Of a stretch of 64,000 nucleotides of DNA, positions 1 through 64,000 are shown in pieces (position 1 is the stretch's first letter; every line of letters starts with the position of its first letter). The stretch comes from Amoebophrya sp. A120. Taxonomy: Eukaryota; Protista; Dinoflagellata. The position numbers and the translations under genes were made by a program. The stretch is taken from assembly GCA_905178155.1 (NCBI GenBank), contig CAJINV010000013.1, positions 2,786,158 to 2,850,157 of the forward strand. The letters run 5' to 3'. Under the pieces are notes generated by a model that was given only the letters and a program-made list of their open reading frames with translations, did no database searches and was not told the origin of the DNA.

Positions 1-105
1 ATTTTTTCATGAATATACAAGGTTGTCAACATCGATCTGCAAGCCATATGTTATACTCATGACTCAATCTGCGGGGTGAGGTTTCACACAGAAGTATACA
101 GAGTT

Positions 106-1205
106 CTATCGTACGTCATGCTCTTCAAGTTCAAAATACATGACTTTATTATACTTTTTGTTGTTCTGTCGTTCGATGATGGCGGTCATGAAGTAACCGA
201 TGGACCTTAGCGAGAACAGGTTCGCTTCCAGGGAGATGTAACTGAGACTCGGGCACGTGGTGATGATCTGGCAGATATCAAATGCAAAAATGTCTGGGTC
301 TGGAAAAATGCAAGATTTGTCATGCTTAACAGACTGCGCAGCTAAATGCAAGATTTGTCATGCATATTTCTCATGACCCATGATGCCTGTAATGCATGAC
401 CTAGCATCGCAAACATTCAAAGGGCTTCCTGATGCACGTTCCGCATGAGAAATGCCCTGTCAGTGCAGCACAAACGGCGCCCCTCTTGCTGGTCATGCAA
501 TACAAAACTTTTTAGAGTCCAAAAACAGCATGACAAGTTGCAATCTTCCAGACCCAGACATTTTTGCAATTGATAGCAGATGTCCGCACAGGAGTCCATG
601 GTCAGCTGATTTTTCGACAAGTCGAGCGTGTGCAAACTCGGGCAATCGGTGAGGACTTGCGACAAGGTGGAAAACCCAATATCGGAGATGGCGGACCCCC
701 GCAGCAGTGCCTGCTCCAAGTCCCGCTGACGGAGCCACTGATCCACGGTCCGGATGATTTTGGTCGCGGCTTTGGCCGCCTGCTCCGGCTGCCCGTCGTC
801 CTCGTTCCGCTGCAGTTTCGCGGGCTTCCCCTTCTTGTTCTTATTCCCATCTCGGTCGTCTTTCAGCTGCAATCCGAGAATGATGTTCTGCGCCTCGATC
901 TGCTCCCGCTTCGCGAGCTCCGCGTCGACGGACTTCTGCAGCGTGACGATTTTCGCCTTCAGCTGCGAAATCTCATCGTACTGGTGCTGCCCGGTGGACT
1001 GCTGGGCCGAGAGCTTTTCCGAAAGCTCGGTCAGCTCCTTTTTCAGAGCCTCGTTCTGCTCCTCAACCGGGGCCATCCGAGCCATGGTGTGCGAGTTTTT
1101 TTCGATGTACTCGGGCCAAACAAAATTAGTTTTTTCAACCCTCACGCAAAAAACGATAAAAAAAAACGTGTGGGTGAAGAAACACACAACTGTCACGCTT
1201 TTCAA
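106..1205 (-). CDS. Coiled-coil plus leucine-rich-repeat (RNI-like) protein, spliced; both ends uncertain
   Basis: LRR units CPSLHTLDLSKNQL and CPSLSYISLEANLF join in frame (ADIC|QIITT) when element 276-575 plus one TSD is removed. Confidence 0.65.
276..575. mobile_element. Introner family A (300 bp, includes a 38-bp internal insertion)
   Basis: TIR TATCAAATGCAAAAATGTCTGGGTCTGGAA / TTCCAGACCCAGACATTTTTGCAATTGATA; TSD GCAGA at 271-275 and 576-580. Confidence 0.95.
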
Positions 1206-2593
1206 AAAAGCGACGACAGAGTGGCCTGCGAGGAAGTAGGGATTGCTCGAAAGATTGAGATTTCGTATATACTTAACAGGAGTCCTGTAAAAATTTAACC
1301 GTGGATTAGCAATGTTGTTCTTGACACGGACACGATACTAGAACTACACGGATGTTTTTTACTTCACACTTCTTTGTCTTTCCCAAGATGTCCAAGGCAT
1401 GAGGAACGCGAGTCTAAGTCTAGCTTTAGCATTTTTACGACGTAAACCTAGTGTCCTGGTTCTAATTCTCTTGCACGACGGTGTTCTTCCAGGACGAAGT
1501 TTCGACATGGTAGATGGTGGACTGTACGACGAGATAGTGGAACTTCTGAAGTACGAGGATCTTCTGCAGCTCCGTCCAGAGGTGGCACAAGAACTGTACG
1601 ACAATCACACGCACGACCCGCACGGTGCAATACAGAACGATGGAGGGAAAAGAAACGACAGGCCCGTACTATGTTGTAAATAACTGACGATGTTTTCACG
1701 ACTGCCTGGTTTGTTCCCTTGATGTTCTAGTAAACGAGATTACTCCGTGCCGGAAGAACAGAATATGAGCACGACGAGGCACAATTTCGAAGATGATCCG
1801 AACCACGCCTGTAGCTCCTTGCATTCTTCTTTTCGGCCAAGAGCAAGTGCCCCTCGAGGTGGAGCCTCAAAGCCGCGACTAATGTACCTACACGCTCGTA
1901 CTTGTTTGTGCGCAGCTATTTTCATTATGGTATAGGTCCGAAAAGTTGCAGGACGAGAGCAACTCACTTCTAAAGTGCGGTCCTTTTCACTATACAGTCC
2001 TGCTCGCCATACTTACTTCTTCCTTTATCCCGATCTTTGTAGCTCTCCGGCGCGGTCACCACGCCCTCCACGCGCTCCGGAATGTAGGACAAGGGTGTTT
2101 CTGTCGGATCGATCTTATACCTGCGATTTTTCGACAATATGAACATCTTCGAATTCTCTTTGTACAACGAATCACGACACGGTCGCGCATAAAGAAGGCC
2201 GATGAAGATGATGCAGATCAAAAACAGTATAAAGCAAAATCATCAACTTTAGGATGTGTGGGGAGAAAAGACAGTGCTTCACGCCTCACAGCTTTGTTTC
2301 CCCCAGACTCTTCCCCGAGTATAAAGCAAAATGATTCAATTTCAGGCATAGTGAATTTCAATGATACAGCAAGTCGCTCCAGTCGTATTCCCCCTTGTAG
2401 CCTTTTTCGGAAAGTTCGGTTCGCTTTACGCCACGGTTCAGCTCGACAAAGTCCTCTGGCTGCATTTCCTGCCCGAAGTAGTAGGTGCCTTTAGTAGATG
2501 GTATTGATAATCAGATACGGTCGTAGGTAGTATGCATTTTTTTTGCATATGCTCTTTCACAGAAAACAGAGTAAAAGCTGCACGCATCACAAG

Positions 2594-4217
2594 CTAAGAC
2601 CACAAATGTTGCAATGTAAAAGAAGCATCATCATCTACCCCCCTGCTGCTTTTACTATCTATACCTGTATTCCCTTTGTCCGTGTTGTATTCGTTTGTTT
2701 TCTTCGCATACTCGAAGTTCTTTTCCCTTTCTGCCATCCACTCTTCTTTCCCCGCCGACATCAGCCCGTAGGTCGAAACCAACTTGTCCTTATATCGTTT
2801 CGCCTGCGTCTTGTTTGCGTAGACCGGCAAAATCACCTGCTTGCCCTTCTTCTTCCGCTCGACCCGCTCCTCCCACTGCTTCGCGTACTCTAACTTCTGC
2901 CGGTCCCGCCGCTCGAACTCGGTTTCCGCCCCGATCGCGCCCATCGGGTAGCCGTCGATGTCAAACGGCGCATCCGGCCTTCTGCCGTAGTTCGTGTGCG
3001 GCTTCACGGTTAACTTCCCGTTCTTCGCTTCGTGCGTCCGCACTTTTGACGCGACCATGACGAAGGGCCGGTTGCTGTCTTTCGTCAAAATTCGGGAACC
3101 CTGCGGCACGGACATGGCTTGGTATGTGGACAGCTGGGGGTCGAGCAGCTTCTCGATCTTCTCCAGCGCCGTGGGCTCCTTGTTCGGGTCAACCACACGT
3201 TTCGGTATCGGCGGCTGGATGGAGTCGTTTCGTTTGCCCGCTTGAAAACAGTCCCCGAAAGACTTCTTCTTCACTTCATCTGCTATCAGAACATCGGACT
3301 TGGTCTTGATGTCGAGCTGTTCTTGCTGCGTTTCTGCTCTAGTACCTGTTTTCGCTCCAGCAGTTGAGGAAGAAGTTGTTTTTGCCAATTCCTTTATCCT
3401 GTTTTGCTCGGAAACCGGAAGTTTGAAAATCATCCGCGGGTCGTTTTCCTTAATCCTCGACTTCTCATCCCCGCCATACACAATCCCCCCGCTCGCGAAT
3501 TTCGGCGCGTAGTCGAGTTTTACGGGCGGCTTCTTCCGGTTTTCGTCCACTTTCGCCTGGTATTCAATCTGCGTTTTCAACCGGTTTTTCAAGTCTCTTT
3601 TCTGCTTCTTCTCCTTTTTCTTCTCGTATTTCACTTGATCCGAACCGACAGAAGAGGGGTATGCAATCGCAAATATCGATCTGGGTCTTCTGGAGAAAGA
3701 ATGACACCTTAAGATCATGCTCGGCTAGCAGCTGTGTAGATCTAGAACTAGATTCTGTCACATGCATAAGGCGCAATAAACTCCAGCAGGGGTGGCTTTT
3801 TTGTTATATGCCCAATCGCAATTTCTCATGCGCCGAAGCAGGCCGCAACGAACCCACGCATTCGCATAGCAGCGAGAAAATTTATCATGCGTTGCTGTCT
3901 GTCTACTCAGGTCTCCTGCTTGCCACTCCCATTGTAGCATCACAAGTTCTTTCCAGAACAAAACCAGACCGATTTGCATGTGATAAGGGGGGCGCCGTGT
4001 CGATGTTGGGGACGTGCTTCCACGGCACCTCGTAAGGTTTGTCCGCGGCGTTTTTCGTCTTGCCGCTCAGCGTGAACTTCCGTCCCGTCTCGAGCGCCTT
4101 CAGCCGGGCAGATTCGAGGATGGTGTTCTGGTACACAGAATGGGCGAGTTGGCTGTATTCGTCGGTATCCTCCTGGTTCGCCCAACAGGGCAACCGGTTC
4201 GGCAAGGGGCGGTACAT
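2594..4217 (-). CDS. Uncharacterised basic protein, two exons
   Basis: ORFs 3903-4217 and 2594-3718 join as DTAPP|SSVGSDQ on removal of 3660-3985 plus one TSD. Confidence 0.7.
3660..3985. mobile_element. Degenerate A-like introner (326 bp)
   Basis: Starts TATGCAATCGCAAATATCGATCTGGGTC, ends CCAGACCGATTTGCATGTGATA; perfect TSD AGGGG; frame restored. Confidence 0.8.
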
Positions 4218-4851
4218 CTTTTTATTAGAAGGAGGGGGTAGTCTTTTTATCAGAATGTCGCTGCTCTACCATTGCTTTGCTGCTTGCGGGCCAGCTGCAT
4301 CGACACACAGGTTCTACCTCATGTGAGTGTAAAAGGCATACGAAGCAAAACGAGCGAAATACGAAGGAAGGCGAAGTGGGGGCAGGCCGATAGGTACAGA
4401 TGAACGATGACGATAACCTTTTACAACGCTCGTTCTACACTCTCAACGTAATGGTCATAGCAACACATTCATGCGCTCTCGGATTCCTGCTCTGAAGACA
4501 CTTCCTATGCTCTTTCGAAGATAGAAACCGACGGGGTACGAACTGCGACGAATGAAAAGAAACTGAAGAGAGACGAACAACATTTTTGGTCCTCATCGAT
4601 TACTACTGGTAAAGCGGTACTTCCAGTTTTCGTGTTCGCGTTGACAAATTTCGTATGATTTTGCAGGCCTGTCGTGCACCTACAAAGCTAGATTCGACTG
4701 AGAGCGGTTTTTGACGTACGAGAGTGAATTCAGGCTCAGCGAAGTATTCGGCATTGATCTTTTGACGAAAAGTGCATTCTTGCAAAAACAGAGTTCGTTG
4801 CATACAAACAACAACCGGTACTATTTGAGTGAGATTTACATTTTTCTGAAT

Positions 4852-6613
4852 TTACAGTTCCGACTTCTTCTTTTTTTTCGTGCTCTTCGCCTTCCCAGTG
4901 GTAGCACCACTCTCTCCGCCCGCAAACGCAGTGAGCAAGTGCGTGTCAAAAAACTTCTCCATTCCCTTGTCCTCAGCCTCCTTCGAGGTAAATCGTTTCT
5001 CGGCCACCTCGGAAATTCAATTCGGATACATGTCTTGAACGAAATGTTATGGAAGTAGAAGAACGACGCCTAACAAAATGTGGACCCAAATATTGCTTTT
5101 CTGAATGACCGCAAGATAGTTAGAGCACTTCCCATTTTTTTATACCACTTCCCACTTTGGCGCAACGTCTTTTTCACCAACCTGGTCTTCCAAGAATTGG
5201 ACCACGAAAATCCTGCCAGTCTCGTACTTCTTGTCTACTCCAACTGCCACGCTATCCGAGGTGGACCCGGTTGTACTAGCTTTACTCGTCTCTACTCCCG
5301 ATTCATCGTCCAAACTGAACTCGCTGACCAGGTCCAGAGCGGCGGCCAACTGGCCCACGTCCGCCTGTTTCGCCTTCAGCTTGACCTTTTGTGCAAAAAA
5401 GAGTCGGGAGATATCCACGGAGCTGGTCATGGAAAACATGGCTTGCAGCTTTTTCTTCTTCAGATTCTTCTCCTTTGCAAGCTTCTCCTTCGCGTTCCAA
5501 ACCGCTTGCCGATACGAAAGGATCAGCTGATCGTCGTCTTTTTTCCGCTCCGGAAAAAGACCAATCACCTGTGGTTTTGATATGAAAATCGTGTTCCTGT
5601 AGTTGTCATGACAACAAACTACAAAACAACGGCCTCAAAAGAATTTCGCACAGGACGAGATATCTTGTTAGATAGACTCAAGTATCAAAAACCGTACCCT
5701 GATCTTCCCGGCCATCGCGGTTGTGCCGCTTTTCTTCATCCCGAAAAACTTCGTTTCCAGCTGTTCCTTCGACTCTAATACCTTCGCGAAGTGGATGTTG
5801 TTCGCCCCGTAGTACTTCGAGAGCAAAAACTTGTGCCCTTCCGGCGCGCCCTGGTACAGGGACAGCGCCTTTTTGAAGTCTTCCGTGTCGATGACTACCG
5901 GGTCGCCAAAGTTCTGAAACAGGATGTTGGTGGGCACCTGGTTGGGTTCCAGCCACTTCTCCGAAAACTCCTTTTCCATGTCAATGTCGACCATGCCGAA
6001 CGCGATATTCGTGTACTGCTATGGATTGCAAAAATGTCTGGGTCTGGAAGAATGCAACTTGTGATGCTATTTTTCGAATCTAAAAAAAATCTGTATTGCA
6101 TGAGCAGCAAGAGGCGTCCAGTTTTTGCTCCGTGGAGAGGGCATTTGTCATGCGGGATAGGCATCAAGATACCCGCAAAAAATCTGTCATGCTAGGAGAT
6201 GCATTACAGGCATCATAGCCCATGCGAAATATGCATGACAAACCTGGAAATCTTCCAGACCCAGACATATTTGCAATCCATAACCGCCACTGCCTCGCGA
6301 ATTCCGTGTACTGCTGGTAAATCTTCGCGTTCATCAAATTTGGGTGCGCCCCGGAGTAGAAGAGCAAGTACGCGCGCTCGTGTTTGTTCAGAAACTCCTC
6401 CGGCTCGTCGCAACAGGTACACCCTTTCACCTTCACGCTCAACTGCGTCACTTGGCTGTGGTCGTTTTCGCAGGGCAGGGCGGAGGTCAGCAGGGTGTTA
6501 AACGCAGAGAGAAAGAACATCACTGTGAGAAGTGCGACGGGAGCTCTTGAGGTCAGAAGACGAAAAGAAGTGGGAGAGCGGGGCACAAGCCCTCGCTCAA
6601 AAACGACTGACAT
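4852..6613 (-). CDS. Probable ER thioredoxin-fold (PDI-like) protein, multi-exon
   Basis: Hydrophobic N-terminus; thioredoxin-like segment YLLFYS...IAFGMVDIDMEKEFSEKW..VPT; C-terminal KSEL; one introner plus apparently canonical introns. Confidence 0.55.
6020..6282. mobile_element. Introner family A (263 bp), opposite orientation to 276-575
   Basis: TIR TATGGATTGCAAAAATGTCTGGGTCTGGAAG; TSD ACTGC/ACCGC; joins FARQW(R/Q)|YTNIAFG. Confidence 0.93.
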
Positions 6614-7547
6614 TTTGTAGATTTATTCCGTTGATAGTGATAGTGAAAGGATTCGTTCAGGTAAAGAACTTTGGGTACTAGCTTAACAGTTTCACTTGTG
6701 CACTTTTGCAGGTCAAACTAACTCTTTAGAAACACAGATAAATGCGTCGGGATACTTCTGCAAATTTATACATACGGTAGTGTCAGAAAAAAAAATAACG
6801 AGCGTGAAACGCAACTTCTGGACGTTAAAGCGTAAAGCATGCGGCAAGGGTTCATGAATTCAAACGGGCTAATACCGGGAGTATAAATCAGATCAGTGTT
6901 CTTGCGTCTGTCGCAAAGGAAATAATCGGCGTCGACGTGTTCATGCGTCAGTTTGTTTGTTGCCAGGAAACCAAAACAAGCATCTGAATCGGCTTGCCTA
7001 AAGACAAAAGAGCTTTGAGTTTGACAAAACCAAAAGAGCGAAGAACTACAAAAAACTTCTGCTTCTCTGCCTCTCTCTCTCTGCCTTCTCGTACGTGACA
7101 CAGGTTTTCATTTTGCGGAGAGCAAGAATAAGTTCTCTCACCCGCTCTGGTTTTGTTTCTCATCCTACTACAACTTAAATCGGGCACTAGAACACTTTTA
7201 TTCTCACACACTATGTCGACATGGCACGTACGCCACTCCACGCTTTTTTTCCATCCATGTGAATCTGAAAGTCGTTCCATATTTGCACCAAGATCCACAT
7301 CCAACCACTCTTATCCAACCACTCAAACAAATCCAGCATTTGGAAGAATCTTCCAGCGGTGCGCAACCTAATGAGAGTTTTACTAGTTGACGGAGTTGAA
7401 AAAATATTTTTCTCAAGGCACCGGTGTAGAAGTTTGCATCACCACAAAATAATGGCACATGTGACCACAAAAGCCCTTGACGGTTAGTTCCAGCAGCGCG
7501 TGGTCGACGACCGCTACCACTAGCACCCTTCTTCACGACGACTACCT

Positions 7548-10500
7548 TCAGTCCTCTTTCGCCTCCAGAATTTCGTCGAGTTCCTTCGTTTTCAGTTCCT
7601 TTTTCTCCACTAGCGTTTTGATCTCCTCCTCTGCCGCTTTCCCCATCTCCTCCACGGCTGTCGCGACCGCCTCGGGGGAAGCGTCTGCAGCGACGTTTAA
7701 CTTCTTCAACTCCTTCGCCCGGTTCTCCAGGTACTTGGTCACATTCTGTTTCAGCTTTTTCAAAGTTCCCTTCGCCAGAGGGGTCTCTTCCTTCGTGTCG
7801 ACATTCACACTTGCATATCGAAAGGAAAAATCCCCCCTCCCCATATCGAAGCGGAAATTTCTGTTGCTGGATTTGTGTACACAAATCAGCGTTGTATTGC
7901 AGGAAGGCATTGCGACCAGATCCCCAGGCTAGGTAGGGGCGTATCGGTCTAGTTGGTCAGCATGGCAAATGCCTCGCCTTTAGGCCCAACAGCATGACAA
8001 ATCGCTTCCATAATGGGGGCGAAGCTTCTGCCCTTGCCTCCTTGCAAGACAGATGTCATTTGTGACCTCAAATCAGCAACGCAAATTTTCGGAAACATGC
8101 CTTTTTGATATGGGGAGGGGGAGTTTTTCCTTTCAATATTGCAACCGGCAACCCTTCTTCGTCCCGCTCCTTCGTAAACGTCATGTCCTCCCTATCCTGA
8201 GTAAAAACGTCCCCACACCAGAGTTGTCATGCGACTTTGCCATGACAGGAACATTTGTGATGCGCAACCCCACGACAGGCATTTTCAATCGTGTTTGGGA
8301 AATTGTAATGCTGTAAACAGGATCAGCAGATCGATTTGTGATGCGGCGTTCCTTGCTAACTTGCACTACCTTACGGACTGAAACTTGTCATGCGTGACTC
8401 ACAAAACTCCTAGGTTTGTGTTGCAAAATCCCCATCCTGACTCTGGTGTGGGTACGTTTTTACTCAGGATACTCCCGGGCCAGCAGCCACGCTTCCTTCG
8501 TCGCATATTGCAAGGCGTCTTTGCTCCTTTCCAGCTCCTTCTTCTTCGATCCGATCTTCGTTTCCAGCGACTTCAACTCCACCAGCAACTTTTTCTCCTG
8601 CTCCTGCGCCCGCTCCCGCATCAGCGCATTTGGATCCCGCAAAGTCCACTTCCCTTGCGATCCGGTGGCGCCGGCCGCCATACTCTTTCCGTCCTGCAAT
8701 TCCACACCGAGCTTCACCAAGGTTTTGTCGCGCAGGTCGTCGCAGAGGTCCAGCGTTTGCTTCTGTTTCGCACTCATCGCCTGCTGCTTCACCTCGTCGC
8801 GGAAGCTAACCAGCGCGTCCACGAAGGGCGCGACCAGTTCCTCCTTACTGACCGCACCGGCTCCACTACTCGCGTCGTTCTCGCCCAGCTCGTCGGACCC
8901 GGCGAAGACGCCGAACAGCTTCATGTATTTTGTGACCAACGCGGCGGCCTTGCGCAGGATCAAAACCCGCGGAGACCTTTGCTGCGTCTCCATCGAACTC
9001 ATGTACACGTTGCACTTTTTGATCATTTCACTCAAAATCTGCAGCACCTTCGGGTAGTTGAAGTTGTCCAAAAGCGCCTCGTGGATCTCGGCGTGGGAAG
9101 TCTGGATCATCTTGGACAATTGCTTTTCCTCGTCGCTCCAAACCTGCTCGGTGGCCGACGGGCAGCCGGCGTTCCGGATCTTTTGCTTCACGGTGCCCAT
9201 GAACGACCGGATGCGGTTGTCAAACTCCTGGGCCGTCAGCATCTGGTCGCTGCTGTAGTTCATTTTCCGGTCCCACCGCTGCTGCAGAAACGCGATGCGG
9301 AGCTGCGTCGCGGTGGTTTTCTCCAGAATTTCCTTGATAGAAAAAAAGTTCTTCAGACTCTTCGACATCTTCAGCCCCTCGATGTTCAGCGTGCCCGCGT
9401 GCGTCCAGTAGTTGCACCACTGCTGCGTGCCGTGGTAGCACTCGGACTGCGCCATCTCGTTGGCGTGGTGGGGGAACTTCAAATCCTGCCCCCCGCCGTG
9501 TATGTCCAGCCGGTCCCCCATCAAATCGGACGCCATGACGGAGCACTCGATGTGCCACCCGGGCCGCCCGAGGCCCCAGGGAGACTCCCACCGCGGCTCG
9601 CCGTCCTTGGATTTTTTCCACAGAGCGAAGTCTCGCGGATCCTTCTTCTCGACCGCCAACTTCACGCCCAGCGCGCCCTCGCCCTCCTGCATCGCTTCGT
9701 CGTCGATTTTGTCCTTGTTGCCCTTGGGCCCGAGTTTCGGGTAGTCGTGGTCGTTCTTCTCGAACTGTTTCGTGTCAAAGTAGACGGAGCCGTTGCTCTC
9801 GTACGCGCCCCCGGAAGCGACCATTGTCTTGATGAACTCCACAATCTGCAAAGTATAGTTGGAGGAGACACGAGGTTGATCAGATTTTTGTTTTTCTGAA
9901 ACCATTGAAATAAACCTGTCCTCCTCGTCGTGCCAGCACATCTACTCCTACTTCACAGCGAATAAACTACACGAGAAGCCATTGATTGTGAGGATTCAGA
10001 CAGAACTACTAGTACCTCCCAAGAAAAATCATGCTATCAATCTAAACGTCTGCAATCATCTCGTCTCCGTCTCCCAGCACGACCTTCCAAACAAAAGTAC
10101 TAAGCCATACCTGATCCACATACTCGGTGACGCGCGTGATTGCGTCCGGCGGCCGCACCCCCAGGGCGGCCATGTCGTCCCAGAAGCTGGCTTCGAATTT
10201 CCTCGCGTGGCGCTGAAAGACCATGTTGTCGGTGACAGCGCTTCCCACGGTCTCGTCGAGCCAGTCCTTCAGCTCGTCGCCGAGCACCGACGCCGCGGCC
10301 TCGAAGTCCTTTTTCTCCAACGCCACTCGCGTTTTCTCCGCGGTTTCGAGGAAAGTTTTCTGCTTCAGCTTGAACTTTTCCAACTTTTCCTGCTGTTCCT
10401 CCTCGCTCGGCGGCTTCCACCCTTTCGCGACCGCGGTCTCGATCTGCTGCTGGATTTCCGCGACTAGCTTTTCCTTCTTCGTCCGAAAGTAGTCGTCATT

Positions 10501-11896
10501 CTTCTCCGATAAAATCTTTTCCACGTCCTGGACAAAAGTCGCGCCGTTCGCCGCTAAGAATTTCCCCTCTCTCTGCTTCTTCAAATACTCCGCCAGCAGC
10601 TCGTTCTTCCGGGCGCGGAGGATAATCTTGTCGTCGATGTATCCTGAGTAAAAACGTCCCACACCAGAGTTGTAATGCAGATTTGCAAAGACAGGAAGAC
10701 TTGTCATGCGCATCCCCATGAAAGGCATTTCTAATCGTGTATTGGAATTTGTGATGCTGTGAACAGGATGAGCAGATGAATCTGTGATGCGACTGCAGTT
10801 GCTAACCTGCACTACACTGCGGAGTGCAACTTGTCATGCGTGACTCCCAAAACTCCTAGGTTTGTGTTGCAAAATCCCCATCCTGACTCTGGTGTGGGGA
10901 CGTTTTTACTCAGGATACGATGTCGGTAATGTTCAACTGGTACAGGACTTCGTACCCGAAGTAATCCTCCATCACTCGGCGCATGATGTCAAAGGTCAAG
11001 TACGCCCTCGCGTGCCCCAAGTGTGCGTGGTCGTAGACCGTGGGACCGCACACGTACCAGTTGACTCTCCGTCCCTCGTGCGGCAGGAACGGCTCGACCT
11101 CGTCTGTTAGAGAGTTTGTCATGCGCAGTCCGGAATAGCCCAGGGGGAAGGTTTCCGGGTTCGCGCCGACAATCTTCTCGTAGACCGCCGGCACGTGCCA
11201 CTTGAAATTGTCATTTTTTTCCACCACGAGCGGGGCGCCGCAGCATCCTCCACGGGCCACCATTCTGTTCGAGGGCGACGTTGTTTGTGGGACCAAAACC
11301 GCGTTGGAATCCACGTCGACAATGTTATTTGTCCGGGCAGAAGGGGAAAACTTCGTGCTTGTTCCGGCGGTGGTAGCTGGTGCGGAAGGAGAATTGGTGT
11401 TACTCTCCTGCAGCAAGTGCTTCGCAACAGCCTGATCCGCGGTGGTGGTTTTGTCTTGCGCCTGACCCATCTGGTCTAAGGTCTCCTTGTTTGCCATAGG
11501 AAAATGGATGAAGTTGTAGTTGGAAGAGCTGCGGTAATTGTTCTCGCTGGTATTGATATCTTCTGAGGTAGTTGATGAGGATGTTTTCCCTGTATTTGTT
11601 GCGGCTGCTACAGAAGCTGCATAGGTCGAGGAAATAGTGTTCCGTACACTCCTAAGGTAGTAGTTCAAGGTCGCTGTTGTAGTGACTTCCCGTCGTTGAT
11701 GTGAGTGAGAAGATGTTGAAAATGTGAATGTCAACGCTGACGAAGAAAATCTGCCGCTGGCGAGAACGAACTTGGAGTGACTTTTCGCACTCGCAGTAGC
11801 AGTTGTGGAAAATTTTCTTCTTGTAGCGGGAGAAATCGTTGCGGTTCTAATTTTCTTCAGGGTAAACGTGGCTGCAGCGCTTTTGGCGCTCCACAT
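7548..11896 (-). CDS. CARS: Cysteinyl-tRNA synthetase (class I), 5 exons; alternative start at 11497
   Basis: YVCGPTVYDHAHLGHAR (HIGH), NITDI|DDKII, WESPWGLGRPGWHIECS, DIHGGGQDLKFPHH, KMSKS; canonical GT-AG intron 9846-10110; three introners. Confidence 0.97.
7816..8138. mobile_element. Introner family C (323 bp)
   Basis: TIR TATCGAAAGGAAAAATCCCCCCTCCCCATATC; TSD TTGCA. Confidence 0.93.
8193..8471. mobile_element. Introner family B (279 bp)
   Basis: TIR TATCCTGAGTAAAAACGTCCCCACACCAGAG; TSD CTCCC. Confidence 0.95.
10640..10917. mobile_element. Introner family B (278 bp)
   Basis: Family B TIRs; TSD CGATG; splits the CysRS NITDIDDKII motif. Confidence 0.96.
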
Positions 11897-12673
11897 CAAA
11901 AAAAATTTCGACGATCTTCGGCGAGTTTGCCGGATAAACGTTGCCAAGCGAGACGTGATATGTTGCACAATGAAGGATCCAGTAGTTGTACTTCTAGATG
12001 TTGATGTAGGTATTTTATTACAACAATGTGCAAAAAAATGATTCCAATAATTTTCTAGGCAGCTAACCACTATTTTCGTAGCTACAGGAAAACCAAAAAG
12101 TGAGTTTGTCAATTCAGTCGTGCCTTTTGCACCGCCAGTGGCATTCGATCATCTAGTCGTTTTACCACAGTGCTTGAGTTTCATCACATTTTTTCTCAAT
12201 GCGAGGATCAGTGCTTTGAAGATCTTGAGGCGGTTGATCTATCAACAGTATCACAAAAAATATTTCCGCCCCGTGAGCAAGTGGGACGGAACTGGAACAC
12301 TGTGCACTACACGAGCCGTAGGCCAAAACATGACACTCCTGCTCCGGTGTCTAAATTGATGATCATACTCACTTGTGAAACTCCATCGAGTATTTTTCGA
12401 CGTGTCAAAAATGGTACAGAGAGGTCGTCTTTCCACAAAAGGAAACTCAACTCTTCCAAGAAGGCTTTCAAATTCAAAAGTGAAACCAAAAATCATACAA
12501 GAGATGGAAGCCACTGTCCTGGTTCTCACAACTTCTGCAGTACCTTCCATATGCTTATGATTACTCCAATCCTACAAGACCCGGGGGACACACAGTACTT
12601 TGACCGCAATAAAGTTGTAGTCTTTAGACTGAGGTCAGGTCGTGCCACCACGACTCCTTGCAAGACCCCCTGC

Positions 12674-15265
12674 TCACACGTCCGTATTTTTGTAGTTTGC
12701 CGGGGTTTTCGGCCTTTTCATCGCCACCGTGGGGTTGACCGTCCGACTGGCGTTCACAATTCTGGTGGCGCCGGAGTTATCAACTGCAAATATGTCTTGG
12801 TCTGGGAGATTGCGAGATTTGTAATGCTAGTCTGGCATGACTCTGAACTCTGTATTGCGTGGCCGCGGGCAGCTCCTCTTACCTGTCAACATGCAACAGC
12901 GCAGTTTCCCATGCGGAGTACGCAACTCAGAACCACGTCAAGACTTGTCATGCTCATGCTGGGCAGCGCATTATAATGTTTTCACTATTCCCTTCTTTGC
13001 ATCACAAGTCTCCAGACCCAGACCACATTTTTACATTTGATAGGAGTGGGCGGAGAACAAAGTTCGGCCCAGTGTCGTGTTCAACTTGATTTCCGAAAAC
13101 GCCTGCCGTTGCAAAAAAGACCCCTGCGGCCCCAAGCCGGTTAAGCCCGTCGCCCGTGGCGGCGTTTGCAGTTTGTCCAGGTACAGATTCCCGCCGAAGG
13201 GCGACATCATGGGCGGCGGGAGGAGCGTGTTCTGCAGGCTATTCGAGGTTTCGTAGTCCATAGACGCAATGCCCGCGTTGGTGGAGGCAAAGCCGTCAAC
13301 CTGTGTTGGATCAGTGTAAGCAATTCGCATTAAAGATTTCTTTACCTCATGCGGTGAGCGATAGGAAGAAACACGCCATGCGACTATTGACGCACGACCA
13401 GTAGGTCGCGATGTACGATAAACTATATACGTTTTTCACAAAAAGCTGCACTCAGACTTACCTTCAACAACCTCTGAAACATCTCCTTGGACAGGACGCC
13501 TCCGCCCTTCATGCCCGCACGAAAGTCCGCAAACACCTTCTGCCGCCGCTTCCACACGTCGCTGGGCTCCCCCATGCAGAGGGGCCAATTCACCGAGACG
13601 TAGGCGGAGATGTGAATCTCGTCGACGCGGCGCCGGTGGCCGAGCTGAATGAAGTCGCCGCCGGGTTTGATCTTGGGCACCGGCTTTTTCTCCTCCTCCA
13701 CATCCTCGTCATCCGAAACTTTCGTCGGATCGTCCTCCGATTGCTCGGGGTACAGGTCCTGAGAATGTTTTGTGGTTTTTGATTTTCAGAGTGGATGCTA
13801 CATGGTTCCTATTTCTATTGCGTTTTGAATAAAACTTATCCACCTATTTGTATGCCATTTCTGAGTCAAACAGCAAAATCTTCCAACTACATGCAAATCA
13901 ACAATTGAACCGAGGACCACAGAACCAAGCGTTCCACTTTGCTACTGTAAGTACCCCTCTCCCTCCCGCCGCCCGGGAGTGCACCAAGTCCCTGTGCGAG
14001 GGCGGGATCCGCAGCATATTTGCGGAAAGCGGCACTTCATCGCTCAACAAAACCGTCGACAGCTTCTCTTTCCGCAAATGCATCGGCGCAATCGTCAGTT
14101 CCTCGAATGCGTCCTCGAATCAAAAGGAAAAATCCCCCCTCCCCATAATGATGAGGTGCGTTTTCGAAAATTTGTGTTGCTGATTTGTGACAACAAATCG
14201 GGTCTGTTTTGCAAGTCGGCAACTCCACCGGCTCCGCCGCATTATGCAGGCGGTTTGTCATGCTGTTGGGCCTACAGCGCGGACGTTTTTCATGCTAAGC
14301 GCCTACACAAAAACCTCTCTCTTCAGGCTCGATAGGGGCCTGCAGTCCTCTCCAGCATCACAAATCTGATTTGTGTACGCAAATACAGCATCACAAATTT
14401 CGTTTTCGATATGGGGTGCGGGGATTTTTCCTTGTGATACCTCGAAATACTGGTTCAGGTTCCGGCCCTGCATCAAGTGCTGCGCTCCGTGCCGCGAGCT
14501 TCTGCCGCCGGGCGTGCTCGGCGACTTCAGCCCACGGGAGGACGCTGGGGAAGCCTTTATTTGCTGGTAGTTGTTGTGCTGACTCTGACTCACGCCCCCG
14601 GGCGAGCTCGGCGTCGGTTTAGGTGAGCTGATCCGGTTCGTGATGCCCCCCGGCGCAGGAACTACGGGGGCTCCGCCGCCTCGGGGGCTGGGCTTGGGGG
14701 AATACCGCGACGCCACCCGCTCCGGACTCGGTTGGGTTCGCGTCCTGCCGGGGGACCTGGGGCTGCGGTTCGGCGACAAAGCTCGGGACTGGGACCGGGA
14801 TCGGTTTCTTCTCCGTGCTGAGCTTTGCGCGGAACTGGGCCGAGATGGGTGTCCCGAGGTCAAGCCGAGCAGGCTGGCTTTGTGGGGCGGATCTTGCTGC
14901 AGCATGTCGCAGAGGTCGTACAGGGTCATCGCGTCGTAGAGCTCTTTCCCGGACTGATACCGCGACTCGTACACCTTTTCCTTCCGGATCTGCAGCGGCG
15001 AGGAAGCGGCATTGTCCAGGTTCTCGTTCTCGAGGAGAAAGTCGATGTTGTCCTCGATCAGCTCAAAGTGCGAGAGAAATAACCGCACTTTCTTCTGCTC
15101 GAAGTCGATCTTGTATTTTTTCTCATCCCGGGCCCGGGCCTCCTTGAACACCGTTTCTCGGATCTCCGCAACGGAGGTCTCACCGGGAAGCTCCAGCTCC
15201 AAATTCCCGCCCGCCAGCGAAAACCGGTGCACAATCACCTTTTTCACTTTGGACTCCCCCGTCAT
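12674..15265 (-). CDS. Uncharacterised protein with possible N-terminal ubiquitin-like domain and S/P/R-rich region, multi-exon
   Basis: ORF 14303-15265 continues QYFE|DAFEELT across 14118-14439 and SAHS|GATRIV across 12778-13042; UBL call is by eye only. Confidence 0.55.
12778..13042. mobile_element. Introner family A, diverged (265 bp)
   Basis: TATCAACTGCAAATATGTCTTGGTCTGG...CCAGACCACATTTTTACATTTGATA; TSD GGAGT. Confidence 0.9.
14118..14439. mobile_element. Introner family C (322 bp), opposite orientation to 7816-8138
   Basis: AATCAAAAGGAAAAATCCCCCCTCCCCATA...GATTTTTCCTTGTGATA; TSD CCTCG. Confidence 0.92.
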
Positions 15266-16204
15266 GATTGCTACTTGCCAGTGTTTGACTTCTTGTGAGA
15301 GCTACATACTGACGGGGAATTTTTAGATGAGAAAGTAGATCTCTCGAATCTATGTGATTTATTCTTTTTGAAACAGAGAGATAGAGATCGTGTCGTCCTC
15401 ACTCTCTACGCAATAGAACCTCGTCTGTGTTTTCTGACACCTCGAGCTCACTCGCCAGGAACTGCACAACTCAAACAAGAAACTTATCGCGCTGCTCAAT
15501 CAAGAAGAAACTGCAGCTTCCTTCATGAAAGATGCTCGCATTTTGGTGCGGGAATGCGTTGCTTGCGCTCGGTCTTTCTCTCATTTTTGAATGTACTGCA
15601 AGTTATGCCAAACTGCTACGCTCGCTGCAATGCTGAAGGTTCTTCCAGGAGAAGTAGCTGCAAGACACAGAACTACAAACGGAGGCACAGACGGCGGTAG
15701 TGCAGGCTTCTTCTCAGCGTCCCGTATGAAGCTCCTGCTCGTTCTTCTCAACCACTACGTCTCCTTTTAGTTCTATTTGTTGATCTCGCTGTCGGTTTTC
15801 TTTTCTTCATTGCGCACTACTTCCAGAAAGGAGTGCGTAAGATGTCAACATCAAGGTGATATAGTCATCTCTACTTTTGTGTCAAAAATAAAACTGGTAG
15901 CGAATGCGTCTCTTTGCGAGGCGCAAACGCTTTTGATGTTCCTGATGAGAAAGAACACACAGACTAGACACCAACTTCACGGTCATCATGTTCCTCGCCG
16001 TTGCCGCAGAGGTCCACGAAAGTTGAGAAAACCCCATGAGTTGCCGCCAGGTAGTTGTTGGTGTACAGGGTCGTCGTGCGCCGGAACAGTTCTCGTACCA
16101 ACTACATATTCCCTCGGATAAACTACTTCTTGCTCCTGCCCCGCACCCTCCCCCTCCTGTGGCACCATCGCACGGGATGAAACCACGCCACTACTAAGTC
16201 GTCC

Positions 16205-17887
16205 TCACAGGAGGAGCGCTCCCGCTGTTTCCGCGTTTAAAATTCCTTGTTCCCCCCTACGGTTGTTGAAGCCGGGAAAACCCCCCGGTGAGAGAGGACG
16301 ATCGTCCACGGGATGTTGAACAGTACTAGAGTTGTGGGCAGAAGTAGCGGCTTCTTCCTCTTCCTCCCCGTCGTGCTGTCCTGATGGACTCGTCGTGCCA
16401 GGAACAGGATCAACACGTACTAGTGGAGCGACACTTTCCGAGACGCTCGTTTCTCGAGAGAAGGAACGAGATGAGTACGCGGAAGTGGTGGAAGTTGCAA
16501 TACTGATATCATGATAATGAACATTTTCAACTCGGTCATGATCTTGGCTCGGGCCACGTATTGGACTCTGATGTTCCAAAAAGAACCTCCTGCTCCGAGC
16601 CTGCCGCTTTTCTTGCTCCTGTGAACCCAGCTCCAAGACCTGGTCAACATCAATTGGGTCCCGCTCATCATGCCGTCCCAGTTTACTAACACCAGACAGC
16701 CTCGCGTCAGCGTCGAATTTGTTTTGCAGCTCAATGAAGCTTTGGTACGTTGTCTCATCGTTGGAGACGACTTCCGGAAACCGAGCGGAGACAACCTTCT
16801 GCATTTCGCCCAGTTTCGCTAGCAGAAACGTCACCTCCTCCTTCAAAAGCAGCAAATCCTCCTTCTCGGACCGCTGCAGTTGGCGGCAGACGCGCAAACT
16901 CCGCACAAAGTGGCTCTCGGGCGCGTTGGGCTCGGGGTCTCGGAAGATCGGCGCGGCTGGGTCCCCGTTTTTGATGGCAGTCGCCAGTTCGCCGACGTAG
17001 TGCCCCAGATTGTTCTCCAAGAAGAACAAGTGAAAGGCGAGCCCGGTTACGAAACCCAGCGGAAGGTTCAGCACGTTGACCGAGACGACCTTGCAGAAAA
17101 ACGCGCACACCGCCGAGCACGCAGAAGTGTGCCGCGTAGGGTAAGGAACCACGACGTGCCGATTATTATACGGAGCAGGCCGGACTGGCACAACGGCGGC
17201 AGTTGTGGCGGGGAGGTGTTCGACGTGTTTTTCATCTTTTTTCCTCCGCACCATCGTAGCAGTCGAAGAGCTTCGTGCGCGATGTACAACCCCGCAATGA
17301 GAATCAGCAAGAACCTCCTTGGGGAACGTATCACATCCTCCGTCTCGTCGTCCGGAAGGACAGTTCTTCAGCGACCGAGCTCCCTGTTCTCCACTTCCAC
17401 CTTCTTTCGTACCAGTTGACAAAAGTGGAGGCCCCTTCTTATTCCTACAGACCAGAGATGAACCACACGTCGTGGGTGCCACGGCAGATCGCGACCGTGC
17501 GATTGCCGGCGCACCTGCTGTCATTTTTGTCAGTGTGGTGGTTTTCGATACCACGGGTCGCCCTCTGCCATGGATCGCAGTACCGTTATTTCCACCGATC
17601 GGCCTTCTCGCTTGCTGTGTACCACGGCCGGAAACTTTTTCCCCTCCTTTCGGTTGATCTGCCATCTCTGATATGGCCCAATTCCAACTGCCTTCAGCTA
17701 AACTCGAATTTAATGATACAGAAAATAAATGAGAGAGTAAGTAGCTGTGCTGGGGCTGTTGGTTTTGTGTAACATTATCGAGATAGATTTCAGAAGGTCC
17801 GGACAATCCAAGAATTGGCTGGTATTTCAGTCGGAGAAGAAGGAGAGGCACCCTGCTGGTTACTTGTCGATCAAAGGAGACCGACAT
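16205..17887 (-). CDS. Uncharacterised protein with one hydrophobic segment followed by a coiled coil; start uncertain
   Basis: 560-aa ORF; VLNLPLGFVTGLAFHLFFL segment; on the same strand as all neighbours. Confidence 0.55.
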   Translation of the reverse strand: MSVSFDRQVTSRVPLLLLRLKYQPILGLSGPSEIYLDNVTQNQQPQHSYLLSHLFSVSLNSSLAEGSWNWAISEMADQPKGGEKVSGRGTQQARRPIGGNNGTAIHGRGRPVVSKTTTLTKMTAGAPAIARSRSAVAPTTCGSSLVCRNKKGPPLLSTGTKEGGSGEQGARSLKNCPSGRRDGGCDTFPKEVLADSHCGVVHRARSSSTATMVRRKKDEKHVEHLPATTAAVVPVRPAPYNNRHVVVPYPTRHTSACSAVCAFFCKVVSVNVLNLPLGFVTGLAFHLFFLENNLGHYVGELATAIKNGDPAAPIFRDPEPNAPESHFVRSLRVCRQLQRSEKEDLLLLKEEVTFLLAKLGEMQKVVSARFPEVVSNDETTYQSFIELQNKFDADARLSGVSKLGRHDERDPIDVDQVLELGSQEQEKRQARSRRFFLEHQSPIRGPSQDHDRVENVHYHDISIATSTTSAYSSRSFSRETSVSESVAPLVRVDPVPGTTSPSGQHDGEEEEEAATSAHNSSTVQHPVDDRPLSPGGFPGFNNRRGEQGILNAETAGALLL

Positions 17888-18524
17888 GCTCTTCAGGAAC
17901 AGCGTTTATGAACTTTGCTATTCGAAAAAAAATAGATAACCTGATCGACGTCGTAAGATCTTCACGATGCCAATTCTAACCACGAAACCGAACGGGAACT
18001 CAAGCGACTGATCGTTCGCACGGATCCTGAGCCCTCGTCTAGAATCTTGAGCGACGAAATTGGGAACAAAAAGACGAGTGAAAAGATCGGCTCCACGAAC
18101 ACTGAATCCCCCTCGAGCGTCCAATAATCCACTGCTGCGTTTTAAGTGAAAGTCAGATATGCCAAAGAAACGCGATGGAAAAAGAGACCGAAAAGCGAAA
18201 GTTGTCAACGCAGCTGTGCCTGCGATACGGTCAAGTTGCGTTCAACAACACACGATATATGAGTACTAGTCATCGATTCACACATCTTGCTCGACACAGC
18301 TTCTATATACGCTCCTGTGCAAACTTGGTTTGAAAGAAGTACAGCCTCGACGTTTATCTACTTCTATCTATGACATAACGAAACACGGCCTCCTCCTGTT
18401 CTTCTCACTTTTTCCATTTGATAGACACAAACGCAAATAAAAAACATGTAGACCACAAATACCCGTACAACGGTACTCCTGAGGGCAGTTGATGATAAAT
18501 TGACGCAACAGCGCGATGTAATCC

Positions 18525-21500
18525 CTACGGGACCTCCTCCACCGTCCGCACCAAGTTGGGCTTGCTGTGTGCCAAGTAGACTACGTTTGCGAACTCCGCT
18601 GGATTGTCTACGTACAACTGGTGCCCCGCGTTATTGACAAAGTACACCCCGCCTTCCCGGTACGACGCATCAGGCGCTGATGGCAACATGCTGGTAGACT
18701 TTGCGGCAGAAGTGCTGTTTGATGTTAGTGCAGCCTCGCTAGAAGGAGATTTGGTAGTTGTACTATCTTGTCCAACATCTTCCGATGCAGCTGAAAGAGT
18801 TCCACTTGCGCCACCCTCCCTGGCCGTTTCGTAGTTCAACTTGAATTTTACCAATTTCACCTGGCTTTGCTTCATCCGCTGGACGAATTCGGGCGAAATC
18901 GGGTGCGGGTTCTCCGTGAGCTCGTCGCTGGAGTCCAACCGGGTCAAAATTTCCGGGCTCTTCACAAACTGCAGCATATCAAATGTAAAAATGTCTGGGT
19001 CTGAAAGAATGCCGAATTGAAATTGATGCCATGCTGTTTTTGCATGACACAAAATGTCTGTCATGGAAGCCCTAGCATCACAGATTTCGAGAGGCTTCCA
19101 CATTGCTTAATCCGCATGACAAATCCCCCATTTTGGAGCCAGGAAATGGGCACCTTTTGTTGCCCTGCATGAGAGATTTGTTTGTGTTGTGAAATGCGCA
19201 TCACAAGTTTGCATCCTTCCAGATCCAGACCCAGACACTTTTACATTTAATACAGCAGCCGCTGCGACGACTTCACGTCCATCCAATCATTGGGGTAGCC
19301 GTAGATGAAGCTGATCCCACCCTGGATCTGCAGCTTCAGAATCCGCTCCCCGAGCGGGCGTTTGGCGCAATATGAAAGCGTTTCACGGCTCCCCTTCGTC
19401 TCCCCATCACTTGGATGTTGTAGCTGCCGTCCGTAGCAGCACAAGCGCTGGCAAAGATCAGGCAGCTTGCTTTTCATGACAAAAAATTAGGCACGACCGA
19501 TTCTGGTGCTGTCTCGGCTTCCGGAACAACAAGAAAAAGAATCTGTTATATGCACAGTAGTGGCAAAAAATGTGCTGCTGGCAAAACCAAAAGGTGCACG
19601 TCGATTTTTTGATAAGTTCGTGAATGAGAAATAAAAGCGAGGGGGAGCAGCTGTGCACTAGGGTACGTAGGCACCGGGATGGAGTAGGGCGGAGATCATG
19701 TACTCCGCCGAGCCCTCCTCCGCAGCATAGCAGTGGTAGAGGTACTTCCCCAGGTTTTCCCGCGTGAAGGACCGGCCCGACCGGTCGGACATGCCCTTGG
19801 GCAGACCGGTGACTTCGCAGGCTTTGTCGGTGTCACCGTCCATCCCCCGAATAAATTTGTCGGTGTTGCTGTACTTGGCAAATTGCCCGTTGTCCACGAA
19901 ACGCTTCTGCACATAGGCCCGCACCAACGCCTTCCCGCCGAGCGGCTTCCCCAGGAAACGGACGACTTCGAAGGGAGTGAAGTCGTTTTCCCAGAGGCTG
20001 TACGCCGTGTTTAAAAGCAGCTTCGCGTACCACGGCCGCTCCTCCATTTTCTGCTTTCGCACCTCCGCGTTGGGCATGCGCGCGATGCCGCAGGGCGAAG
20101 CGAGAATCAAACTCGTCACGTGGTTGGGAAACTTCTCCGCGTAGCACACCGACAAGTAGCCGCCCATGCTGTGCCCCACCAGAATATCGATCTTCGTGTC
20201 CGGCCCCAGAATTTGCTGCCGCCACATCTCTATGGATTGCAAATATGTCTGGGTCTGGAAAGTTGGAACTTGTGATGCTGGTGTTGCATTCCTGTGCAAT
20301 CTGTATTGCATGACCAAGAACAGTGGTAGCCTGTCTCATGTCATACAAAAACACAGTTTCATGCGGAGTTCGTATGAGAAAGCGTGCTGCAGCCTTGTCA
20401 TGCTTTATTCCTGCATAAGAAAGTGACTTCCTCTTGCACATTTTAGCATCACAAATTTGCAGACCCAGACATTTTTGCAGTTGATAATCTCCAGACTGTA
20501 GATGAAAAAGGACTCCGCTTGGTCGACCTTCCGCCGGATGGCCGACTTGGTCATGCTCCCTATCCTGAGTAAAAACGTACCCACACCAGAGCTGTAATGC
20601 AGATTTGCAAAGACAGGAAGACTTGTAATGCGCATCCCCATGGGAGCCATTTGCAGTCGTGTTTTGGAATTTGTGATGCTGTGAACAGGATGAGCAGATG
20701 AATCTGTGACGCGGCTGCACTTGCTAACCTGCACTACACTGCGGAGTGCAACTTGTCATGCGTGACTCACAAAACTCCTAGGTTTGTGTTGCAAAATCCC
20801 CATCCTGACTCTGGTGTGGGTACGTTTTTACTCAGGATACTCCCGGCGGAAGCGTTAGTAGTTTCGTCGTCCTTTGATTTGTTGAAAAACGTCCACTTGG
20901 GGCGCGAACTGAGCCCCCACCCGAGCCAGTCGATGGCGTGAATAAAGTGGTCGGGAAACTTCTGCCGCAAACTGGGCACCACCATCCCCCACGTGGCGCA
21001 CCCCATTCCGTAGCCCGGACACAGCACGATGTGCTTGAAATTGGATCTCTCGACGCGTCCTTTCGACGTAGATGTTGATGAAGCGCTGGACAGAAATGAA
21101 CTATTGCTTCTGGCATCTGTTGACATGCGCTGTTCAGCAGAGGCCGAAAAATTCTGTGGGCGAGCCGTGAACGAATGCATCCAGTGCAAATTGGTGCGGT
21201 TCTTCTCTACTTCCACTTCGGAATCGCGTTCGCCGTCCGGCTTTTTAGCCTTACTAGCCAACGAACTTCTTGGCGAACTACAGGCGGACGTCAAAACCCC
21301 TCCCCTATCGCTATTCCTGTTCTTCGAGTTCCCAGACATGGCGGACAGGTTGGATGCTCGGTTTGGAGGCTGAAAGAACTTGGTGCCATTTATTTCAATA
21401 CTTGCTAGTTGCCAATTGTTTTCCTTGTCCGGTCCCAGTGGAAGACTTTTTGTGCTTTCCACCCTTTGTTCGTCAACATTTTTAGTACCGTCGTCAACAC

Positions 21501-23744
21501 CGTCTCCATTGAAGGACTCGACGTCGATCGTACCCCGTTTTCTTGACGGGTCATTGATGATGGCGCCCTCAACGCCAGCTGCATCCACGTCGATTGTGCC
21601 ACTCCTGAGTAGAAGCTTCTGTCGTGTCTTCGCTGTTGCAGAAGTAGTGCCAGAATCTACACAATTATTGTCGCTCTCCTCTGCTTTCCGCAAAAAAGCA
21701 TCAGATAATGCCAGTGAAAGTCATATACGCGACCACCACTTGTCGAAGATACATCCCTTCGTAAAAGCTATTTATGAAGCCTACAGATGTAGATTGCCAC
21801 ATGGCCCTCATTCTTCAATACTTCTACCTACAGTTGTACAAAACTAAAGACGGCAAGATCATCCACATTCGACAACTTGCACATCCGTTCCTGTTCACCC
21901 GCATAAAGATTGACTCATCTTTACAGCAAAAAAGCAAGCAGCGGTCGCATAGTTTTCATCACGCTCTTATCAGGTCATCCGTTCCAAGCCTATCCAAGTG
22001 GTCGACGTCTCCCGCACTCGTTGCCGACACATGCCGTGAGGTCGCCGCACTGTTGACTTCGGTACTGATGACGTGGTTTCTATTTCCCCGTAGCTGCAGG
22101 TGCTGCTTTCCATCGAGCGAAACGATCACGTCGTTGAACTCTAGATACTCGTGCATGTCGTAGAGAAACCGCTTTTATTACAATGAAAAATGCCCCCTCC
22201 CCATATCAAAACGGAAATCTGTGATGCAGATAAGATTTGTGGTCACGAGTCAGCTTTGTGATGCTAGAAAGCAAAAGATGCGGATTGTAGTGCTGTCTAG
22301 CGTGGGAAAGCCTTGCAGCTCCAGGATGACAGTAGGCAACTGGAAGTGGGAGACAGCATGACAGATTACCTGCAATTTAGGCCGCGGCTTCGTCTCTTGG
22401 CCTTCTAGCAATACAAGTCGATTTGTGTACTCAAATACAGCGTCACAAATTCGCGCATCTTCCGTTTCCGATATGGGGAGGAGGCTTTTTTCACTTTGAT
22501 AGCTTTTCCGCCTGAATCAAGTGCTGCCGAGAGGAGGATTTCCAGAATTTGCCCCACTTAAACCCCTATCAAATGCAAAAATGTCTGGGTCTGGAAGATT
22601 CCGCGATTTGTCATGCAGTTTTTCCAAGCTCCACCAAGTCTGGAATGCAGGGCCTAGCATCACAGGTTCTGCAGCCCCTTGGTGATGCCCATTATGCATG
22701 AGAAATGTCCTCGCAGCATGGCGAGATATGGGGACCTTTTGCAAGTCATGCAACACAGATTTTTGTATGATCCGCAACACGCATCACAAGTTCGCCGTCT
22801 TCCAGACCCAGACATTTTATTTGCATTTGATAACCCCTCGTCCTCCTTGGTTCCGGAAACTGACGGCTCGCTGCTGTTCCCCTCGTCGTCGACGTCGTCG
22901 TTCCCGTGCAGAGCTTATACAGTGCAAAAATCTACTACTTTGCGCCCCGCTGCTCGCGACTTTGTGTTGCTGTGCATGAAATATTTTCAAAGCCCGACAT
23001 CAAGGATTGGCTCAATAGTAAGTTGTCCCAATGTTCTGCCAGCACGAGATAAAATTTGCTCAGTAGTGGTCTGACGCAGATACCGCTGCGCGTAGTAACT
23101 TTTTTTAGCACTTTGAATAATACCCAGTTAACAAAGTGCAGCACTTTCTACATGGCAAACTGAAGGCGGGGTAGAGGGGCGAGCAGCAGAACTACAATTT
23201 ACTTTGTCTTGCATAGAACTTCCTGCTGCTGCACCACGTGCACATCCGCGCCGGGCGGAGCTGCGAGCGCAGGAGCTGCATCCGGTTCTTGTTGTTCCCT
23301 TCTCCCGTTCACCCAGGCATTTGGATCCCTCTTCTTCCGGTTGCTTTTCGAGGTATGTGCTGTGGCTGTACCAGACAAGGAGGCTCTCTCATCTTGTTTT
23401 CCATTTGTAGTTTTCGCCCCTGATGCTGCAACCCCCACGACTTCTCCCTCGGGACGAGAGCGGGCGGAAATTGTAGCATCATTCAGCTGCGGTAGGGCAG
23501 AAGAAGAAGTTTCGCTATTTCTGCCTGAATCTTCTTCTAGCACGGCCTCTCGACTGGAGTTGGCATCATTTACAGTGGAAGACGTGGACCCCCGACTGCG
23601 ACCGTCGTCCCGCGTTGTTCTTTCCGAAGATTCCCTCGAAAAAACCTCGGCACTCGCGTCCGGAACCAGATCGGGCGGCGGCGCTGGGCTCGAGGTTGGA
23701 GAGGATGTTGAGCTCGACATCAACGAGGCTGCAGTGGCCAGCAC
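18525..23744 (-). CDS. ABHD4/ABHD5/Cld1-like alpha/beta hydrolase, multi-exon with long low-complexity insertions
   Basis: FWKSSSRQHLIQAEKR, LCPGYG, AIDWLGWGLSSRP, LVGHSMGGYL, LILASPCG, PGAY|AKRPL, SFIYG..DWMD, NAGHQLYVDNP. Confidence 0.88.
18977..19252. mobile_element. Introner family A (276 bp)
   Basis: Family A TIRs; TSD CAGCA; joins SQRLL|QFVK. Confidence 0.93.
19371..19665. mobile_element. Putative aged introner / non-canonical intron without a recognisable TIR (295 bp)
   Basis: TA...TA ends, 3/5 TSD CGCAA/CGTAG, typical length; removal yields the conserved HPGAYAKRPL. Confidence 0.6.
20231..20486. mobile_element. Introner family A (256 bp)
   Basis: Family A TIRs; TSD ATCTC; joins YSLE|MWRQQ. 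Confidence 0.92.
20561..20839. mobile_element. Introner family B (279 bp)
   Basis: Family B TIRs; TSD CTCCC. Confidence 0.95.
22176..22501. mobile_element. Introner family C (326 bp)
   Basis: TATTACAATGAAAAATGCCCCCTCCCCATATC...CACTTTGATA; TSD GCTTT; joins QAEK|RFLYD. Confidence 0.9.
22567..22832. mobile_element. Introner family A (266 bp)
   Basis: Family A TIRs; TSD ACCCC; joins EDEG|FKWG. Confidence 0.94.
22916..23215. mobile_element. Diverged introner, candidate family D (300 bp)
   Basis: Starts TATACAGTGCAAAAAT, ends GCATA; TSD GAGCT/GAACT; frame restored QQE(V/A)|LHGNDD. Confidence 0.7.
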
Positions 23745-24814
23745 GAATGAAGATTAATATGTATTTTACTTTTCCGGTCAGAATTTGGGTTGAGAATCAC
23801 TTGTACAGAATAGTCAAGGTTTGGATAAGGTTGATTCGAGTTGCGCACACAGGTGTAGCTGCTCGCCAGGAGAGGCTCGCGGCCAATCCCAGGGAAAAGC
23901 AAAAGTCGTACAAAAGGTAATGATCCAATAAAATGAGGTCTTGCGGTGGCATGCATAAACCGATACCAGGTTCATTTTCTACAATTTGGCCTCAGGACAG
24001 AATCAGAATAGATATCGTGCGGGAAGAAATTTCAATCGGACAGCTTCTGGATAGATGCAGCTTTAGCTACCACGTAGTTTGTAGGGGCGCAGACTGTTTG
24101 TGTCGTTGGAAGATGAAAATTGCAAGGTGAACTTCAGTAAACAGTAATACGGCCGATCTTCGTTGTTAATATCACCGATCCACAAACCGATAGATACAGT
24201 TTCCTGTTTGGTACACCGCCAAATCATGCTGTATCAGTCCCGAATCAGTTTTGAGGCTTTTCTTTTTTTCGTTTTGCCAACATTCGTTTCATCTGCACAA
24301 CCGACGACCACTCTCGACGTATAAATTAGACCGATAATTGAGCGTCGTAATTCGTCCTGTGATCGAGTGATATATTCTAGTACCTATAACCGATGGCGTG
24401 CGAATTCACATAGCAAGAGCTGAATAATATCCAAAATTCGCGACGACGATCTGGTGACCGAAACTTGACTCTATGTCGGTACTCGACAGTAAGTCGTCTA
24501 CCTACACCTAGACCTAGTGCTCTTTGCAGCATAATAGAACTATTTCCCAACTGGAACACTGTGTGGCTTTCAACTCAGCTCTCTGCTTTGGTCTTCTTTG
24601 TAGCTTGTTCACCAGGAGTGGTAGAGGCCGCTAATAGATATCCAAAAAGCTCCCTGTGCTGTTGTCGCACAGACGACGCTGTATTCTTGTTGTTCTTGCG
24701 CTACTTAGATATGAAAGGTCTCCCTTGCCGCTCCTTCTCACTTCACGACATGGTGCTGGGCGCGATTTCATACTATTAACCCCGTTTCGGCTACTTCCCC
24801 CTCGACTTGGCCTT

Positions 24815-24899
24815 CGACTTCGCCCTGTCCTTGTCGCTCGACTTCGCCTTGTCCTTGTCGCTCGACTTCGCCTTGTCCTTGTCGTTCGACTTCGCCTTG
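24815..24899. repeat. 24-bp tandem repeat, about 3.5 units, probably coding (KAKSSDKD on the minus strand)
   Basis: CGACTTCGCCTTGTCCTTGTCGCT repeated head to tail. Confidence 0.9.
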
Positions 24900-27800
24900 C
24901 TCGATGGCGTCTCCTTAACCGGATTCTCCTCGCCATTCCCATTGCCAGCACCTTGTTTGGTTTTGTAAAAGTATTCTTGAATGTGCTGAAATATTGATTC
25001 ATAGCAAGACTGACCTGCAGAAGTGGGGAGCGCGCCTTGTGAAGACAGCTCAAGTGTCCCTACGTTCCAATATCGCTACAGGTTTATATTTCGTTTTCGA
25101 CCCAACACATTTGACTATTTCGATGCACAGTCAACTTCGTCCACCAACTCTATTTCTCAACTATTACTCTTCACACACTAGCAGATTTGCTACCTTTTCT
25201 ATCCTTTTTATTTTTTTTTTTCCTCTTCTTCTCGTCTTTCTCTTCATTCTGCTGTTCTGCCCCTGGTTTTCCTGGCTCTCCTGTCGCTGCTATCAAGCGG
25301 CAACACTCCCTACCCGCGGGTGGGAAGAACCTTGTCCTTGTTCCACTAACTATTTGTTTGACCCATAAAAATATGTGCGTGCAATAAAGATAAACGTAAA
25401 CAAACGTCGTAGTAGAGTATCACTTCCCACATCGGAGGGAGTGAGGATTTCAGTCGGGTATGATCCTCCTCTTCCGGTGTTGTTGGGCCGAAGACTCTGT
25501 TGAACTGCTCCTTACGGTATGCAGATGCAATGCGTCGTTAACGTTATCCGCTTTGGATTGGGAAAAGAGCATGATGCGAAATGAAATTGAGTTTGCGTAT
25601 CACATTGCGCATCGTGAGCTCGATCACCACTTCTCTTCAAAAGCTTGCAGCATGCTTACTCTACTTGTTAGATAATTCCCGCAACACAAACGCGTCGAGT
25701 GAGATCCGTCAGAGACTAACTCAGAAAAAGTCTACATACAAGTTCATACTGTATTTCCTTCAGCTGATAATTTCAATGAATTTGCATTCCATAGAACCCC
25801 GTTGTAGGCGGCAAATAAGCTCCACCTGTTCATAACCCGGCTATGCGAAACAAATGGGTCAAGTACTTTCCACAATACAGGCCTTCTCCCCATACCAGTG
25901 AGGCCACAGACGGTCACGCAGGGTGTTCTCATATTGCTTTGTAAAATCGTCTCTAAGACACAAGGTAGCTGAGCGAGCATATAGATGCAAGTCCACCTGC
26001 AAAATTTTGGGTTAAATTGAAGAGCAAAAGTGGTCATACGGATTCTCATACGTGACAGGGGCGCAAGAGGAGGAAGACTCGCGAAAAACCGAGCTAGTCT
26101 GCCTGTCCCCCGCCCTTTTCATGCTCAGACTAAGTAGCCTAGAAAATGTGCCACAGCAAAACAGCATGACAAGCCTCGCTAAGGACTAAGCAAGAGTTCT
26201 TGTGGAGGTTTAACTCAACCTTGCCTCCCATAATCTTCGCTCACGGCCTCGTCTTTCCCGTCGTTGTCGGAGCCGGAGGAGCCCTTCTCCTTGCGTGTTC
26301 TCTTGGTCACAACAACGCCTCCGTCGCTTTCCTCCGGCTTCGATATCATGCTCAAAAATTTAAATTTCCGCCCAAGTAATAACCCACAGAAACATTAATC
26401 AATACGAACCTCCGTACATTCCGAACAACATGAAAGAGAGGCACAATGAACCATTCCAAGTTGCACGAGAAGACATATTCTCCTGACTATCGCCTAGTTG
26501 ATATGATTGGTATCCAATACACATATTACACATGTCTTCTGTATACCAGGCTTTTCCGGTGGTGTGTTCGCGTGAAAAGAAATCACGCAGTAGAATAATT
26601 TTCTTCGTTCCATCATCAGGAGAAAACAGCCAGTGCTACAACTAGTACCAAGGGAAACAGAATTTTTGAATCACGATATCGACCTCTAGAAACGCGGTCT
26701 CCGGAGCGTTTCCCGCTTCCCTGCCCTCATGCGTTTTCACTCCTTCGGAGGTTCGCTGTCCCGAGTAGTTTACGCTTGCTGTGCTCCGTTGCTCCACGCC
26801 CGCCCCGACGCTGCCGCGCAACGCAGGATTAGTATTTTTCGCGGTATTCATCATCTTCCCGGCTTCTTGCTCTTCCGCGAGCGCGTCCGTTGGGACGGCT
26901 GTGAGAGGAGACAACTCCCCCGTACCCTCGTTTCCATTTGCACGGCATGCATGATAGCAACAAAATTGTCAGCTCCTGCGTGACAAATTCACACGAATTG
27001 TGGTCGTGCCGCAAAGAGTACCACAAAGCAAACAGTGGACGTGGAGGTGGCGGTGGGCCTCGTAATATTTTGCATGACAGATGAGGGCGAAGAGGGAGAA
27101 TCGCACTCTCGTACCGGCTCCACCCGTCGCGTCGAAGGAAAAGGACGATTATCCTGGGTAAAACTACGTACCCACACGCACACGATATTCCTCTATACAG
27201 ATCCGCATGCCCAGAGTGTGTGTGCGTGGATTATGTCGCATGCGCATCCCCATGACACCTATTTTCTAGAAGTGACTTCTAGGGCTTCTTGTTGGGAACA
27301 CTCTGTCATGCTTCATCGTCAGGGTAAGAAACTGAGTTCCCAAGCGGCTGGACACCACACTAAGTAGGCACGACTACACTGCATCACCAGATCTTTCATG
27401 CGTAACTTCTGGATTTATCTAGCAGTAGATCCTTCCACTCCAGCTTGACTAGTATAGGGTCGCAGTAGGTACGTACGTTTTCACACATGATAACGCTTCC
27501 GTCTCCCCACCTTTCTCCCCCTGGTGGAAGGGCAAATAGGTCACCTCGTCGCCCCCATCGTCGGGAGAGGAGGAAGACGCTCCGCCGGGGGGCTCAAAGC
27601 CTTGCACAAACGTCGTTGTGCTATCGTGCTGCATTGTAGTAGCCCCAATCGCGGAGCACGCGAGGGACCGCGAAGACTTTTTCGCGACGACCCGCATGGT
27701 GTCGTGACGCAACTGAGCGTGGATGAAGGAGGAAAATGCGGCCACGGCTCACAGATGTCGTCGTTTGCGATCGCGTTTATTGGCGCAAAGGCCAGCAGAA

Positions 27801-28338
27801 AAAATCCATTTTCCCTTCGCTTACCTTTCAACACCGGTTTGCTTCATTTCCTTTTATTTTTCCTGATACAAATGTAGTCGCTTCATACTCATAGCATAAG
27901 CATTCGCTCAAGTGAAACGCAACTTCATGAATAGGACATCAACGTAACGTCCGCCGTCGCTCAGTTCGGCAGTTTCCTTTGCCGCTAAAGCCCTCACTCG
28001 TGCGTCTGTCTTTGTCACTCGTGTGTTTGTTGAGTGAATCAAGCAATTCTAGACAGCACAGGGTAAGGCGCTGCCCTCACGACAACGACCAACCGGAGAT
28101 TGATTTCCTCTCACGAATTCCACACTGAACTAGCTCTCCCCGTCTCAGAACAATAGTCGAAAACGACCCAAACCATTAAATAAGTAATTTCGTCCGCAAT
28201 AGAAATCATTCAATGAGATGTGATCTCCTTCATCCTAATTTGTCGCTGTTTTCTTTATTTCTCAAGCAGTTGCGCCCCTGCTTCTACTCGGGAACATCAC
28301 CGAGGCTGTTTCTAGGAGGGAAGGACACTTCTTCCTCG

Positions 28339-30656
28339 TTAATTTGGCTGCAACCCGGCTGCAGCGAGCGAGCCGACGGAGTTGTGGTTCATGGGCACCG
28401 CGACGGTTTTTTCTTTCCGCTGAATCGACACGGAATTCTCATTGTGCTCGATGTTGTACGTGTTGACCCAATCCTTGCCGAATCCCCCATTGACCTGCCG
28501 GGTCTGCCACACCTGGATTTGCCCCGACTCCGGGGCCAGCGTCAGCATCGTGCCGGTGATGTTCCACGAACAGCGCCAGATGGTGTTCCACTCGTCTAGG
28601 TCCGGGGTCATGCCCGGCCCGCACAGCACCTTCATCACGGAGAGTTTCGTGAAGGTGCCGGGCGCAGCGGCGACACCAGGTTGCTGCTGGGATCCACCGC
28701 TGGACTGCTGCGGCGGTAGCAACCCCGACCTATCAAATGTAAAAGTGTCTGGGTCTGGAAGAATCCGAAATTTGTTATGCTGTTTTTGCATGACACAGAA
28801 TGTCTGCCATGGAAGCCCTAGCATCACAGATTTTTTGAGGCCTTCCTGATGCCTATTCCGCATGACAAATGCCCCCAACGCGCAGCACAAACCGGACTCC
28901 TCTTCCTGGTCATGCAATACAGAATTTTGTAGAGTCCAAAGTTAGCATCACAAGTTCCAACCTTCCAGACCCAGACATTTTTGCAATCCATACGACCCGT
29001 AGACGTGCGACGAGGCCGTGGAGGCGGAAACCGGGTCGAACCTCCACAGATTCGCGCTAAAGTGCGTGCCGCACGTGACCAACAAGTCGTAGGGGCGGCA
29101 CAGGTTAGGGGAAAAGGCCACGTCTTTCGGCAGGCAATCTGGGTTGGTTTTCTCGTGCGGTTCCTGGTGGAGCAAAAGCCAGCGGCGCTTCACCAAGTCC
29201 TTACCATGGATGTACAAAGATCCGTCCGTGCCGACCTGGGATAATATTTTTTACCAATTCTTGAACTTTGAAAAGTCTTTTCGCTAACGAGCTGCATCTA
29301 GGTTGGCATCAGTCCACGTGAAAATCTATACCGCCGCGATGTATTCCTGGTGAATGTCGGGACACCAGGAAACTGCCTGCACCCCCTCCCCTTTCGCGAT
29401 GGAATAGTCCTCCAAAAGCCATTCGCCCATGTTCAGAATGTCGGGCGCTTCATACACCCGAACGTAGCCGTCGAGACTGGCGCTGGCAACCTTCAGGCCG
29501 AAGTGCCGCGGCGCGAACTTCACGTCAATCACTGCTTTCGTGGCGTCGAGCCTGTGGTGCGGTGAATCACTCAAATCTACTTTGATTGAAAACAAATTCA
29601 TTGCACTCATGCAGGAGCTTGCGCGGATGTTGCAGAGATCTACATCGGAAACTTCGCTTGTCATCATGCACACTTTGACTCGGGCAACACGCGCAGATAC
29701 AGATTCATAAAGAAAGTATAAACTAACTCCCGTCAATACAATTGCGCCCGTTTCCGCCAACTTGTCGACGCAGGATTTTCGCTCCAGATACTGACCGCTC
29801 GGTCTTCGCCGCAGCTCGCCAGAATTCCCGTGCCGTACTCCGGGTGCGCCCAGTCTAGCCGCCATATCGGCCCGGAGTGGGCCCCCTCCAACACCGACGT
29901 CTCGTGCCACTCAGGCGACGGCTGCCCGCCGAGGAGCAGGTTTGCGTTGGAGGAATGATTGCTCGGGGGAGCAGAAGCACTGACTGGCGGCTGGTGAAGC
30001 TGCCCCTCCGACTGCTGGAGGTTGGACGCATTTATTGCCGAACTACTACTATTACCCGCTGTCCCAAGAACGTCAGCGGACTTCGCCTTTTTACCGTGAA
30101 AAGACGAGTCAGCAAAAGTTGTGGCTCCTGCCGCTATACCTCCAGCGCTTCCATTATTTTCCTCAACCAGCATAATATCCGTGGACTTTCGCTTGTTCGT
30201 CGCTGTCGTCCCTGTGCCTGTCCCAGCATGTCCTGTACTACTAGGTCCCTGCTCCTGCTGCTGTTGCAACGTAGTACTGCTACCCGCCTGCGCATTCGAT
30301 CCTGGCGCTCCGGGAGCTGCGGCCCCCGCGCCCGCAGAAACTACATCAGCAGGGTTGTAACTACTTTGGTGTACATTCTTAAAGTTTGCGAAACTGCTGC
30401 TGCTGCTCGAGGCTGCACTCTCCTGAAGCAGACTGGCGTTGCTGTTGTTTTTCGAATGCAGGCCGGCGTTAGAGCCGCTCGGACTCGCGGTGGCGCTCCG
30501 CGACCCGCCCGGATTCCGCCCCTTCGTCCAAAACGAAATTTTCTGCCGGCTGGTGCAAAACGCGATGCGGTCACCGTAGTAGTTGAAACACATGTCGTGG
30601 ATATAGTCCGTCTCGCCGGCGACTTCCAGCTCGAATCCTTGGTTGCTGGTGATCAT
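28339..30656 (-). CDS. SEH1: Nucleoporin/GATOR2 subunit Seh1 (WD40), multi-exon
   Basis: DYIHDMCFNYYGDRIA, AHSGPIWRLDWAHPEYG.GILASCGEDR, VIDVKFAPRHFGLKVASASLDGYVRVYEAPD, IWRCSWNITGTML; two GT-AG introns and one introner. Confidence 0.9.
28731..28992. mobile_element. Introner family A (262 bp)
   Basis: Family A TIRs; TSD CGACC. Confidence 0.95.
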
Positions 30657-31370
30657 CTTTTGCGAAAATCGAAAACAATTGGAAAATGAGGAAAAAAGAA
30701 CGAGTAATAAATTAGAATACTTGTCGGAGCTGGCTGCAGCCGCCCTGACTTTACTCTAAAACAAATAGCTACGACGGAGGGGGATTATAACTGAGTAGCA
30801 TCAACCCTAGAAGAAAGCATAATTCTGATTGATTATCTTTATCAATCTAGTGCTGTCTAGAGATCTTGAGATGGTGTCGCTGAATCGATCCGAATAAGGA
30901 GCCGCAAAGGAGCAAGTATATGAAAAGCTGTTTGAAAATCTGGATCTTGAACAGCGTCCGGTGGTTCCACAAGTTTTGTCAGTCGGCCAGAACAATTACG
31001 TCCCGCTCCCGTTGGCTGCGTTCCCCCGTCCGTGCAAGCCTTCTTGGAAAAAAATCCGTCTGCAGGAGCATCTTGTCGTCTCACTACAATGAGTCAAACA
31101 CTACGTGGGCACGAGAACATTTTAAGTACCTCCCGCACGGCCACGGTAACATGGTGTAATTTCTCAAGGAGTAACAAAGCATGAGCATTTTTTAACAAAA
31201 TCCAAGTTTGTTGCAAGGTTTTTATCGGTAGCATCGCTATGGCTCTAAGGTTCATTTCGATCGATATTGTATGATACGGCAATTCTACTACTAGTTGTAG
31301 GAATTCATTGTTACATTTGCAAGCTCGTGTGCTTTCCGTGAAATAGTACCAGCGGCGTCTCGCCTTTCTT

Positions 31371-34300
31371 TCACCTCGCACCAAACGGCCCCCGGAGTCG
31401 CCGATTTTTAGTGGCCGGCTTTCCCTTACCCGCTTCTGCACTGTTCTTCGTAGTTTCGACTCGTTCCATTTCTTGGTAGAACAGAGATGCGATCGCGGCT
31501 GTGGTAAGTTCTTTTTCTTCCTCAACTGTGGTTACTGTCTGGTTGATTTCTTCCACCACCGCTACTTCAGTCCGCGTGAACAAAATTTTCTCCAAATTCT
31601 TCGCGTGCACATCCACCGATTTTTGACGCGTCAGAGCGATTTTTTGCTCCAGATCAGAAGATGCGTCCGCTTTGACGTTGCTTCTTCGGAGCGATGAAGT
31701 TGTAGACGAGGATGTCCTTGCGGGTGACTGTTTTGCTTTCGTTTTCTCTTCTGCCTCCATATTTTCAACGGCGTCAGACAACTCTTTCAGCTCCTGAAAC
31801 GCCTTCTGCAACAACAGGAGTTCACTGTCGGAGAGCGTCAGCGTAGTTTGCCTTGTTTTACTTGCTGTATCGGAAGAATTGGTAGTTCCCATGGACGTCC
31901 CGCTTCGCTCCATGAAAGCCGTCAGTCGCCCGTTCAAGACATCGAGCGCATCCTGGTCCTCCGCGTCCATCACACTGATCAGCGTGTTCCGCTTCAGTTC
32001 GTCGTTCCAAAACAATTCCCGTACTTCATACAGCGTCGTTAACGCACCCAAAGCGGACTCAAGCTCCGACATGGTGAGGTCGCGACCTCCGCCGGGAGTT
32101 GTTCTACTCGAAGGGGTTAGTTTATCATTACGCGTTGCAGTGGAGGCGGAAGTGTTGGAAGATGTGTTTTTGTTAGAAGACGCTGCTTTGTTCGTCGTAG
32201 TGGTTGTTGTTTTTAGGTCCACGTTTTTCGTTGCTACGGTGGTTTCCTCACTCGTCGCTACGGTTCTTGTAACGTTGACATTCGTTGTCGCATTGGTTTT
32301 CACGTTCGTTTCGACAATCTTCTCGATATTCACTTCTTTCTGGTCCGTTGTATTGTTTGTGTTGACAGCGCTTTTCCGTGCGTTTCTAGAAGTTGGTCCG
32401 GCGAGAGGTCCGGACAGAGAAGACCTGTAATAAATTGTACTAACGCATGTTCAGGAGTTGAAACAAAGTTCAATCGTTTTTTAGTACTCGTCAATGCTAG
32501 TACTTTGTTGATGAGCAAAACCAAAACGAGAAGGAGAAAAATCCACCAAACCAGCGACCAAAATTCCAGTAAAGTAACTATCAGTGAGTGACGTTGTCTT
32601 TCGCAGATGTGATTCATAAGAAAAACGCCCCTATACCTGCCCGCCGCCGTTCCCCGCTTACTGCTAGTGGTCGATTCCGAAGCAGAGGCTTGTCCACCGC
32701 CTCCCGAGGGAAGTAGATTCACCGAAGTGGAGGCCGACTTCCTCTTCGCAGCTACACCAGACCTCCTTCCGGCAGGCGCGGGTGGCTGCTCCTTGTCCGC
32801 CTCCGTTTTCCCTGTTCCTCCAGTGACACTCTTCCTGCTTGCGAGGCCAACCCCTGCTCCGACGCCCCCTGCGCCAACGCTATTTCTCCCTCCACGACCC
32901 AGAGTACCGGCTGAAGCAGAACTGCTACCTCCGCCAGAAGGGCCCACACTCTTCCTCGCACTTATCGTGGCATTTTGTCGATCACCCGCAATTACAGCAG
33001 CGCTCCTTCTCCCGCCCGCCTTTGGCTTTGCCTGTGGACCACTGGTGCCGGCGGATGCAATACCATCTAGAGCTTCCCCGCCGGCGATAGCCGACTCATT
33101 GTTCCTGCCGGGACTTCTAGAAGAGGACGGTCGTTTCTTTTTCTTCCCCTTACTATTTTCCTTAGTGCTGCGCGACGCTCTCCCTCCCGCTGCGACTTCT
33201 GTCGACGCGTCCTCTGAAGAGTCTAAAACTTCATTGTCCACTTCCTCCAGTGCTTGTGGACTGTTCTTCGACGACGCAATGCGTCTCAGATCCTCCTCGT
33301 CTTCCAGCACAAACCTCTTTTCCGCGTCGTGGCTGCGAAACGTGCGATTTCGGATGGACGAAAGCTTTTTCGAGAACTCCGCCTTGTCACTGACGTAATG
33401 CACTTCCGCGGGGGTCAGGCCCGGACTGGCAAGGAATTCGTCGTTATCACTATCTTCATCTGCCGCGATGGTTTTTGCAGCGACAACCCGTTCTACTTCC
33501 TCCACTGGCTGCTCCTGGAAAAACGCATCCGAAGTGCGCTGTGCCTTCTCCTGTTCTGAACGAACTCTACTCGAGGTATTGGCCTGGAGGGAGGAATTTC
33601 TACTTGGCAGCAACTGCTGTAACTCCTCCCTTGTTCTTGGCGCATTGTCGTTCGGTTTGGTCTTCGCATCAGAAGTGATGGAAGGTGGGCTGCTGAGAGT
33701 CCTCTTATTTGCTGCCACACTTCTTCGAACGTCAGGAGATGAAACATCAACATTGTTGTAGCTCTCTTCGAGAAGCACAGCAGTTTCGGCGCCGGCCACA
33801 TCGTCACTTTCCATTCCGCTCCCGCGTTCTGCGCGCGTCTTTAAATCCTCTTCGCTCCCTCCGGTAATAGCGGAGACACGCTTGAAATCCATTTCCTCGA
33901 ACTGAAATGATCCCTCGTTAGTACTATTGAGCGCTGCAGGCTGTGGTCCTGGCTCCGTCAAAGCAGGTACTATTTTGCTACTGCGAGCGGGGGAAGTTAG
34001 TGCAAAGTTTGGGCTGGTAGAGGTAGTCAAAACTTCGTTCGGCACAGAGGAGATGAAGCTTTTCGTTCCTCTTCCTTCCGATGCTTCCATCTCCGCGAGA
34101 TCTTGTTCTTTCTCCCCCGCCGTGATGATCGCCCCCGAAGTTGTAGGCGCGCAGAAAAAGTTTTGCACCGATTTCTTCTTTTTCTGTTCCACGATTTTTC
34201 TGCGTTTGTGCACGCAATTCACCCGCCAGTCCTGGAAGTTTCGTTTCAAGGTCAGAAACCTGCGCGCCGTGACCACCATGCGCGCCACCGCGTGGCGGAA

Positions 34301-37300
34301 CTCCCGGTTTTTTTTGTACAGCTCTTTGTCCCGCTTCGTTTTGTCAAACGCGGTGAAATAGAGCGAAGTGGAGTTTGTGATGTTGGTCTGGTTGTTTGCT
34401 GTCGTTTTGTTCCGAAAATCAAAATTGTTCGTCGCAACCACACTTCTCCGCCCCCCCGCGGCGATCAATCCGCGCAGCAACACCTGGATCAGATTGTCGT
34501 TTTTCGCCGACGAGTTCAGCGCCTCAGCCAACATAAATTGTTGAAAATCAACGGCTGGTGGGGCATTTTTCATTGAAGTGCTCGACGTGGTAGCTCTTTT
34601 CGTTCCTTCCTCCTCCGTTCCCGAGCTGGCAGACGAAGAGGAGGAGAGCAGCAAATTCGCCGCGTCCAGTCTTCTTTTCCGCTCCAAGTCGGTTGGTTTT
34701 CTGAATTGTTCATCTCGTCCTGTCTGCTTTATCGTAGTATTTCTGTCCAAGCTTAAATGCTCCACTTGCAGTTTCTCCTTTGCCATGCCCGGCTGATTTT
34801 CGAGAATTTTATCAAACAGCAGCCGCGACCGCTCCACGTTGCGAGTTGACCGTCCCGCGGGGGCGAACTGAAATTTTTCCTGCGCGGCGTCCAAAAAAAG
34901 CTGCCTCTCGTCCTCCTCCGAGGGGTGGGCGCGCTGTGGCACGTAGTAGGACGGGGGTCTTTTCATCCCGGAGGTGTTGTTACTCTTCTCCGCTGGCTCA
35001 AGTGGACTTCCTTGAGATTGCACGTGGTCACCAGGCTGATCGTTGTAGTTATTGGTGGCGACATCTACATCAGGATTTATTTGCGAGGTAGACATATTGA
35101 CTCGTCCCTCCTGTTGCGGAAGGAGGACTCTGGACCGGTGCGGAATGTCGTCAGACGACGACATGACGCTGCTCCATCGGGGATGAAGTAGCCTCCGCGA
35201 TAAGGACGGCGACCTGGAGGTGGCAAGAACTCCGGTTTCACGCTCGTCTCGCTGTAGCGGCCTCTGAGAATAAAGACTACCGTCGGACGCGGCTTGTTGC
35301 CCCGGTCTATCTCTATTTCCACCAAAAAATATGTGGTCCTGACTACTTTCTTCAACCAGCGGTGCCATGTAACGCCCTTTTCGGGCTGCAGTATTAGCGC
35401 CATCTTGCAGCTGCTCTAACGGATACTGGTCCCAATAAGCAGTGCTGCTCGGGAAAGCGCGGCCTGTTCTTGATGTCGTCCTGTCAACTGCTGCGTCTCC
35501 CTGAGTCCCGCTCCCGACTACACGGGTGGATTGCATTCGTCCCCGCTGCTGCTGCTGCTCTGGGTTTCCCTCCACCAATTCTTCCGGATACTGTGCCCAA
35601 TACGCTCCACTGTCCGCATGGACCAAGGGGGTAGTTCTAGCGCCGCTTGGACGCAGCAGTCGTTCCTTGCTGGGTTCATTGTCCCGGAAGATTCCCATCC
35701 GTTCTTCCCCGTCCCGCGGAACCAAAGCCGCCGTTGCCAGTTTCTCGTCGTATTGATTCCAGTACGCCAGCGAAGAGGATGACGCCCCACGACCGTAGCC
35801 ACGACTTAGTAGATTATTTCTTGCTAGTACCGTTTCCTCACTTTGTCCTCGAAGCCCCTGCGTAGAGGATTTATTTTCCTCCTCCTCCGGCATCCTCTCC
35901 ATTTCTCTTTCCCTCTCCGCCCTTCTTGCGTTCAGGAGGTCCAGCCGGTTTTTTTCTTCAACCAAATCCAGCGCGTCCACTTCCTCCCGCGCGCCGTCAC
36001 TGATCGGGGTTCGTCGCGCGGACAATACACTGGCACGCCACCGAATCTCCCCCGCGATAGGATCAACCTTGTCGTTCACATTCTCCGGGGTGCGCACCGT
36101 CGCCAGCCACCGGAGGTCGGTGCTGGTGGTTCTACTTGTACTTGCTTGTTGGGGATAATCGCTTTTGTTTAGTGCATAATTCTTGCCCGCAAGATAGTTG
36201 CTGTTGTAGTTATCGAGCCTGGTAGTTGTTGTACTACTCCCAGCGGTATTTACGGTTCTCGCACTCCCCCCGCCCGGCATGTTGATTCTCGTCGTTCTTT
36301 CGTTTTCATAAATCGAGAGTTCCGGCTCCGCCCTGTATTCCAGCCTCTCGTCCCCCGTGACAAAGGTGACGCGCTCTGCGGCGGACGGCCGAGCAACGAA
36401 TTCTTGCGGCGAGGAGGAGGCTTCCTCGTCCGGTCGCGCAGGGAATAAATCCCCCTCCATCATACGGCGCAGGGCGGAGAGCGAAAGCTGGTCCGGCTCC
36501 TCGGAATCAAGATCGGCATCTGGGTTCTTTGAAGAAGATGCAGTTCCTTCCGGGTAGTACACCATCAAGGCCTTCTGCTGGTGCTCCGTGCGAGGCACCG
36601 CCACTGGATCAAGAACATTATCACCGCTTTGTTCTTCAGTACTAGAGCAGGACTTCTCGTCGTACTTCATCCCTGCTGAAGACTTCCCGAGAACACGACC
36701 CCTTTCCGGAACACAATTTACCCTGGTCGTGTTCCTACTCCCCTCACCAGCGATGCCCATCTCCACGGCTTCCGCAGTCCTTCTCATCCGCCGGACCTCT
36801 TGCCGTCCGCGACGCACCGTTTTTAGCGAGATCATCACCCGCGGCTGCTCCTCCGGGTTTTCCCGCGCGAGTTCGATCGCATCGTAAATGTTTGTCCCCG
36901 TTTCCCGCACCACAATTTCCTCCCGAACCGCCCCACTCGTTTCCTCTAAGGAGTGGTAACACTTGATCTTCGGCGCTACCCAGCAACAGAACCCGGGAGA
37001 GGCTTCGTCGTAGAAGGAAACAACGGTGTCGAGCTCGGAAAGCGGGATTGTGACGCTCCGACTCGTGCCCGTTGTTGGTGTGACAGTTTCGGAGAAGGAC
37101 ATTTCGAGTGTTTGTTTGATATTACCATCGTGTTTGTTTTGGTCGGATACGACAAAGCGGCCCGCCCCTGCACCAGCCGCAGGGAACGTCGAAGGTAGTG
37201 CGAAACAAACATCCGAGGTTTTTTTCCCAACTGGGATGTAGATTGTTTCTGGTTTATTTGTATCTTTGGTCTGGTGCGATGATGTTGACTCCGTAAACTG

Positions 37301-37576
37301 GTTCTGGTTTTCCTCCCTTTCTTCGAGAAGATAGACGTACTGCAGGACATCATCCCCTCCTTCTCCCACTGTACTACCAGCAACATCTTCGCGCCCCCTG
37401 TCGTCCCATTTCCACTTCGGATTTGGGTCGACAAAAAACGCAGGTGGCTTTACGTCGCTGTCCAGAAAATTTTTCGCCGAGATTAGCTGGAGCTCGTAAA
37501 AAGTTTCCTCAGAACCATCGTTGGAGGACAACACGCCGCCGGGTAGCAGTGTACCACCCCAAGCATCGGGAAACAT
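31371..37576 (-). CDS. Large (about 2000 aa) low-complexity uncharacterised protein
   Basis: ORF 32330-37576 joins ORF 31371-32333 through GT-AG intron 32425-32636 (TAAGR|SSLSGP...KEVNIEK); upstream exons possible. Confidence 0.7.
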
Positions 37577-39022
37577 TCTATCTCGCTGATGGCTGATGGT
37601 GTAAAATGAAGACGTAAATTTTCATCACGGAATTTTGTGCATACGTCAGCAGAAGAGACAAGCCAATGATCGAACGACAACAAGGTTCAAAAAAAATACG
37701 GAGAACGAACTCTGACTACACTTCGAGATATTAAGCTGTCTCCTGACTAGAAGTGCTGATAGGTCAATAGGAGTGGTGAAAACACTATCCGAGACCGAGA
37801 CTGCTGACGAGTATGACTTCACCGACCAAAATTGACGTCTAAACCACACGACACGCCTGTTCGGCAACCATGATGACCAAGTCCATCCCACGAAAAGAAT
37901 CGTCCGGCGTATCTCTGAAAATGGATCTGTACCTAACGATTGGAGATAATGTAGGCACGATGGCATTCCTTGCAACGGTCCCGGTCAGATCATGATTTCA
38001 AGAGTGAGTGATAGCGCACAGCTTTCCTGACTAAGTAACGATCTACCTAACCGACCACGTTGCCGACAACGACATCACGAATTTGGATTTTCCTTTTTTA
38101 CCACGATTAAGTATACGACATGCACATGGATTTGCTTCGTGCTGTTTTTCGGTCTGGTATACATCAAAACCTCGTCGCGTAGAAGCCGTCACTCACTTTC
38201 ATAACAAGATTCTTCTTCGCACTAGAACAGAAGTAACAAAAACGTCCTGTCGGCCGATGTCCTCCGCATCAAGAAGATCTAGTAAACTGGCCTTCTCCTT
38301 GATTTTTTCCCTGTACAACCGGTACAGCGGTCGAGCGCTTTGGAGCGTGCCGAAACTAGTTCTCATCTTTGAGGGTAATGCCAAAAAACTTGAAAGGTCT
38401 TTCACTATGCGCCACAGGCGATTCTCTCTGTTGTGATCGCTGTTGGACATGGTGTTCGCTGAAAATAAGTGCTGTCCTGGGTTCTGAAAAGGACTTGTTC
38501 TGACTGAGGTGCAAAACTCCGTTGAGAGTTCTTGTTCCGCTGAAAATTGATGTTCCCATAGTGTGATGATGATGATGACAAAAACCTAAAACAAAAAACA
38601 CCTAGAAAGGTTATTTGCTGAGTGTACGTTTAGACGTTTAGATGATGTGAGAAGACCGTAGTAACCTCGTTCTAAAAGGAGCAACCGCTATTTCGTCATT
38701 TCTTCCAATTTAGTTGTTCTTTTTCCAGAAGTGTCTCATCATGTGATGGTCCCCCGGAATCGAGGAGGTTACTACAGCATTTCTGAAGAAAAGGTTCATT
38801 TGAGTGTATTCACGAATAAGCCGCGGTTGCATTTATTAAAGCTGTTCGATACAACGACCAATTGTATGGAAGCGCAGTGCGACTTTGTTGGCACCAGTAG
38901 AGTACACTATTCGGTCTTCTCTTGGAATTGTTTTTACTCTTTTGTCTCGGGTTCTTTAGCTGTATCAAACAAATCGCGGCCGCAATTCTAAACTTAAACT
39001 ACCATCTACAAATCTAAAACTC

Positions 39023-42000
39023 TTACAACTCGTCCTTTTTGCCCGCGGCCTTCTTGGCCCGCACAGCGAATTTCGGGAGGTCCGCGCGCGTGTAGGTGGC
39101 CCCGGAGGCGATGCGCTCCACCATGCCGGACACGGAATCAGAGTTCACCTTGGCGTCGCTGGTCAGACGGATGTAGGTCAACAGCTTCTCCTCGCGCTTC
39201 TTCTTGGGCGGCTTCACGAAGATCATAGTCGGGTACTGGAACGGCTCTTCGTCGCGGTCCTCCTTCTTCGCGACCTTCTTCTCCTGTCAAGTTTTATTAG
39301 GTGGATGTTTATGTTGACAGACATGTTTACTTTTCGCATTTGACTGATCAGTCTTTCATCGTCCTACCATACACATAGTCACTGGAAAAAATTTTGCAAA
39401 TAAGTGGTTTCTGCTGCAACACAAAGTGGCTTCTACTGCAACACAAATTTTTGCAAAGTGGCTTCTTTGTTGCTCTACTGCAACACACACATCAGTTGCC
39501 TTGCACACCTTTTATTTTATGCATCACAAAATAAAGCTCTTCTACCTGTTCGTCCAGCGTCTTCTTGAATTCCGGCTCCTATCAAAATGAAAAATCCCCC
39601 CTCCCCATATCAAAACGAAAATTTGTGATGCAGATTTGTGGCCACAAATCATCTTTGTCTTGCATATAGGGTCATAGGAGCCATTTAACGCATTCCAGAG
39701 CAAGTCTGTCATGCAATTTTGACTACTGCAGACCTGTCTGCTATGCGCAATTGCTAGCCTTCTGCATACCCAAACAGGCACAGAAAATGCCGCCAAGCAC
39801 CTTCTGCAAGACAAATGTGAATTGTGTACGCAAATTCAGCATCAGAAACTTCGTTTCGATATGGGGAGGGGGGATTTTTCCTCTCAATAGCTCCTGCGTG
39901 ATGTCCATCCACATCCAGTTGTATTTCACACCACGGTATCAAATGTAAAAATGTCTGGGTCTGGAAGAATGCAACTTGTGATGCTGCATTTGGTTTCCAG
40001 AAAAATCTGTATTGCATGAGTACCAAAAGGAATGCAATTTTTGCTGCGCGGAGCGGGCCTTTGTCATGCGGAATAGGCATCAAGAAGCTCTCAAAAAATC
40101 CGTGATGCTAGGGCATGCATCACAGACATCAGGGCTCATGCAAAACGTGCATGACAAGTGTCAGAATCTTCCAGACCCAGACATTTTTACAATCCGTACA
40201 CGGTCGTTCTTCGGCGCGAACTTGGACTCGAAGCTGTTGATCATATCCGCGACCTTGTCATCCAGTTTGGGCCCCTCCTGCAGGAAGATGGCGCACACGT
40301 TGGTCTGCTTGTAGCACAGCTCCTGGGCGGACTTGCTGTGCAGCTCACGAACCTTCTCGTACTCCACCTCCTCTGCCTCCACCTCGGACGCGCCGTCAAC
40401 ACCCTTCACAGTGTCGCCCATACCTGTGAAGAAGATGCATCGTAGTCCATTGTCAATGTCATGAAGATGCGGAGTCATCATACATAGGAGTCGTAATACC
40501 CTGTAGTCTTCACACATACACTGCATTCGAATTGAGATTGACAACAGACTGTTCGTACAAAAACATAACGTCTCTTGCTGCATACGCAATGTAGGTATGC
40601 GAAGTTCAACAAAAGTACCAGATTCACTGTTGACGTTGATCCACTCATGGAGGGCGGAAAAAGACAGGTCCTTTTCCTTGTACCACTGTTGCTTTCCCTT
40701 CGCAATCAGCATGACAGCTGGGAGCTTCTTCTTCTTCGCGCCAGCTTCGTTCATCTGGCAAAATAAATTATGTTCGGGATTGATAAATGACCAAAAAATG
40801 TGGATTTACACCCTCGCTCGTCGGGCACTCATCTTCTCATCAAGGTTTTCCATCGAACCGGAAGCTCCTACTTCCGACATTTGCCCTGGGTATAGATACA
40901 GTCTGCCACTTGCTTTTCATTTTCTTCGCGCCGTCAGAAGAATCGCTATCGCAAAAAGTGGAAAGCGTATAAAAACAACATTAAAGTACCACGGCGTCTG
41001 CCTCCGTAGCAAAGACAAAGCCAAATTCGACGGTGCGGGTGAAGACGGAATCTGTACTGAGCCCCTTCAAAATTGTTGGTGCCTTCTTCTTGTCGGAGAA
41101 GAGAACGATCTTCGGCTTTGTGGGATTTTTTCTCTTGAAAGTGCCGAACTCTTCCGCGGTGGTAAGCGGTGTAACCTTGTCGCCCGGAATCACTGTTTTT
41201 TTTTTGAATGGTTTTGCTTTTTTCCATGCTCGCATCACAAACGCATCACAATCTAAATTATTTTTCACAAATGCACGGGTAGTGTTTCTTTGAAGCCTCC
41301 ACGTTAGCCCTCAACAAGGACAGTCCGAAGTGGAGGGCGACATCCTCAATGTTGCGTTGTCTTGCCAACACGGTGAACAATTCGCCGGCCCCTCTATGGG
41401 ACGACGTGCAAGTCCTTGCACAGAAATTGAAAAGATTCTCCACAACATTAAAAACAGTTCGTATACATTTGTAGAGCTGCTTCAAAATTGCTTCTGCCTC
41501 CATCTCGCCCTCGTATTTGAAGTGCGGCCTTGGCGTCACGGGGTACAGCTGCAGGTGCGGTGTCTCTTTCACGCCGACCCGCTCGCAGTGCTTTGCTGCC
41601 TCGTCGCAGTCCATTGCTGCAATCTTCAGCATCTTCTTTGTTTTCTTCGCGACTTCGTTGTATTTTTCGAGGAATGCCGCGTCGCCCTTGTTGCTAGACT
41701 TGAAGTAAAGCACGGACGAAACCGTGAGCGGAAGGGAGGTACCTGTTGTTTGTGTAATGTATTGATATGCGTAAAAAACTTCTTTTCAGAAGATGACGAA
41801 AGCCGGCTCCCCTTTTTTCTCGGGATACTTAATCGGAGAAAGGGGCTGCAACACACAACACAAGGACTGTCAATGCTACATCTACACCGTGGTACTAGCA
41901 AGTAGTAGTCGTAGCAAACACCGTGATATAAGAAGCTCGGAATAATTGTGCTGCGTTCTTACCGATGACGGCGTCAAAATTCCGGGCGTAGACTTCCTGT

Positions 42001-42092
42001 ATGTCGTGCTTCATAGCGTCAATCTCGGCGTGCTTCTTTTTCGCGAGAACGGGCGCCGCGAGGACGCCGAGGGAAAGCAATGTTCGTCTCAT
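39023..42092 (-). CDS. ER-resident multi-thioredoxin-fold (PDI family) protein, no CxxC seen
   Basis: Signal peptide MRRTLLSLGVLAAPVLA; IAAMDCDEAAKHCERVGVKETPHL; C-terminal KDEL; several GT-AG introns and two introners. Confidence 0.8.
39404..39486. repeat. Short imperfect tandem repeat inside a canonical intron
   Basis: GTGG(T/C)TTCT(G/A)CTGCAACACAAA twice plus a broken third copy. Confidence 0.6.
39580..39889. mobile_element. Introner family C (310 bp)
   Basis: Family C TIRs; TSD GCTCC; joins DITQE|PEFKK. Confidence 0.93.
39937..40198. mobile_element. Introner family A (262 bp), same orientation as 6020-6282
   Basis: Family A TIRs; TSD CACGG; joins KNDR|GVKYNW. Confidence 0.94.
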
Positions 42093-43321
42093 TTTGTTCC
42101 GGTTTACACACCAACTCTAAAAAGAAAACAAGGTCTAGCTCTTTTAAATTTTTTCTCTAGAGACTGTTATAGCGAAGGGTATCACAGAGATGAAGCGATT
42201 TAGATGAAAACGAAAGGGAAAGTCTTATCGCCAGAAGAAAGCCAGAAAACATAAGAAGCCACAAACTCTAAATGTTGAACCAAGTGTTGGAATTCCACCG
42301 CGAGCTAAAAAAAACTCAAGAACCTTTGTAGTCCAAGGCTAGAAGTTTCTTCAGGCTCTTTCACTTCAAAAACACACCCGCTTTGAAAATTTAGAAAAAG
42401 CTACAGCTGTACTTGTCCTGGCAATAATCGTAATCGATGAAAAAGAATAATAAATTCACGCTGTGGAGAGAACCTTCGCAAGAGCTTGCCGGTCTCAACT
42501 AGCCGCCGTCGACCATCGAGATTTGCTTGGTCTGCCTTTGTACGTAGTGCGTGTGCGAATGCGATACACAATTATGACAAGCGATATCCTAAAAAAAAAA
42601 GGGCGCGCCGCGCTCACATGTCTGGATCTTTGTCTAGCAATGACTTTCGGCTCGTCTTGCTCGCACATGATCTGTTCAAAATTTGAAACGGATCTTCACT
42701 TTCGGAACAATTTTAAGGTCGTCTTCAAATAGGAAAGCTCTTCGGATCATCGATTTACCTTGCCTGTCTTTTAATCACAACACACTGGTGGCAGTGCATT
42801 TTTCAGTTATTGTGGCCTACATACAGTACTACGTGCAAAAACATCAAGAACAAACCGAACACTTGGCCTGCCGACTCGAGTTGACTACAAGCAAACGCTC
42901 TAACTTTATTTTGTACCACCGGCGACGATGAAGAAGCTTATACAACAAGATTTTTTTCAAACTCGTCTTGCACTGCGTCTGTCACGGATGCGGGCGAGTT
43001 CGTGTGCGTTCTGCGTTTGCAAAAAAACCTTCAATTAACCACGACGTGTCCTCTGGATGAGCAACGCAGGTGGGTCTCATAAGGAAAGATTTCTTCTCCA
43101 CTGCCCAGCTCTCGAGTAAGCAATATCAAACTGAGTTCGCAAACTTAGTAGAAATGCCGGCCCTTGTTACGCCTTCGAGACTTTTGTCGCCCATCAGCTC
43201 GCCGACATCTTTGACCAAATTTCCGCGCAATGCCGAGGAGACGAACTGCTTGCCACTATGCTGGCAGAAAAATCAATAATCACGTGCGGAGTCGAGAGAG
43301 GGAACAATGCGAATTTGAACA

Positions 43322-45022
43322 TCAAATACATCGGCACAGTGTCAGTTGTTCACCACATTTCCTATTAGTGCAGCACGGCTCATAAAAAATACTTATGCTG
43401 CAACTCCTGTTCTTGATCTTCTCTCCGGATCGAACATCTTTCACTTCTGCCGGCATAATTTGGCGACCGGCCAGTTTCGTTGTACGAGGCAGGATATCAA
43501 ATGCAAAAGTGTCTGGGTCTGGAAGAGTGCAAGATTTGTCATGCATATTTCTCATGACCCATGATGCCTGTAATGCCTGCCCTAGCATCGCAGACTTTTA
43601 AAGGGCTTCCTGATGCACCTTCCGCATGAGAAATGCCCTGTCCGTGTAGCAAAAACTGCACCCCTCTTGCTGGTCATGCAATGCAAATTTTTTTAGAGTC
43701 CAAAAACAGCACGACAAGTTGCAATCTTCCAGACCCAGACATTTTTGCAATCCATACAGGATGATACCCAGCTCCCGCGGCCAGTTCCCGCTCCCCCGAT
43801 GCGGGACTGCTCGCGTAGGGACGTCCGAAAAGGTGCTCGTAGATGTGAAACGACTTCTCGGACAGCTTGCCCGCGAAAAACATCAGGACTACGGTTGCAG
43901 CATCCCAAGAAAAAAATCTGTGCAATGTTGCCGACATCTCCTTCGTAATGCCGACATCGCATTAACAGCGACGAGAAGATACAACTCTAAACAGGACACA
44001 TCGTTGCAAATTCTCTCTCACGTTTTGACTACAAATGGTACGAAAAGTATGCCAACCTATCGGAGCAAGGCGAGCGGCAGTAGTACAAATTTCTGTCACA
44101 ATCAAAAAAAACGAGCTGCCGTCCTCGCGCAGATTTTTTCCTGGATACGCCGGGACGGAGCCTTTCCAGGGAAACAAAAGCCACACCAGGAGAATAGCTG
44201 CGAACATGAAAGCCACTATCCCGGTGCGTGAAACAATAACCCAACCACCATCAACAATATACTCTGAAAATCCCTACCCTATGGAGAAATCAAGTATCGC
44301 TTTTGAAGCAAACTTTCGATGCAAAAAGTAAATGCAAATGGACCTGCTTTTGCTGTCCCCCCTGACGGCGCGGCTTCCTCAAGTGGCAACGTGATAATTG
44401 TAAACCCAGGTGCTGTGAAAGGAGGACCTGCACAACTTTCACGATCTCTACTCGCACTAAAAAAACGATGCTGTCCTCGCGGAGAGGTTTTATTGTTCAC
44501 ACGACACAAGGATAGAAATGATGCCGAGAAAGGTGAACTTGATGGCAATTTCGTGCGCGTTGGAGAGTACCATCACGGCGTAGTCCATAGCTGCCGCGTT
44601 GTCCCCCCGCAGGGCCTTCCCAGGACCCCACATCGAGCACAGGGTGGAGATCATCAGCACCGTGAAAAACGACCCAAAACATGTGGTCGCGACGAACAGA
44701 ACAATATCGGGTGTAAAAATCAAGCATTCATAACCGCTCAGATTCCCGCACTTTCCGCCAGTATACCCAAGCGATTTTGCGAGAATGCAATACTAGTGCA
44801 AAAGTGAAGATTGTAAGTATTAACTATGTTGGATTCTAGAAGGAAATTGGATTTCATTCGAGTAAGCGGAACGGGTGAAGGACCGCCTCCTCGCTCTGCC
44901 TCCGACTTAAGCAGCACTCCATATAAAAAATTATCCATGTTGATTACTAGCTGACCATGAATTTTGTACAGTAAGTAGGTGTAGGCATTTCTTTCTGACC
45001 GCATAGTAAGTAAGCTCTGCAA
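43322..45022 (-). CDS. Uncharacterised multi-pass membrane protein; exon structure and ends unresolved
   Basis: Hydrophobic exons VLFVATTCFGSFFTVLMISTLCSMWGPGKALRG and AFMFAAILLVWLLFPW. Confidence 0.45.
43495..43756. mobile_element. Introner family A (262 bp)
   Basis: Family A TIRs; TSD CAGGA; closely similar to 276-575 and 47242-47503; host frame not resolved. Confidence 0.95.
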
Positions 45023-47184
45023 ACGGGAGAGGCAATGATATTTTTGGAATTTACACGCGATAGAAAAACGCTTTCAGGTAGTCCTGTGTCGTTTCGCTGT
45101 GATGGATAGCGTGGCCAGATTCCTTGGCCACTTTTATCATGTGTAAAAACTCCCACCCTGCTTCCCGCCTACAAGTTCTCATGCGTAGGTCTGAGAATTT
45201 TCATGAGTGCCTGTTCTACTGTAGGCGCAAAGCAACGCAAAAACAAACTCCTGGCATATTCCACAGAGCTGCTGCACTCTTTTTCTAATATGCACCTCTA
45301 GTACGTGTGCAGTATCTGTTGCTCGGTTGAAAATCTACATCCTCACGAATGACACGTGCACGATTAAAGGGGGCCGGGAAGAACTGGGAAGCTGTCCTCC
45401 CACGGCGTAGGTTCTACGGCCTTCTCGTAGTGTGTATCGAAATCGACAGAGAGGGCGGCGGATGCGGAAAAGCCCAGGAACGACGCGATGTCTTGCATGC
45501 GAGAGGAGCTATCGCCAGTAAACGTGAACCTGTGGCGGCGGCTTTGAAACGAGCCAGGCAAGTCTCTAGGTCACGTTTTCTGCTCGACATCAAAGCACTT
45601 CGGCTTCCTTGTGGTTTTTTTCCAGTAGTTAGCAGATGAGTCCTTCCATATCTATGTGTATATGCATAAGCAAATCGCAATTTCGCGATTGGACGAATTG
45701 AAGCACATTCAACTCAACCGCATCCTCCGATCACTTGCCTCATAATTTGCAGAAGTTTACGAGGCTACGGAAATGTAAATCAATGCACAGAGTGACACCG
45801 TCCACATTTACTGCGTGGTAAAACACCAGCAGGAAGTACTGGAGCTCCGCCTGCCGGATGTGCAGTGCCTCCAGGTGGAATTTCGTGACCACATTCGCCT
45901 TGCTGGCTTGCAACATGATTCTGAAACAATTAAAGACCGGGTCTTCACAAGGTCGGGGTCTGGTTGATGTAAGTTGTACCGAATTCGGGGCGGGAGCGAC
46001 CCTCTAGTAGGTCCCAAACTGTAAAAGCAATTCGCGAGAATTACAACTCTGTAGTTGATCTACTTAGTACAACGGGCGATCTTGTTGAGGTACTGAACCA
46101 CCTCTCAAGCTCAGCAATACCAACTTTTCATGAGACGTCTTCCTTCCGCTCCGACACTGAACAACGAATCATTCTCATTGTAGCTCCGTCTACAAATTTT
46201 CCACTAGAGCTCTTTAACTACGCTTCATCGCTCTACCATTGAACGGAAGACGCGGTCTAGCGCGAGGGTATGATACTGAGCCAGTACTATTTGGTACCCT
46301 CACCAAGGAAAATGCCACGACTACACAATCACAAGAGGAGTACCTGCACGACACTTGTTTCCTAGGTTCTAGCAGCGAAGTGGAGTGAGATGAACTTTCG
46401 GGCGAGTATTAATTTGTGACCACAGCGAGAGATCATGCCTTTCGTTCGACGAGCCACGTAATGTTTTGCCCGGAAGTTTTTCTACCCTCACCGAACAGAA
46501 GCATGAATTTTTACTTTTTCTGTCGTTCGTATGAAGCTCGTGCGCTGTATTTTTACTTTTTTCGTGGTAGATAGATTGTGTACAGAGAACCATAAAGAAC
46601 GGTCTACTGCAAGTAGAACCCTGAAAAAGTCAATGAAATGTCAGGCGCTGTGTGGCCGCTTGATTCAATAGTCAGAAGGACGCAAAATTCAGCTGCAGCT
46701 TTCGTCACCACACCACTCCCCTCGCATCGGCGCTGGTAAGTACATCTTGTTCAACGCAAATTCCCCCGTGCTGGCCAGCAATCCCTCGAGCGCACCAGCG
46801 ACCTATTTGAGTGAACAATTTTTCTGCGTTTTTTGTTCCAATTCATACATAGGGGTCAAAATGAAGTCAGAGATCAACATAACATCTGTCGCAATTTATC
46901 TCGACAAAAAATTGAACCCTACCTGATAGGCGTTCTGCAGGAAAATGGTGTATTGCTCGACGGAGCCTATCTGACCCAATTGTTGCTGCACTTGGATTAT
47001 GAGCGCAAAAATACATCATCATCTGCGCAAATGTTGCGAAAAATATACACCGAACGAAAATCAACGCTGAAAAATTTGAAAATGCCGCTGCCTGCGAGGA
47101 GTGTCGATGTGCTCCGTGGTATCTCAACATGGTGCTGCTGCGGGCATGCAATAACAAGTTCTCCTGTGTTCCTTGCGCGACGAC

Positions 47185-48940
47185 TCAGTACTTGATTCTT
47201 TTGCGAGAGATAGGCTGCACGAATTGCAACGCCTGGCCCTGTATCAAGTGCAAAAATGTCTGGGTCTGGAAGATTGCCGGGTTTGTCATGCATATTTCTC
47301 ATGATCCATGATGCCTGTAATGCATGACCTAGCATCACAGACTTTTAGAGGGCTTCCTGATGCACCTTCCGCATGAGAAATGCCCTGTCCGTGTAGCACA
47401 AACCGGACCCCTCTTGCTGGTCATGCAATACAAATTTTTTTAGAGTCCAAAAACAGCATGACAAGTTGCATTCTTCCAGACCCAGACATTTTTACAGTTG
47501 ATACCCTGCACATTCGGATCTTCGCTCAAGCTGACGGCCTCGGTGATCTTAGCCAGAATCCACTGCCACGTAAAAAGCCGGATTTTTAGCTCCTCCTCAT
47601 TTTGGAAACCGTTCGGGCTCAGCAGCTCCAGCTGCTGCACTTTGCGGATGGAAACGAGGGCGGCCTGGGAAGAGTTGTGTCTATATTATAATAATTTCGC
47701 AGATTCAACAAAGATCAACAAGGCAGTGCAGTTCAATACCGCTTGGAAATTCTCCTGCGTCTGGTACACTCGCTTTTTCCGTAATTCCTGTGCATCTTGT
47801 TCACAATTGTAGCGGCACATCGGCAAATATACGGGATCTACTTCAACTTCCTGTACAATAAATACAGCTTTTGAGTACCTTATGGATGACGTCTCATGAT
47901 CTTCACATTGAAGCATAAATATTTCTCCACCGATAATACCTGTCCGGGCGGCAGGGGTGCGGGCAGCGCTGTCCTCAGCTTCTGCATCTCGTTTTGCAGC
48001 CCGTCGATTTCTGCTTGCAGCACGTCTTTCTCCGCTGCACTAGTCTGCCGGAAGTCGGTCACTTTTGCTGCACAGTTTTTCTCCCCGAGCTTTTTTTCCT
48101 CTGCCACCGCGGTGTCGACCTGTTGTTTCGCTGTCATTTCCATCTTCGCAACTGTGCTTTGCACGGCCTCTGCTTCGATCCGCTTGGCGTCGGGACACAC
48201 GACGGGGCTTGGCTGCGCTTCCTTGTTTGCAAGGGTCTTGTTAAAGAGGGTCCGTGGTAAAATTCCACCCAGAAATAACGCGCTGTCGCCCAGAATCTTG
48301 ACTTCAAGAATCTCTGTTTGTACCAAGGCGACAGTGCCGACCAGGAGGATCAGCGTGGAGAAGCAGGTGGACACGAAAAGCGATTTCGCGACAGATTTCG
48401 CGGAAGAACTTGAGGCAGCTGCTTTCGAATTGCTCGGATGGTGGTTGTTCTCATCCCCCGTGCGTGGCGTGCTGGCCGCGGTAGACGGGGGCTGGGTGTC
48501 CGCGGCGCTCTCGCCACCGGCCGCCGGATTGTTCTTCGTGGGTCTCTCTCAACTGCAAAAATGTCTGGGTCTGGAAAGAACTTGTGAATGCGGCTTGGAT
48601 AATCTAAACGTCTCAAGAACTGCTGGCCAGGCATGACAAGTTTTTAAGTTCCTCTTACCAGGTGTTGCCTCTTCTTCTTCTTCTTCGAAAAGGAAAACAA
48701 AAACTGCGTCACTGCATGACAGAAATAAACTGGGGGTGTGTGGGTCACGTGCATGAGAGACTTGAGTCATCTCATCGTCATGCTGGCCGAGCATGACAAG
48801 AAGTCCGAGCTTCTTCATCCACATCCAGACCCAGTTTTCACATTTTCCATGCGTAGCGACCGGTTTCTCTGCCGTGACTTGGTGGCCGTCGGGGGAGACT
48901 TGGCGGCGCTGCGCGCCTTCTGCTCCGCTTTCGAAGGCAT
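47185..48940 (-). CDS. Uncharacterised single-pass membrane protein with coiled coil; 3' end uncertain
   Basis: MPSKAEQK... exon, TM segment CFSTLILLVGTVALV, coiled coil; frame continues across two introners. Confidence 0.5.
47242..47503. mobile_element. Introner family A (262 bp)
   Basis: Family A TIRs; TSD CCCTG. Confidence 0.95.
48547..48855. mobile_element. Degenerate family A introner (309 bp)
   Basis: TCTCAACTGCAAAAATGTCTGGGTCTGGAA...TCCAGACCCAG...GCGTA; TSD eroded (GTCTC/GCGAC) but frame kept. Confidence 0.7.
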
Positions 48941-49925
48941 AGCCAAGCGGCCGCGCTGCTGTCTGAGAACGAAGAGAACGAGGGAGATAGAAGCGCGACT
49001 AATTGTGGTAGGTTGATTTGTCACAAAAACGAAATAAACCTCCAAAAATATTATCCCGGCAAAGAAAGAATTCTTTGCTCGTCGCTCGACCAGCAACAAA
49101 ATCGTACTCCGGCTCACTCAAAGTGCAAGGAGAGGAGGCCCGGGGGCAAGTACGGAGTGAACCTAGTAAAACCATCTCTCAAGGGGCAAATCACAGGTAA
49201 GAGAGCATCCCATGCGCAACCTCAATGAAGGTGAACAGCTGCGTCCTCGGGAAGTGCGGGCCAAGGAGTAGCAAACCCATCAAAGCAGGCGCCTGTGACT
49301 TACCAGTTCGGGTGTCAGGATAAAACTAGGAAAGTTCATCTTCTGCGCGTGAAAATATCATCAGATTTGTATCTGCCTGTCTGCGATTCAGGTCGTGCTT
49401 TCGACAAAGTGCATGTTCTTTCTGTTTGCCCCTTCTCTAATATTCCTCGTTAGGTGTGTACGTATCTGGTGCTTTGCTATCTTTGTTTCTCTTTCTACGA
49501 CAAGCAAGCAAGATTGAGACTATGTTCGCTTTTCTTGTTTTCAAAAAACAAATGCATGATTCAAAACTGTCAAAAGTATTTCTAGTGAACAACGCGCCAT
49601 GTGCTAGTGTGCAGAAGACGATAAGTCTGTCGTTAGTTTGTTGCAAACTGCTGGAAAAAAATATCCCGCTATAATTTTCGCAAACATCTATCACGACCGC
49701 GCCCGGGTTCTGAAAAGTCTTGCGTCCAGACTTTCCATGAACGTGGTAGATCGCTAGCGCTACTGCCTAGTCAGCGACCGCCTTTGTGCAGGTTGAGCAC
49801 TATATCGTTGGTTTGTCCTCGTTGCACAGACACCGCTATCTAGATCTACCACCAGCCTCAGCCGAGGGCGACGAGCTCGAGATGGTGCGTATCAAAAAAC
49901 ATTATATCAAAATATCTTTCTTCTC

Positions 49926-52900
49926 TCACTGTGCCCCCGCCTTCGCGTTTTTAACCTGTTCCGTGAGTGCCTCCAATTTTGGTTTTTCCACCTCTTCGGT
50001 GAATTTTTCCGGGTTCAGAAACCGTTCCTGGTCCCACAAATACCGCTCGCGCATCAGCTCCTGCAGTCGCACATTCCGCTTGTCCGACTCTTTATCCCAT
50101 GCGTTCTCGAACACGTCCAACTCTTTGGTCTTGGCGTCCCCCTTCTTGACTAATCGCTTCCCCTGTTGCCCGCTCCAAATCTTCTGCAGTTCCAGCAACC
50201 TCTCCCGGCCGGACTGCTGCATGCCGGTCTCGCGCAATTTCTGTTCCACTTCCTCCTTAGTGTAGTGCCCCTTCTTCAGCAAAGCTGCCCGCTGCTGTTC
50301 CACGCTCGGGTTGGCCGCCAACATGCGGCCGATCTCCTATCGTAAAGAAAAATCCCCACTCCCCATATTGAAACCGCATCCGTCTGAAAATTTGTGATGC
50401 ACATTCGTGACCTCAAAGCTTGTCTGTCTTGCAAGCAGGCAAGTCCAGAGAGCCCCCTGCATTTTGCAGGCGGTTTGTGATGCTGTTGGGCTTAGAGCAT
50501 ACACGTTTGTCATGCTAGGCGGCTACGTCAAAACCCCTCGGCCGAGGCTTGACATATGCCTGCAGTCCTCTACTGCAAGACAAATCTGATTTGTGTACGG
50601 AAATCCAGCATCAGAAACTTCGTTTCGATATGGGGAGGGCGGATTTTTCCTTCTGATATCTCCTCGACCGTGACGAAAACGTTGTTGGTGCCGTCGAAGT
50701 ATCCAGTGCAAAAAATATGTCTGGATCTGGAAGAGCGCAAGATTTGTCATGCTGTTCCGGCATGACTCTGAGCTCTGTATGGCGTGGCCGCGAACAGCTC
50801 TCTTGCCTGTCATTCAAAAATGCAGTTGCTCATGCGGGATACGTAACACAGAGCCACGAAAAAACCTGTCATGCTTGGCGGTGCATTACAGTCTGCCATT
50901 TGTTCGCTGACTTGCATCACAACTTTCCACACCCCGACATATTTGCAATGCATACGAAGTCGGGGCGGACCGAAAAGTCCATGCCGGAGGACTTTCCGGC
51001 GGTGTTGTGCATCCTTGCGTTGAAGAACCACTCGGCACGGGGGTAGTGCTTGGACACGTAGGTGCCGAACTTGGTGTTGTAGAAGATCGGGGTGGACACC
51101 CGTCCGTTCCCGGTCACCATCTGCTTGCGCGTCATCATCACGCGGTGCCACATGGACTTCAGAATCGCGGTCGATTTCGGCTGGTTCGTGATTTCGTTCC
51201 GGATGATCAGGTTGAACGACGTGTTGGCCTCGAGAAAATCGGACAGAAACAAAAACATGTCGATGTTCTTGTCTCCCTTGATTTTCGCCCACTGCTTCTT
51301 CGCGGACTTCTTCATCTCGTTCGGCCTTTCCTTGATTTCCAAATCCCCGGTGAACAGTTCCAGCCCCTCGTCGTTCGGCGCCGGGATCAAGGTCATGGCG
51401 CAGATGTCCGTGTGCGACCCCGCCCACAGCTTTTGCGTTTGCTCGTCCTCCTGGTCCGACTCGCTGTCGTTCTCCGCGCTGGCCGCCTGCGCGAGAGCCG
51501 CGGACGTCACGGGTGCGGTGGGAAACTGGTCGCGCCGTCCCGGGTACCTGAGCATAGCAGAAGATTGGTTGTTCTTCATCTCGTCTTGATAGTTCATCCT
51601 CATGCATAGTAGTTTTTCGTACTTTTAGTTTTACACAAATACTGCACAAAAGATTTTTGCACGAAGTAGATGATCTTCCGCGTGGTCATCTTTTTGGCGA
51701 TTATTTCATGCACTCGATGCATTTATTTCCGCAGACTCTACTCCTCAAATCCGATAGTACAAGAGGTACATCAATTATTATGTCCGCTATTTATACCACA
51801 AGTTTCGACTGTAGCCCGACTGCTGGTCATTTTCGAAATCGAAGAGCCTGACCTCCGCCAAGTACCGCAGCTGCTCGTCGATGTCTTTCTTCATGGACTT
51901 GGCTAGTTGCGAGAAAATCACCTCCTCGACCTTGTTCGTCGGCTGCAGAAACGAAGAGTTATTTCGGCCATTTTGGGCGACACCACCGCTAGCGGTTGTA
52001 GGAGCCGTAATGTCGATCATGTATTCGACGATGTTTTTTCTCCACTCCGCCTCTGCAAGCTCCTGGGACCCTTGCGTTTCTTCCTCCGCCGAGTCCGGCA
52101 AAAGCTGCTGGACCAATTGCGCGTTACTCCAGTTGGTCTTCATGTCCAGCAGACGGGCCTTCATGGTGTCCAACATGCTGGTGACCTCGAGCTGCAGTGC
52201 CTTCAGCACGTCCTTTGCGAACGTGTGCGAGGCTCGCAAGTAGATCGGCATCAGTTCGTGCAAGTGAAACGTGGGCTCTCCGGTGGGGACTTGTTTGTTG
52301 AAAAGCTTCGCCTGTTCCTTGCTGTAGTTCGAAAGCTTTTCGAGGAGCGACTTTTGCAACAAAGCCGGGACGGAGTCTTCTGCGAAAGTTTTCTGCTTCA
52401 ACGTGGTCAAGCCGCTGCGTTTTGATTTGAGTTGTTCACATGAAGGCAGTAGTAGATGCATGCAAAACGATACAGTTTTGGTTTTTGTCGTGAACAAGAC
52501 CACGCATGTTGCCGAGGGAGGAACGTTTGTGATGTTTGAATTTCAAACTAAACTAGTATCAACAAAACTCCGTATCAAGGATACCTCTGCACGCGGACTT
52601 CCATCAATTCCCTCAGTTCGGCAATGCGCTTTTTCTGCATCTCCCCCTCGTTCTCATCCGGAAAAGGAAACCAGCGCACATCGATGCTCCACTTGTTATC
52701 GGCAACCTTCTGGCCCTCGGCCTGCTCCCCCGGAGGGACGATCATGGCCCAAATGCTGCTCGAAGGGTCTTCGCCGAAGGCCTCCGCCATATTCGGCTGC
52801 TCTAACAGCATGCGATAGTTCAGCATGATGCCGATTTCCTGCTGGATCCAGCTGATGCCCTCCAGGAAAGTCAGGCTAAACGATTCTATCGCCTCGGAAG

Positions 52901-53620
52901 CGAGATCACCTTGAAAAACGCCACCACCTCCTCCCACCAGGCCCCCACACAACAATCCGCCGCCGCAAAGAGAGCTTGCAAGAGAAGCAATGGAGGCGGC
53001 GGGGGGCTGCTGCGTATCAAAATGCAACAAACACGAACACCACAGGTACTAGTACAAGCGGCTGGAGATAAACGTAAAATAAAACTTTTAGTTCCCGTTG
53101 ATGTAGTAGTGTAGAAGACCTGACACAGTGGTCGCATATCTTATCGTCTGAATGCAAACCTTCCAAATATGAAATTTTGCTTTGGGTATGGCTCGGGGAT
53201 GGGATGGTCGTCGTGCTTTTCCAACTTGGATATGTGATCGTCTTTGTGCTGTAAACCAGCGGCTCCTTGACCTGGAACGGGAAACGCTTGCGAAGACCTG
53301 TGGAAGTTTTTTGTGCGTGGTTTTTTCTCACACTTAAACTTGAACGTCGTCACCACGCCGACTTTTCGTCGACGATCGTGCTCCTAATACAAATTTTTGC
53401 TTTCACTTTCACTGTACTTAGTTGTACCTTCTCCCTTCAAGCCCACCAATCCCTTTCCGCCCTTCATCGGGCCGCCCTTCACAAGCAGCTTTGCCAAACT
53501 GGTGGCGTCTTGCACTTCCAGAACCGGAAATTCATATTTCTCGGTCGTTGCAGCTGGTTCGCCAACCACCGCCGCTGCACCTCCGCTACTCAAAGCAGCG
53601 GCGGTTGCGGACTTAGCCAT
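49926..53620 (-). CDS. Uncharacterised multi-exon protein
   Basis: Series of minus-strand ORFs; VRPDF|DGTNNVFVTVEE|IGRMLAANP joins across two introners. Confidence 0.55.
50338..50658. mobile_element. Introner family C (321 bp)
   Basis: Family C TIRs; TSD TCTCC. Confidence 0.93.
50700..50954. mobile_element. Introner family A, diverged (255 bp)
   Basis: TATCCAGTGCAAAAAATATGTCTGGATCTGGAA...GACATATTTGCAATGCATA; TSD CGAAG. Confidence 0.88.
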
Positions 53621-55399
53621 GGTCAAGCTTGATAGACAGAACTTCAAAGCGAAACCTCTCTTCGACAACATTTTCGGATGTTTTGTCAAAGACAAAATGG
53701 GCGTCGTGTATTAAAATGAATTCAAAAAAAGGTGGCAGGGTTAATGCAAAAACCCCACGTTGTTTGTGACTGAGTTTGCTCGCAGTGACGATGCACGCAA
53801 CAGTGACAGAGGTCAAGTGAAGGTTACTTACTTCTTTCGAGCTTTTAAAAGCGCGATAGCTTCTGTTAAAGAGGTTTTTTAAAAAGCGGGGAATCGGAAT
53901 ACAAGGAGAGGACCGCTTCCCAAGTATCTTCGGAGATATCTGAATACAAAATCGGAACTTACTACATGGTCTAGGGGGAAGGTATTCATAACATCGAAAC
54001 GCTGACGCCGCACGCACGCAGATCGTTTTCTACTGAACAACTACCTCGAGTAGAACTCCAACGCAGATCTTCGCTTTTCGACTGTCGCACACACGCACGC
54101 AAACGAGGATCTTTTTCGTGTTCAAGGAATTCATCATCTTTATTGGTAGTATGTCGCTACATCCAAAAATCTTTCTTTCAGAGTGCTACGCAGGAGATCT
54201 TTCTGTGTTGCTGGATCATCACGGTGACAACACCAACAAGAACTTTCGTGAGGGACCAGAAGGCGCTTGTCTTTCCTCTAACTTTGGGCTCTTTTTTCTT
54301 TACCTGAACAAAGAAATCTGGCGGGCACGCGAGATTGATAGTACGTACTTCCTTGGCCGTCGGACAGGAATCAATACTAGCGCGTGCTGTACACATTTTT
54401 CGACTTATTCGTAAAGTAAACTAAACTTTTGCATTGCGTAACTTTTTGATTTCTTTCGACAATTCGCGATTGAAGTTGAGAGATTCGGAAAAAAGACCAA
54501 AAAAAGACAAAGACTTCAATCAGGCAATTCTTGCGTTAGAGAGATACTATCGAGCGATACTATTTTCTTACTTATTTTTGGGCATTGAATTTCGTAAAAC
54601 TTCAAGCATTTTGACTTCAAGACTTTTGGTAAATTGACCATATCTGGACTTTCCAGCGCATTCCGGCGAGAATACGCGAAAAAAAAAGCATTTGCATAGA
54701 AAAGGAAGCGAAAAGGCAGGCATCTTCAAACAGTAACCGCAATCAAACCTGTTGTAACCATACTCAGACCAGCAACCGACCGGGAGCGAATAAGCCAAAG
54801 CTTTGTCAGCCTTAAAGCTCCCAGCATATGTGCTGCAAGGAGTAGAGCGCGGCAAGGTCGCGAATTCAATAAATAAACTTTTTTTTTGATGATGTATTAT
54901 TCCAGACTCTCATAAGATTTGCAGTAAAAATTCATTTGTAAAACTTGGCGAGGACTTCATTTCAATAACATATCATCCGACAGCTCTTCAATAAAATCGC
55001 TTTTCCCGCCGTAGCAGCACAGCCCGAAAAAAAGTTGTAGGCACTCCTACACAGATCTACAAAGATACTTCATTTGGAAAAAGAAAAAACAGTTCACTGC
55101 GAAAATACCCTAATCGTGATTCACGACAATCCTTTCCAAGACCAGAGAGCATGACACCAAAAAGAGTGCGTGGGCCACTGCTCCGCCCCGGCTATGTATT
55201 TGATTCACCACAATCATGACTTACTCCTGTTTTTTATCGAATTTTCAATTGTCCTCATTTCTGAAGAATTATCATTATTTTTCCCTAGTACAACTTCCCA
55301 ATACCGTCAGCACTCCCGACCCGCCGACAGCTTCACTTTCAAGAACACGACCCGGTAGATGAAGTTGCTATTTTTACTTCTTCCCCGTCAAGGACCTCG

Positions 55400-58300
55400 T
55401 CACGCCGCCGCGACGTTCAAGCTTTCCATGGCTTCCACTAGTCTTGGTGGAATCGCCAAGGACGGGTATTTTTCCCGCAGCGTTTTCAAAATCTCCATGG
55501 ATTGCTGCAACAACGGGCGGCCGGAAGCGAAAAAGATTTCCATCACCTCCAGTTTCTCCTTGAACTCGCGGTTTTCGTACTTTTCCACCGCTTTTTTGAA
55601 CTCCTTTATCGAAGGAAAAAACTGTGTTAGTGTAGGTCTCTTGGGAAAACAGCATGACAAGTTTGTCTGCCATGATAGGAAAAACTTGTCATGCGCAGAT
55701 AGGGTGGGAAAACACGTAGGAAGCGAGCCTATCATGCATGTGAAGCATGACAAGCGTAACTGTTTTGCATTTTCTGCATCACGGACTTACACTTACAGAG
55801 TTTTTTTCTTGCATATCCTTGTTTTCCGTCACGATTTTTCGATACCGTTCCTCGGTCTGCGTCACGTCCTGCATCAGTTCCTGGGCAACGTCCAAAGCCT
55901 CCTTGTCCTCCTGCCGCAGCATGTGCAGCTCCTCAATCTGCTCCTGTTGCAGCTCCAGTTTCGGCTCGTACTTGTTGATCAACTGCTCCAGTTCGGCGTT
56001 TTTCAAATTTGCAACCTCGATCTGGTCGTGCAGCTGTTTTATCTTTTTCCCGAAGTCCATAGTATTGGAGGAGTTGTTGTTCGCCTGATCCTCGATCTGC
56101 TGCTTCAAGCGCTGGTTCTCCGCGAGGAGGGCACCTTTTTTCATTTGTGATACGTGTCTATATCGTTATCGAGCGACAGAATTTTTGCATGTTGACACAA
56201 GTTTCTACTTGCAGCTTTAACAGGTCATGCATAACAAAAAAAATCTAAACCTTGTTTCTTTCCTTCCTTATGGTGCCTTTCCAGCTCCTGTATCTGACGG
56301 TGGTTGTCTTTCTTCAACTTATTGATCACCGTTTCCATGCCCTCCACGATGGCCTCCAAGTTCTTCTCTCGCTTCGACTGTGGCTGCGCTTTGTTCGACG
56401 AGGAACTTGCACTACTATCTCCCGCTGTTTTACCCGAGGAATTCCTCCCCTTCGGCGAGACCGGCTGGTTGCTCTGGTTGATCAGTTCCAGTTCCCGGAT
56501 CCGGTTTTGCATGCGGTTGAATGCTATGAATTGCAAATATGTCTGGGTCTGGAAGGTCATGCTGTTTTTGCATGACGCAGATGGTCTGGCATGGAAGCTC
56601 TGGCATCACAGGTTTCGAGAAGCGTTCCCAATGCCGAATCCGCATGGCAACTCCCTGATTTTGGTGACAGAAAGTGGGCATCTTTTGCTGCCTATGCATG
56701 AGAGGTTTTTCTGTGTTCTGAAATGCGCATCACAAGTTTGTATTCTACTTCCAGACCCAGACATTTTTGCACTTGATAAATTTCGTTTCCCACTGCGTCT
56801 TGTCGAACAGGTATTCCATGGTTTTCATCTCCTTCTTTTTCACGTCGGATTCTAGTACCCGGATCTGCTTGGCGTAGTCCGCCGTTAAATCTTCCAGCTT
56901 TCGCACTTTCAAGTTGATTGTCATGTATTCCTCCTCCCGCTGCGCCCAGTCGTCCCCTAACCGGATCGACTTCACCCGCTTCAACTCGAACTTCACCTGC
57001 TCGCACTATCAAAAGGAAAAATCCCCCCTCCCCATACCAGAACAGAATTTCTGATGCTGCATTTGCGTACACAAATCGGGCTAGTCTTGCAGTAGAGTAC
57101 TGCAGACATATGCTAAGCCTGAGCATAGAGGTTTTGACATACCCGCTCAGCATGACAAAAGTCTACGCTGTAGGACCAACAGCATTACAACCGGCTGGCA
57201 TAATGAGGCCGACTCTCTGGAGTTGCCTTCTTGCAAGACAGCCAGGATTTGTGATCACAAATCTGCATCACTAATTTTCAGCCGGCTGCGTTTTTAATAT
57301 GAGGAGGGGGGATTTTTCCTCACAATACGCACTGCTGGTTCACCTTGTCCAGCTCCTCCTGCAATTGCTTCGAGTTCAGCTTCTCCTGCTCGAGCAGCTC
57401 CTTCGCGTCAATGGTTAATTGCTTTTCCATCGTCTCAATTTTCGACTCCAACTCGAAAATTTGACTGCGATACTGGTCCGTGGTCTTCAACTTTTCAATC
57501 TCCGCGTTGCTGGACTTGTTCTGGTGGTGCTCGAGCTCCGCTTGCAAGTTCTTCACCTGGTCTTCCAACTTCTTGGAGTTCTCGCGGATCTCGTTCGCCT
57601 TGCTATTCTCCTTGTTGATCAGTTGCACTTTGTGAAATTCCTTCTCCAAGTAATCCTTGTGCTCCTCGGCCTGCTTCAACTGTTTCCCGAGGTTCTCGAC
57701 CTGCTTCTTCAATTTGCGCGCGAGCTGCTGGTCCGCGGTTAACGTGGCTCCTCCTGCTTTAATACTACTCGAGCCCTTGTTCGCAGCTTCCTGCTCCAGA
57801 GGTGGGAGGTTAATATTGTTCTTTGCCGATTTCATATTCGCGCTTGACGTTATCCCTCCTGCGATCTTCCGCAGGGGGAAATCGCGGAGAATCACCTTGG
57901 ACACCTCGTCCGCTAAGCACATCCCGTTTTTATCTAAAATCACCAGCAAGTGGAGCTTCCGCACGGTTTCCAGCTTCAAGTTCAGTTGCCGGGCGAGATG
58001 TCCGCAGAGACTGTGGAACAAAACTCTCCCTGTTCGGAGGGGGTCGAGTTCCTTGAGTAGTTTTATTAAAGAGAGTTTCTGCTGGTTCAACGCATTGTGG
58101 ATTACCGACACCGCCGGCATCGCCTCCGTCCACTTACTCGCGTTGTTATCGTTATTACCGTCGTCCTTCGCCGCTTGAATGGACTTTATCAGGAAGTCCA
58201 ATTTCAAGAGGTTCTGCTGGTTCATGTTCGGCTGCTCGCTAGACGAGGCTCCTGCTGCGTAGTCTTGCTTCAAGACCAAAAACTCAAAAATCCTGGAAAT

Positions 58301-61300
58301 CGCAGCATCCTCCTCCTTCTGCTCGGATAGGCTCTGTGGGTTGGTCCCCCTGCTCGTTATCGTCTGCACCGCTTTCTTAAATTGCGCGGCGGTTAAAGAT
58401 TCTAACCCCCGGTGGTCGAATTGCGCGAACACGGAGCGGATGGACAAACCCGCGCCGGGGTTTTGCTTCATGTAGCTGTACAGCCGGGATTTGATGATCG
58501 GCAAAGCGGAACCCGCTAGCCACTGGCTCGCTTTCTGCCGCGATCGGCCAACCTCGGCTTCCGGGAAGGAGAGCAAAGAGGAAGAAGAAGCGCTGTTATT
58601 CATCGGCACTTGTTGTTCGGCACTTGTTGCGCCGTCGGCTGACGACGAAATTGAATTCGCACTCGTCGCCCAGGACATCTCCACCACAGCGTCGGGGTAC
58701 GCGATTTTTCCTTGCAGCTGCTGGTAGGACAACATGCCACTTCCCGTGTCCTGGTCCAACACGTTGAACAAGCTGGAGACGTCCGCCTTGGAGACACTCA
58801 CCCCGGAGACCGAGCGGAAGAGATTCAGATTTTCGAACAGGTTCTTGAACTCGACGTAAGACAAGAACCCGTCGCGGTCCTCATCTGCCTGGGTGAAAGC
58901 GTCCATCAAGCTGTACTTGTTTTCTATCAAAGTGTTCCTCAGAACCTGGATCGTGTTTTGCAGTAGGTGCGAACTTCTGATACGCCAGATGAACTCCTTG
59001 CGTGATTTGCTCGCCTCGTCCACGACCTGCAGCCGTTCCCTTTTGCTGAACTCCTGCTTCTCGAACTGGAGTTTGTGCAAGAAGTGGTCCAGGTCCGGAT
59101 ACGTGAGCCTGTCCGACTCGGCGCCCGACAAATCTGAGGATGGTGGGAGCGCACTGCGGATTTCCTGCTCCGCAACTTCCTCCTCGATCTCGACGGAGGA
59201 TGCTCTTCCAGCTGTTTCCCCCATTTTACTGCTCGCAGAAGTTTTTCTCCTCTTCAAAATCTTCGCCCGGATCTTCTCAAACAAGTTCGGGAACGTTTCC
59301 CCGCGGAGCTCTAAGTCGAAATCTCGGAACTGCATGAACCCTCGCGGATAGTTCATCTTCTTCAGATAGCGCTGCGCAACCTCCTCGAAGCTGTACTCCA
59401 GTAGACCGTCACTGTATCTTGGTTGCACCGTCTCCGCGCCGTTCGAAATGTGCACCGTGGGCGGGAGTTCGCCGTTGACGAGCTGTTGGAAGTTTTTCGC
59501 GAAAAGAAAATCCTCCCCGCCGGGGAACTCGTCCTTCGCAGAGTATTTGTCGAACAACTTCCGGATGTTCAACTTTTCCCTCGCGACCTTCTTCCGTAAC
59601 TGCGCAAACGGCCCCTGGTCCTTCGACTTGATCACCATCGAAGTGCTACTGCTGGAGGAACCTCCCGGCGCATTCTCATTTTCCGCTTTACTCTCTGCTT
59701 CTTTGTGCAGGAAGTTCATCATGTGCAGGGTTTCTTTCTCCTCGGATAGCAGCATCTGTTTCGCCTCGTACTCCCCTCGAGAAGTTAAAAAGGCAGTATC
59801 CAGGAGCCAGACGAACTCGAGCTCCAGGGCCGCAAGGGTTGGGGGCGCAGCAGCGTTTTTGCCTTCCACCTCTGAAGATGGCACATCACCGCTGCTGCTA
59901 GATGAGAGCACCTTGTTTAGAACTTCCTGGACCAGAACCTTCGCTTTCTGTTCGCTCAGAAATTCAAAAAAGGAATTGATCACCTGCTCCAAAATCTTCA
60001 CAGTTTCGTCCGAGGTAATCACCACTGTGTTTTGTGGTTCTACTTCTTTTTCCAAACAGATGGAGAAAACGACGCGCAGAGCCGTTCGCAGGGAAAACCC
60101 CCGCAGCATGTTCTTGCCAGAAAGCGGGTCGACGGAATTCCCTAGCAGCCCGAAGTGGAAGTCCGTGTTTTTCAGGGGGACAGGATCCATTTCTTCAAAC
60201 ACGAACTCCTGCGTCGCCTCCGCGTCGGAGCTGGACTTCGCACTCGCGTTCGCCACTTCCAAAACGGCAGCGAGCCACTCGACGTATTTTACGGCGTTGT
60301 CGTTGTCCACGTCCAAGAAGCTCGTCAAACTGTTGCCCTTCCCGCTGCCGTGCGTGAAGACCTGGTCTAGCTGCTGCGCGGTGATCGAGAGCGGGAGTTG
60401 ATTCAACGCTTTTTGCACTATTCGGAGCGGCAATTTGCCCGAGATAGAATTCTTGCTGCTCCTGTTCACAATTGTGTCCACCGCTTTCAAAATTTGCAGG
60501 AACGAAATTCCCTCGGTCGTTAATCGGGATCTAATGGAGGAAAACAACTCGCCCTTTTTCTCCGCCTCGGACAACTTCGACCACTTGTGATTTTTCTCCT
60601 TCTCCAAATTCGCCACCTGCTGCTGCAGTTCCGACGCCTTTTGGTCCTCTACTTCCAGTTGCTGTTGCCCACTACTACTAGCCGCCGCTCCCGCACTTCC
60701 GCCCGCTTCCGTTTTCATCTTCGCGACCTCGGCCGCCATCTGCTCCGCCTCGGTGGAAGATTCGTTTTCCTTCAATTTTTCCAGCAATTTTGTCATCTCC
60801 TGCTCGAATTTGTCCGCTTTCGTCCGCTCCCGTTCGTAATTGATGTTTGACTGGATCAGGTCGTCCTTTGTCTGCAGCTATTACAGTGAAAAGTGCCTCC
60901 CACCCCTCAAATTGCAAAAATTTTTGATGCGAGGTTTCCAAATGAAAACGTTTTGTCATGCATGAAAGGAGTATAAATCTTTCTGAGGCAGAGCCTAGGC
61001 GTGTATCGCATCGCTTGCATGACAAGGGCCGCTTTTGCTGGGGTCTTTTGCAATACAATTTTTTGCTGCTCACGATTGGAAACCTGTGATGCTAATAGAT
61101 GCACGAGGGCGAATGTTTCATTTGGAAAGGTTTGCAATACAAATGCTCCCAAGTTCGGGGGTGGGGGCATTTTTCATTGTAGTAGCAGCATCTCCTTCTC
61201 TAGACTATCCAGTTTCTTCGACAAACTCGTCGCTTTTTCCAAGGATTTATGCCGAGTAAAAACGTCCCCACACCAGAGCTGTCATGCAAATCTGCACGCC

Positions 61301-64000
61301 AAAAAAGTTTCTCATGCGGAGCCCCATGAGAAGCGTTTTCTAGTCGTGTTTTGGAGTTTGCGATGCTAGAATCAGCATGATATGCTAGGTCTGTGATGCT
61401 GCTGAACTAGCGCAACAGGATTGCACTAGGAGGGCAAACTTGTCATGCGAAACAGCGAAAGCTGGTTGATTTGTCTAGCAGATTCCCCATCTTGACTATG
61501 GTGTGGGGACGTTTTTACTCAGGATAAGATTCGTTTTTCACGTCGGTGGCAAGTTCCACTTCAGTCGCTAACCGTTTCGCCCGTGTCAGGAACAAATCCT
61601 TCTTCTCTTGCATCTCCATGTCAAAGATTTTGCTCAGCTTATCCTGAGTAAAAAACGTCCCCATCCCAGAGTCTTCATGCAAATCTGCATGCTAAAAAAG
61701 TTTCTCACGAGGAGCCCCATGCGCGGCGTTTTCTAGTTGTGTTTTGAATTTGTGACGCTCGGAGCAGCATGATATGCTAGCTCTGTGATGCTGCTGAACT
61801 AGCTCAACAGGACTAGACTACGAGGACAGGCGTGTCATGCGAAACAAGCAAAGCTGGCTGATTTGTCTAGCCGATTTCCCATCTTGACTCTGGGTTGGGC
61901 GGGACGATTTTACATATGATACAGCTCGGCTAATTTCTTCTTCAACCTCACGTTCTCCGCGGAAGCCGCGCCAGCCGTTGCGTTTTGCGCCTTCTGCAGG
62001 TAGTTTCCGCTGCGCTTCGGGTGGTTCGCGGATTTTCGGAGCTCGTCGTTTTCCGCTTCGAGGTAAAACAGTTTGTCGACCAGTTCCTGCAGCTTCGCGC
62101 CCGAAGAAACGTCGACAGAACCGGTACTACTCCCCTTCGGACCTTTTTTGGTCGTTTCCAACGCTCTTAAATCTTCGGATTGTCTCTTGAACAGAATCTC
62201 CAGCTTTTCCTTTTCGATCTTCAGTTTTGGGTAATCTTCGTTCTGCTTTTTCGTTAGCTCGAGCTGCTTCGCGAGAAGTTCGTTCTCTTTGCTCGTTTTG
62301 TCCAGTTTCTGGAAGAATTCCGTCGCCGTCACCGAATTCGGCTCGCCGTCGACGTTGACCTTTACCATGGCGCCAACCTCTTGCAGTCTCTTCTCCAACT
62401 TGATATTCACGGCGGACAGTTCGGTGATATCATGAAGAAAAATCCCCCCCATATCAAAACGGAAATCTGTGATGCAGATTTGTGGTCACCAATCAGCGTT
62501 GTCATGCTAGAAGGGAAAAGATACGGACTGTAGTGCTGGGCGGCGTGGGAAGGCCTTGCATCTTCAGCATGACAGGAGGCAGCTGGAGGTGCGAAACAGC
62601 ATGACAAATTGCTTGCAAACGAGGCCACAACTGCGGCTCTTGGTCTTCTAGCAATACAAGGCGATTTGTGTACTCGAATACAGCATCACAAGTTTCGTGC
62701 TCGATATGGGGAGGGGGGATTTTTCCTTTTGATAGGCGAGTCGGGTGTGAAATCGCTGCTTTTCGTTCGCCCGGTCCTCCTCCGAGTCGAAGAGCTTCTG
62801 CTTCAGCTCCTCGCCGTCTGTGATCACGGACAGTTTCGCCTGCCGCTCGGCGGACGCTTCTGTCAGAGGTGGTTTTTGGTCTGGTTGTTCTTTGGTGTCA
62901 CTTTTTCCTGTCGTGGAACTCGAGGCTTTTTGTTCCTCTGCTGGAGTGGAGGAAGAGCTCTTCTCGTCTCTCTTCCCTTGTTCAACATCCACAGCTGCGG
63001 GAGTTGTGGAGGCGTCGGTCTTCTTCTCCCCGACGACGACCTCGGCTGGGTTAATGTCCGTGAACGCTCTCGGGTCTTCCCGCAATAAGTTCGAACTCAT
63101 CACCAAGTCGTGCTTTGTTTTCGCCGTGTAGGTTGCCTCGTCGTCGATGTACTTCGATAAGTATTTCAAACCGTCCTCCAGTTTATCCAGAAATACCTCG
63201 TTTTCCTTCTCCTGCTGTTCTTTCTTCTCCTTATCATCGTTCGGTTTTCTATCCCCTCGGCTGTTCTGCATCGTGGTCAAATCTGTCAACAGATTCTTCT
63301 GGAACCACTCGATCCTGCTCCGGAACAGCTTGTAGCGTTCCGCGTCCCGCTCGAAGATCCGCACGTCGTTCGCCAAATTTCCCGCCTTTTCGATATCGAC
63401 CGTGTGTCTATCATTCAGCTTCTCAATGATTTTTTTCAACTCCTTCGCCTCATTCTCCGAAAACTGCATTTTCTGCTGCATCTGCTCGGTCTTGGCATTC
63501 GCCTGGTCCTTCTCCTCCACGGCCGTTTCGATCTCCGCGCAGAGTGTCTTCATCCGCTTTTGGAAGATTTCCGTGCGGTCGGAAAGCTCCATCTCGAAGA
63601 TCTTTGTCGCTTCAGCGAGCTGCTTCTTCACATGTTCAAACTCCTGCACGGACACCTCCTTCTTGTGCGAAGAACTTGGAACGTGGGAGGAGGAAGTAGC
63701 TTTCGTATTTCCAGCAGATTTGCTACCCTTCTCCTTCCCCGCCCCGGCGAGGGCGCTGCTACTCGCCGACGGTGCCACGCTGGCTGCGCCTCCAGAAGTT
63801 GCAGCTGCGCTCAGCGCGAGCAACTCCTTCGCCAGTTCCTCGTTCTTGTGCTCCAAAACCACCACTCGCTCCACCAAATCCCGAACGCCGCGCCCGGCGT
63901 TGAGCGAGTCCACGTTCTGCGCAAAGGTCTTCGAACTGGCAGAGCTGCCGGAAACGGGGAGTTTCAAATATTCCAGGCCGGCGAGCTCCTCCTGCAGCCG
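55400..64000 (-). CDS. Very large coiled-coil protein with several EF-hand-like motifs; 5' end beyond the window
   Basis: DAFTQADEDRDGFLSYVEFKNLF, FNVLDQDTGSGMLSYQQL, FLDVDNDNAVKYVEWL; exons separated by seven introners. Confidence 0.8.
55607..55815. mobile_element. Introner, candidate family E (209 bp)
   Basis: TIR TATCGAAGGAAAAAACTGTGTTAGTGTAGGTC / GACTTACACTTACAGAGTTTTTTTCTTGCATA; TSD TCCTT; joins ENK|EFKKAV. Confidence 0.88.
56525..56778. mobile_element. Introner family A (254 bp)
   Basis: Family A TIRs; 3/5 TSD AATGC/AATTT; frame kept. Confidence 0.9.
57007..57327. mobile_element. Introner family C (321 bp), opposite orientation to 50338-50658
   Basis: Family C TIRs; TSD CGCAC. Confidence 0.93.
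60879..61184. mobile_element. C-like introner with diverged interior (306 bp)
   Basis: TATTACAGTGAAAAGTGCCTCCCACCCC...GGGGTGGGGGCATTTTTCATTGTAGTA; TSD GCAGC. Confidence 0.88.
61248..61526. mobile_element. Introner family B (279 bp)
   Basis: Family B TIRs; TSD GGATT/AGATT. Confidence 0.92.
61640..61921. mobile_element. Introner family B (282 bp)
   Basis: Family B left TIR, degenerate right TIR; TSD CAGCT; interior resembles the neighbouring 61248-61526. Confidence 0.9.
62428..62734. mobile_element. Introner family C (307 bp)
   Basis: Family C TIRs; TSD GGTGA/GGCGA. Confidence 0.92.

Follow-up and report, generated by a model that had tools for sequence, protein, structure and literature searches.

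The window (the whole 64-kb stretch of Amoebophrya sp. A120 DNA analyzed here) carries 39 elements of 201–358 bp, the first at 276–575 and the last at 62428–62734, which make up 17.4% of its length with decayed copies counted in. Five were found solely via RNA joints and two (42226–42426 and 43257–43457) are candidates. A sequence-only reading of this DNA had counted about 30 elements of 209–326 bp; its coordinates were confirmed, and number and size range are corrected here. At least four families of terminal inverted repeats (TIRs), A to D, are represented, two of them in both orientations, besides old singletons. The best explanation of the elements is that they are non-autonomous TIR mini-transposons. 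They are listed with the matching nucleotides of the 5-bp target-site duplication (TSD) and the evidence for each.

276..575, minus: family A; TSD 5/5; predicted intron 272-576 (CT..TG); DNA sequence
3660..3985, minus: family A-like, TIR decayed; TSD 5/5; predicted intron 3656-3986; DNA sequence
6020..6282, minus: family A; TSD 4/5; predicted intron 6016-6283 (TT..AG); DNA sequence
7816..8138, minus: family B, cysteinyl-tRNA synthetase gene; TSD 5/5; DNA sequence
8193..8471, minus: family C, cysteinyl-tRNA synthetase gene; TSD 5/5; DNA sequence
10640..10917, minus: family C; TSD 5/5; 283 nt removed, RNA contig runs from 10634 straight to 10918; intron 10636-10918 (GT..TC under the (1,4) register)
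12778..13042, minus: family A; TSD 5/5; element plus 5 removed, length arithmetic on RNA contig
14118..14439, minus: family B; TSD 5/5; 3′ end ATT; (1,4) register happens to give GT..AG; length arithmetic on RNA contig
18977..19252, minus: family A; TSD 5/5; no RNA joint among those listed
20231..20486, minus: family A, alpha/beta-hydrolase gene; TSD 5/5; no RNA joint among those listed
20561..20839, minus: family C, same alpha/beta-hydrolase gene; TSD 5/5; no RNA joint among those listed
22176..22501, minus: family B; TSD 5/5; no RNA joint among those listed
22567..22832, minus: family A; TSD 5/5; no RNA joint among those listed
22916..23215, minus: old singleton; TSD 4/5; end pairing nearly gone; whole in DNA contig; no RNA joint among those listed
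26344..26678, minus: old singleton; TSD 1/5 (4-nt repeat, one-base shift); whole in DNA contig; no RNA joint among those listed
27150..27492, minus: old, family C-like; TSD 4/5; whole in DNA contig; no RNA joint among those listed
28731..28992, minus: family A; TSD 5/5; RNA contig piece ends, as expected, at 28725; evidence from one side
39580..39889, minus: family B; TSD 5/5; DNA sequence
39937..40198, minus: family A; TSD 5/5; 5′ end TAC; DNA sequence
42226..42426, minus: candidate decayed element; TSD 2/5; 5′ UTR or intergenic
43257..43457, minus: candidate decayed element; TSD 0/5; frame stays open with (1,4) register
43495..43756, minus: family A; TSD 5/5; DNA sequence
44217..44514, minus: old singleton; TSD 2/5; intron 44213-44515 (CT..GG); RNA joint 4/4 runs
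44705..45062, minus: old singleton; TSD 3/5; intron 44701-45063 (CT..GT); ends called pre-RNA; RNA joint 4/4 runs
45135..45409, minus: old singleton; TSD 2/5; intron 45131-45410 (CT..AG), sole placement; RNA joint 4/4 runs
45510..45820, minus: old singleton; TSD 1/5; intron 45506-45821 (TT..TC), sole placement; ends called pre-RNA; RNA joint 4/4 runs
46998..47212, minus: old singleton; TSD 1/5; intron 46994-47213 (CT..CC); RNA joint 4/4 runs
47242..47503, minus: family A; TSD 5/5; 267 nt removed; RNA joint 4/4 runs
48547..48855, minus: old, family A; TSD 2/5; ends TAC / AGA; intron 48543-48856 (CT..GA); RNA joint 4/4 runs
50338..50658, minus: family B; TSD 5/5; 326 nt removed; RNA joint 4/4 runs
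50700..50954, minus: family A; TSD 5/5; 260 nt removed; RNA joint 4/4 runs
52904..53232, minus: old singleton; TSD 3/5; 3′ end ATC; intron 52900-53233 (AT..GC); RNA joint 4/4 runs
55607..55815, minus: family D; TSD 5/5; length arithmetic on RNA contig
56525..56778, minus: family A; TSD 3/5; length arithmetic on RNA contig
57007..57327, minus: family B, orientation opposite to 50338; TSD 5/5; length arithmetic on RNA contig
60879..61184, minus: family B-like; TSD 5/5; 5′ end TAC; length arithmetic on RNA contig
61248..61526, minus: family C; TSD 4/5; length arithmetic on RNA contig
61640..61921, minus: family C; TSD 5/5; length arithmetic on RNA contig
62428..62734, minus: family B; TSD 4/5; length arithmetic on RNA contig

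Nine ordinary GT-AG introns lie in the same transcripts, as the sequence-only reading had noted.

9846..10110, minus: RNA joint
13301..13461, minus: length arithmetic on RNA contig
13759..13954, minus: length arithmetic on RNA contig
46803..46922, minus: RNA contigs
47665..47939, minus: RNA contigs
51548..51796, minus: RNA contigs
52415..52584, minus: RNA contigs
53298..53427, minus: RNA contigs
56135..56250, minus: starts GTT; its 116 nt close the length arithmetic

A perfect 5-bp TSD touches the TIRs in 23/39 elements (chance ~0.001 each); in 16/39 it is imperfect (0–4 of 5 nt). The earlier description of TA...TA ends with mostly 5-bp TSDs therefore stands for the majority, with these 16 and three 3′ ends (ATT, ATC and AGA) departing from it. 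Among perfect-TSD elements, none of the six registers yields GT-AG in 21/23, the exceptions being 14118 and 28731, in agreement with the earlier remark that most copies have none within the TSD; the sense TSDs cited for it (TCTGC, TGCAA, CATCG and ACTCC) belong to elements 276, 7816, 10640 and 12778. The claim that all copies lie within genes holds for intact copies only, as the decayed candidate 42226–42426 is placed after a stop codon and ahead of the following ATG. The TA..TA termini recall the IS3EU/GingerRoot DDE transposons, whose integrase-related transposase, as described in PMC10045372, fits the integrase-like ORF that PMC12130899 reports for A120 family 38, a family not matched to the elements here; their TSD is usually 6 bp (PMC10045372), compared with 5 bp here. 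Since no transposase was found for the elements of the window, this group is a lead for the mobilizer only.

In the RNA-type contigs, 20 elements, among them 17/17 in 44,000–63,900, are missing together with exactly 5 nt, which is the loss that the sequence-only reading had anticipated. These are assembled contigs from one sample (runs X1–X4), the RNA label of which is a guess. Contigs of the DNA-type run X5, with a flat depth of 42–47, pass from exon without a break into the elements at 12 ends, reaching 23–67 nt inside (at least 31 nt in 4/12), and wholly span elements 22916, 26344 and 27150 and three GT-AG introns. The elements, in both orientations, are removed from RNA and kept in DNA. 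Excision from DNA as in ciliate IESs, the “spliced” contigs being rearranged DNA, would suit the derivation of the elements from DNA transposons, the guessed label of X1–X4 and a joint listing that gives 15 of 609 joints; it is extremely unlikely in view of the X5 contigs and of the absence of the nine GT-AG introns from the same RNA-type contigs. In-frame fusion of exons, also claimed before, is borne out: in-silico deletion of 29 elements plus 5 nt yields a 1,998-codon frame (56228–64000) through 6 elements, and Pfam tRNA-synt_1e profile positions are continuous across element 10640 (4–57, then 58–108).

In-frame GT/YAG pairs within 30 nt of the ends occur in 10/11 RNA-joined elements, so that removal might proceed through cryptic GT-AG sites close to the element ends. 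The joints use none of them in 4/4 runs, as seen in contigs that drop rare forms and keep the main form only; the internal cryptic GT and AG of element 48547 are likewise unused, and the two sole-placement joints read CT..AG and TT..TC. We regard this route as vanishingly unlikely for the main form; minor use of such sites may occur. Neither retention in mRNA nor cryptic-site use, the outcomes that the sequence-only reading had set against its own proposal, was found in the main form.

All 11 two-sided RNA joints skip the core plus 5 nt, and the offsets they allow intersect in (1,4) only: the 5′ cut falls 1 nt ahead of the TA and the 3′ cut 4 nt past the element end. Element 45510, the ends of which were called before the RNA evidence, yields (1,4) alone, as does the combination of 44705, {(1,4),(2,3)}, with 48547, {(0,5),(1,4)}, the 3′ end of the latter being fixed by family A homology. 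At element 62428, a mismatch-free RNA piece from 62735 restricts the 5′ offset to 0–2. The resulting introns follow the pattern N-T-A...A-N6: +2T, +3A and -7A are each present in 37/37 elements (a count that omits the two candidates), and all four bases occur at +1, -2 and -1. A placement with T+2, A+3 and A-7 has a chance probability of ~0.014, yet is offered by 5/5 RNA-discovered introns. Old copies have lost TSD and family likeness and kept these three bases. As they are still spliced in (1,4), the position of the cut is fixed and the TSD is dispensable.

The two ends are conserved unequally, with C at 5′ +4 in five elements versus G at 3′ -7 in none, and 3′ -5/-6 changed in three versus 5′ +2/+3 in none. 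This asymmetry was first noticed post hoc, among related copies. Another assembly supplied a hold-out set, 105 copies of assigned strand (110 were dropped, their strand being unclear); 9 of its 11 terminal deviations occur on the side that the asymmetry predicts (one-sided p 0.033). There, +2T is found in 105, +3A in 104 and -7A in 104, the exceptions being L004, which begins TGT, and L116, with C at -7; L005, one of the 110 dropped copies, would carry G at -7.

We favor, with a probability of roughly 0.6, an altered U2 spliceosome that uses an adenosine at -7 as the branch and is helped by pairing of the ends. The element would be inserted, and its 5-bp TSD created, by a DDE transposase supplied in trans. 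In the transcript, the 5′ TIR would contribute U+2 and A+3 of the donor site, leaving +1 free, and the 3′ TIR the branch adenosine; the acceptor would be set by distance, 6 nt beyond the branch, rather than by AG. TIR-TIR pairing would join the ends and may replace U1-dependent intron definition. The branch role of A-7 is suggested by its conservation, yet this base also belongs to the TIR. In Yarrowia, Trichomonas and Giardia the branch A would lie at -6 and -8, provided that the final A of TACTAAC acts as the branch point. The branch-to-acceptor spacing of these organisms is short and fixed (PMC2483917). +2T/+3A is shared with the GT-AG introns of the window, 8/9 of which start GTA. In Table S4 of Farhat et al. 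2021 (PMC7789003), T occupies +2 in 18/18 top non-canonical motifs (nine from A120, nine from A25), motifs that depend on an aligner preferring GT/AT starts. A25 repeats begin TTA (PMC7789003), and in the published descriptions the spliceosome is nearly complete in both A120 and A25. Because the two offsets, 1 and 4, add up to the TSD length and both ends are symmetrical, an element inserted in one or the other orientation gives back the exact mRNA; this would account for the invasion of exons.

Several observations count against the spliceosomal reading. Although the bases at +1, -2 and -1 pair in the second step of the spliceosome, they show no drift toward G or AG in eight old RNA-supported copies, and the predicted hairpin would hide donor and A-7 alike. 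The ordinary introns have A/C-rich 3′ ends with A at -7 in only 2/9, so the two intron classes do not share a 3′ rule.

A separate non-spliceosomal nuclease-ligase, or a second spliceosome, might instead read the TIR hairpin at its base, cutting outside of it by 1 nt and by 4 nt. This is the view of the sequence-only reading with the register added, and it resembles the proposal for euglenid nonconventional introns. We consider it possible, though doubtful. The wholly free terminal dinucleotides are consistent with it, as is the end pairing retained in old copies, where the cognate 3′ end is among the top 4 of 14 in 13/14. End mismatches of these copies are G-U rather than A-C by 34 to 9 (26 to 8, p 0.003, without the two candidates found by a G-U-weighted score; 16 to 6, p 0.052, in RNA-supported old copies), and no such strand skew exists inside the elements (0.514); the hold-out set, however, has no G-U excess (83 to 85). 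End pairing in three copies with precise splicing does not exceed that of ordinary introns (z -1.2 to -1.6; controls -1.8 to +0.7); for 45135 and 45510 the complete predicted fold contains no end-to-end pairs. A symmetric hairpin cutter would not need the asymmetric conservation of 5′ TA and 3′ A-7. The (1,4) geometry also differs from the bulge-helix-bulge of tRNA endonucleases. The register used, one of six possible, sets T/A at spliceosomal +2/+3, a placement also found in unrelated A25 elements. Euglenid introns likewise have offset TIRs and are released as circles (PMC11282704), which speaks for a nuclease-ligase. The earlier claim that excision follows a second pathway next to the spliceosome holds as to the loss of element plus 5 nt without cryptic GT-AG sites in the main form, while a separate pathway is not established; as the register keeps +2T/+3A and the invariant A-7 and has no need of the TSD, an altered spliceosome fits at least as well.

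The 7-nt distance between the invariant A and the 3′ cut also resembles group II geometry, and the element ends pair, as might be expected of self-splicing RNAs in which A-7 acts as the bulged adenosine does in group II introns. The interiors of families and old singletons share no detectable sequence, the elements measure only 201–358 nt and work in both orientations, and an Rfam search of the window gave no match. Self-splicing is thus very unlikely.

The elements are likely the published introners of A120 (Farhat et al. 2021), and the system is to that extent already known; the match is closer than the sequence-only reading had stated. According to PMC7789003, A120 introner repeats consist of TAT, 7 nt and at least 3 A, with direct repeats of 3–5 nt (5 bp in the Fig. 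S19 legend, as here), non-canonical introns average 240 nt, introners occupy 17% of the assembly (17.4% of the window here) and 65% of introns are non-canonical (17/23 here), with mixed genes in both. The A120 families of Gozashti et al. 2025 (PMC12130899) measure 250–320 bp with ~30-bp TIRs, as here. The Fig. 3 legend of PMC7789003 gives the splice sites as variable and the border as unknown; unlike in the portions of that paper drawn on here, we find a single register, an N-TA...A-7 rule to which six family-less old introns conform, and independence of the TSD. New relative to PMC7789003 is this register of the cut, obtained from old copies with decayed TSDs. The 5′ ends of large A120 families in PMC12130899 (~27% GT, 15–18% AT, 45–50% other) are as expected if +1 is free; its automatic labeling is not uniform (“co-opt both”, “carry 5′”, “carry 3′”), with no common register among 21 of the 58 A120 rows.

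As partly described in PMC13326754 and PMC11282704, Fritillaria borealis also has transposon-derived introns with TIRs and TSDs, non-GT-AG beside GT-AG, and its U2 spliceosome splices them. That species prefers AG-AC/AG-AT ends and retains U1, whereas in the elements of the window +2/+3 and -7 are the only fixed positions, and no U1 was found in the likely host, Amoebophrya. Euglenid nonconventional introns (PMC11282704) share inset TIR pairing, TSD-like repeats and accompanying spliceosomal introns with the elements. Their paired CAG/CTG lies at +4..+6 and -8..-6, compared with a stem from +2 and -5 here, and they are described as having no pyrimidine tract, whereas the elements carry a U tract at -15 to -19.

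Inverted-repeat and direct-repeat scans recovered the elements of the sequence-only reading, from 276–575 to 62428–62734, and raised its count of about 30 to 39 when decayed copies are included. The elements, mini-transposons with terminal inverted repeats (TIRs) that are named here by their start coordinates, span 201–358 bp and sum to 11,126 bp (17.4% of the window). The de novo element scan was noisy (131 rows) and is the source of only two new candidates that were kept; the base-conservation counts below use 37 elements, two candidates being left out. By end motif, 14 elements belong to family A, seven to B, six to C and one to D, with a further 11 outside these families, and members of both A and B are found in either orientation relative to the host genes (for example, 50338 versus 57007). 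The 5′ end reads TAT in 32/37 elements and TAC in 5/37, and adenine occupies TIR positions 11–13 in 31, 35 and 35 of the 37, respectively. A perfect 5-nt direct repeat, the target-site duplication (TSD), touches both TIRs in 23 of the 39 elements (chance about 0.001 each), the others being decayed. For 21 of these 23, no placement within the TSD offers GT-AG, in agreement with what had been proposed for most copies. The repeat of one element takes a different form:

26344-26678: element with a 4-nt repeat, shifted by one, in place of the 5-nt TSD; the frame is plausible after removal of the element plus 5 nt.

Contigs from four RNA-type runs of one sample (X1–X4), whose records do not label them as RNA, were treated as mRNA, since GT-AG introns are missing from them, and were compared over two stretches of the window, 9,400–29,300 and 44,000–63,900; ten elements fall outside both. 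Over the two stretches, removal from RNA is recorded by 11 two-sided joints, by contig arithmetic for nine elements and by one one-sided case, with non-GT-AG ends. Among the joints listed for 44,000–63,900 (15 of 23), five are GT-AG and ten are non-canonical, each present in 4/4 runs. The remaining eight fit a single 8,301-nt contig, in which the lengths of two pieces, 811 and 667 nt, are those of the genomic spans once seven elements (each with 5 nt) and a GT-AG intron of 116 nt are subtracted; this arithmetic fixes sums, not single offsets. The predicted loss of the element plus 5 nt was observed for all 17 elements of this stretch, which are also all 17 of the non-canonical introns among its 23 introns. 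No go-back joint occurs among the 15 of 23 joints listed (contigs only). A 255-nt loose end before 44149, the same in all four runs, is probably a joint to an exon beyond this stretch. In 9,400–29,300, an X1 contig joins 10634 to 10918, skipping 278 + 5 nt; a second RNA contig has ends at 12772 and 14440, and its 713-nt middle is exactly the intervening 1,070 nt minus two GT-AG introns; a piece of a third stops at 28725. Repeat artefacts of the DNA run fill the table of joints for this stretch, so that the lack of a joint for 8 of its 12 elements among those listed is no sign of retention.

The elements are kept in DNA. Contigs of the DNA-type run (X5), with a flat, DNA-like depth of 42–47, enter 12 element ends without a break and also span three old elements and three GT-AG introns. 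Two raw RNA runs from 2026 with the same species label (X8 and X9) contain 23 and 4 reads, respectively, that match 9,400–29,300 at element ends only; nearly all of them diverge from the window beyond the match, and they contain no junctions there. As the match is confined to element ends, it seems that a different strain has ends related to those of family A, located at other sites.

A perfect TSD makes the cut unplaceable, and it is the old, decayed copies that place it. The offsets allowed by the 11 two-sided joints intersect in (1,4) alone, that is, a cut 1 nt before the 5′ TA and 4 nt after the 3′ end of the element, giving introns of the form N-T-A...A-N6. Two introns with a single possible placement, 45131–45410 (CT..AG) and 45506–45821 (TT..TC), are compatible only with (1,4). 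As a check on circularity, the ends of five introns were set after the RNA had been seen; 45510 and 44705 had been called beforehand and the 3′ end of 48547 was taken from family A homology, and these three by themselves yield (1,4). Random placement would give T+2, A+3 and A-7 with p of about 0.014. Eight old RNA-supported copies match at only 1–3 of the 5 TSD positions, and the TSD is thus not needed. Cryptic GT-AG sites are not used instead: in-frame GT/YAG pairs near 10 of the 11 joints are ignored. Because 1 + 4 equals the TSD length, every insertion is silent under this register, a likely reason why the elements have spread.

The frames of the host genes, on the minus strand, bear out the expected in-frame fusion. 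Long frames open when the elements plus 5 nt are deleted, including one of 1,998 codons at 56228–64000, and the Pfam positions of a cysteinyl-tRNA synthetase run on (57|58) across element 10640. This synthetase is of the eukaryotic kind, with 88% identity to its best match. The element flanks are GC-rich and exon-like, with GC below 0.45 in 1/39 window copies and 7/176 copies from a related metagenome assembly (the hold-out), versus 23% and 29% of background windows. The one window copy below 0.45 is a decayed candidate, 42226–42426, which lies upstream of an ATG and is also the exception to the statement that all elements lie within genes.

In this register, three bases are invariant in the window, +2T, +3A and -7A (37/37 each), while the sequence is free at +1, at -4 to -1 and on the exon side: +1 is C in 12, G in 12, T in 8 and A in 5 elements, and all four bases occur at -2 and -1. 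The invariant A-7 is preceded by G in 28/37 elements and by T in 20/37. The elements thus lack the constant G at +1 and the constant 3′ AG of U2 introns and have, as these do, U at +2 with a purine at +3. The metagenome scan covered 150 loci, which carry the same families and match 22/39 window elements at 82–95%, and gave 234 distinct calls; after removal of 19 by length and of 110 whose strand was unclear, 105 oriented hold-out copies remained, judged from sequence alone. The strand score was correct for all 20 real window elements that it found. Among the 105, +2 is T in all, +3 is A in 104 and G in one, and A-7 is present in 104.

The two ends differ in how they decay. In the window, as seen post hoc, +4 is C in five copies and -7 is never G, and -5/-6 is altered in three copies and +2/+3 in none. 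A symmetric signal would decay equally at both ends. The predicted side holds 9 of 11 terminal deviations in the hold-out (one-sided p 0.033), the exceptions being at loci L004 and L116; the dropped L005 would make a third. End pairing seems to persist in old copies, where its mismatches are G-U rather than A-C by 34 to 9 (RNA-supported copies, 16 to 6), and the interiors lack a strand skew; younger hold-out copies have no G-U bias (83 to 85). The end-to-end stem is strong in young copies and weak in three spliced ones, whose pairing does not exceed that of ordinary introns.

Judging from the register and the base conservation, we consider it probable (roughly 0.6) that an altered U2 spliceosome removes the elements. 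This reading is favored because the register puts the element's T and A at the spliceosomal positions +2 and +3. Such a spliceosome would read U+2/A+3 as the donor and branch at A-7, a putative branch adenosine; the acceptor would be set by its distance from the branch, and the TIR stem would bring the intron ends together. A fixed short spacing between branch and acceptor has precedent (PMC2483917, in the text available), and comparable introns of Fritillaria are spliced by U2, according to the accessible parts of two reports (PMC13326754; PMC11282704). In the available text of PMC7789003, the unrelated elements of strain A25 begin TTA, the nine top A25 motifs are all TT-NN and the nine of A120 all have +2T, where aligner bias is possible. 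Three observations count against an altered U2 spliceosome: the elements do not drift toward G+1 or AG, the predicted stem hides both the donor and A-7, and the A-7 rule is missing from ordinary introns (2/9), which start with GTA in 8/9. A dedicated, non-spliceosomal mRNA-splicing machine of the nuclease-ligase type, reading the base of the hairpin (U+2, A+3, A-7) with a 1/4-nt ruler and rejoining any exon ends, is a less probable explanation, and we hold it to be rather unlikely. It would remove most introns of the genome, and any TA-ended transposon with a 5-bp TSD would then be a perfectly silent insertion. An Rfam scan of the window gave no match.

The nine ordinary GT-AG introns (e.g. 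46803–46922, 52415–52584 and 53298–53427) have no polypyrimidine tract; in 9/9, the last 40 nt are A/C-rich and have a lower G+T content than the first 40 nt. The U tract of the elements at -15 to -19 was considered as a polypyrimidine tract; the ordinary introns here do without one. End pairing as a general trait of these nine is not established and is at most weak (p 0.044, 0.14 and 0.17 for 30, 40 and 50 nt).

The elements are probably the introners of Amoebophrya A120, a system already described, to which the single-register cut rule is new. Both the TAT followed by seven variable nt and at least three A at the repeat start and the 3–5-nt direct repeats at exon/intron boundaries are found here, and co-oriented genes, element size and genome share agree with the A120 description (PMC7789003, in the text available). 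Removal without GT-AG and families without an internal transposase are likewise shared. The available text of Farhat et al. (2021) gives the same anatomy and states the border position as unknown (PMC7789003). We did not find the register in the published text covered, which includes reviews and a 2025 genome paper and lies outside subscription journals and theses; the accessible preprint text of Roy et al. (2023) makes no mention of Amoebophrya; Figures 3 and S19–S25 of Farhat et al. may bear on it. The nonconventional introns of euglenids differ, with CAG at +4 to +6 pairing with CTG at -8 to -6, compared to T-C-A/C/G and G-A-T here. One register turns "variable splice sites" into the single rule N-TA...A-N6, makes it possible to re-annotate tens of thousands of junctions correctly and predicts a lariat that links +1 with A-7. 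Should this lariat exist, a spliceosome that still splices GT-AG introns would have dropped recognition of both nearly universal terminal Gs, without detectable U1; if it does not, the elements would represent a second chemistry of mRNA splicing. Both outcomes are relevant to GT-AG conservation and to the route from transposon to intron. The rule also suggests that non-canonical introns without a family (6/17 here) are aged introners.

With respect to the mobilizer, the TA..TA ends point to an IS3EU/GingerRoot-like transposase as a candidate. These termini are shared with IS3EU/GingerRoot, whose TSD is usually 6 bp, compared to 5 bp here (PMC10045372, as far as its available text goes). No transposase was found in 68 window ORFs or in the longest copies (0.46–1.26 kb) among the 150 metagenome loci, and a scan of 12 of the 13 ORFs in two long copies matched no transposase family. 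The accessible part of PMC12130899 reports an integrase-like ORF for A120 family 38. No empty orthologous site turned up, as the masked window matches none of 152 loci; two viral_contigs matches were rejected as chance 19-mers, there being no TIRs around them.

Long copies of families A and C (457–1,255 bp) with non-coding cargo, by metagenome locus
L010: 2990-4244
L052: 3304-3934
L077: 4013-4984
L051: 571-1051
L028: 3303-3759
L075: 1306-1809

The cargoes of L010 and L052 are 70% alike over 249 nt, and a direct repeat of ~20 nt flanks that of L010.

No element was found in the 10.6-kb stretch 28993–39579, which contains a minus-strand frame of 1,763 codons (32333–37621) without intron, element or Pfam match. 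A micro-exon of ~24 nt (47214–47236) lies between two elements, each precisely spliced. The minus-strand region 55403–64000 holds a very long gene for a coiled-coil protein that also has a pair of EF-hands; seven elements and one GT-AG intron interrupt this gene, and it is represented in RNA by a single 8.3-kb contig.

Follow-up and report, generated by a model that had tools for sequence, protein, structure and literature searches.

Introners of Amoebophrya sp. A120 lie in genes in both orientations and are skipped in contigs together with five further nucleotides

Inverted-repeat elements and their host genes

The window, that is, the whole 64-kb stretch of DNA that was analysed, comes from Amoebophrya sp. 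A120: a cysteinyl-tRNA synthetase (CysRS) exon is 100% identical to P0001, which carries that label, and the next match, from A25, reaches 65%. It contains 29 inverted-repeat elements with TAT…ATA ends and a 5-bp target site duplication (TSD), and introner sequence makes up ~13% of it. The terminal inverted repeats (TIRs) are about 25-30 nt long and start with TAT, 7 variable nt and at least 3 A, a motif first picked up by a motif-free scan. Several multi-copy families are present (A, B, C and a fourth, 209-nt family). The nine copies named in the initial annotation (276, 6020, 7816, 14118, 39937, 43495, 47242, 50338 and 57007) were all recovered at their starts, each with TIRs and a 5-bp TSD. 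The features are listed below; + and - after a family letter give the orientation, and joints are those in contigs of a single sample whose RNA nature is a guess (putative RNA contigs).

7548..12148, minus strand, host gene for CysRS, interrupted by three introners and by a single GT-AG intron (9846-10110)
276..575, introner in an LRR-like minus-strand gene, family A, A+, TSD GCAGA; joint 270>576, skip 305 = 300+5, in 3/4 putative RNA runs
3660..3985, introner, A-like but divergent, with bulges in its TIRs, TSD AGGGG, absent from the initial annotation; joint 3654>3986, skip 331 = 326+5, in 4/4 putative RNA runs
6020..6282, introner, family A, A-, mismatched TSD ACTGC/ACCGC; joint 6014>6283, skip 268, with just 2 ambiguous letters, in 4/4 putative RNA runs
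7816..8138, introner, family C, C+, inverse of 14118, TSD TTGCA, in the CysRS gene; joint 7810>8139, skip 328, in 4/4 putative RNA runs
8193..8471, introner, family B, TSD CTCCC, in the CysRS gene; joint 8187>8472, skip 284
10640..10917, introner, family B, TSD CGATG, in the CysRS gene; joint 10634>10918, skip 283
12778..13042, introner, family A, A-, TSD GGAGT; joint 12772>13043, skip 270
14118..14439, introner, family C, C-, TSD CCTCG; joint 14112>14440, skip 327
18977..19252, introner, family A, A+, TSD CAGCA; a putative RNA contig piece ends at 18971, and removal restores the frame
20231..20486, introner in an alpha/beta hydrolase gene, family A, TSD ATCTC, with A- the probable orientation on a weaker call
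20561..20839, introner, family B, TSD CTCCC, in the same alpha/beta hydrolase gene as 20231
22176..22501, introner, family C, grouping with 7816 (C+; ambiguous in the interior comparison), TSD GCTTT
22567..22832, introner, family A, A+, TSD ACCCC
27150..27492, B-like copy, degenerate, its ends uncertain; alone among the copies, its best frame was not that of element+5 removal
28731..28992, introner, family A, A+, TSD CGACC
39580..39889, introner in a thioredoxin-domain gene, family C, TSD GCTCC, orientation weakly C- and left unassigned by clustering; joint 39574>39890, skip 315, in both putative RNA runs there
39937..40198, introner, family A, A-, TSD CACGG, mRNA 5' end TAC, not TAT; joint 39931>40199, skip 267
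43495..43756, introner, family A, A+, TSD CAGGA; from the coding model, no RNA joint among those listed
47242..47503, introner, family A, A+, TSD CCCTG; from the coding model, no RNA joint among those listed
48547..48855, old copy of family A, A+, with decayed ends and a TSD alike at 2/5 positions (GTCTC/GCGAC), right end inferred; putative RNA contig pieces in runs X1 and X3 end at 48541 while the record goes on, and the frame fits
50338..50658, introner, family C, C-, TSD TCTCC; length accounting
50700..50954, introner, family A, A-, TSD CGAAG; length accounting
55607..55815, 209-nt introner, fourth family, TSD TCCTT; length accounting
56525..56778, introner, family A, A+, mismatched TSD AATGC/AATTT; length accounting
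57007..57327, introner, family C, C+, inverse of 50338, TSD CGCAC; length accounting, with a contig piece beginning at 57328
60879..61184, introner with C-like TIR, interior unassigned, TSD GCAGC
61248..61526, introner, family B, TSD GGATT/AGATT
61640..61921, introner, family B, TSD CAGCT
62428..62734, introner, family C, grouping with 7816 (C+), TSD GGTGA/GGCGA

A candidate element of 4740 nt was dropped as a chance pairing spanning several smaller elements.

For comparison, we used related metagenome contigs (at least 150 stretches, at least 147 loci, at least 283 elements called), which resemble the window in element sequence only and over-sample family A, because all these loci were found through the family A TIR. 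Strand and frame filters admitted 125 of their copies and looser strand rules another 99, with 59 excluded; among the copies listed, 252 were strand-assigned, 28 from the window and 224 from related contigs. A perfect 5-bp TSD flanked 130 of 153 listed copies.

TIRs, a constant TSD, short length and no coding capacity are the marks of MITEs, and among real copies in related contigs, the five longest (457-972 nt) hold no ORF above 118 aa. No cognate autonomous element or transposase was found in the window or the at least 147 related loci, and the family A TIR gave 0 matches to viral contigs; a TIR family with integrase-like ORFs has been reported in A120 (PMC12130899). The elements are non-autonomous inverted-repeat transposons, namely the A120 introners already published (Farhat 2021, PMC7789003).

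Both orientations occur in families A, B and C

Orientation was judged on interiors only, with 45 nt trimmed off each end. Copies 6020 and 39937 matched 276, 43495 and 47242 with local scores of 109-189 as reverse complements and 19-23 in the forward sense (shuffled maximum 26). In family C, 7816 and 14118 scored 129 in reverse and 40 forward, and 57007 and 50338 scored 236 and 23. The inversions first read from the letters in families A and C are therefore confirmed.

Relative to the host strand, family-assigned listed copies divided 62:59 in family A, 13:15 in B and 12:12 in C. The five window copies of family B do share one orientation, as had been noted; in related contigs, 8 copies lie the same way as these and 15 the opposite way, so the family has no bias. 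These results show that families A-C sit in genes about equally both ways round. The 209-nt family gave a count of 13:3.

The elements are skipped exactly with one TSD copy

The coding model placed 28/28 called elements inside minus-strand frames, and 12/12 listed non-element joints in the putative RNA runs read CT..AC on the plus strand, i.e. GT-AG on the minus strand, in agreement with the claim that all host genes are on the minus strand. Removal of the element plus 5 nt beat removal of one nucleotide more or less in 27/28 elements, an in-sample figure, since the model was trained on the same window.

In the putative RNA contigs, which give no splicing efficiency, the element and one TSD copy (element+5 nt) were missing in both orientations. 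All 10 of the 10 elements with listed direct joints showed exactly this skip, and 5 further copies did so by exact length accounting: one contig span of 2260 nt equals the loss of 50338+5, 50700+5 and the GT-AG intron 51548-51796, and another of 2691 nt that of 55607+5, 56525+5, 57007+5 and the GT-AG intron 56135-56250. By orientation, A+ removal was seen at 276 (joint) and 56525 (accounting), A- at 6020, 12778 and 39937 (joints) and 50700 (accounting), C+ at 7816 (joint) and 57007 (accounting), and C- at 14118 (joint) and 50338 (accounting). Seven of the nine named copies are covered, with exact joints at 276, 6020, 7816, 14118 and 39937 and the expected length across 50338 and 57007. The claim that the frame is restored in both orientations therefore holds, with the same element+5 skip in each.

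The spliced product of the CysRS gene is 100% identical to P0001 (Amoebophrya sp. A120) over 1062/1062 aa, and the element at 10640, which interrupts the catalytic domain between positions 57 and 58 of Pfam PF01406, leaves a joint that is gapless against 4/4 aligned non-A120 homologues.

A strong hairpin flanked by 5-bp direct repeats is a recipe for template-switch artefacts, and only cDNA-derived contigs were seen, so reverse transcriptase might have switched templates across the hairpin between the short repeats, with no splicing at all. We consider this very improbable, because 27/28 copies, three of them in CysRS, would disrupt the frame or introduce stops if retained, and because joints are exact despite a microhomology of 2 letters at 6020 and weak folding at 3660. 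Excision from DNA in the expressing stage, as with the internal eliminated sequences of ciliates, would be equally blind to orientation and would suit the TA-initial TIRs. However, the DNA-like run X5 has no listed element-skipping joint, including at 39580, and its contigs pass from flanks into TIRs; the putative RNA runs also contain flank-element junctions from other loci. We know of no separate germline nucleus in the Amoebophrya lineage, so such an excision would be inherited, and this explanation is hardly credible.

The cut itself is polar. The transcript retains the upstream (higher-coordinate) TSD copy at 6020 (A-, listed joint), and the upstream copy is likewise kept at 48547 (A+, contig piece end). 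These results show a staggered cut that retains the upstream TSD copy, with the register resting on these two copies.

Splice-site and branch-point signals at the borders

Nine of the 10 RNA-joined copies have no GT-AG register at their removal borders, 14118 being the only one that has. In the best-supported register, one base before TAT, GT-AG occurs in 7/252 listed copies, and G[TC]-AG in any register in 6/130 listed copies with perfect TSDs; most of the elements thus lack the GT/GC donor and AG acceptor of U2-type introns. G at +1 shows no preference (84 seen, 74 expected, 252 listed copies).

The initial annotation had held strand-specific signals to be unlikely, and this is upheld in part. 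In mRNA sense, the 5' and 3' TIR profiles differed at none of the 30 positions compared (153 copies; lowest p 0.08), and the YTRAY branch-point motif had no common position across orientations; among local GT-AG introns, only 5/12 have YTRAY. TSDs showed no reproducible GT or AG bias, and TSD and flank bases were near background. An enrichment of AG at TSD positions 3-4 (18/130, p 0.007) failed replication in 99 further copies (7 vs 6.5), and its mirror CT was raised equally (17 vs 11.6); AG is therefore not a strand-specific signal.

Some similarity to local donors was found. Local canonical donors have T at +2 in 14/14, A at +3 in 13/14 and T at +4 in 7/14, which fits TAT; in the one-before-TAT register, TAT lines up with +2 to +4 of the GTAT donors found locally. 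It is kept equally at both ends (243 and 242 of 252 listed copies, a figure partly built into the scan), and transposase binding explains this conservation equally well.

The terminal hairpin and the linear ends

It had been proposed that the TIR hairpin or its ends are the likely signal. The ends, not the interior, do define the intron; reversibility is no specific pointer to the hairpin. With TIRs of ~25-30 nt, each orientation offers an identical single-stranded 5' end (TAT) and an identical T-run lying 15-19 nt ahead of the probable 3' cut; since the linear ends are the same either way, reversibility cannot separate hairpin from sequence recognition. The polar cut, moreover, is not symmetric.

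Stems at the termini are predicted in both senses for 9/10 joined copies (mean pairing at positions 8-25, 0.44-1.0). Across 227 listed copies, G·U pairs (182) are not in excess over A·C mismatches (195), and by these counts RNA pairing is under no fine selection. TIR positions 4-7, next to the cut, are paired in just 42-76% of listed copies, and copy 3660 is spliced though its fold is no better than that of shuffles (z -0.09).

The lack of an RNA-pairing signature and the splicing of 3660 would suit a spliceosome that reads linear motifs present both ways (TAT, the T-run, GCATSACA-type subterminal repeats), with pairing irrelevant and symmetry kept only for transposition. T at -15 to -17, found in 147-153 of 153 listed copies (partly built into the scan), points the same way. 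However, local GT-AG introns have no pyrimidine tract, their ends being A/C-rich, and the subterminal-motif content of family B flips with orientation (6.6 vs 0.08 per copy), yet the family occurs both ways. In addition, the two TIRs of a copy resemble each other a little more than shuffled pairs do over positions 11-25 (p ~0.01, families A and B), although subfamily structure can produce such an excess. We regard recognition by linear motifs as improbable.

Discussion

We give about an even chance to removal by a relaxed spliceosome guided by the paired mirror-image ends and not by GT, AG or a fixed branch point. The TIRs would pair and draw the intron ends together, with a 5' cut probably 0-1 nt ahead of TAT and a 3' cut 4-5 nt past ATA. 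One base before TAT, the TIR may mimic positions +2 to +4 of a GTAT donor and so permit U6-type recognition without U1, which, the TIR being donor-like in that register, would be possible from either end; distance from the stem may set the 3' site. U2, U4, U5, U6 and nearly all spliceosomal proteins, and no U1, are reported for A120 in the parts of Farhat 2021 (PMC7789003) considered here. In its Table S4, the nine top non-canonical classes of A120 all have T at +2 (Farhat 2021, PMC7789003), which may reflect an aligner preference.

The undetected U1 (Farhat 2021, PMC7789003) would also suit a non-spliceosomal endonuclease and ligase, or a transposase-derived protein, that reads the symmetric stem end and cuts pre-mRNA with a 5-nt stagger, as has been proposed for the nonconventional introns of euglenids (PMC12501133; PMC11282704). 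The missing branch motif, the random dinucleotides at +1 and at the 3' end and the complete 5'/3' symmetry are in keeping with such an enzyme; euglenid TIR introns, for their part, leave as full-length circles, and their asymmetric spacers are 3 nt and 5-6 nt long. On the other hand, TAT fits the local donor, the A120 spliceosome is nearly complete, G·U pairs are not in excess and pairing is weak beside the cut; in addition, TIR-derived non-canonical introns of tunicates are reported as spliceosome substrates (PMC11282704). An enzyme of this kind is, in our judgement, rather unlikely.

Concerning what the paired-end spliceosomal route would accomplish, with a stagger always of 5 nt, every insertion would be reversed whatever its target, and this would explain the invasion of essential genes. 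It is possible, if doubtful, that the splicing route recognises nothing but the transposon end with its two-fold symmetry and cuts with an unvarying 5-nt stagger, perhaps outside the spliceosome; it would then be an RNA-level undo for one transposase, needing no splice dinucleotide, branch motif or strand preference.

More than 60% of Amoebophrya introns lack GT-AG, and how they are removed has been a question since 2021. The present results narrow the problem to a symmetric signal, no required border base and a 5-nt stagger that is constant and polar. If every insertion, wherever it falls and whichever way round, is undone exactly, this explains how ~13% of the window could be filled without gene breakage. 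Furthermore, the methods of PMC12130899 set same-orientation alignment rules for family counts, and such counting may split or miss inverted copies.

Comparison with known systems

Euglenid nonconventional introns are likewise TIR-ended, MITE-like and non-canonical, with frequent direct repeats and asymmetric spacers (PMC12501133; PMC11282704). The signature given there consists of CDG...CHG, spacer lengths of 3 nt and 5-6 nt, and an exon that begins with a purine; repeated multi-copy families are not described in the sections considered (PMC12501133; PMC11282704). Here, in place of N3-CDG...CHG-N5-6 and a purine, we found TAT...ATA and a 5-bp TSD without base bias. The MITE-derived introns of Fritillaria borealis also stem from a TIR/TSD transposon and have non-GT-AG borders; they prefer AG-AC/AG-AT and are reported as spliceosomal (PMC11282704), whereas the present elements have no preferred border dinucleotide.

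Aureococcus introners were reportedly described in Huff 2016, as relayed by Roy et al. Together with Polarella glacialis ILE classes 2, 3, 6, 7, 8 and 10, they are likewise TIR/TSD DNA transposons that act as introns either way and leave a restored mRNA (Roy et al., bioRxiv 2020.10.14.339549). According to the parts of that preprint considered, they recruit GT/GC/GA and AG from the TSD or the element and show a one-orientation bias (bioRxiv 2020.10.14.339549). In contrast, no dinucleotide is needed here and families A-C are unbiased; splice dinucleotides are not supplied in each orientation, as only 6/130 copies allow G[TC]-AG.

The closest system is that of the A120 introners themselves, from the same organism, with inverted repeats of TAT, 7 variable nt and AAA, direct repeats of 3-5 nt (a 5-bp example in the Fig. 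S19 legend), non-canonical borders and a hairpin proposed to join exon ends (Farhat 2021, PMC7789003). The passages considered, among them sections 10, 11 and 16 and the supplement text searched, contain no mention of orientation neutrality, the constant element+5, the polar register or the G·U null (Farhat 2021, PMC7789003). Every defining character of the A120 introners was found in the present elements, namely the host, the inverted-repeat motif, the direct repeat, non-GT-AG removal in putative RNA contigs and multi-copy families.

Element orientation and the host reading frame

The window holds 28 clear introner elements of 209-343 nt and one decayed copy (48547; elements are named by window start), together occupying ~13% of its length. 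Each element starts with TAT, shows a run of A at positions 11-13, closes with the reverse complement and has a 5-bp target-site duplication (TSD) on both flanks. Since near-TAT ends, the A-run and a TSD were search requirements, part of their conservation comes from the scan itself, which also under-counts decayed copies. One CysRS exon matches a protein labelled Amoebophrya sp. A120 at 100% identity. The elements are the A120 introners described, in the accessible part of Farhat et al. 2021 (PMC7789003), with the inverted-repeat motif TAT-N7-AAA, direct repeats of 3-5 nt and a proposed hairpin.

The initial annotation had placed all host genes on the minus strand and reported inverted copies that restore the frame either way, and our analysis bore this out. 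After trimming of the terminal inverted repeats (TIRs), the interiors of 6020 and 39937 matched those of 276, 43495 and 47242 (family A) in reverse only, as did 7816 against 14118 and 57007 against 50338 (family C); global interior identity of the inverted pairs was 0.61-0.82 in reverse versus 0.51-0.60 forward. With a coding model trained on this window, 28/28 called copies lay in minus-strand frames, and removing the element plus one TSD copy (element+5 nt) was the best offset in 27/28. A frame of 1998 codons spans six elements once they are removed. If left in, 27 of the 28 copies would cause a frameshift or introduce stops, indicating that removal must occur in vivo.

All families share a subterminal GCATSACA/TGTSATGC-type motif, at 12 per kb in elements (window 276-62734), 1.6 in GT-AG introns and 0.18 in exons. 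It may be a transposase-binding repeat, and its low-level presence among GT-AG introns may mean that a few of them are decayed introners. The constant 5-bp duplication across all TSDs fits an integrase-like transposase, and 5-bp duplications are associated with Copia integrases. In the available text of PMC12130899, Copia/Gypsy-like ORFs are described in a TIR family of A120. A minus-strand ORF of 1763 codons at window 32330-37621 holds no introner and has no Pfam match.

Exact removal in transcripts

Four contig sets guessed to be RNA (X1-X4; contigs only, from one sample) skip GT-AG introns and thus behave as spliced transcripts. Among the joints listed, these contigs skipped exactly element+5 nt at 276, 3660, 6020, 7816, 8193, 10640, 12778, 14118, 39580 and 39937, while 43495 and 47242 had no listed joint. 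A 2260-nt contig has the exact length expected with 50338, 50700 and one GT-AG intron removed, and a 2691-nt contig that with 55607, 56525, 57007 and one GT-AG intron removed. Joints and lengths together cover families A and C in both orientations. None of the element-skipping joints appeared among the rows listed for a DNA-like run (X5). The CysRS product over the 10640 junction aligned without gaps to 4/4 other homologues compared; its poorly conserved tail contains the 8193 and 7816 junctions. About 1 kb past the stop of a long EF-hand/coiled-coil gene (54395-55399) is continuous in guessed-RNA contigs, suggesting a long 3' UTR.

Orientation in related metagenome loci

Metagenome contigs scanned with the family A TIR yielded at least 147 loci with at least 283 elements of the same kind, and a strict rule gave the host strand for 125 elements, a looser one for a further 99. 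Where a locus carried at least two confident copies, these agreed on a single gene strand (30/30 loci). Family-assigned copies of window and metagenome split by orientation 62:59 (A), 13:15 (B) and 12:12 (C), and those of a 150-nt family 9:7. The five same-way family B copies in the window therefore reflect no family bias, and the initial annotation was right not to call one. Only a 209-nt family (55607-55815 and related loci) hints at one, at 13:3 relative to the host strand (p about 0.02 before correction for five families).

Some family A copies have grown to 500-970 nt by internal insertions (L068:5017-5988, L044:3862-4492 and L066:2310-2813); no long ORF was found in them, and in L068 a direct repeat of about 19 nt borders the insert on both sides. 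A C copy closely followed by an A copy (window 22176-22832) recurs at L037:1627-2262 and L034:1762-2399, probably by chance given element density; in the one pair inspected (L037) the TSDs differ.

Strand-specific signals and possible pairing of the ends

That strand-specific signals are unlikely to define these introns, as first proposed, agrees with our searches of TIR profiles, TSD bases, splice dinucleotides and YTRAY. In mRNA sense, 5' and 3' TIR profiles differed at none of 30 positions, and TSD composition was close to flank background. G[TC]-AG was possible, in any register, in 6/130 perfect-TSD copies. YTRAY had no position common across orientations and was also absent from 7/12 local GT-AG introns. 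AG at first seemed enriched at TSD positions 3-4; the signal was discarded, being mirrored by CT and not replicated. Canonical introns (e.g. 41193-41466 and 41743-41962) have GTA donors in 13/14 cases and A/C-rich 3' ends terminating in CAG, with no pyrimidine tract.

Of the proposal that the TIR hairpin or its ends are the signal, the ends stand, and the hairpin as such is not singled out by reversibility: a TIR of 25-30 nt supplies identical linear 5' and 3' ends both ways, so a sequence signal would be equally reversible. A comparison able to separate the two, G·U against A·C in mRNA sense, gave 182 versus 195 across 227 copies and thus no fine selection on RNA pairing, although long stems may have slack. 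TIR positions 4-7 are paired in 42-76% of copies. Copy 3660 is spliced exactly despite a fold no better than shuffles (z -0.09), and it retains a predicted outer stem; for the remaining 9/10 joined copies, terminal stems are expected from folding in either sense. Purely linear signals seem improbable to us.

Polar cut and candidate mechanism

The cut is polar and keeps the upstream duplication copy at 6020 (A, reverse) and 48547 (A, forward). At 6020 the duplication copies differ, joint ambiguity is just 2 letters, and the transcript retains the upstream copy to base 3 at least. At 48547, contigs of two runs part from the window sequence at 48541; this rules out the downstream copy, bar perhaps one base; the inferred right end is consistent with the frame. 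If one register serves all, these junctions place the cuts 0-1 nt ahead of TAT on the 5' side and 4-5 nt beyond ATA on the 3' side.

With the register one base ahead of TAT, the intron would begin NTAT. Local GT-AG donors (n=14) read G, then T in 14, A in 13 and T in 7, and T stands at +2 in each of the nine most frequent non-canonical classes of A120 (Table S4 in the accessible part of Farhat et al., PMC7789003), which may partly reflect the aligner. These two resemblances lead us to prefer a relaxed spliceosome without U1, directed by the paired ends and given an even chance, over purely linear signals and over an endonuclease-ligase as the cutter, which is the likelier of these two rivals but still doubtful.

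Comparison with known systems

In the available portion of bioRxiv 2020.10.14.339549, several Polarella classes and Aureococcus create introns either way, but with recruited splice sites and strand bias. Euglenid TIR introns rely on an asymmetric spacer code (PMC12501133) and are excised as circles (review PMC11282704), as far as the accessible text of each goes. The literature searched, which lay outside subscription papers, held no statement of A120 orientation neutrality, nor did the available parts of PMC9860276, PMC12130899, PMC11453091 and PMC13326754; the datasets of PMC12130899 may hold it. The system is a known one, correctly observed in the initial annotation, and our analysis adds useful, apparently unstated constraints on the unsolved splicing mechanism of A120.

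Follow-up and report, generated by a model that had tools for sequence, protein, structure and literature searches.

Paired internal sites shared by the introners of Amoebophrya A120 as a candidate DNA binding site for a mobilising protein

Introner elements have already been described in Amoebophrya A120 (Farhat et al. 2021, PMC7789003; Gozashti et al. 2025, PMC12130899). Farhat et al. found neither a transposase nor an end motif specific to a family in A120, and they rejected general mobilisation by a transposase. The window, the whole 64-kb stretch of DNA analysed here, is from that organism, and its CysRS is 100% identical to a protein named A120. The elements found in it are the same as the published ones in their TAT-N7-AAA ends, short direct repeats and non-canonical splicing, and their lengths match those of A120 families published as 'TIR DNA, Unknown' (about 106, 149, 209, 252-261, 278, 305 and 317-321 bp). 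The internal motif treated here, with its pairing and phasing, is undescribed in the available parts of both articles.

Introners of the window and related loci

Twenty-eight introners of the published type make up 12.5% of the window. They are given below together with older copies (window coordinates; strand '.' throughout).

276..575: family B introner (B0.0), TSD GCAGA, 3 exact motifs
3660..3985: old B-type copy (B0.1-like), nhmmer E=1.8e-22, contains stray motif 3937
6020..6282: family B introner, TSD 4/5
7816..8138: family A introner, contigs omit element plus one TSD (inferred from record offsets)
8193..8471: family C introner, 4 exact motifs, one orientation
10640..10917: family C introner, contigs skip 10635-10917
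12778..13042: family B introner, subfamily B0.1
14118..14439: family A introner, first base changed (AAT)
18977..19252: family B introner, subfamily B0.3
19371..19665: old G-type copy, TSD 3/5, nhmmer E=1e-11
20231..20486: family B introner, subfamily B0.5
20561..20839: family C introner
22176..22501: family A introner (A5.0)
22567..22832: family B introner (B0.2)
26900..27113: old G-type copy, nhmmer E=5e-14, contains stray motif 27072
27150..27492: old C-type copy
28731..28992: family B introner
39580..39889: family A introner (A8.0)
39937..40198: family B introner
43495..43756: family B introner, 1 exact site, 6 within one mismatch
47242..47503: family B introner, contig skip 267 (element + 5)
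48547..48855: old B-type copy, TSD 2/5, starts TCT, skip 314 (element + 5), 3 exact motifs
50338..50658: family A introner, skip 326
50700..50954: family B introner (B0.1), skip 260
52904..53232: very old remnant with decayed ends, no exact motif, one weak PWM match (8.3)
55607..55815: family E introner, skip 214, 3 exact motifs
56525..56778: family B introner (B0.3), TSD 3/5, skip 259
57007..57327: family A introner, skip 326
60879..61184: introner of a separate end class (C6.0/A2)
61248..61526: family C introner (C2.1)
61640..61921: family C introner (C2.1)
62428..62734: family A introner (A5.0), exact sites 41+, 73+, 140-, 172-, 256- (32-bp pairing)

These units are short and non-coding; they have inverted ends of the form TAT...ATA and a 5-bp target duplication (TSD), which is perfect in 22 of the 28 window copies and agrees with the 3-5 nt boundary repeat of A120 introners. 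Each end carries the inverted repeat TAT, about seven variable bases and an A run; the TAT start is altered at its first or second base in three window copies, and in classes G, H and I TAT is present while the full A run is absent. Their terminal inverted repeats (TIRs), fixed TSD, short length, lack of coding capacity and dispersed copies in both orientations are the features of MITEs and other non-autonomous TIR elements. The comparison set is the window plus 139 loci of one metagenome assembly that were picked by a family B end pattern, so that B is over-represented; its 374 elements fall into 11 end classes. Element size ranges from 110 to 340 bp, and family J, at 109 bp, consists of two ends plus one 32-bp motif pair and nothing else. 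No target-site preference was found among the insertions, no exon homology to the window in the 139 related loci, and no family B or C end in IMG/VR. The single orientation of family C in the window (6/6) did not hold overall (17:17), and among 22 families F3.0 was oriented 7:0 (P=0.016, uncorrected).

Sharing, spacing and constraint of the internal motif

An earlier note on this DNA had described arrays of TGT(C/G)ATGC common to unrelated families, and counting bears this out. The exact words TGTCATGC and TGTGATGC occur 89 times on both strands of the window, and 79 of these matches lie inside the 28 introners, against a mean of 1.5 and a maximum of 7 in 1000 dinucleotide shuffles; adding four old elements raises the share to 81. 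The 10 matches outside the 28 elements compare with 3.4 expected (at most 8 in 100 shuffles), and two of them, the stray motifs 3937 and 27072, sit in old elements. The matches at 2584, 39521, 41232 and 41243 lie in regions resembling canonical introns. By PWM, site density is 20.6/kb within elements and 1.2/kb elsewhere. The fuller site, WYTGT-SW-TGC, is near-palindromic (TGY-NWN-RCA) and was found in all 11 end classes. At least one exact match is present in 261 of 291 elements of an independent set from the 139 metagenome loci and in 51 of 55 further elements; class D carries mostly variant sites, with an exact match in 21/44.

Element interiors had been described as unalignable between families. 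Indeed, 83 of 112 cross-class consensus pairs reach z>4 unmasked and only 3 once the motif is masked; nearly all of the similarity vanishes, and the motif is what these otherwise unalignable classes share. Some classes are related even with the motif masked (G-H, z=8.4; E-F, z=11); A4.0 and A5.0 are related too. As in subterminal repeats, a short repeat inside the TIRs is thus kept across dissimilar non-autonomous families, constrained in both sequence and spacing. The motif also serves to detect further families and decayed copies.

Two descriptions of single copies held only in part. Several motifs in both orientations had been reported for each of four elements: 62428-62734 has five exact sites and 55607-55815 three, but 43495-43756 has only one and the four of 8193-8471 share one orientation. 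Likewise, four copies had been cited as diverged yet motif-bearing; 48547-48855 is a decayed copy, whereas those at 12778, 50700 and 60879 belong to other subfamilies and are not decayed.

Spacing, which the earlier note had proposed to examine, proved regular. Same-direction sites lie 31-33 bp apart, or about three DNA turns, 18 times, against 2.2 expected, and in 5000 random placements no 3-bp window held more than 10 pairs. A 31-33 bp pair is present in all nine consensus architectures, about seven of them independent given that A4.0/A5.0 and E/F are related. In held-out classes, with the PWM fixed, four pairs were found against 0.32 expected (P=0.00025), in three of four classes (G, I and J); the class H consensus has no 32-bp pair, although 2/10 copies carry one. 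Class B shows an additional 39-bp spacing. In the family C consensus six sites point the same way, with spacings of 31, 48, 33, 49 and 31 bp, that is three pairs, and there is no strong opposed site. Over same-direction distances up to 130 bp the best of 10 periods tried was 10.4 bp (R=0.42), a figure largely driven by the 31-33 bp peak. From the outermost site to the element end (26 ends) the distances have modes at 37.9, 48.1 and 60.0 bp (BIC 149 vs 170 for a single mode), differing by steps of about one helical turn; they were judged by mixture fit, Rayleigh P values having been set aside because a bounded range makes them unfair. The spacer between paired sites is weakly conserved (33% identity across classes vs 26% in the null), and this slight likeness indicates that common ancestry contributes. 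A literature search found no description of the 31-33 bp pairing, the helical end distances or a 109-bp family of two ends plus one pair.

Conservation gave a divided answer. On internal branches core bases change at 0.0095 per site and other bases at 0.036, so that motif bases on shared branches change about four times less than their neighbours; on terminal branches the values are 0.037 and 0.077. The core/other ratio remains near 0.45 on long terminal branches, which may reflect unsampled master lineages or mild selection after insertion. Base-matched ratios are 0.35-0.36 for shared alleles and 0.59-0.71 for singletons. In contrast, in five old window copies the motif decays at the neighbour rate, with divergence above the family baseline of 0.174±0.044 for core, 0.160±0.034 for other bases and 0.146±0.028 for ends. 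Among 25 end-decayed copies of related loci the core excess (0.071) is below that of other bases (0.136), but 0.047 of this gap is also present in 47 end-intact copies. TSD mismatch was discarded as an age proxy, being uninformative in 30 copies.

Weighing the readings of the motif

Seven joints skip an element plus 5 bp in contigs of one sample that are probably RNA, a status that is guessed; the same contigs also skip GT-AG introns. Removal with non-canonical ends, as known for A120 introners, is thus seen from contig joints. None of the runs containing the stretch is recorded as RNA, and the raw RNA run X9 (2026) gave only 11 reads. The non-canonical intron 52900-53233, which has no exact motif, is skipped as well (3 runs of one sample; one case). 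It is likely that splicing of A120 introns relies on their ends rather than on the motif, which probably acts neither as a splicing signal nor as an RNA stem. The earlier note had also held that two-way motifs fit orientation-independent excision. Excision does occur in both orientations; however, family C arrays are one-way and yet inserted 17:17, so that two-way motifs are not what makes it orientation-independent.

A splicing factor could read the motif in RNA and, standing in for the missing U1, mark these non-canonical introns for removal. U1 snRNA was undetected in A25 or A120, the TSD donates no canonical splice sites and GT-AG is feasible in any register in only 10 of 225 insertions, and the near palindrome would let one factor read either orientation; moreover, core singletons are somewhat depleted, the old copy at 48547 retains three exact sites and a few motif matches lie in canonical-intron-like regions. 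Such a signal should nevertheless act strand-specifically, and the motif is equally conserved in sense and antisense RNA (212/3824 vs 238/3825 changes, P=0.22; the near palindrome weakens this test), one-way family C arrays sit either way in genes (9:10 and 8:7), and the sense bias of the window's stray motifs (9 of 10) was not reproduced in related loci (76 sense vs 55 antisense). It should also be kept after insertion and be needed for excision, whereas in the five old copies core bases disappear at the pace of their neighbours and intron 52900-53233 is skipped without it. We regard this explanation as unlikely. Nested stems between opposed motifs, whether in RNA or in single-stranded DNA, are highly improbable, even though opposed sites recur at 14-15 and 17-18 bp and predicted pairing is higher for core bases (0.74 vs 0.58). 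The stems suggested by the earlier note found no backing in covariation: opposed neighbours are no more identical than same-direction sites (0.17 vs 0.18), nine dyads gave 8 compensated and 9 doubly broken against 190 singly broken cells, and the family C consensus lacks a strong opposed site. Sense G-U and A-C counts (61 vs 68) were equally flat on the terminal repeats intended as positive control, making this a weak test.

At the DNA level, the families might descend from a duplicated ancestral unit of about 32 bp, the motif being a functionless leftover. The common TAT-N7-AAA ends, the slightly similar spacers and the relatedness of some classes agree with this, but under neutral descent motif and spacer should decay equally, and the fourfold rarity of core changes on internal branches, together with the collapse of cross-class similarity on masking, leaves it very unlikely; the rate contrast mostly refutes it already. 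A host DNA-binding or chromatin protein could instead sit on the array outside the transposition chemistry, for example opening or protecting the element, with recruiting copies spreading better. Such a protein would share the DNA-level signs of a transposase site, A120 has no reported transposase, and a host factor within a transposon end has a precedent in IHF. On the other hand, the phasing with the element ends points to contact with an end-bound complex, and the rarity of the motif outside elements is unusual for a general host factor; we consider this unlikely. We judge, with moderate confidence and from sequence evidence, that the shared motif is probably a double-stranded DNA binding site for a mobilising protein, either the transposase or a needed helper. 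This reading is favoured by the fixed 31-33 bp pairing, the helical end distances and a constraint strongest on propagated changes. Thus, of the earlier proposal of a common binding site for a transposase or an RNA-binding factor, the protein site and its transposition branch are retained and the splicing branch is not.

Candidate mobiliser and comparison with known transposons

If the motif is such a site, two protein units would bind on one helix face, in phase with an end-bound complex, and would help to bring together both ends of an element of 110-340 bp. Only copies keeping the array would be copied again, which would preserve it in diverged families and let it decay in immobile copies. 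The two jobs of the element would then be separated, with the array serving movement and the ends serving splicing. That all end classes seen have a site in common, and one with transposon-like geometry, speaks for a single shared mobiliser acting at the DNA level, and the 32-bp pair and the 109-bp family offer bait for finding it.

Judging from the type of ends and TSD and from published family 38, the elements are probably mobilised in trans by a DDE integrase of retroviral type, of the Ginger or IS3EU-GingerRoot kind. The A120 elements have the TA...TA termini of IS3EU/GingerRoot, unlike the TG...CA termini of Ginger1 and Ginger2, but make 5-bp TSDs where IS3EU/GingerRoot usually makes 6; family 38 of A120 is annotated 'Ginger; 5-bp TSD, TA/TA termini' and has homology to Copia/Gypsy ORFs. 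A dyad like that of tyrosine recombinases, with a 7-8 bp spacer, was set aside, as it occurs only in some families and 5-bp TSDs point to a DDE enzyme. No autonomous partner or transposase was found in the 139 loci, nor any transposase or integrase by Pfam in 60 of 105 selected ORFs of these loci; four long end pairs (0.97-6.2 kb) proved to be clusters of ordinary elements or host sequence. A bolder and rather doubtful extension is that one protein, host-encoded or a remote integrase missed by annotation, mobilises all A120 families through a phased two-part code plus the TAT end, ignoring family-specific inner repeats, the same end being the G-less N-TAT 5' splice site. If so, tens of thousands of non-canonical introns would all trace back to a single intron-making machine whose minimal substrate measures 109 bp.

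According to the available parts of the respective articles, Ds1 and Ac have in common only their ends and a few hexamers (PMC3260210), and the subterminal repeats of the MITE Emigrant are bound by Lemi1 (PMC1636448). As in Ac/Ds, with its subterminal AAACGG, and Emigrant/Lemi1, non-autonomous elements would here share with a partner mainly ends and short internal repeats; unlike in those systems, the inner end sequences of A120 vary by class, and the sites, small in number, extend over the whole element with a constant pair spacing of 31-33 bp. Tn7 makes a 5-bp TSD, as A120 introners do, but differs from them in its TG...CA ends and longer TnsB sites. The TnsB arrays of Tn7/CAST, which is bacterial unlike the A120 introners, also have repeated internal sites, asymmetric layouts and spacing that follows the helical pitch, TnsB site spacing acting with 10-bp periodicity in the available part of PMC10201428; this is an analogy only. 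The best reading is that the A120 array would be comparable to the subterminal repeats of Ac/Ds or to the TnsB sites of Tn7.

Elements and their shared motif

The genes of the window read from the minus strand, to which a leave-one-out strand model assigned 28 of 29 segments; one exon, of cysteinyl-tRNA synthetase, shows 100% identity to a protein labelled Amoebophrya sp. A120. The genes are broken up by four old copies and 28 further elements, the latter 209-343 bp long, bounded by TAT...ATA inverted ends and flanked by a 5-bp target site duplication (TSD). These elements correspond to the introners described by Farhat et al. 2021 (PMC7789003). Exactly the element plus 5 bases is skipped at seven joints in contigs from probable RNA runs of one sample, in which ordinary GT-AG introns are also skipped, and three further window elements show the same pattern in contigs. 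No sequence preference was found at the target sites; with the register left free, GT-AG would fit at 10 of 225 insertions. A 24-bp tandem repeat array at 24793-24912 has no relation to the elements.

The earlier note had described TGT(C/G)ATGC arrays shared by families whose interiors could not be aligned, and on both points it was right. The motif array is a real feature: the 28 elements contain 79 of the 89 exact hits in the window, against 1.5 in shuffles, and 81 lie within elements when old copies are added. For comparison, 139 loci of one related assembly were taken from a metagenome scan. A finder based on terminal inverted repeats and TSDs, which recovers 22 of the 28 window elements, detected 291 elements there, 261 of them with the exact motif; a looser finder, with zero hits in shuffled sequence, added 55 more (51 with the motif). 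The top interior k-mers and a PWM gave the fuller site WYTGT-SW-TGC, a near palindrome. The motif was present in each of the 11 end classes (A, A2, B, C, D, E/F, X7, G, H, I and J; letters other than A, B, C and E were coined in this analysis). Of 112 between-class pairs of interiors, 83 were similar at z>4 unmasked and only 3 once the motif was masked, the motif being nearly the sole source of likeness.

Outside detected elements, loci L001-L078 of the related assembly remain about 10-fold enriched in the motif after masking, in both orientations. Many of these hits fall in further families or decayed copies, and thus the motif serves as a detector. Two canonical-intron-like stretches of the window, 39280-39550 and 41190-41470, carry several motif-like sites, the strong ones all on the sense strand, and are possibly very old elements turned GT-AG introns.

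Paired architecture of the array

The sites are arranged as same-direction pairs 31-33 bp apart, an architecture beyond what the earlier note saw.

Spacings of motif sites in family consensus sequences (bp)
Family A: 32-51-32, plus an opposed pair at 33
Family C: 31-48-33-49-31
Family B: 31-54-39, plus 32-33 pairs
E/F/D: 31-32

At least one such pair is present in nine of nine consensus architectures, about seven of them independent, with 18 pairs observed versus 2.2 expected. Classes that emerged only once the PWM had been fixed, four in all, gave 4 pairs versus 0.32 expected (P=0.00025); the held-out classes G, I and J carry the pair, which in H occurs in just 2 of 10 copies. In most pairs the upstream site reads TGTGATGC or TGTCATGC, and the downstream site is more degenerate; spacer identity between classes is 33% versus 26% in the null. 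Family J, a candidate minimal element, consists at 109 bp of two ends and one 32-bp motif pair (one copy aligned), with four copies of 109-112 bp (L009 259-367, also in L024, L060 and L104).

The distance from the end to the outermost site is 37-40, 45-51 or 60 bp in 26 of 26 representative ends, moving within the B subfamilies from 45-47 to 38 bp. Steps of about 10-12 bp, together with a pair distance of three turns, are the geometry that proteins lined up along a single face of B-DNA would be expected to produce; TnsB sites, whose spacing follows a 10-bp periodicity (PMC10201428), are a precedent. In the family A consensus, the bases between the two sites of each end-proximal pair are palindromic (ATTTGTG-NN-CACAAAT), forming two inverted half-sites.

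Timing of constraint and RNA-level readings

In 15 subfamily trees of 260 copies, core bases changed at 0.0095 versus 0.036 at other sites on internal branches, and at 0.037 versus 0.077 on terminal ones; matched for base, the core ratio was about 0.35 in shared alleles and 0.6-0.7 in singletons. Among the old window copies, the five that could be aligned had gained divergence of 0.174 at the core, 0.160 elsewhere and 0.146 at the ends. Thus, constraint is strongest in copied lineages, with no sign of it in immobile copies. However, singletons at the core are still depleted and long terminal branches have a core ratio near 0.45. Moreover, 25 end-decayed copies of the related loci gained 0.071 at the core versus 0.136 elsewhere, about 0.047 of the latter being also present in end-intact copies. 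It is conceivable that the motif has a mild role after insertion as well.

Besides a transposase site, a splicing or RNA-binding site and nested RNA stems had been suggested, and neither was borne out. Genes hold elements in either orientation (17:19 and 15:12 in subfamilies B0.0 and B0.1, 9:10 and 8:7 in C2.0 and C2.1), and motif conservation is alike whether or not the transcript carries TGTSATGC (P=0.22, in a strand test weakened by the near palindrome). As for stems, the variable positions of opposed sites did not match, and compensatory changes were nearly absent. Contigs of three runs skip a non-canonical intron at 52900-53233 that has decayed ends, matches no family and contains no exact motif (a single case); in sense, its ends still form a long stem rich in G-U, which does not exceed the shuffle null.

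Three skipped introns with mismatched TSDs (48542-48860, 52899-53237 and 56520-56783; contigs only) share only one possible splice register, in which the intron, read in sense, begins one base before TAT and ends four bases after ATA. The resulting 5' end, N-T-A-T, resembles a canonical GTAT whose first base is relaxed. In six of six old elements (3660, 19371, 26900, 27150, 48547 and 52904) the terminal duplex is stabler in sense than in antisense by 2-8 kcal/mol, the difference in 26 younger elements averaging 1.6 +/- 5.7 kcal/mol; this bias hints weakly at selection on the ends at the RNA level.

Candidate mobiliser and known systems

The elements, and subterminal repeats as a kind, were already known. 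The accessible text searched, among it the article and supplement of Farhat et al. and passages of PMC12005148, PMC11282704 and bioRxiv 2020.10.14.339549, contained no account of the motif or of how its sites are spaced. The single hit of one of these searches was a primer. Judging from sequence, we consider it fairly probable that a transposase or helper would dock on the array in double-stranded DNA, in phase with the element ends, and that the array would decide which copies can be mobilised. No transposase was found in the data analysed, in which 60 of 105 selected ORFs of the related loci were scanned against Pfam. The chief value of the array is that the search for the A120 mobiliser becomes directly testable.

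Known systems offer precedents for such docking: the subterminal repeats of the Emigrant MITE are bound by Lemi1 (PMC1636448), and Ds1 retains of Ac only the ends and a few hexamers (PMC3260210). The TA...TA ends of the A120 elements point to IS3EU/GingerRoot-like integrases (passages of PMC10045372 and PMC6839031). However, these make 6-bp duplications as opposed to 5-bp in A120, and for this reason the elements are not filed with them. Among the first 40 of 58 A120 families listed by Gozashti et al. 2025, an 808-bp family annotated 'Ginger, 5-bp TSD, TA/TA termini', with Copia/Gypsy-like ORFs, stands out as a candidate relative of the mobiliser.

Follow-up and report, generated by a model that had tools for sequence, protein, structure and literature searches.

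TAT-ended introner elements in a 64,000-nucleotide window of Amoebophrya sp. A120 and the question of a common mobiliser

A stretch of 64,000 nucleotides from the dinoflagellate Amoebophrya sp. A120, referred to as a whole as the window, contains families of inverted repeats with unlike terminal inverted repeats (TIRs) and similar extreme ends. The question raised by this locus is whether such families could have been spread by the same enzyme lineage. The original prediction held that they were, by an enzyme recognizing TAT-N5-G-N-AAAAA, and that the five families A–E, always flanked by a 5-bp target-site duplication (TSD), could be assigned to no named superfamily.

Identity of the repeats and of their ends

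The five end sequences were all found where they had been reported, and the 28 window copies scored are repeats of 209–343 bp with TAT at their ends, lying inside genes (Table 1). An exon of the host cysteinyl-tRNA synthetase (CysRS) gene is 100% identical to the NCBI protein of A120 and 65% identical to its A25 counterpart, and a second host gene of the window is likewise 100% identical to A120. The elements are almost certainly the published introner elements of this organism. In the parts of Farhat 2021 (PMC7789003) available to us, A120 introners are described as having inverted-repeat ends with direct repeats (DRs) of 3–5 nt and an end motif of TAT, seven loose bases and at least three A. 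The window elements come from the same organism, have inverted-repeat ends with DRs at their boundaries, show TAT followed by seven nucleotides and at least three A, and are removed as non-canonical introns. Introners of A25, by comparison, have TTA ends. The dataset of Gozashti 2025 (PMC12130899), as far as it was available, already lists '5-bp TSD, TA/TA termini'. The features of the original prediction are accordingly a re-derivation of published A120 introner traits; the intron nature of the elements had been overlooked. According to the literature available in part, A120 introners number some 30,000 copies.

The window was compared with a larger sample of 421 copies, taken from one metagenome assembly, selected by the family-A end and counted as 12 families of at least three copies each. 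The nearest of these copies are 90–95% identical to those of the window, and no unique sequence overlaps it. Across the 421 copies and 12 families the elements are short, multicopy, bounded by TIRs and TSDs and devoid of coding capacity, as are MITEs.

That the duplication always measures 5 bp proved approximately true: an exact 5-bp DR borders 22 of the 28 window copies, and the repeats of six copies differ by one or two mismatches. Mismatches between DR copies are in excess at wobble positions, which variable cutting would explain. Among 514 candidates chosen by their TIRs first and scored for duplication lengths up to 10 bp, the exact repeat was 5 bp long in 319, 4 bp in 5 and 6 bp in none. 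The TAT ends do not depend on having been assumed. A search of the window made without reference to TAT, which required an exact 5-bp DR together with 13 or more inverted matches out of 20, returned 42 pairs, 18 of them with TAT at both ends; ten shuffled controls gave 11–22 pairs each, and no TAT/TAT pair in any shuffle. In the larger sample, TAT stands at both ends in 294 of 326 pairs having both the DR and the inverted repeat.

The remainder of the predicted pattern is less general. Among the 56 ends of the window copies, 53 have TAT, 52 TAT-N7-AAA, 47 a G at position 9 and 33 the strict TAT-N5-G-N-AAAAA, while the family-balanced frequency of G9 in the larger sample is 0.49. Three of the 12 families never match the strict form, through loss of the A-run; in these (families 5, 6 and 7), 0/28, 0/22 and 0/20 ends fit either the strict pattern or TAT-N7-AAA. 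Since G9 and the A-run are missing from these three families, they cannot serve as a general recognition code. In the larger sample, where the pattern might have vanished altogether, TAT and the 5-bp DR thus persist as traits shared by the families, and the strict G9/A-run form is weakened. The claim that positions 4–8 vary holds: against nearest neighbours they change at 0.087 per site as compared with 0.076 in the interior, so that they evolve as quickly as the interior, and pairing between them is not required. The mixture of TATCAA and TATGGA ends within single copies (20231, 28731 and 43495) is also real, remaining once the copies are oriented, and in 202 family-A copies position 4 at one end is independent of position 4 at the other (Fisher p=1).

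Table 1. Host gene and element copies in the window (DR, direct repeat; 4/5 and 3/5 denote one and two mismatches)
Feature	Positions	Strand	Observation
Host CysRS gene	7551..11896	-	Matches A120 protein P0001; contains three introners plus a GT-AG intron at 9846-10110
Family A introner	276..575	.	DR exact
Family A introner	6020..6282	.	DR 4/5; RNA-type contig (X1 record 1) stops at right boundary, keeps upstream DR copy
Family C introner, CysRS gene	7816..8138	.	49-nt contig gap = 8139-8187
Family B introner, CysRS gene	8193..8471	.	Same-strand boxes 8225, 8256, 8304, 8337, 8386, 8417
Family B introner, CysRS gene	10640..10917	.	10635-10917 (element + one DR) missing from RNA-type contig
Family A introner	12778..13042	.	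RNA-type contig (record 3) restarts at 12772; one side only
Family C introner, left end AAT	14118..14439	.	Contig piece stops at 14440; one side only
Family A introner	18977..19252	.	Exact-DR pair search
Family A introner, unlike ends, alpha/beta hydrolase gene	20231..20486	.	Exact-DR pair search
Family B introner, alpha/beta hydrolase gene	20561..20839	.	Exact-DR pair search
Family C introner	22176..22501	.	Exact-DR pair search
Family A introner	22567..22832	.	Exact-DR pair search
Family D of the original prediction, lone decayed copy	22916..23215	.	DR 4/5; two boxes; no BLAST match among the 421-element set
Decayed copy, B-like ends	27150..27492	.	DR 4/5
Family A introner, unlike ends	28731..28992	.	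Boxes 28788, 28821, 28860, 28914, 28945
Family C introner	39580..39889	.	Exact-DR pair search
Family A introner	39937..40198	.	Inverted relative to copy at 28731
Family A introner, unlike ends	43495..43756	.	Boxes 43537, 43569
Family A introner	47242..47503	.	Exact-DR pair search
Family C introner	50338..50658	.	A120 gene model omits 326 nt (element + 5)
Family A-like introner	50700..50954	.	A120 gene model omits 260 nt (element + 5)
Old decayed introner, GAT/TAT ends	52904..53232	.	No box; terminal stem retained; gene model omits 334 nt (element + 5)
Family E of the original prediction	55607..55815	.	Belongs to 36-copy family in larger sample
Family A introner	56525..56778	.	DR 3/5
Family C introner	57007..57327	.	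Exact-DR pair search
C-like introner (family 9)	60879..61184	.	Exact-DR pair search
Family B introner	61248..61526	.	DR 4/5
Family B introner	61640..61921	.	–
Family C introner	62428..62734	.	DR 4/5

Removal of the elements from host RNA

In the CysRS gene, exactly the element and one DR copy are removed. The second record of a set of RNA-type contigs (X1) lacks the element at 10640 with one DR copy, as well as the GT-AG intron, and has the peptide NITDIDDKII restored, while the 49-nt gap in the contig is the exon lying between the elements at 7816 and 8193. These contigs represent one sample whose RNA nature is presumed, with one junction complete and two obtained by arithmetic. Joined together, the CysRS pieces make an open frame of 1120 residues. 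A Pfam profile runs uninterrupted across elements, and the A120 gene model omits an element plus 5 nt at three further sites. Two runs of raw reads (X8 and X9) are too sparse to bear either way: X8 yielded 11 reads and covered 4 of 30 bins, X9 yielded 2 reads and covered 1, and neither had depth over the CysRS exons. Of 344 copies that could be tested, 143 showed an uninterrupted coding sequence once the element plus 5 nt was removed, as compared with 2–5 at out-of-frame lengths; removal of the element plus 8 nt gave the same outcome in 140 of 344, the frame test being blind to this difference.

A canonical spliceosomal intron was rejected as an explanation, given that there is no enrichment of GT or AG within the DR and no fixed orientation, family A being oriented at random relative to the host gene (32:30). 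The 5′ and 3′ ends of the elements are alike in transcripts. Because removal is blind to orientation and shows no preference for GT/AG, the splicing mechanism should be one that reads a symmetric structure. This may be achieved if the element ends fold as a terminal stem in either orientation and bring the two DR copies side by side. A cut-and-join reaction inside the DR would then make GT-AG unnecessary and, as proposed here, would restore the mRNA exactly.

A spaced internal box and the search for the mobiliser

An internal box, TGTNWTGC, is a better shared signal than the strict terminal pattern. It was found in 12/12 families, and in 10/12 at least 25% of the copies have two boxes 31–33 bp apart (null mean 0.69 families, maximum 4, in 2000 trials). 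Boxes occur at 14.4 per kb within the elements, 1.7 outside them and 0.16 in shuffled elements; the first box lies 33–34 or 43–44 bp from the element end, and the six boxes of the copy at 8193 form pairs spaced by 31, 33 and 31 bp. The box is absent from two palindromic elements without TAT ends and from three canonical introns. Box columns change more slowly than the interior (0.030 versus 0.076), and this conservation was seen in each of the five families tested; even in the most diverged copies box substitution is 0.045 versus 0.143. A few old copies had suggested that boxes decay ahead of TIRs, which was unsupported within families. The families also share other internal modules; the box may therefore owe something to common descent, and the null test treats the families as more independent than they are. 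The box, its 31–33-bp spacing, the families lacking the A-run and the orientation test are absent from the text and legends of Farhat 2021 (PMC7789003), the figures of which may show the box. What is added to published work is thus a box of 8 bases that recurs, in nearly every family, at a distance of about three turns of the DNA.

In transcripts, boxes are sense and antisense in a ratio of 316:314, which rules out an RNA motif, and family-B copies of a single box polarity occur in both orientations. Owing to this lack of strand preference the box is likely to be a DNA-binding site and is a candidate transposase site; it resembles paired-domain sites. A match to the box in a Sleeping Beauty paper was a primer. 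Four patterns had no match in viral contigs, Rfam gave 0 matches, and prokaryote genomes gave 0 and 2, both of the latter dismissed as chance because they lie inside ORFs without a partner end.

It could be argued that the host imposes the shared ends and boxes, if only insertions readable by a splicing or chromatin factor survive in so gene-dense a genome and unrelated transposons converge on these features. The old copy at 52904–53232, an annotated intron, has retained TAT/A-run ends and its terminal stem while being boxless, and A120 reportedly has no U1 snRNA, according to the part of Farhat 2021 (PMC7789003) available to us. Moreover, box and TIR constraint continues in diverged copies, so that the box may have a role after insertion. 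However, the strand neutrality of the boxes in transcripts, the equal constraint in coding and uncalled copies, and the uniform 5-bp duplication, which reflects the inserting enzyme and not splicing, make this explanation unlikely.

A single mobiliser lineage using the box is the probable alternative. The proposal of one enzyme lineage behind the families is supported by the common TAT, the 5-bp duplication and the shared box, though not by the G9/A-run code, and the common spaced box argues that many introner families form one system. Pfam searches covered 66 of the 221 window ORFs and, in 0.69 Mb of loci, 359 ORFs that were 170 aa or longer after removal of duplicates; neither set contained a transposase or integrase domain. 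No autonomous partner with the same ends was found in the window or in the 0.69 Mb of loci, and long TAT elements with a transposase ORF were not found among these, only nested or non-coding elements of 631–1104 bp and two chance pairings. The available part of Farhat 2021 (PMC7789003) likewise reports no transposase in A120 and argues against general transposase-mediated mobilisation.

Whether the mobiliser was integrase-like (DDE), as opposed to hAT-like or other, is in our estimate evenly balanced. A hAT5-like enzyme would also account for a 5-bp duplication, the TSD length given for hAT5 in the sources consulted in part, and would make the boxes hAT-style subterminal repeats. Transposases of the hAT group bind subterminal repeat arrays. 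We nevertheless regard this origin as improbable: Pfam found no hAT domain in the scanned locus ORFs (at least 170 aa), hAT5 is classed among animal hATs in those sources, and the sole A120 coding hint they offer (family 38, TA/TA, 5-bp) is Copia/Gypsy-like. A further candidate origin is as solo-LTR or TRIM-like by-products of an LTR-retrotransposon integrase, or by copying through spliced RNA. As far as the partly available literature goes, LTR integrases generate 3–6-bp duplications, long copies of some A120 introner families hold Copia/Gypsy domains, and copy-paste was favoured by Farhat 2021 (PMC7789003). The elements, however, have TIRs of about 30 bp, mosaic interiors and random orientation relative to the host transcript, and among TAT-ended pairs of 600–15000 bp no two copies of a family enclose a coding interior and are flanked together by one 5-bp duplication; an origin of either kind is accordingly very improbable.

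On balance we favour the view that these inverted-repeat, non-coding A120 introners were spread by one integrase-like (DDE) lineage, likely binding the box and cutting at TAT. Acting in trans, the transposase would bind the phased boxes, some three helical turns apart, draw the element ends together and cleave at TAT, insertion following with a 5-bp stagger and positions 4–8 serving as a spacer. A fuller proposition is offered tentatively: one unnamed DDE transposon lineage with TAT ends, a 5-bp duplication and phased TGTNWTGC pairs gave rise to every TAT introner family of A120 as non-autonomous offspring, and their terminal stems are removed from pre-mRNA by an orientation-blind, structure-guided process of cutting and joining without GT-AG. 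If one DDE lineage is indeed responsible, the box is a handle for finding the enzyme, being a specific probe for genome scans for autonomous elements and for protein pull-down.

Comparison with known transposons and introns

The inability of the original prediction to name a superfamily fits the literature, because only 2 of the 58 A120 introner families in the available part of the Gozashti 2025 (PMC12130899) dataset carry such a name, 56 being unnamed. Family lengths in that dataset (near 149, 209, 260, 278, 305 and 320 bp) match those found here. The annotation of its family 38 reads 'Ginger; 5-bp TSD, TA/TA Termini', the TSD and termini being as here; this family measures about 808 bp and has Copia/Gypsy-like ORFs, whereas no such ORF was found here, and its authors state, in the part available, that it has neither Ginger homology nor Ginger termini.

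Wherever termini and duplication length could both be compared, none of the named superfamilies agrees with the elements in the two respects at once. According to the partly available sources used for these comparisons, TA..TA or TNT..AYA ends, or duplications of 4–6 bp, are typical of integrase-related groups. IS3EU/GingerRoot (PMC10045372, PMC6839031, PMC12730594) shares with the elements TA..TA termini, weak target preference and a GC-rich TSD, and the TAYGG ends of fungal IS3EU have a counterpart in TATGG here; its TSD is 6 bp, however, as against 5 bp here (no exact 6-bp repeat in 514), and GingerRoot TIRs are 100–150 bp long versus about 30 bp. In the Ginger2/TDD group (PMC2836005, PMC10045372), TSDs measure 4–5 bp and TDD-4/5 make 5-bp TSDs as here, but Ginger2 termini are TGTNR, not TAT (294/326 pairs), and the terminus test fails. 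The TNT..AYA ends of IS481EU (PMC10045372) fit the elements, in contrast to its TSD of about 4, 15 or 25 bp (exact 4-bp repeats, 5/514; lengths above 10 bp unscored). CMCT (CACTA/Transib and kin) was rejected for its CA..TG termini.

Outside the transposons, the closest likeness is to the nonconventional introns of euglenids (PMC11282704, PMC12501133). These belong to another lineage with another code (CAG/CTG, fixed spacing), and common ancestry is not implied. In the parts of these papers available, their origin likely lies in MITEs; like the A120 elements, they combine a TIR-based terminal stem, TSD-like junction repeats and non-GT-AG borders.

Terminal pattern and its generality

The elements of the window are published introners of Amoebophrya sp. 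A120 and were already known; an exon of CysRS, the host cysteinyl-tRNA synthetase gene, shares 100% identity with an NCBI protein from this strain and 65% with that of strain A25. The original prediction quoted five terminal sequences, all of which were found where it had placed them, and read them as one code, TAT-N5-G-N-AAAAA, always flanked by a 5-bp duplication. In a search that did not assume TAT, 42 pairs in the window combined an exact 5-bp direct repeat (DR) with at least 13/20 inverted matches, and 18 of them had TAT at both ends, as compared with 0 in each of 10 shuffles. The catalogue holds 28 copies of 209–343 bp, covering 12% of the window. Among their 56 ends, 53 start with TAT and 47 have G at position 9 (G9); TAT-N7-AAA describes 52 of them and the strict pattern 33. 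Five base pairs is indeed the dominant repeat length, but 'always' was too strong, since the DR is exact in only 22 of the 28 copies. Old decayed copies (3660–3985, 26344–26678, 43901–44147, 44705–45062 and 52904–53232) show TAT-like ends, a predicted terminal stem and 0–1 copies of the internal box TGTNWTGC; just 52904–53232 among these five is backed by a gene model. At 22567, a few reads of sequencing run X8, in numbers too small for interpretation, join a family-A end to another flank, that of another locus or strain.

The larger sample comprised at least 160 loci (693 kb with overlaps) retrieved via the family-A pattern from one metagenome assembly, JACKZZ01, whose copies nearest to those of the window are 90–95% identical among the matches listed, identity of strain with A120 not being presumed. 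TAT and the 5-bp DR persist here: among the matches listed, 294 of 326 pairs with direct and inverted repeats are TAT/TAT, and in 514 candidates found from their inverted repeats first, spurious internal pairs included, the exact repeat measures 5 bp in 319, 4 bp in 5 and 6 bp in 0. The curated set, again among the matches listed, holds 421 elements (22 from the window) and 12 families of at least three copies. Family-balanced frequencies in these matches are 0.98–1.0 for TAT, 0.89 for A13 and 0.49 for G9, and families 5, 6 and 7 never match either the strict pattern or TAT-N7-AAA; G9 and the A-run accordingly do not hold as a general code. Substitution at positions 4–8 is on par with the interior (0.087 versus 0.076), and at position 4 the two ends of family A copies vary independently, which bears out the proposal that perfect pairing in this stretch is unneeded. 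At positions 10 and 14 of family A, the ends of the same copy agree above random ends (0.71 versus 0.57 and 0.73 versus 0.53), unlike at positions 4, 5 and 7.

Removal of the elements as introns

The window elements are introns. The CysRS Pfam profile is matched from positions 4–57 before and 58–108 after the element at 10640, and a contig of run X1 joins 10918 to 10634, so that the element plus one DR copy is gone. The contig also lacks the GT-AG intron 9846–10110, the RNA nature of X1 being a guess, and a 49-nt gap in it equals the exon that separates the element at 7816 from that at 8193. Joined, the CysRS pieces give a 1120-residue open frame in which NITDIDDKII is restored as in A25. Three more boundaries, one-sided, occur in X1 contigs at 6020, 12778 and 14118; contigs of run X5 retain the elements. 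The A120 gene model skips the element plus one DR copy at 50338, 50700 and the decayed copy at 52904.

In the window plus the loci, removal of this unit yields coding continuity in 143 of the 344 copies with enough flank, as compared with 2–5 for out-of-frame lengths; since a length of +8 scores 140, the test sets the frame only. The elements are inserted in random orientation relative to their host genes (32:30 in family A and, with p=0.09, 10:3 in family B), no GT/AG bias was found in the DR in the window plus the loci, and in transcripts the 5′ and 3′ element ends look alike. All 12 copies that were folded have a predicted terminal stem in one orientation as in the other. During splicing, the symmetric ends may pair as a stem whichever way the element lies, with a join that would fall inside the DR and restore the mRNA.

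Removal of six elements, each with one DR copy, from 55816–64000 (minus strand) turns a 1185-codon frame into one of 1998 codons with EF-hand domains, for which the search found no close relative. Among 143 coding insertions of the window and the metagenome loci L001–L160, the first DR base lies at codon position 3, 2 or 1 in 75, 44 and 24 (p about 1e-6), a skew accompanied by a weak target-site base preference only. Where the DR of a coding copy carries a single mismatch, a small sample of 24, that mismatch falls at codon position 3 in 18 cases, as compared with the 54% predicted were one DR copy free to vary (p=0.027). The excess hints at constraint on both DR copies, of which a variable cut site would be one possible cause. 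Most window genes lie on the minus strand.

Other features of the window
Feature	Position	Strand	Basis
Alpha/beta hydrolase frame	19658–21720	-	Pfam profile
24-bp tandem repeat, apparently coding	24793–24912		–
Weak WD40 frame	29733–30755	-	Pfam profile
Thioredoxin-domain frame	41258–41785	-	Pfam profile

An internal box common to the families

The 8-base box TGTNWTGC, present in 12/12 families, is a stronger signal common to them than the end pattern. Per kb, it occurs 14.4 times within elements, as compared with 1.7 outside them and 0.16 once the elements are shuffled, and its columns are conserved above the interior. The first box lies mostly 33–34 or 43–44 bp from the end, and the modal same-strand spacing is 31–33 bp in 9/12 families. 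At least a quarter of copies carry a pair so spaced in 10/12 families, against a null mean of 0.69 and a maximum of 4 in 2000 trials, though families share other modules and are not fully independent. The box is absent from three canonical introns and from two non-TAT palindromic elements (L054:2011–2333 and L026:11405–12270, with ends TTGG and TACT). Transcripts have it in sense orientation in 316 cases and in antisense in 314, and single-polarity family B copies occur in both orientations; this lack of strand preference points to a double-stranded DNA site. The constraint persists in diverged copies, which argues that transposition is not the sole role of the boxes; from a few very old copies the boxes are gone, with the ends kept. 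In families 1 and 10 of the loci, boxes face outwards at the ends, and the last box of family 10 overlaps the terminus. The TAT end itself may derive from an outward-facing box. The box was found neither in the accessible texts, legends and tables on A120 introners, a scope that leaves aside figures and subscription papers, nor by literature searches.

Proposed mobilising enzyme and named superfamilies

We infer that a transposase supplied in trans would bind the phased boxes, cut at TAT and insert with a stagger of 5 bp into target sites that are close to random and slightly rich in GC (the GC content of the DR is 0.56). In function the elements resemble MITEs of an integrase-like transposon, the enzyme class being a guess. 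The search for a transposase came back empty: Pfam scans of 359 locus ORFs and 66 window ORFs, long TAT pairs, and viral and prokaryote collections all yielded none. Two longer TAT elements with exact DR and boxes, L022:505–1608 (1104 bp) and L028:632–1465 (834 bp), are candidate derivatives, by deletion, of some autonomous element; the former had two ORFs scanned, with no Pfam hit, and those of the latter (<170 aa) lay outside the scan.

Farhat 2021 (PMC7789003), in its accessible text, gives the end motif as TAT, seven loosely constrained bases and three or more A, and likewise found no transposase in A120. The accessible part of the introner dataset of Gozashti 2025 (PMC12130899) has 58 A120 families, 56 without superfamily, one Mutator and one Ginger (family 38). 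The entry for family 38 reads '5-bp TSD, TA/TA Termini'; the main text describes it as without Ginger homology and without Ginger termini. The end pattern was therefore already in print, and overstated by the original prediction, as was the failure of classification, which the prediction's inability to name a superfamily mirrors. To what is known of the A120 introners, the spacing of the internal box and a removal that is blind to orientation add modestly, and they facilitate tests of which enzyme mobilises the elements and how they are spliced.

Membership in a named superfamily is not demonstrated, and the integrase-related groups, as characterized in the accessible parts of the sources cited, each fail one test here. 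The A120 elements resemble hAT5 in their 5-bp duplication, a comparison of length alone. They differ from IS3EU/GingerRoot, which has TA..TA ends, in its 6-bp duplication (PMC10045372, PMC6839031, PMC12730594), and from Ginger2/TDD, with a duplication of 4–5 bp, in having TAT rather than TGT ends (PMC2836005, PMC10045372). From IS481EU, with TNT..AYA ends, they are set apart by a duplication of 5 bp as compared with about 4, 15 or 25 bp (PMC2836005, PMC10045372).
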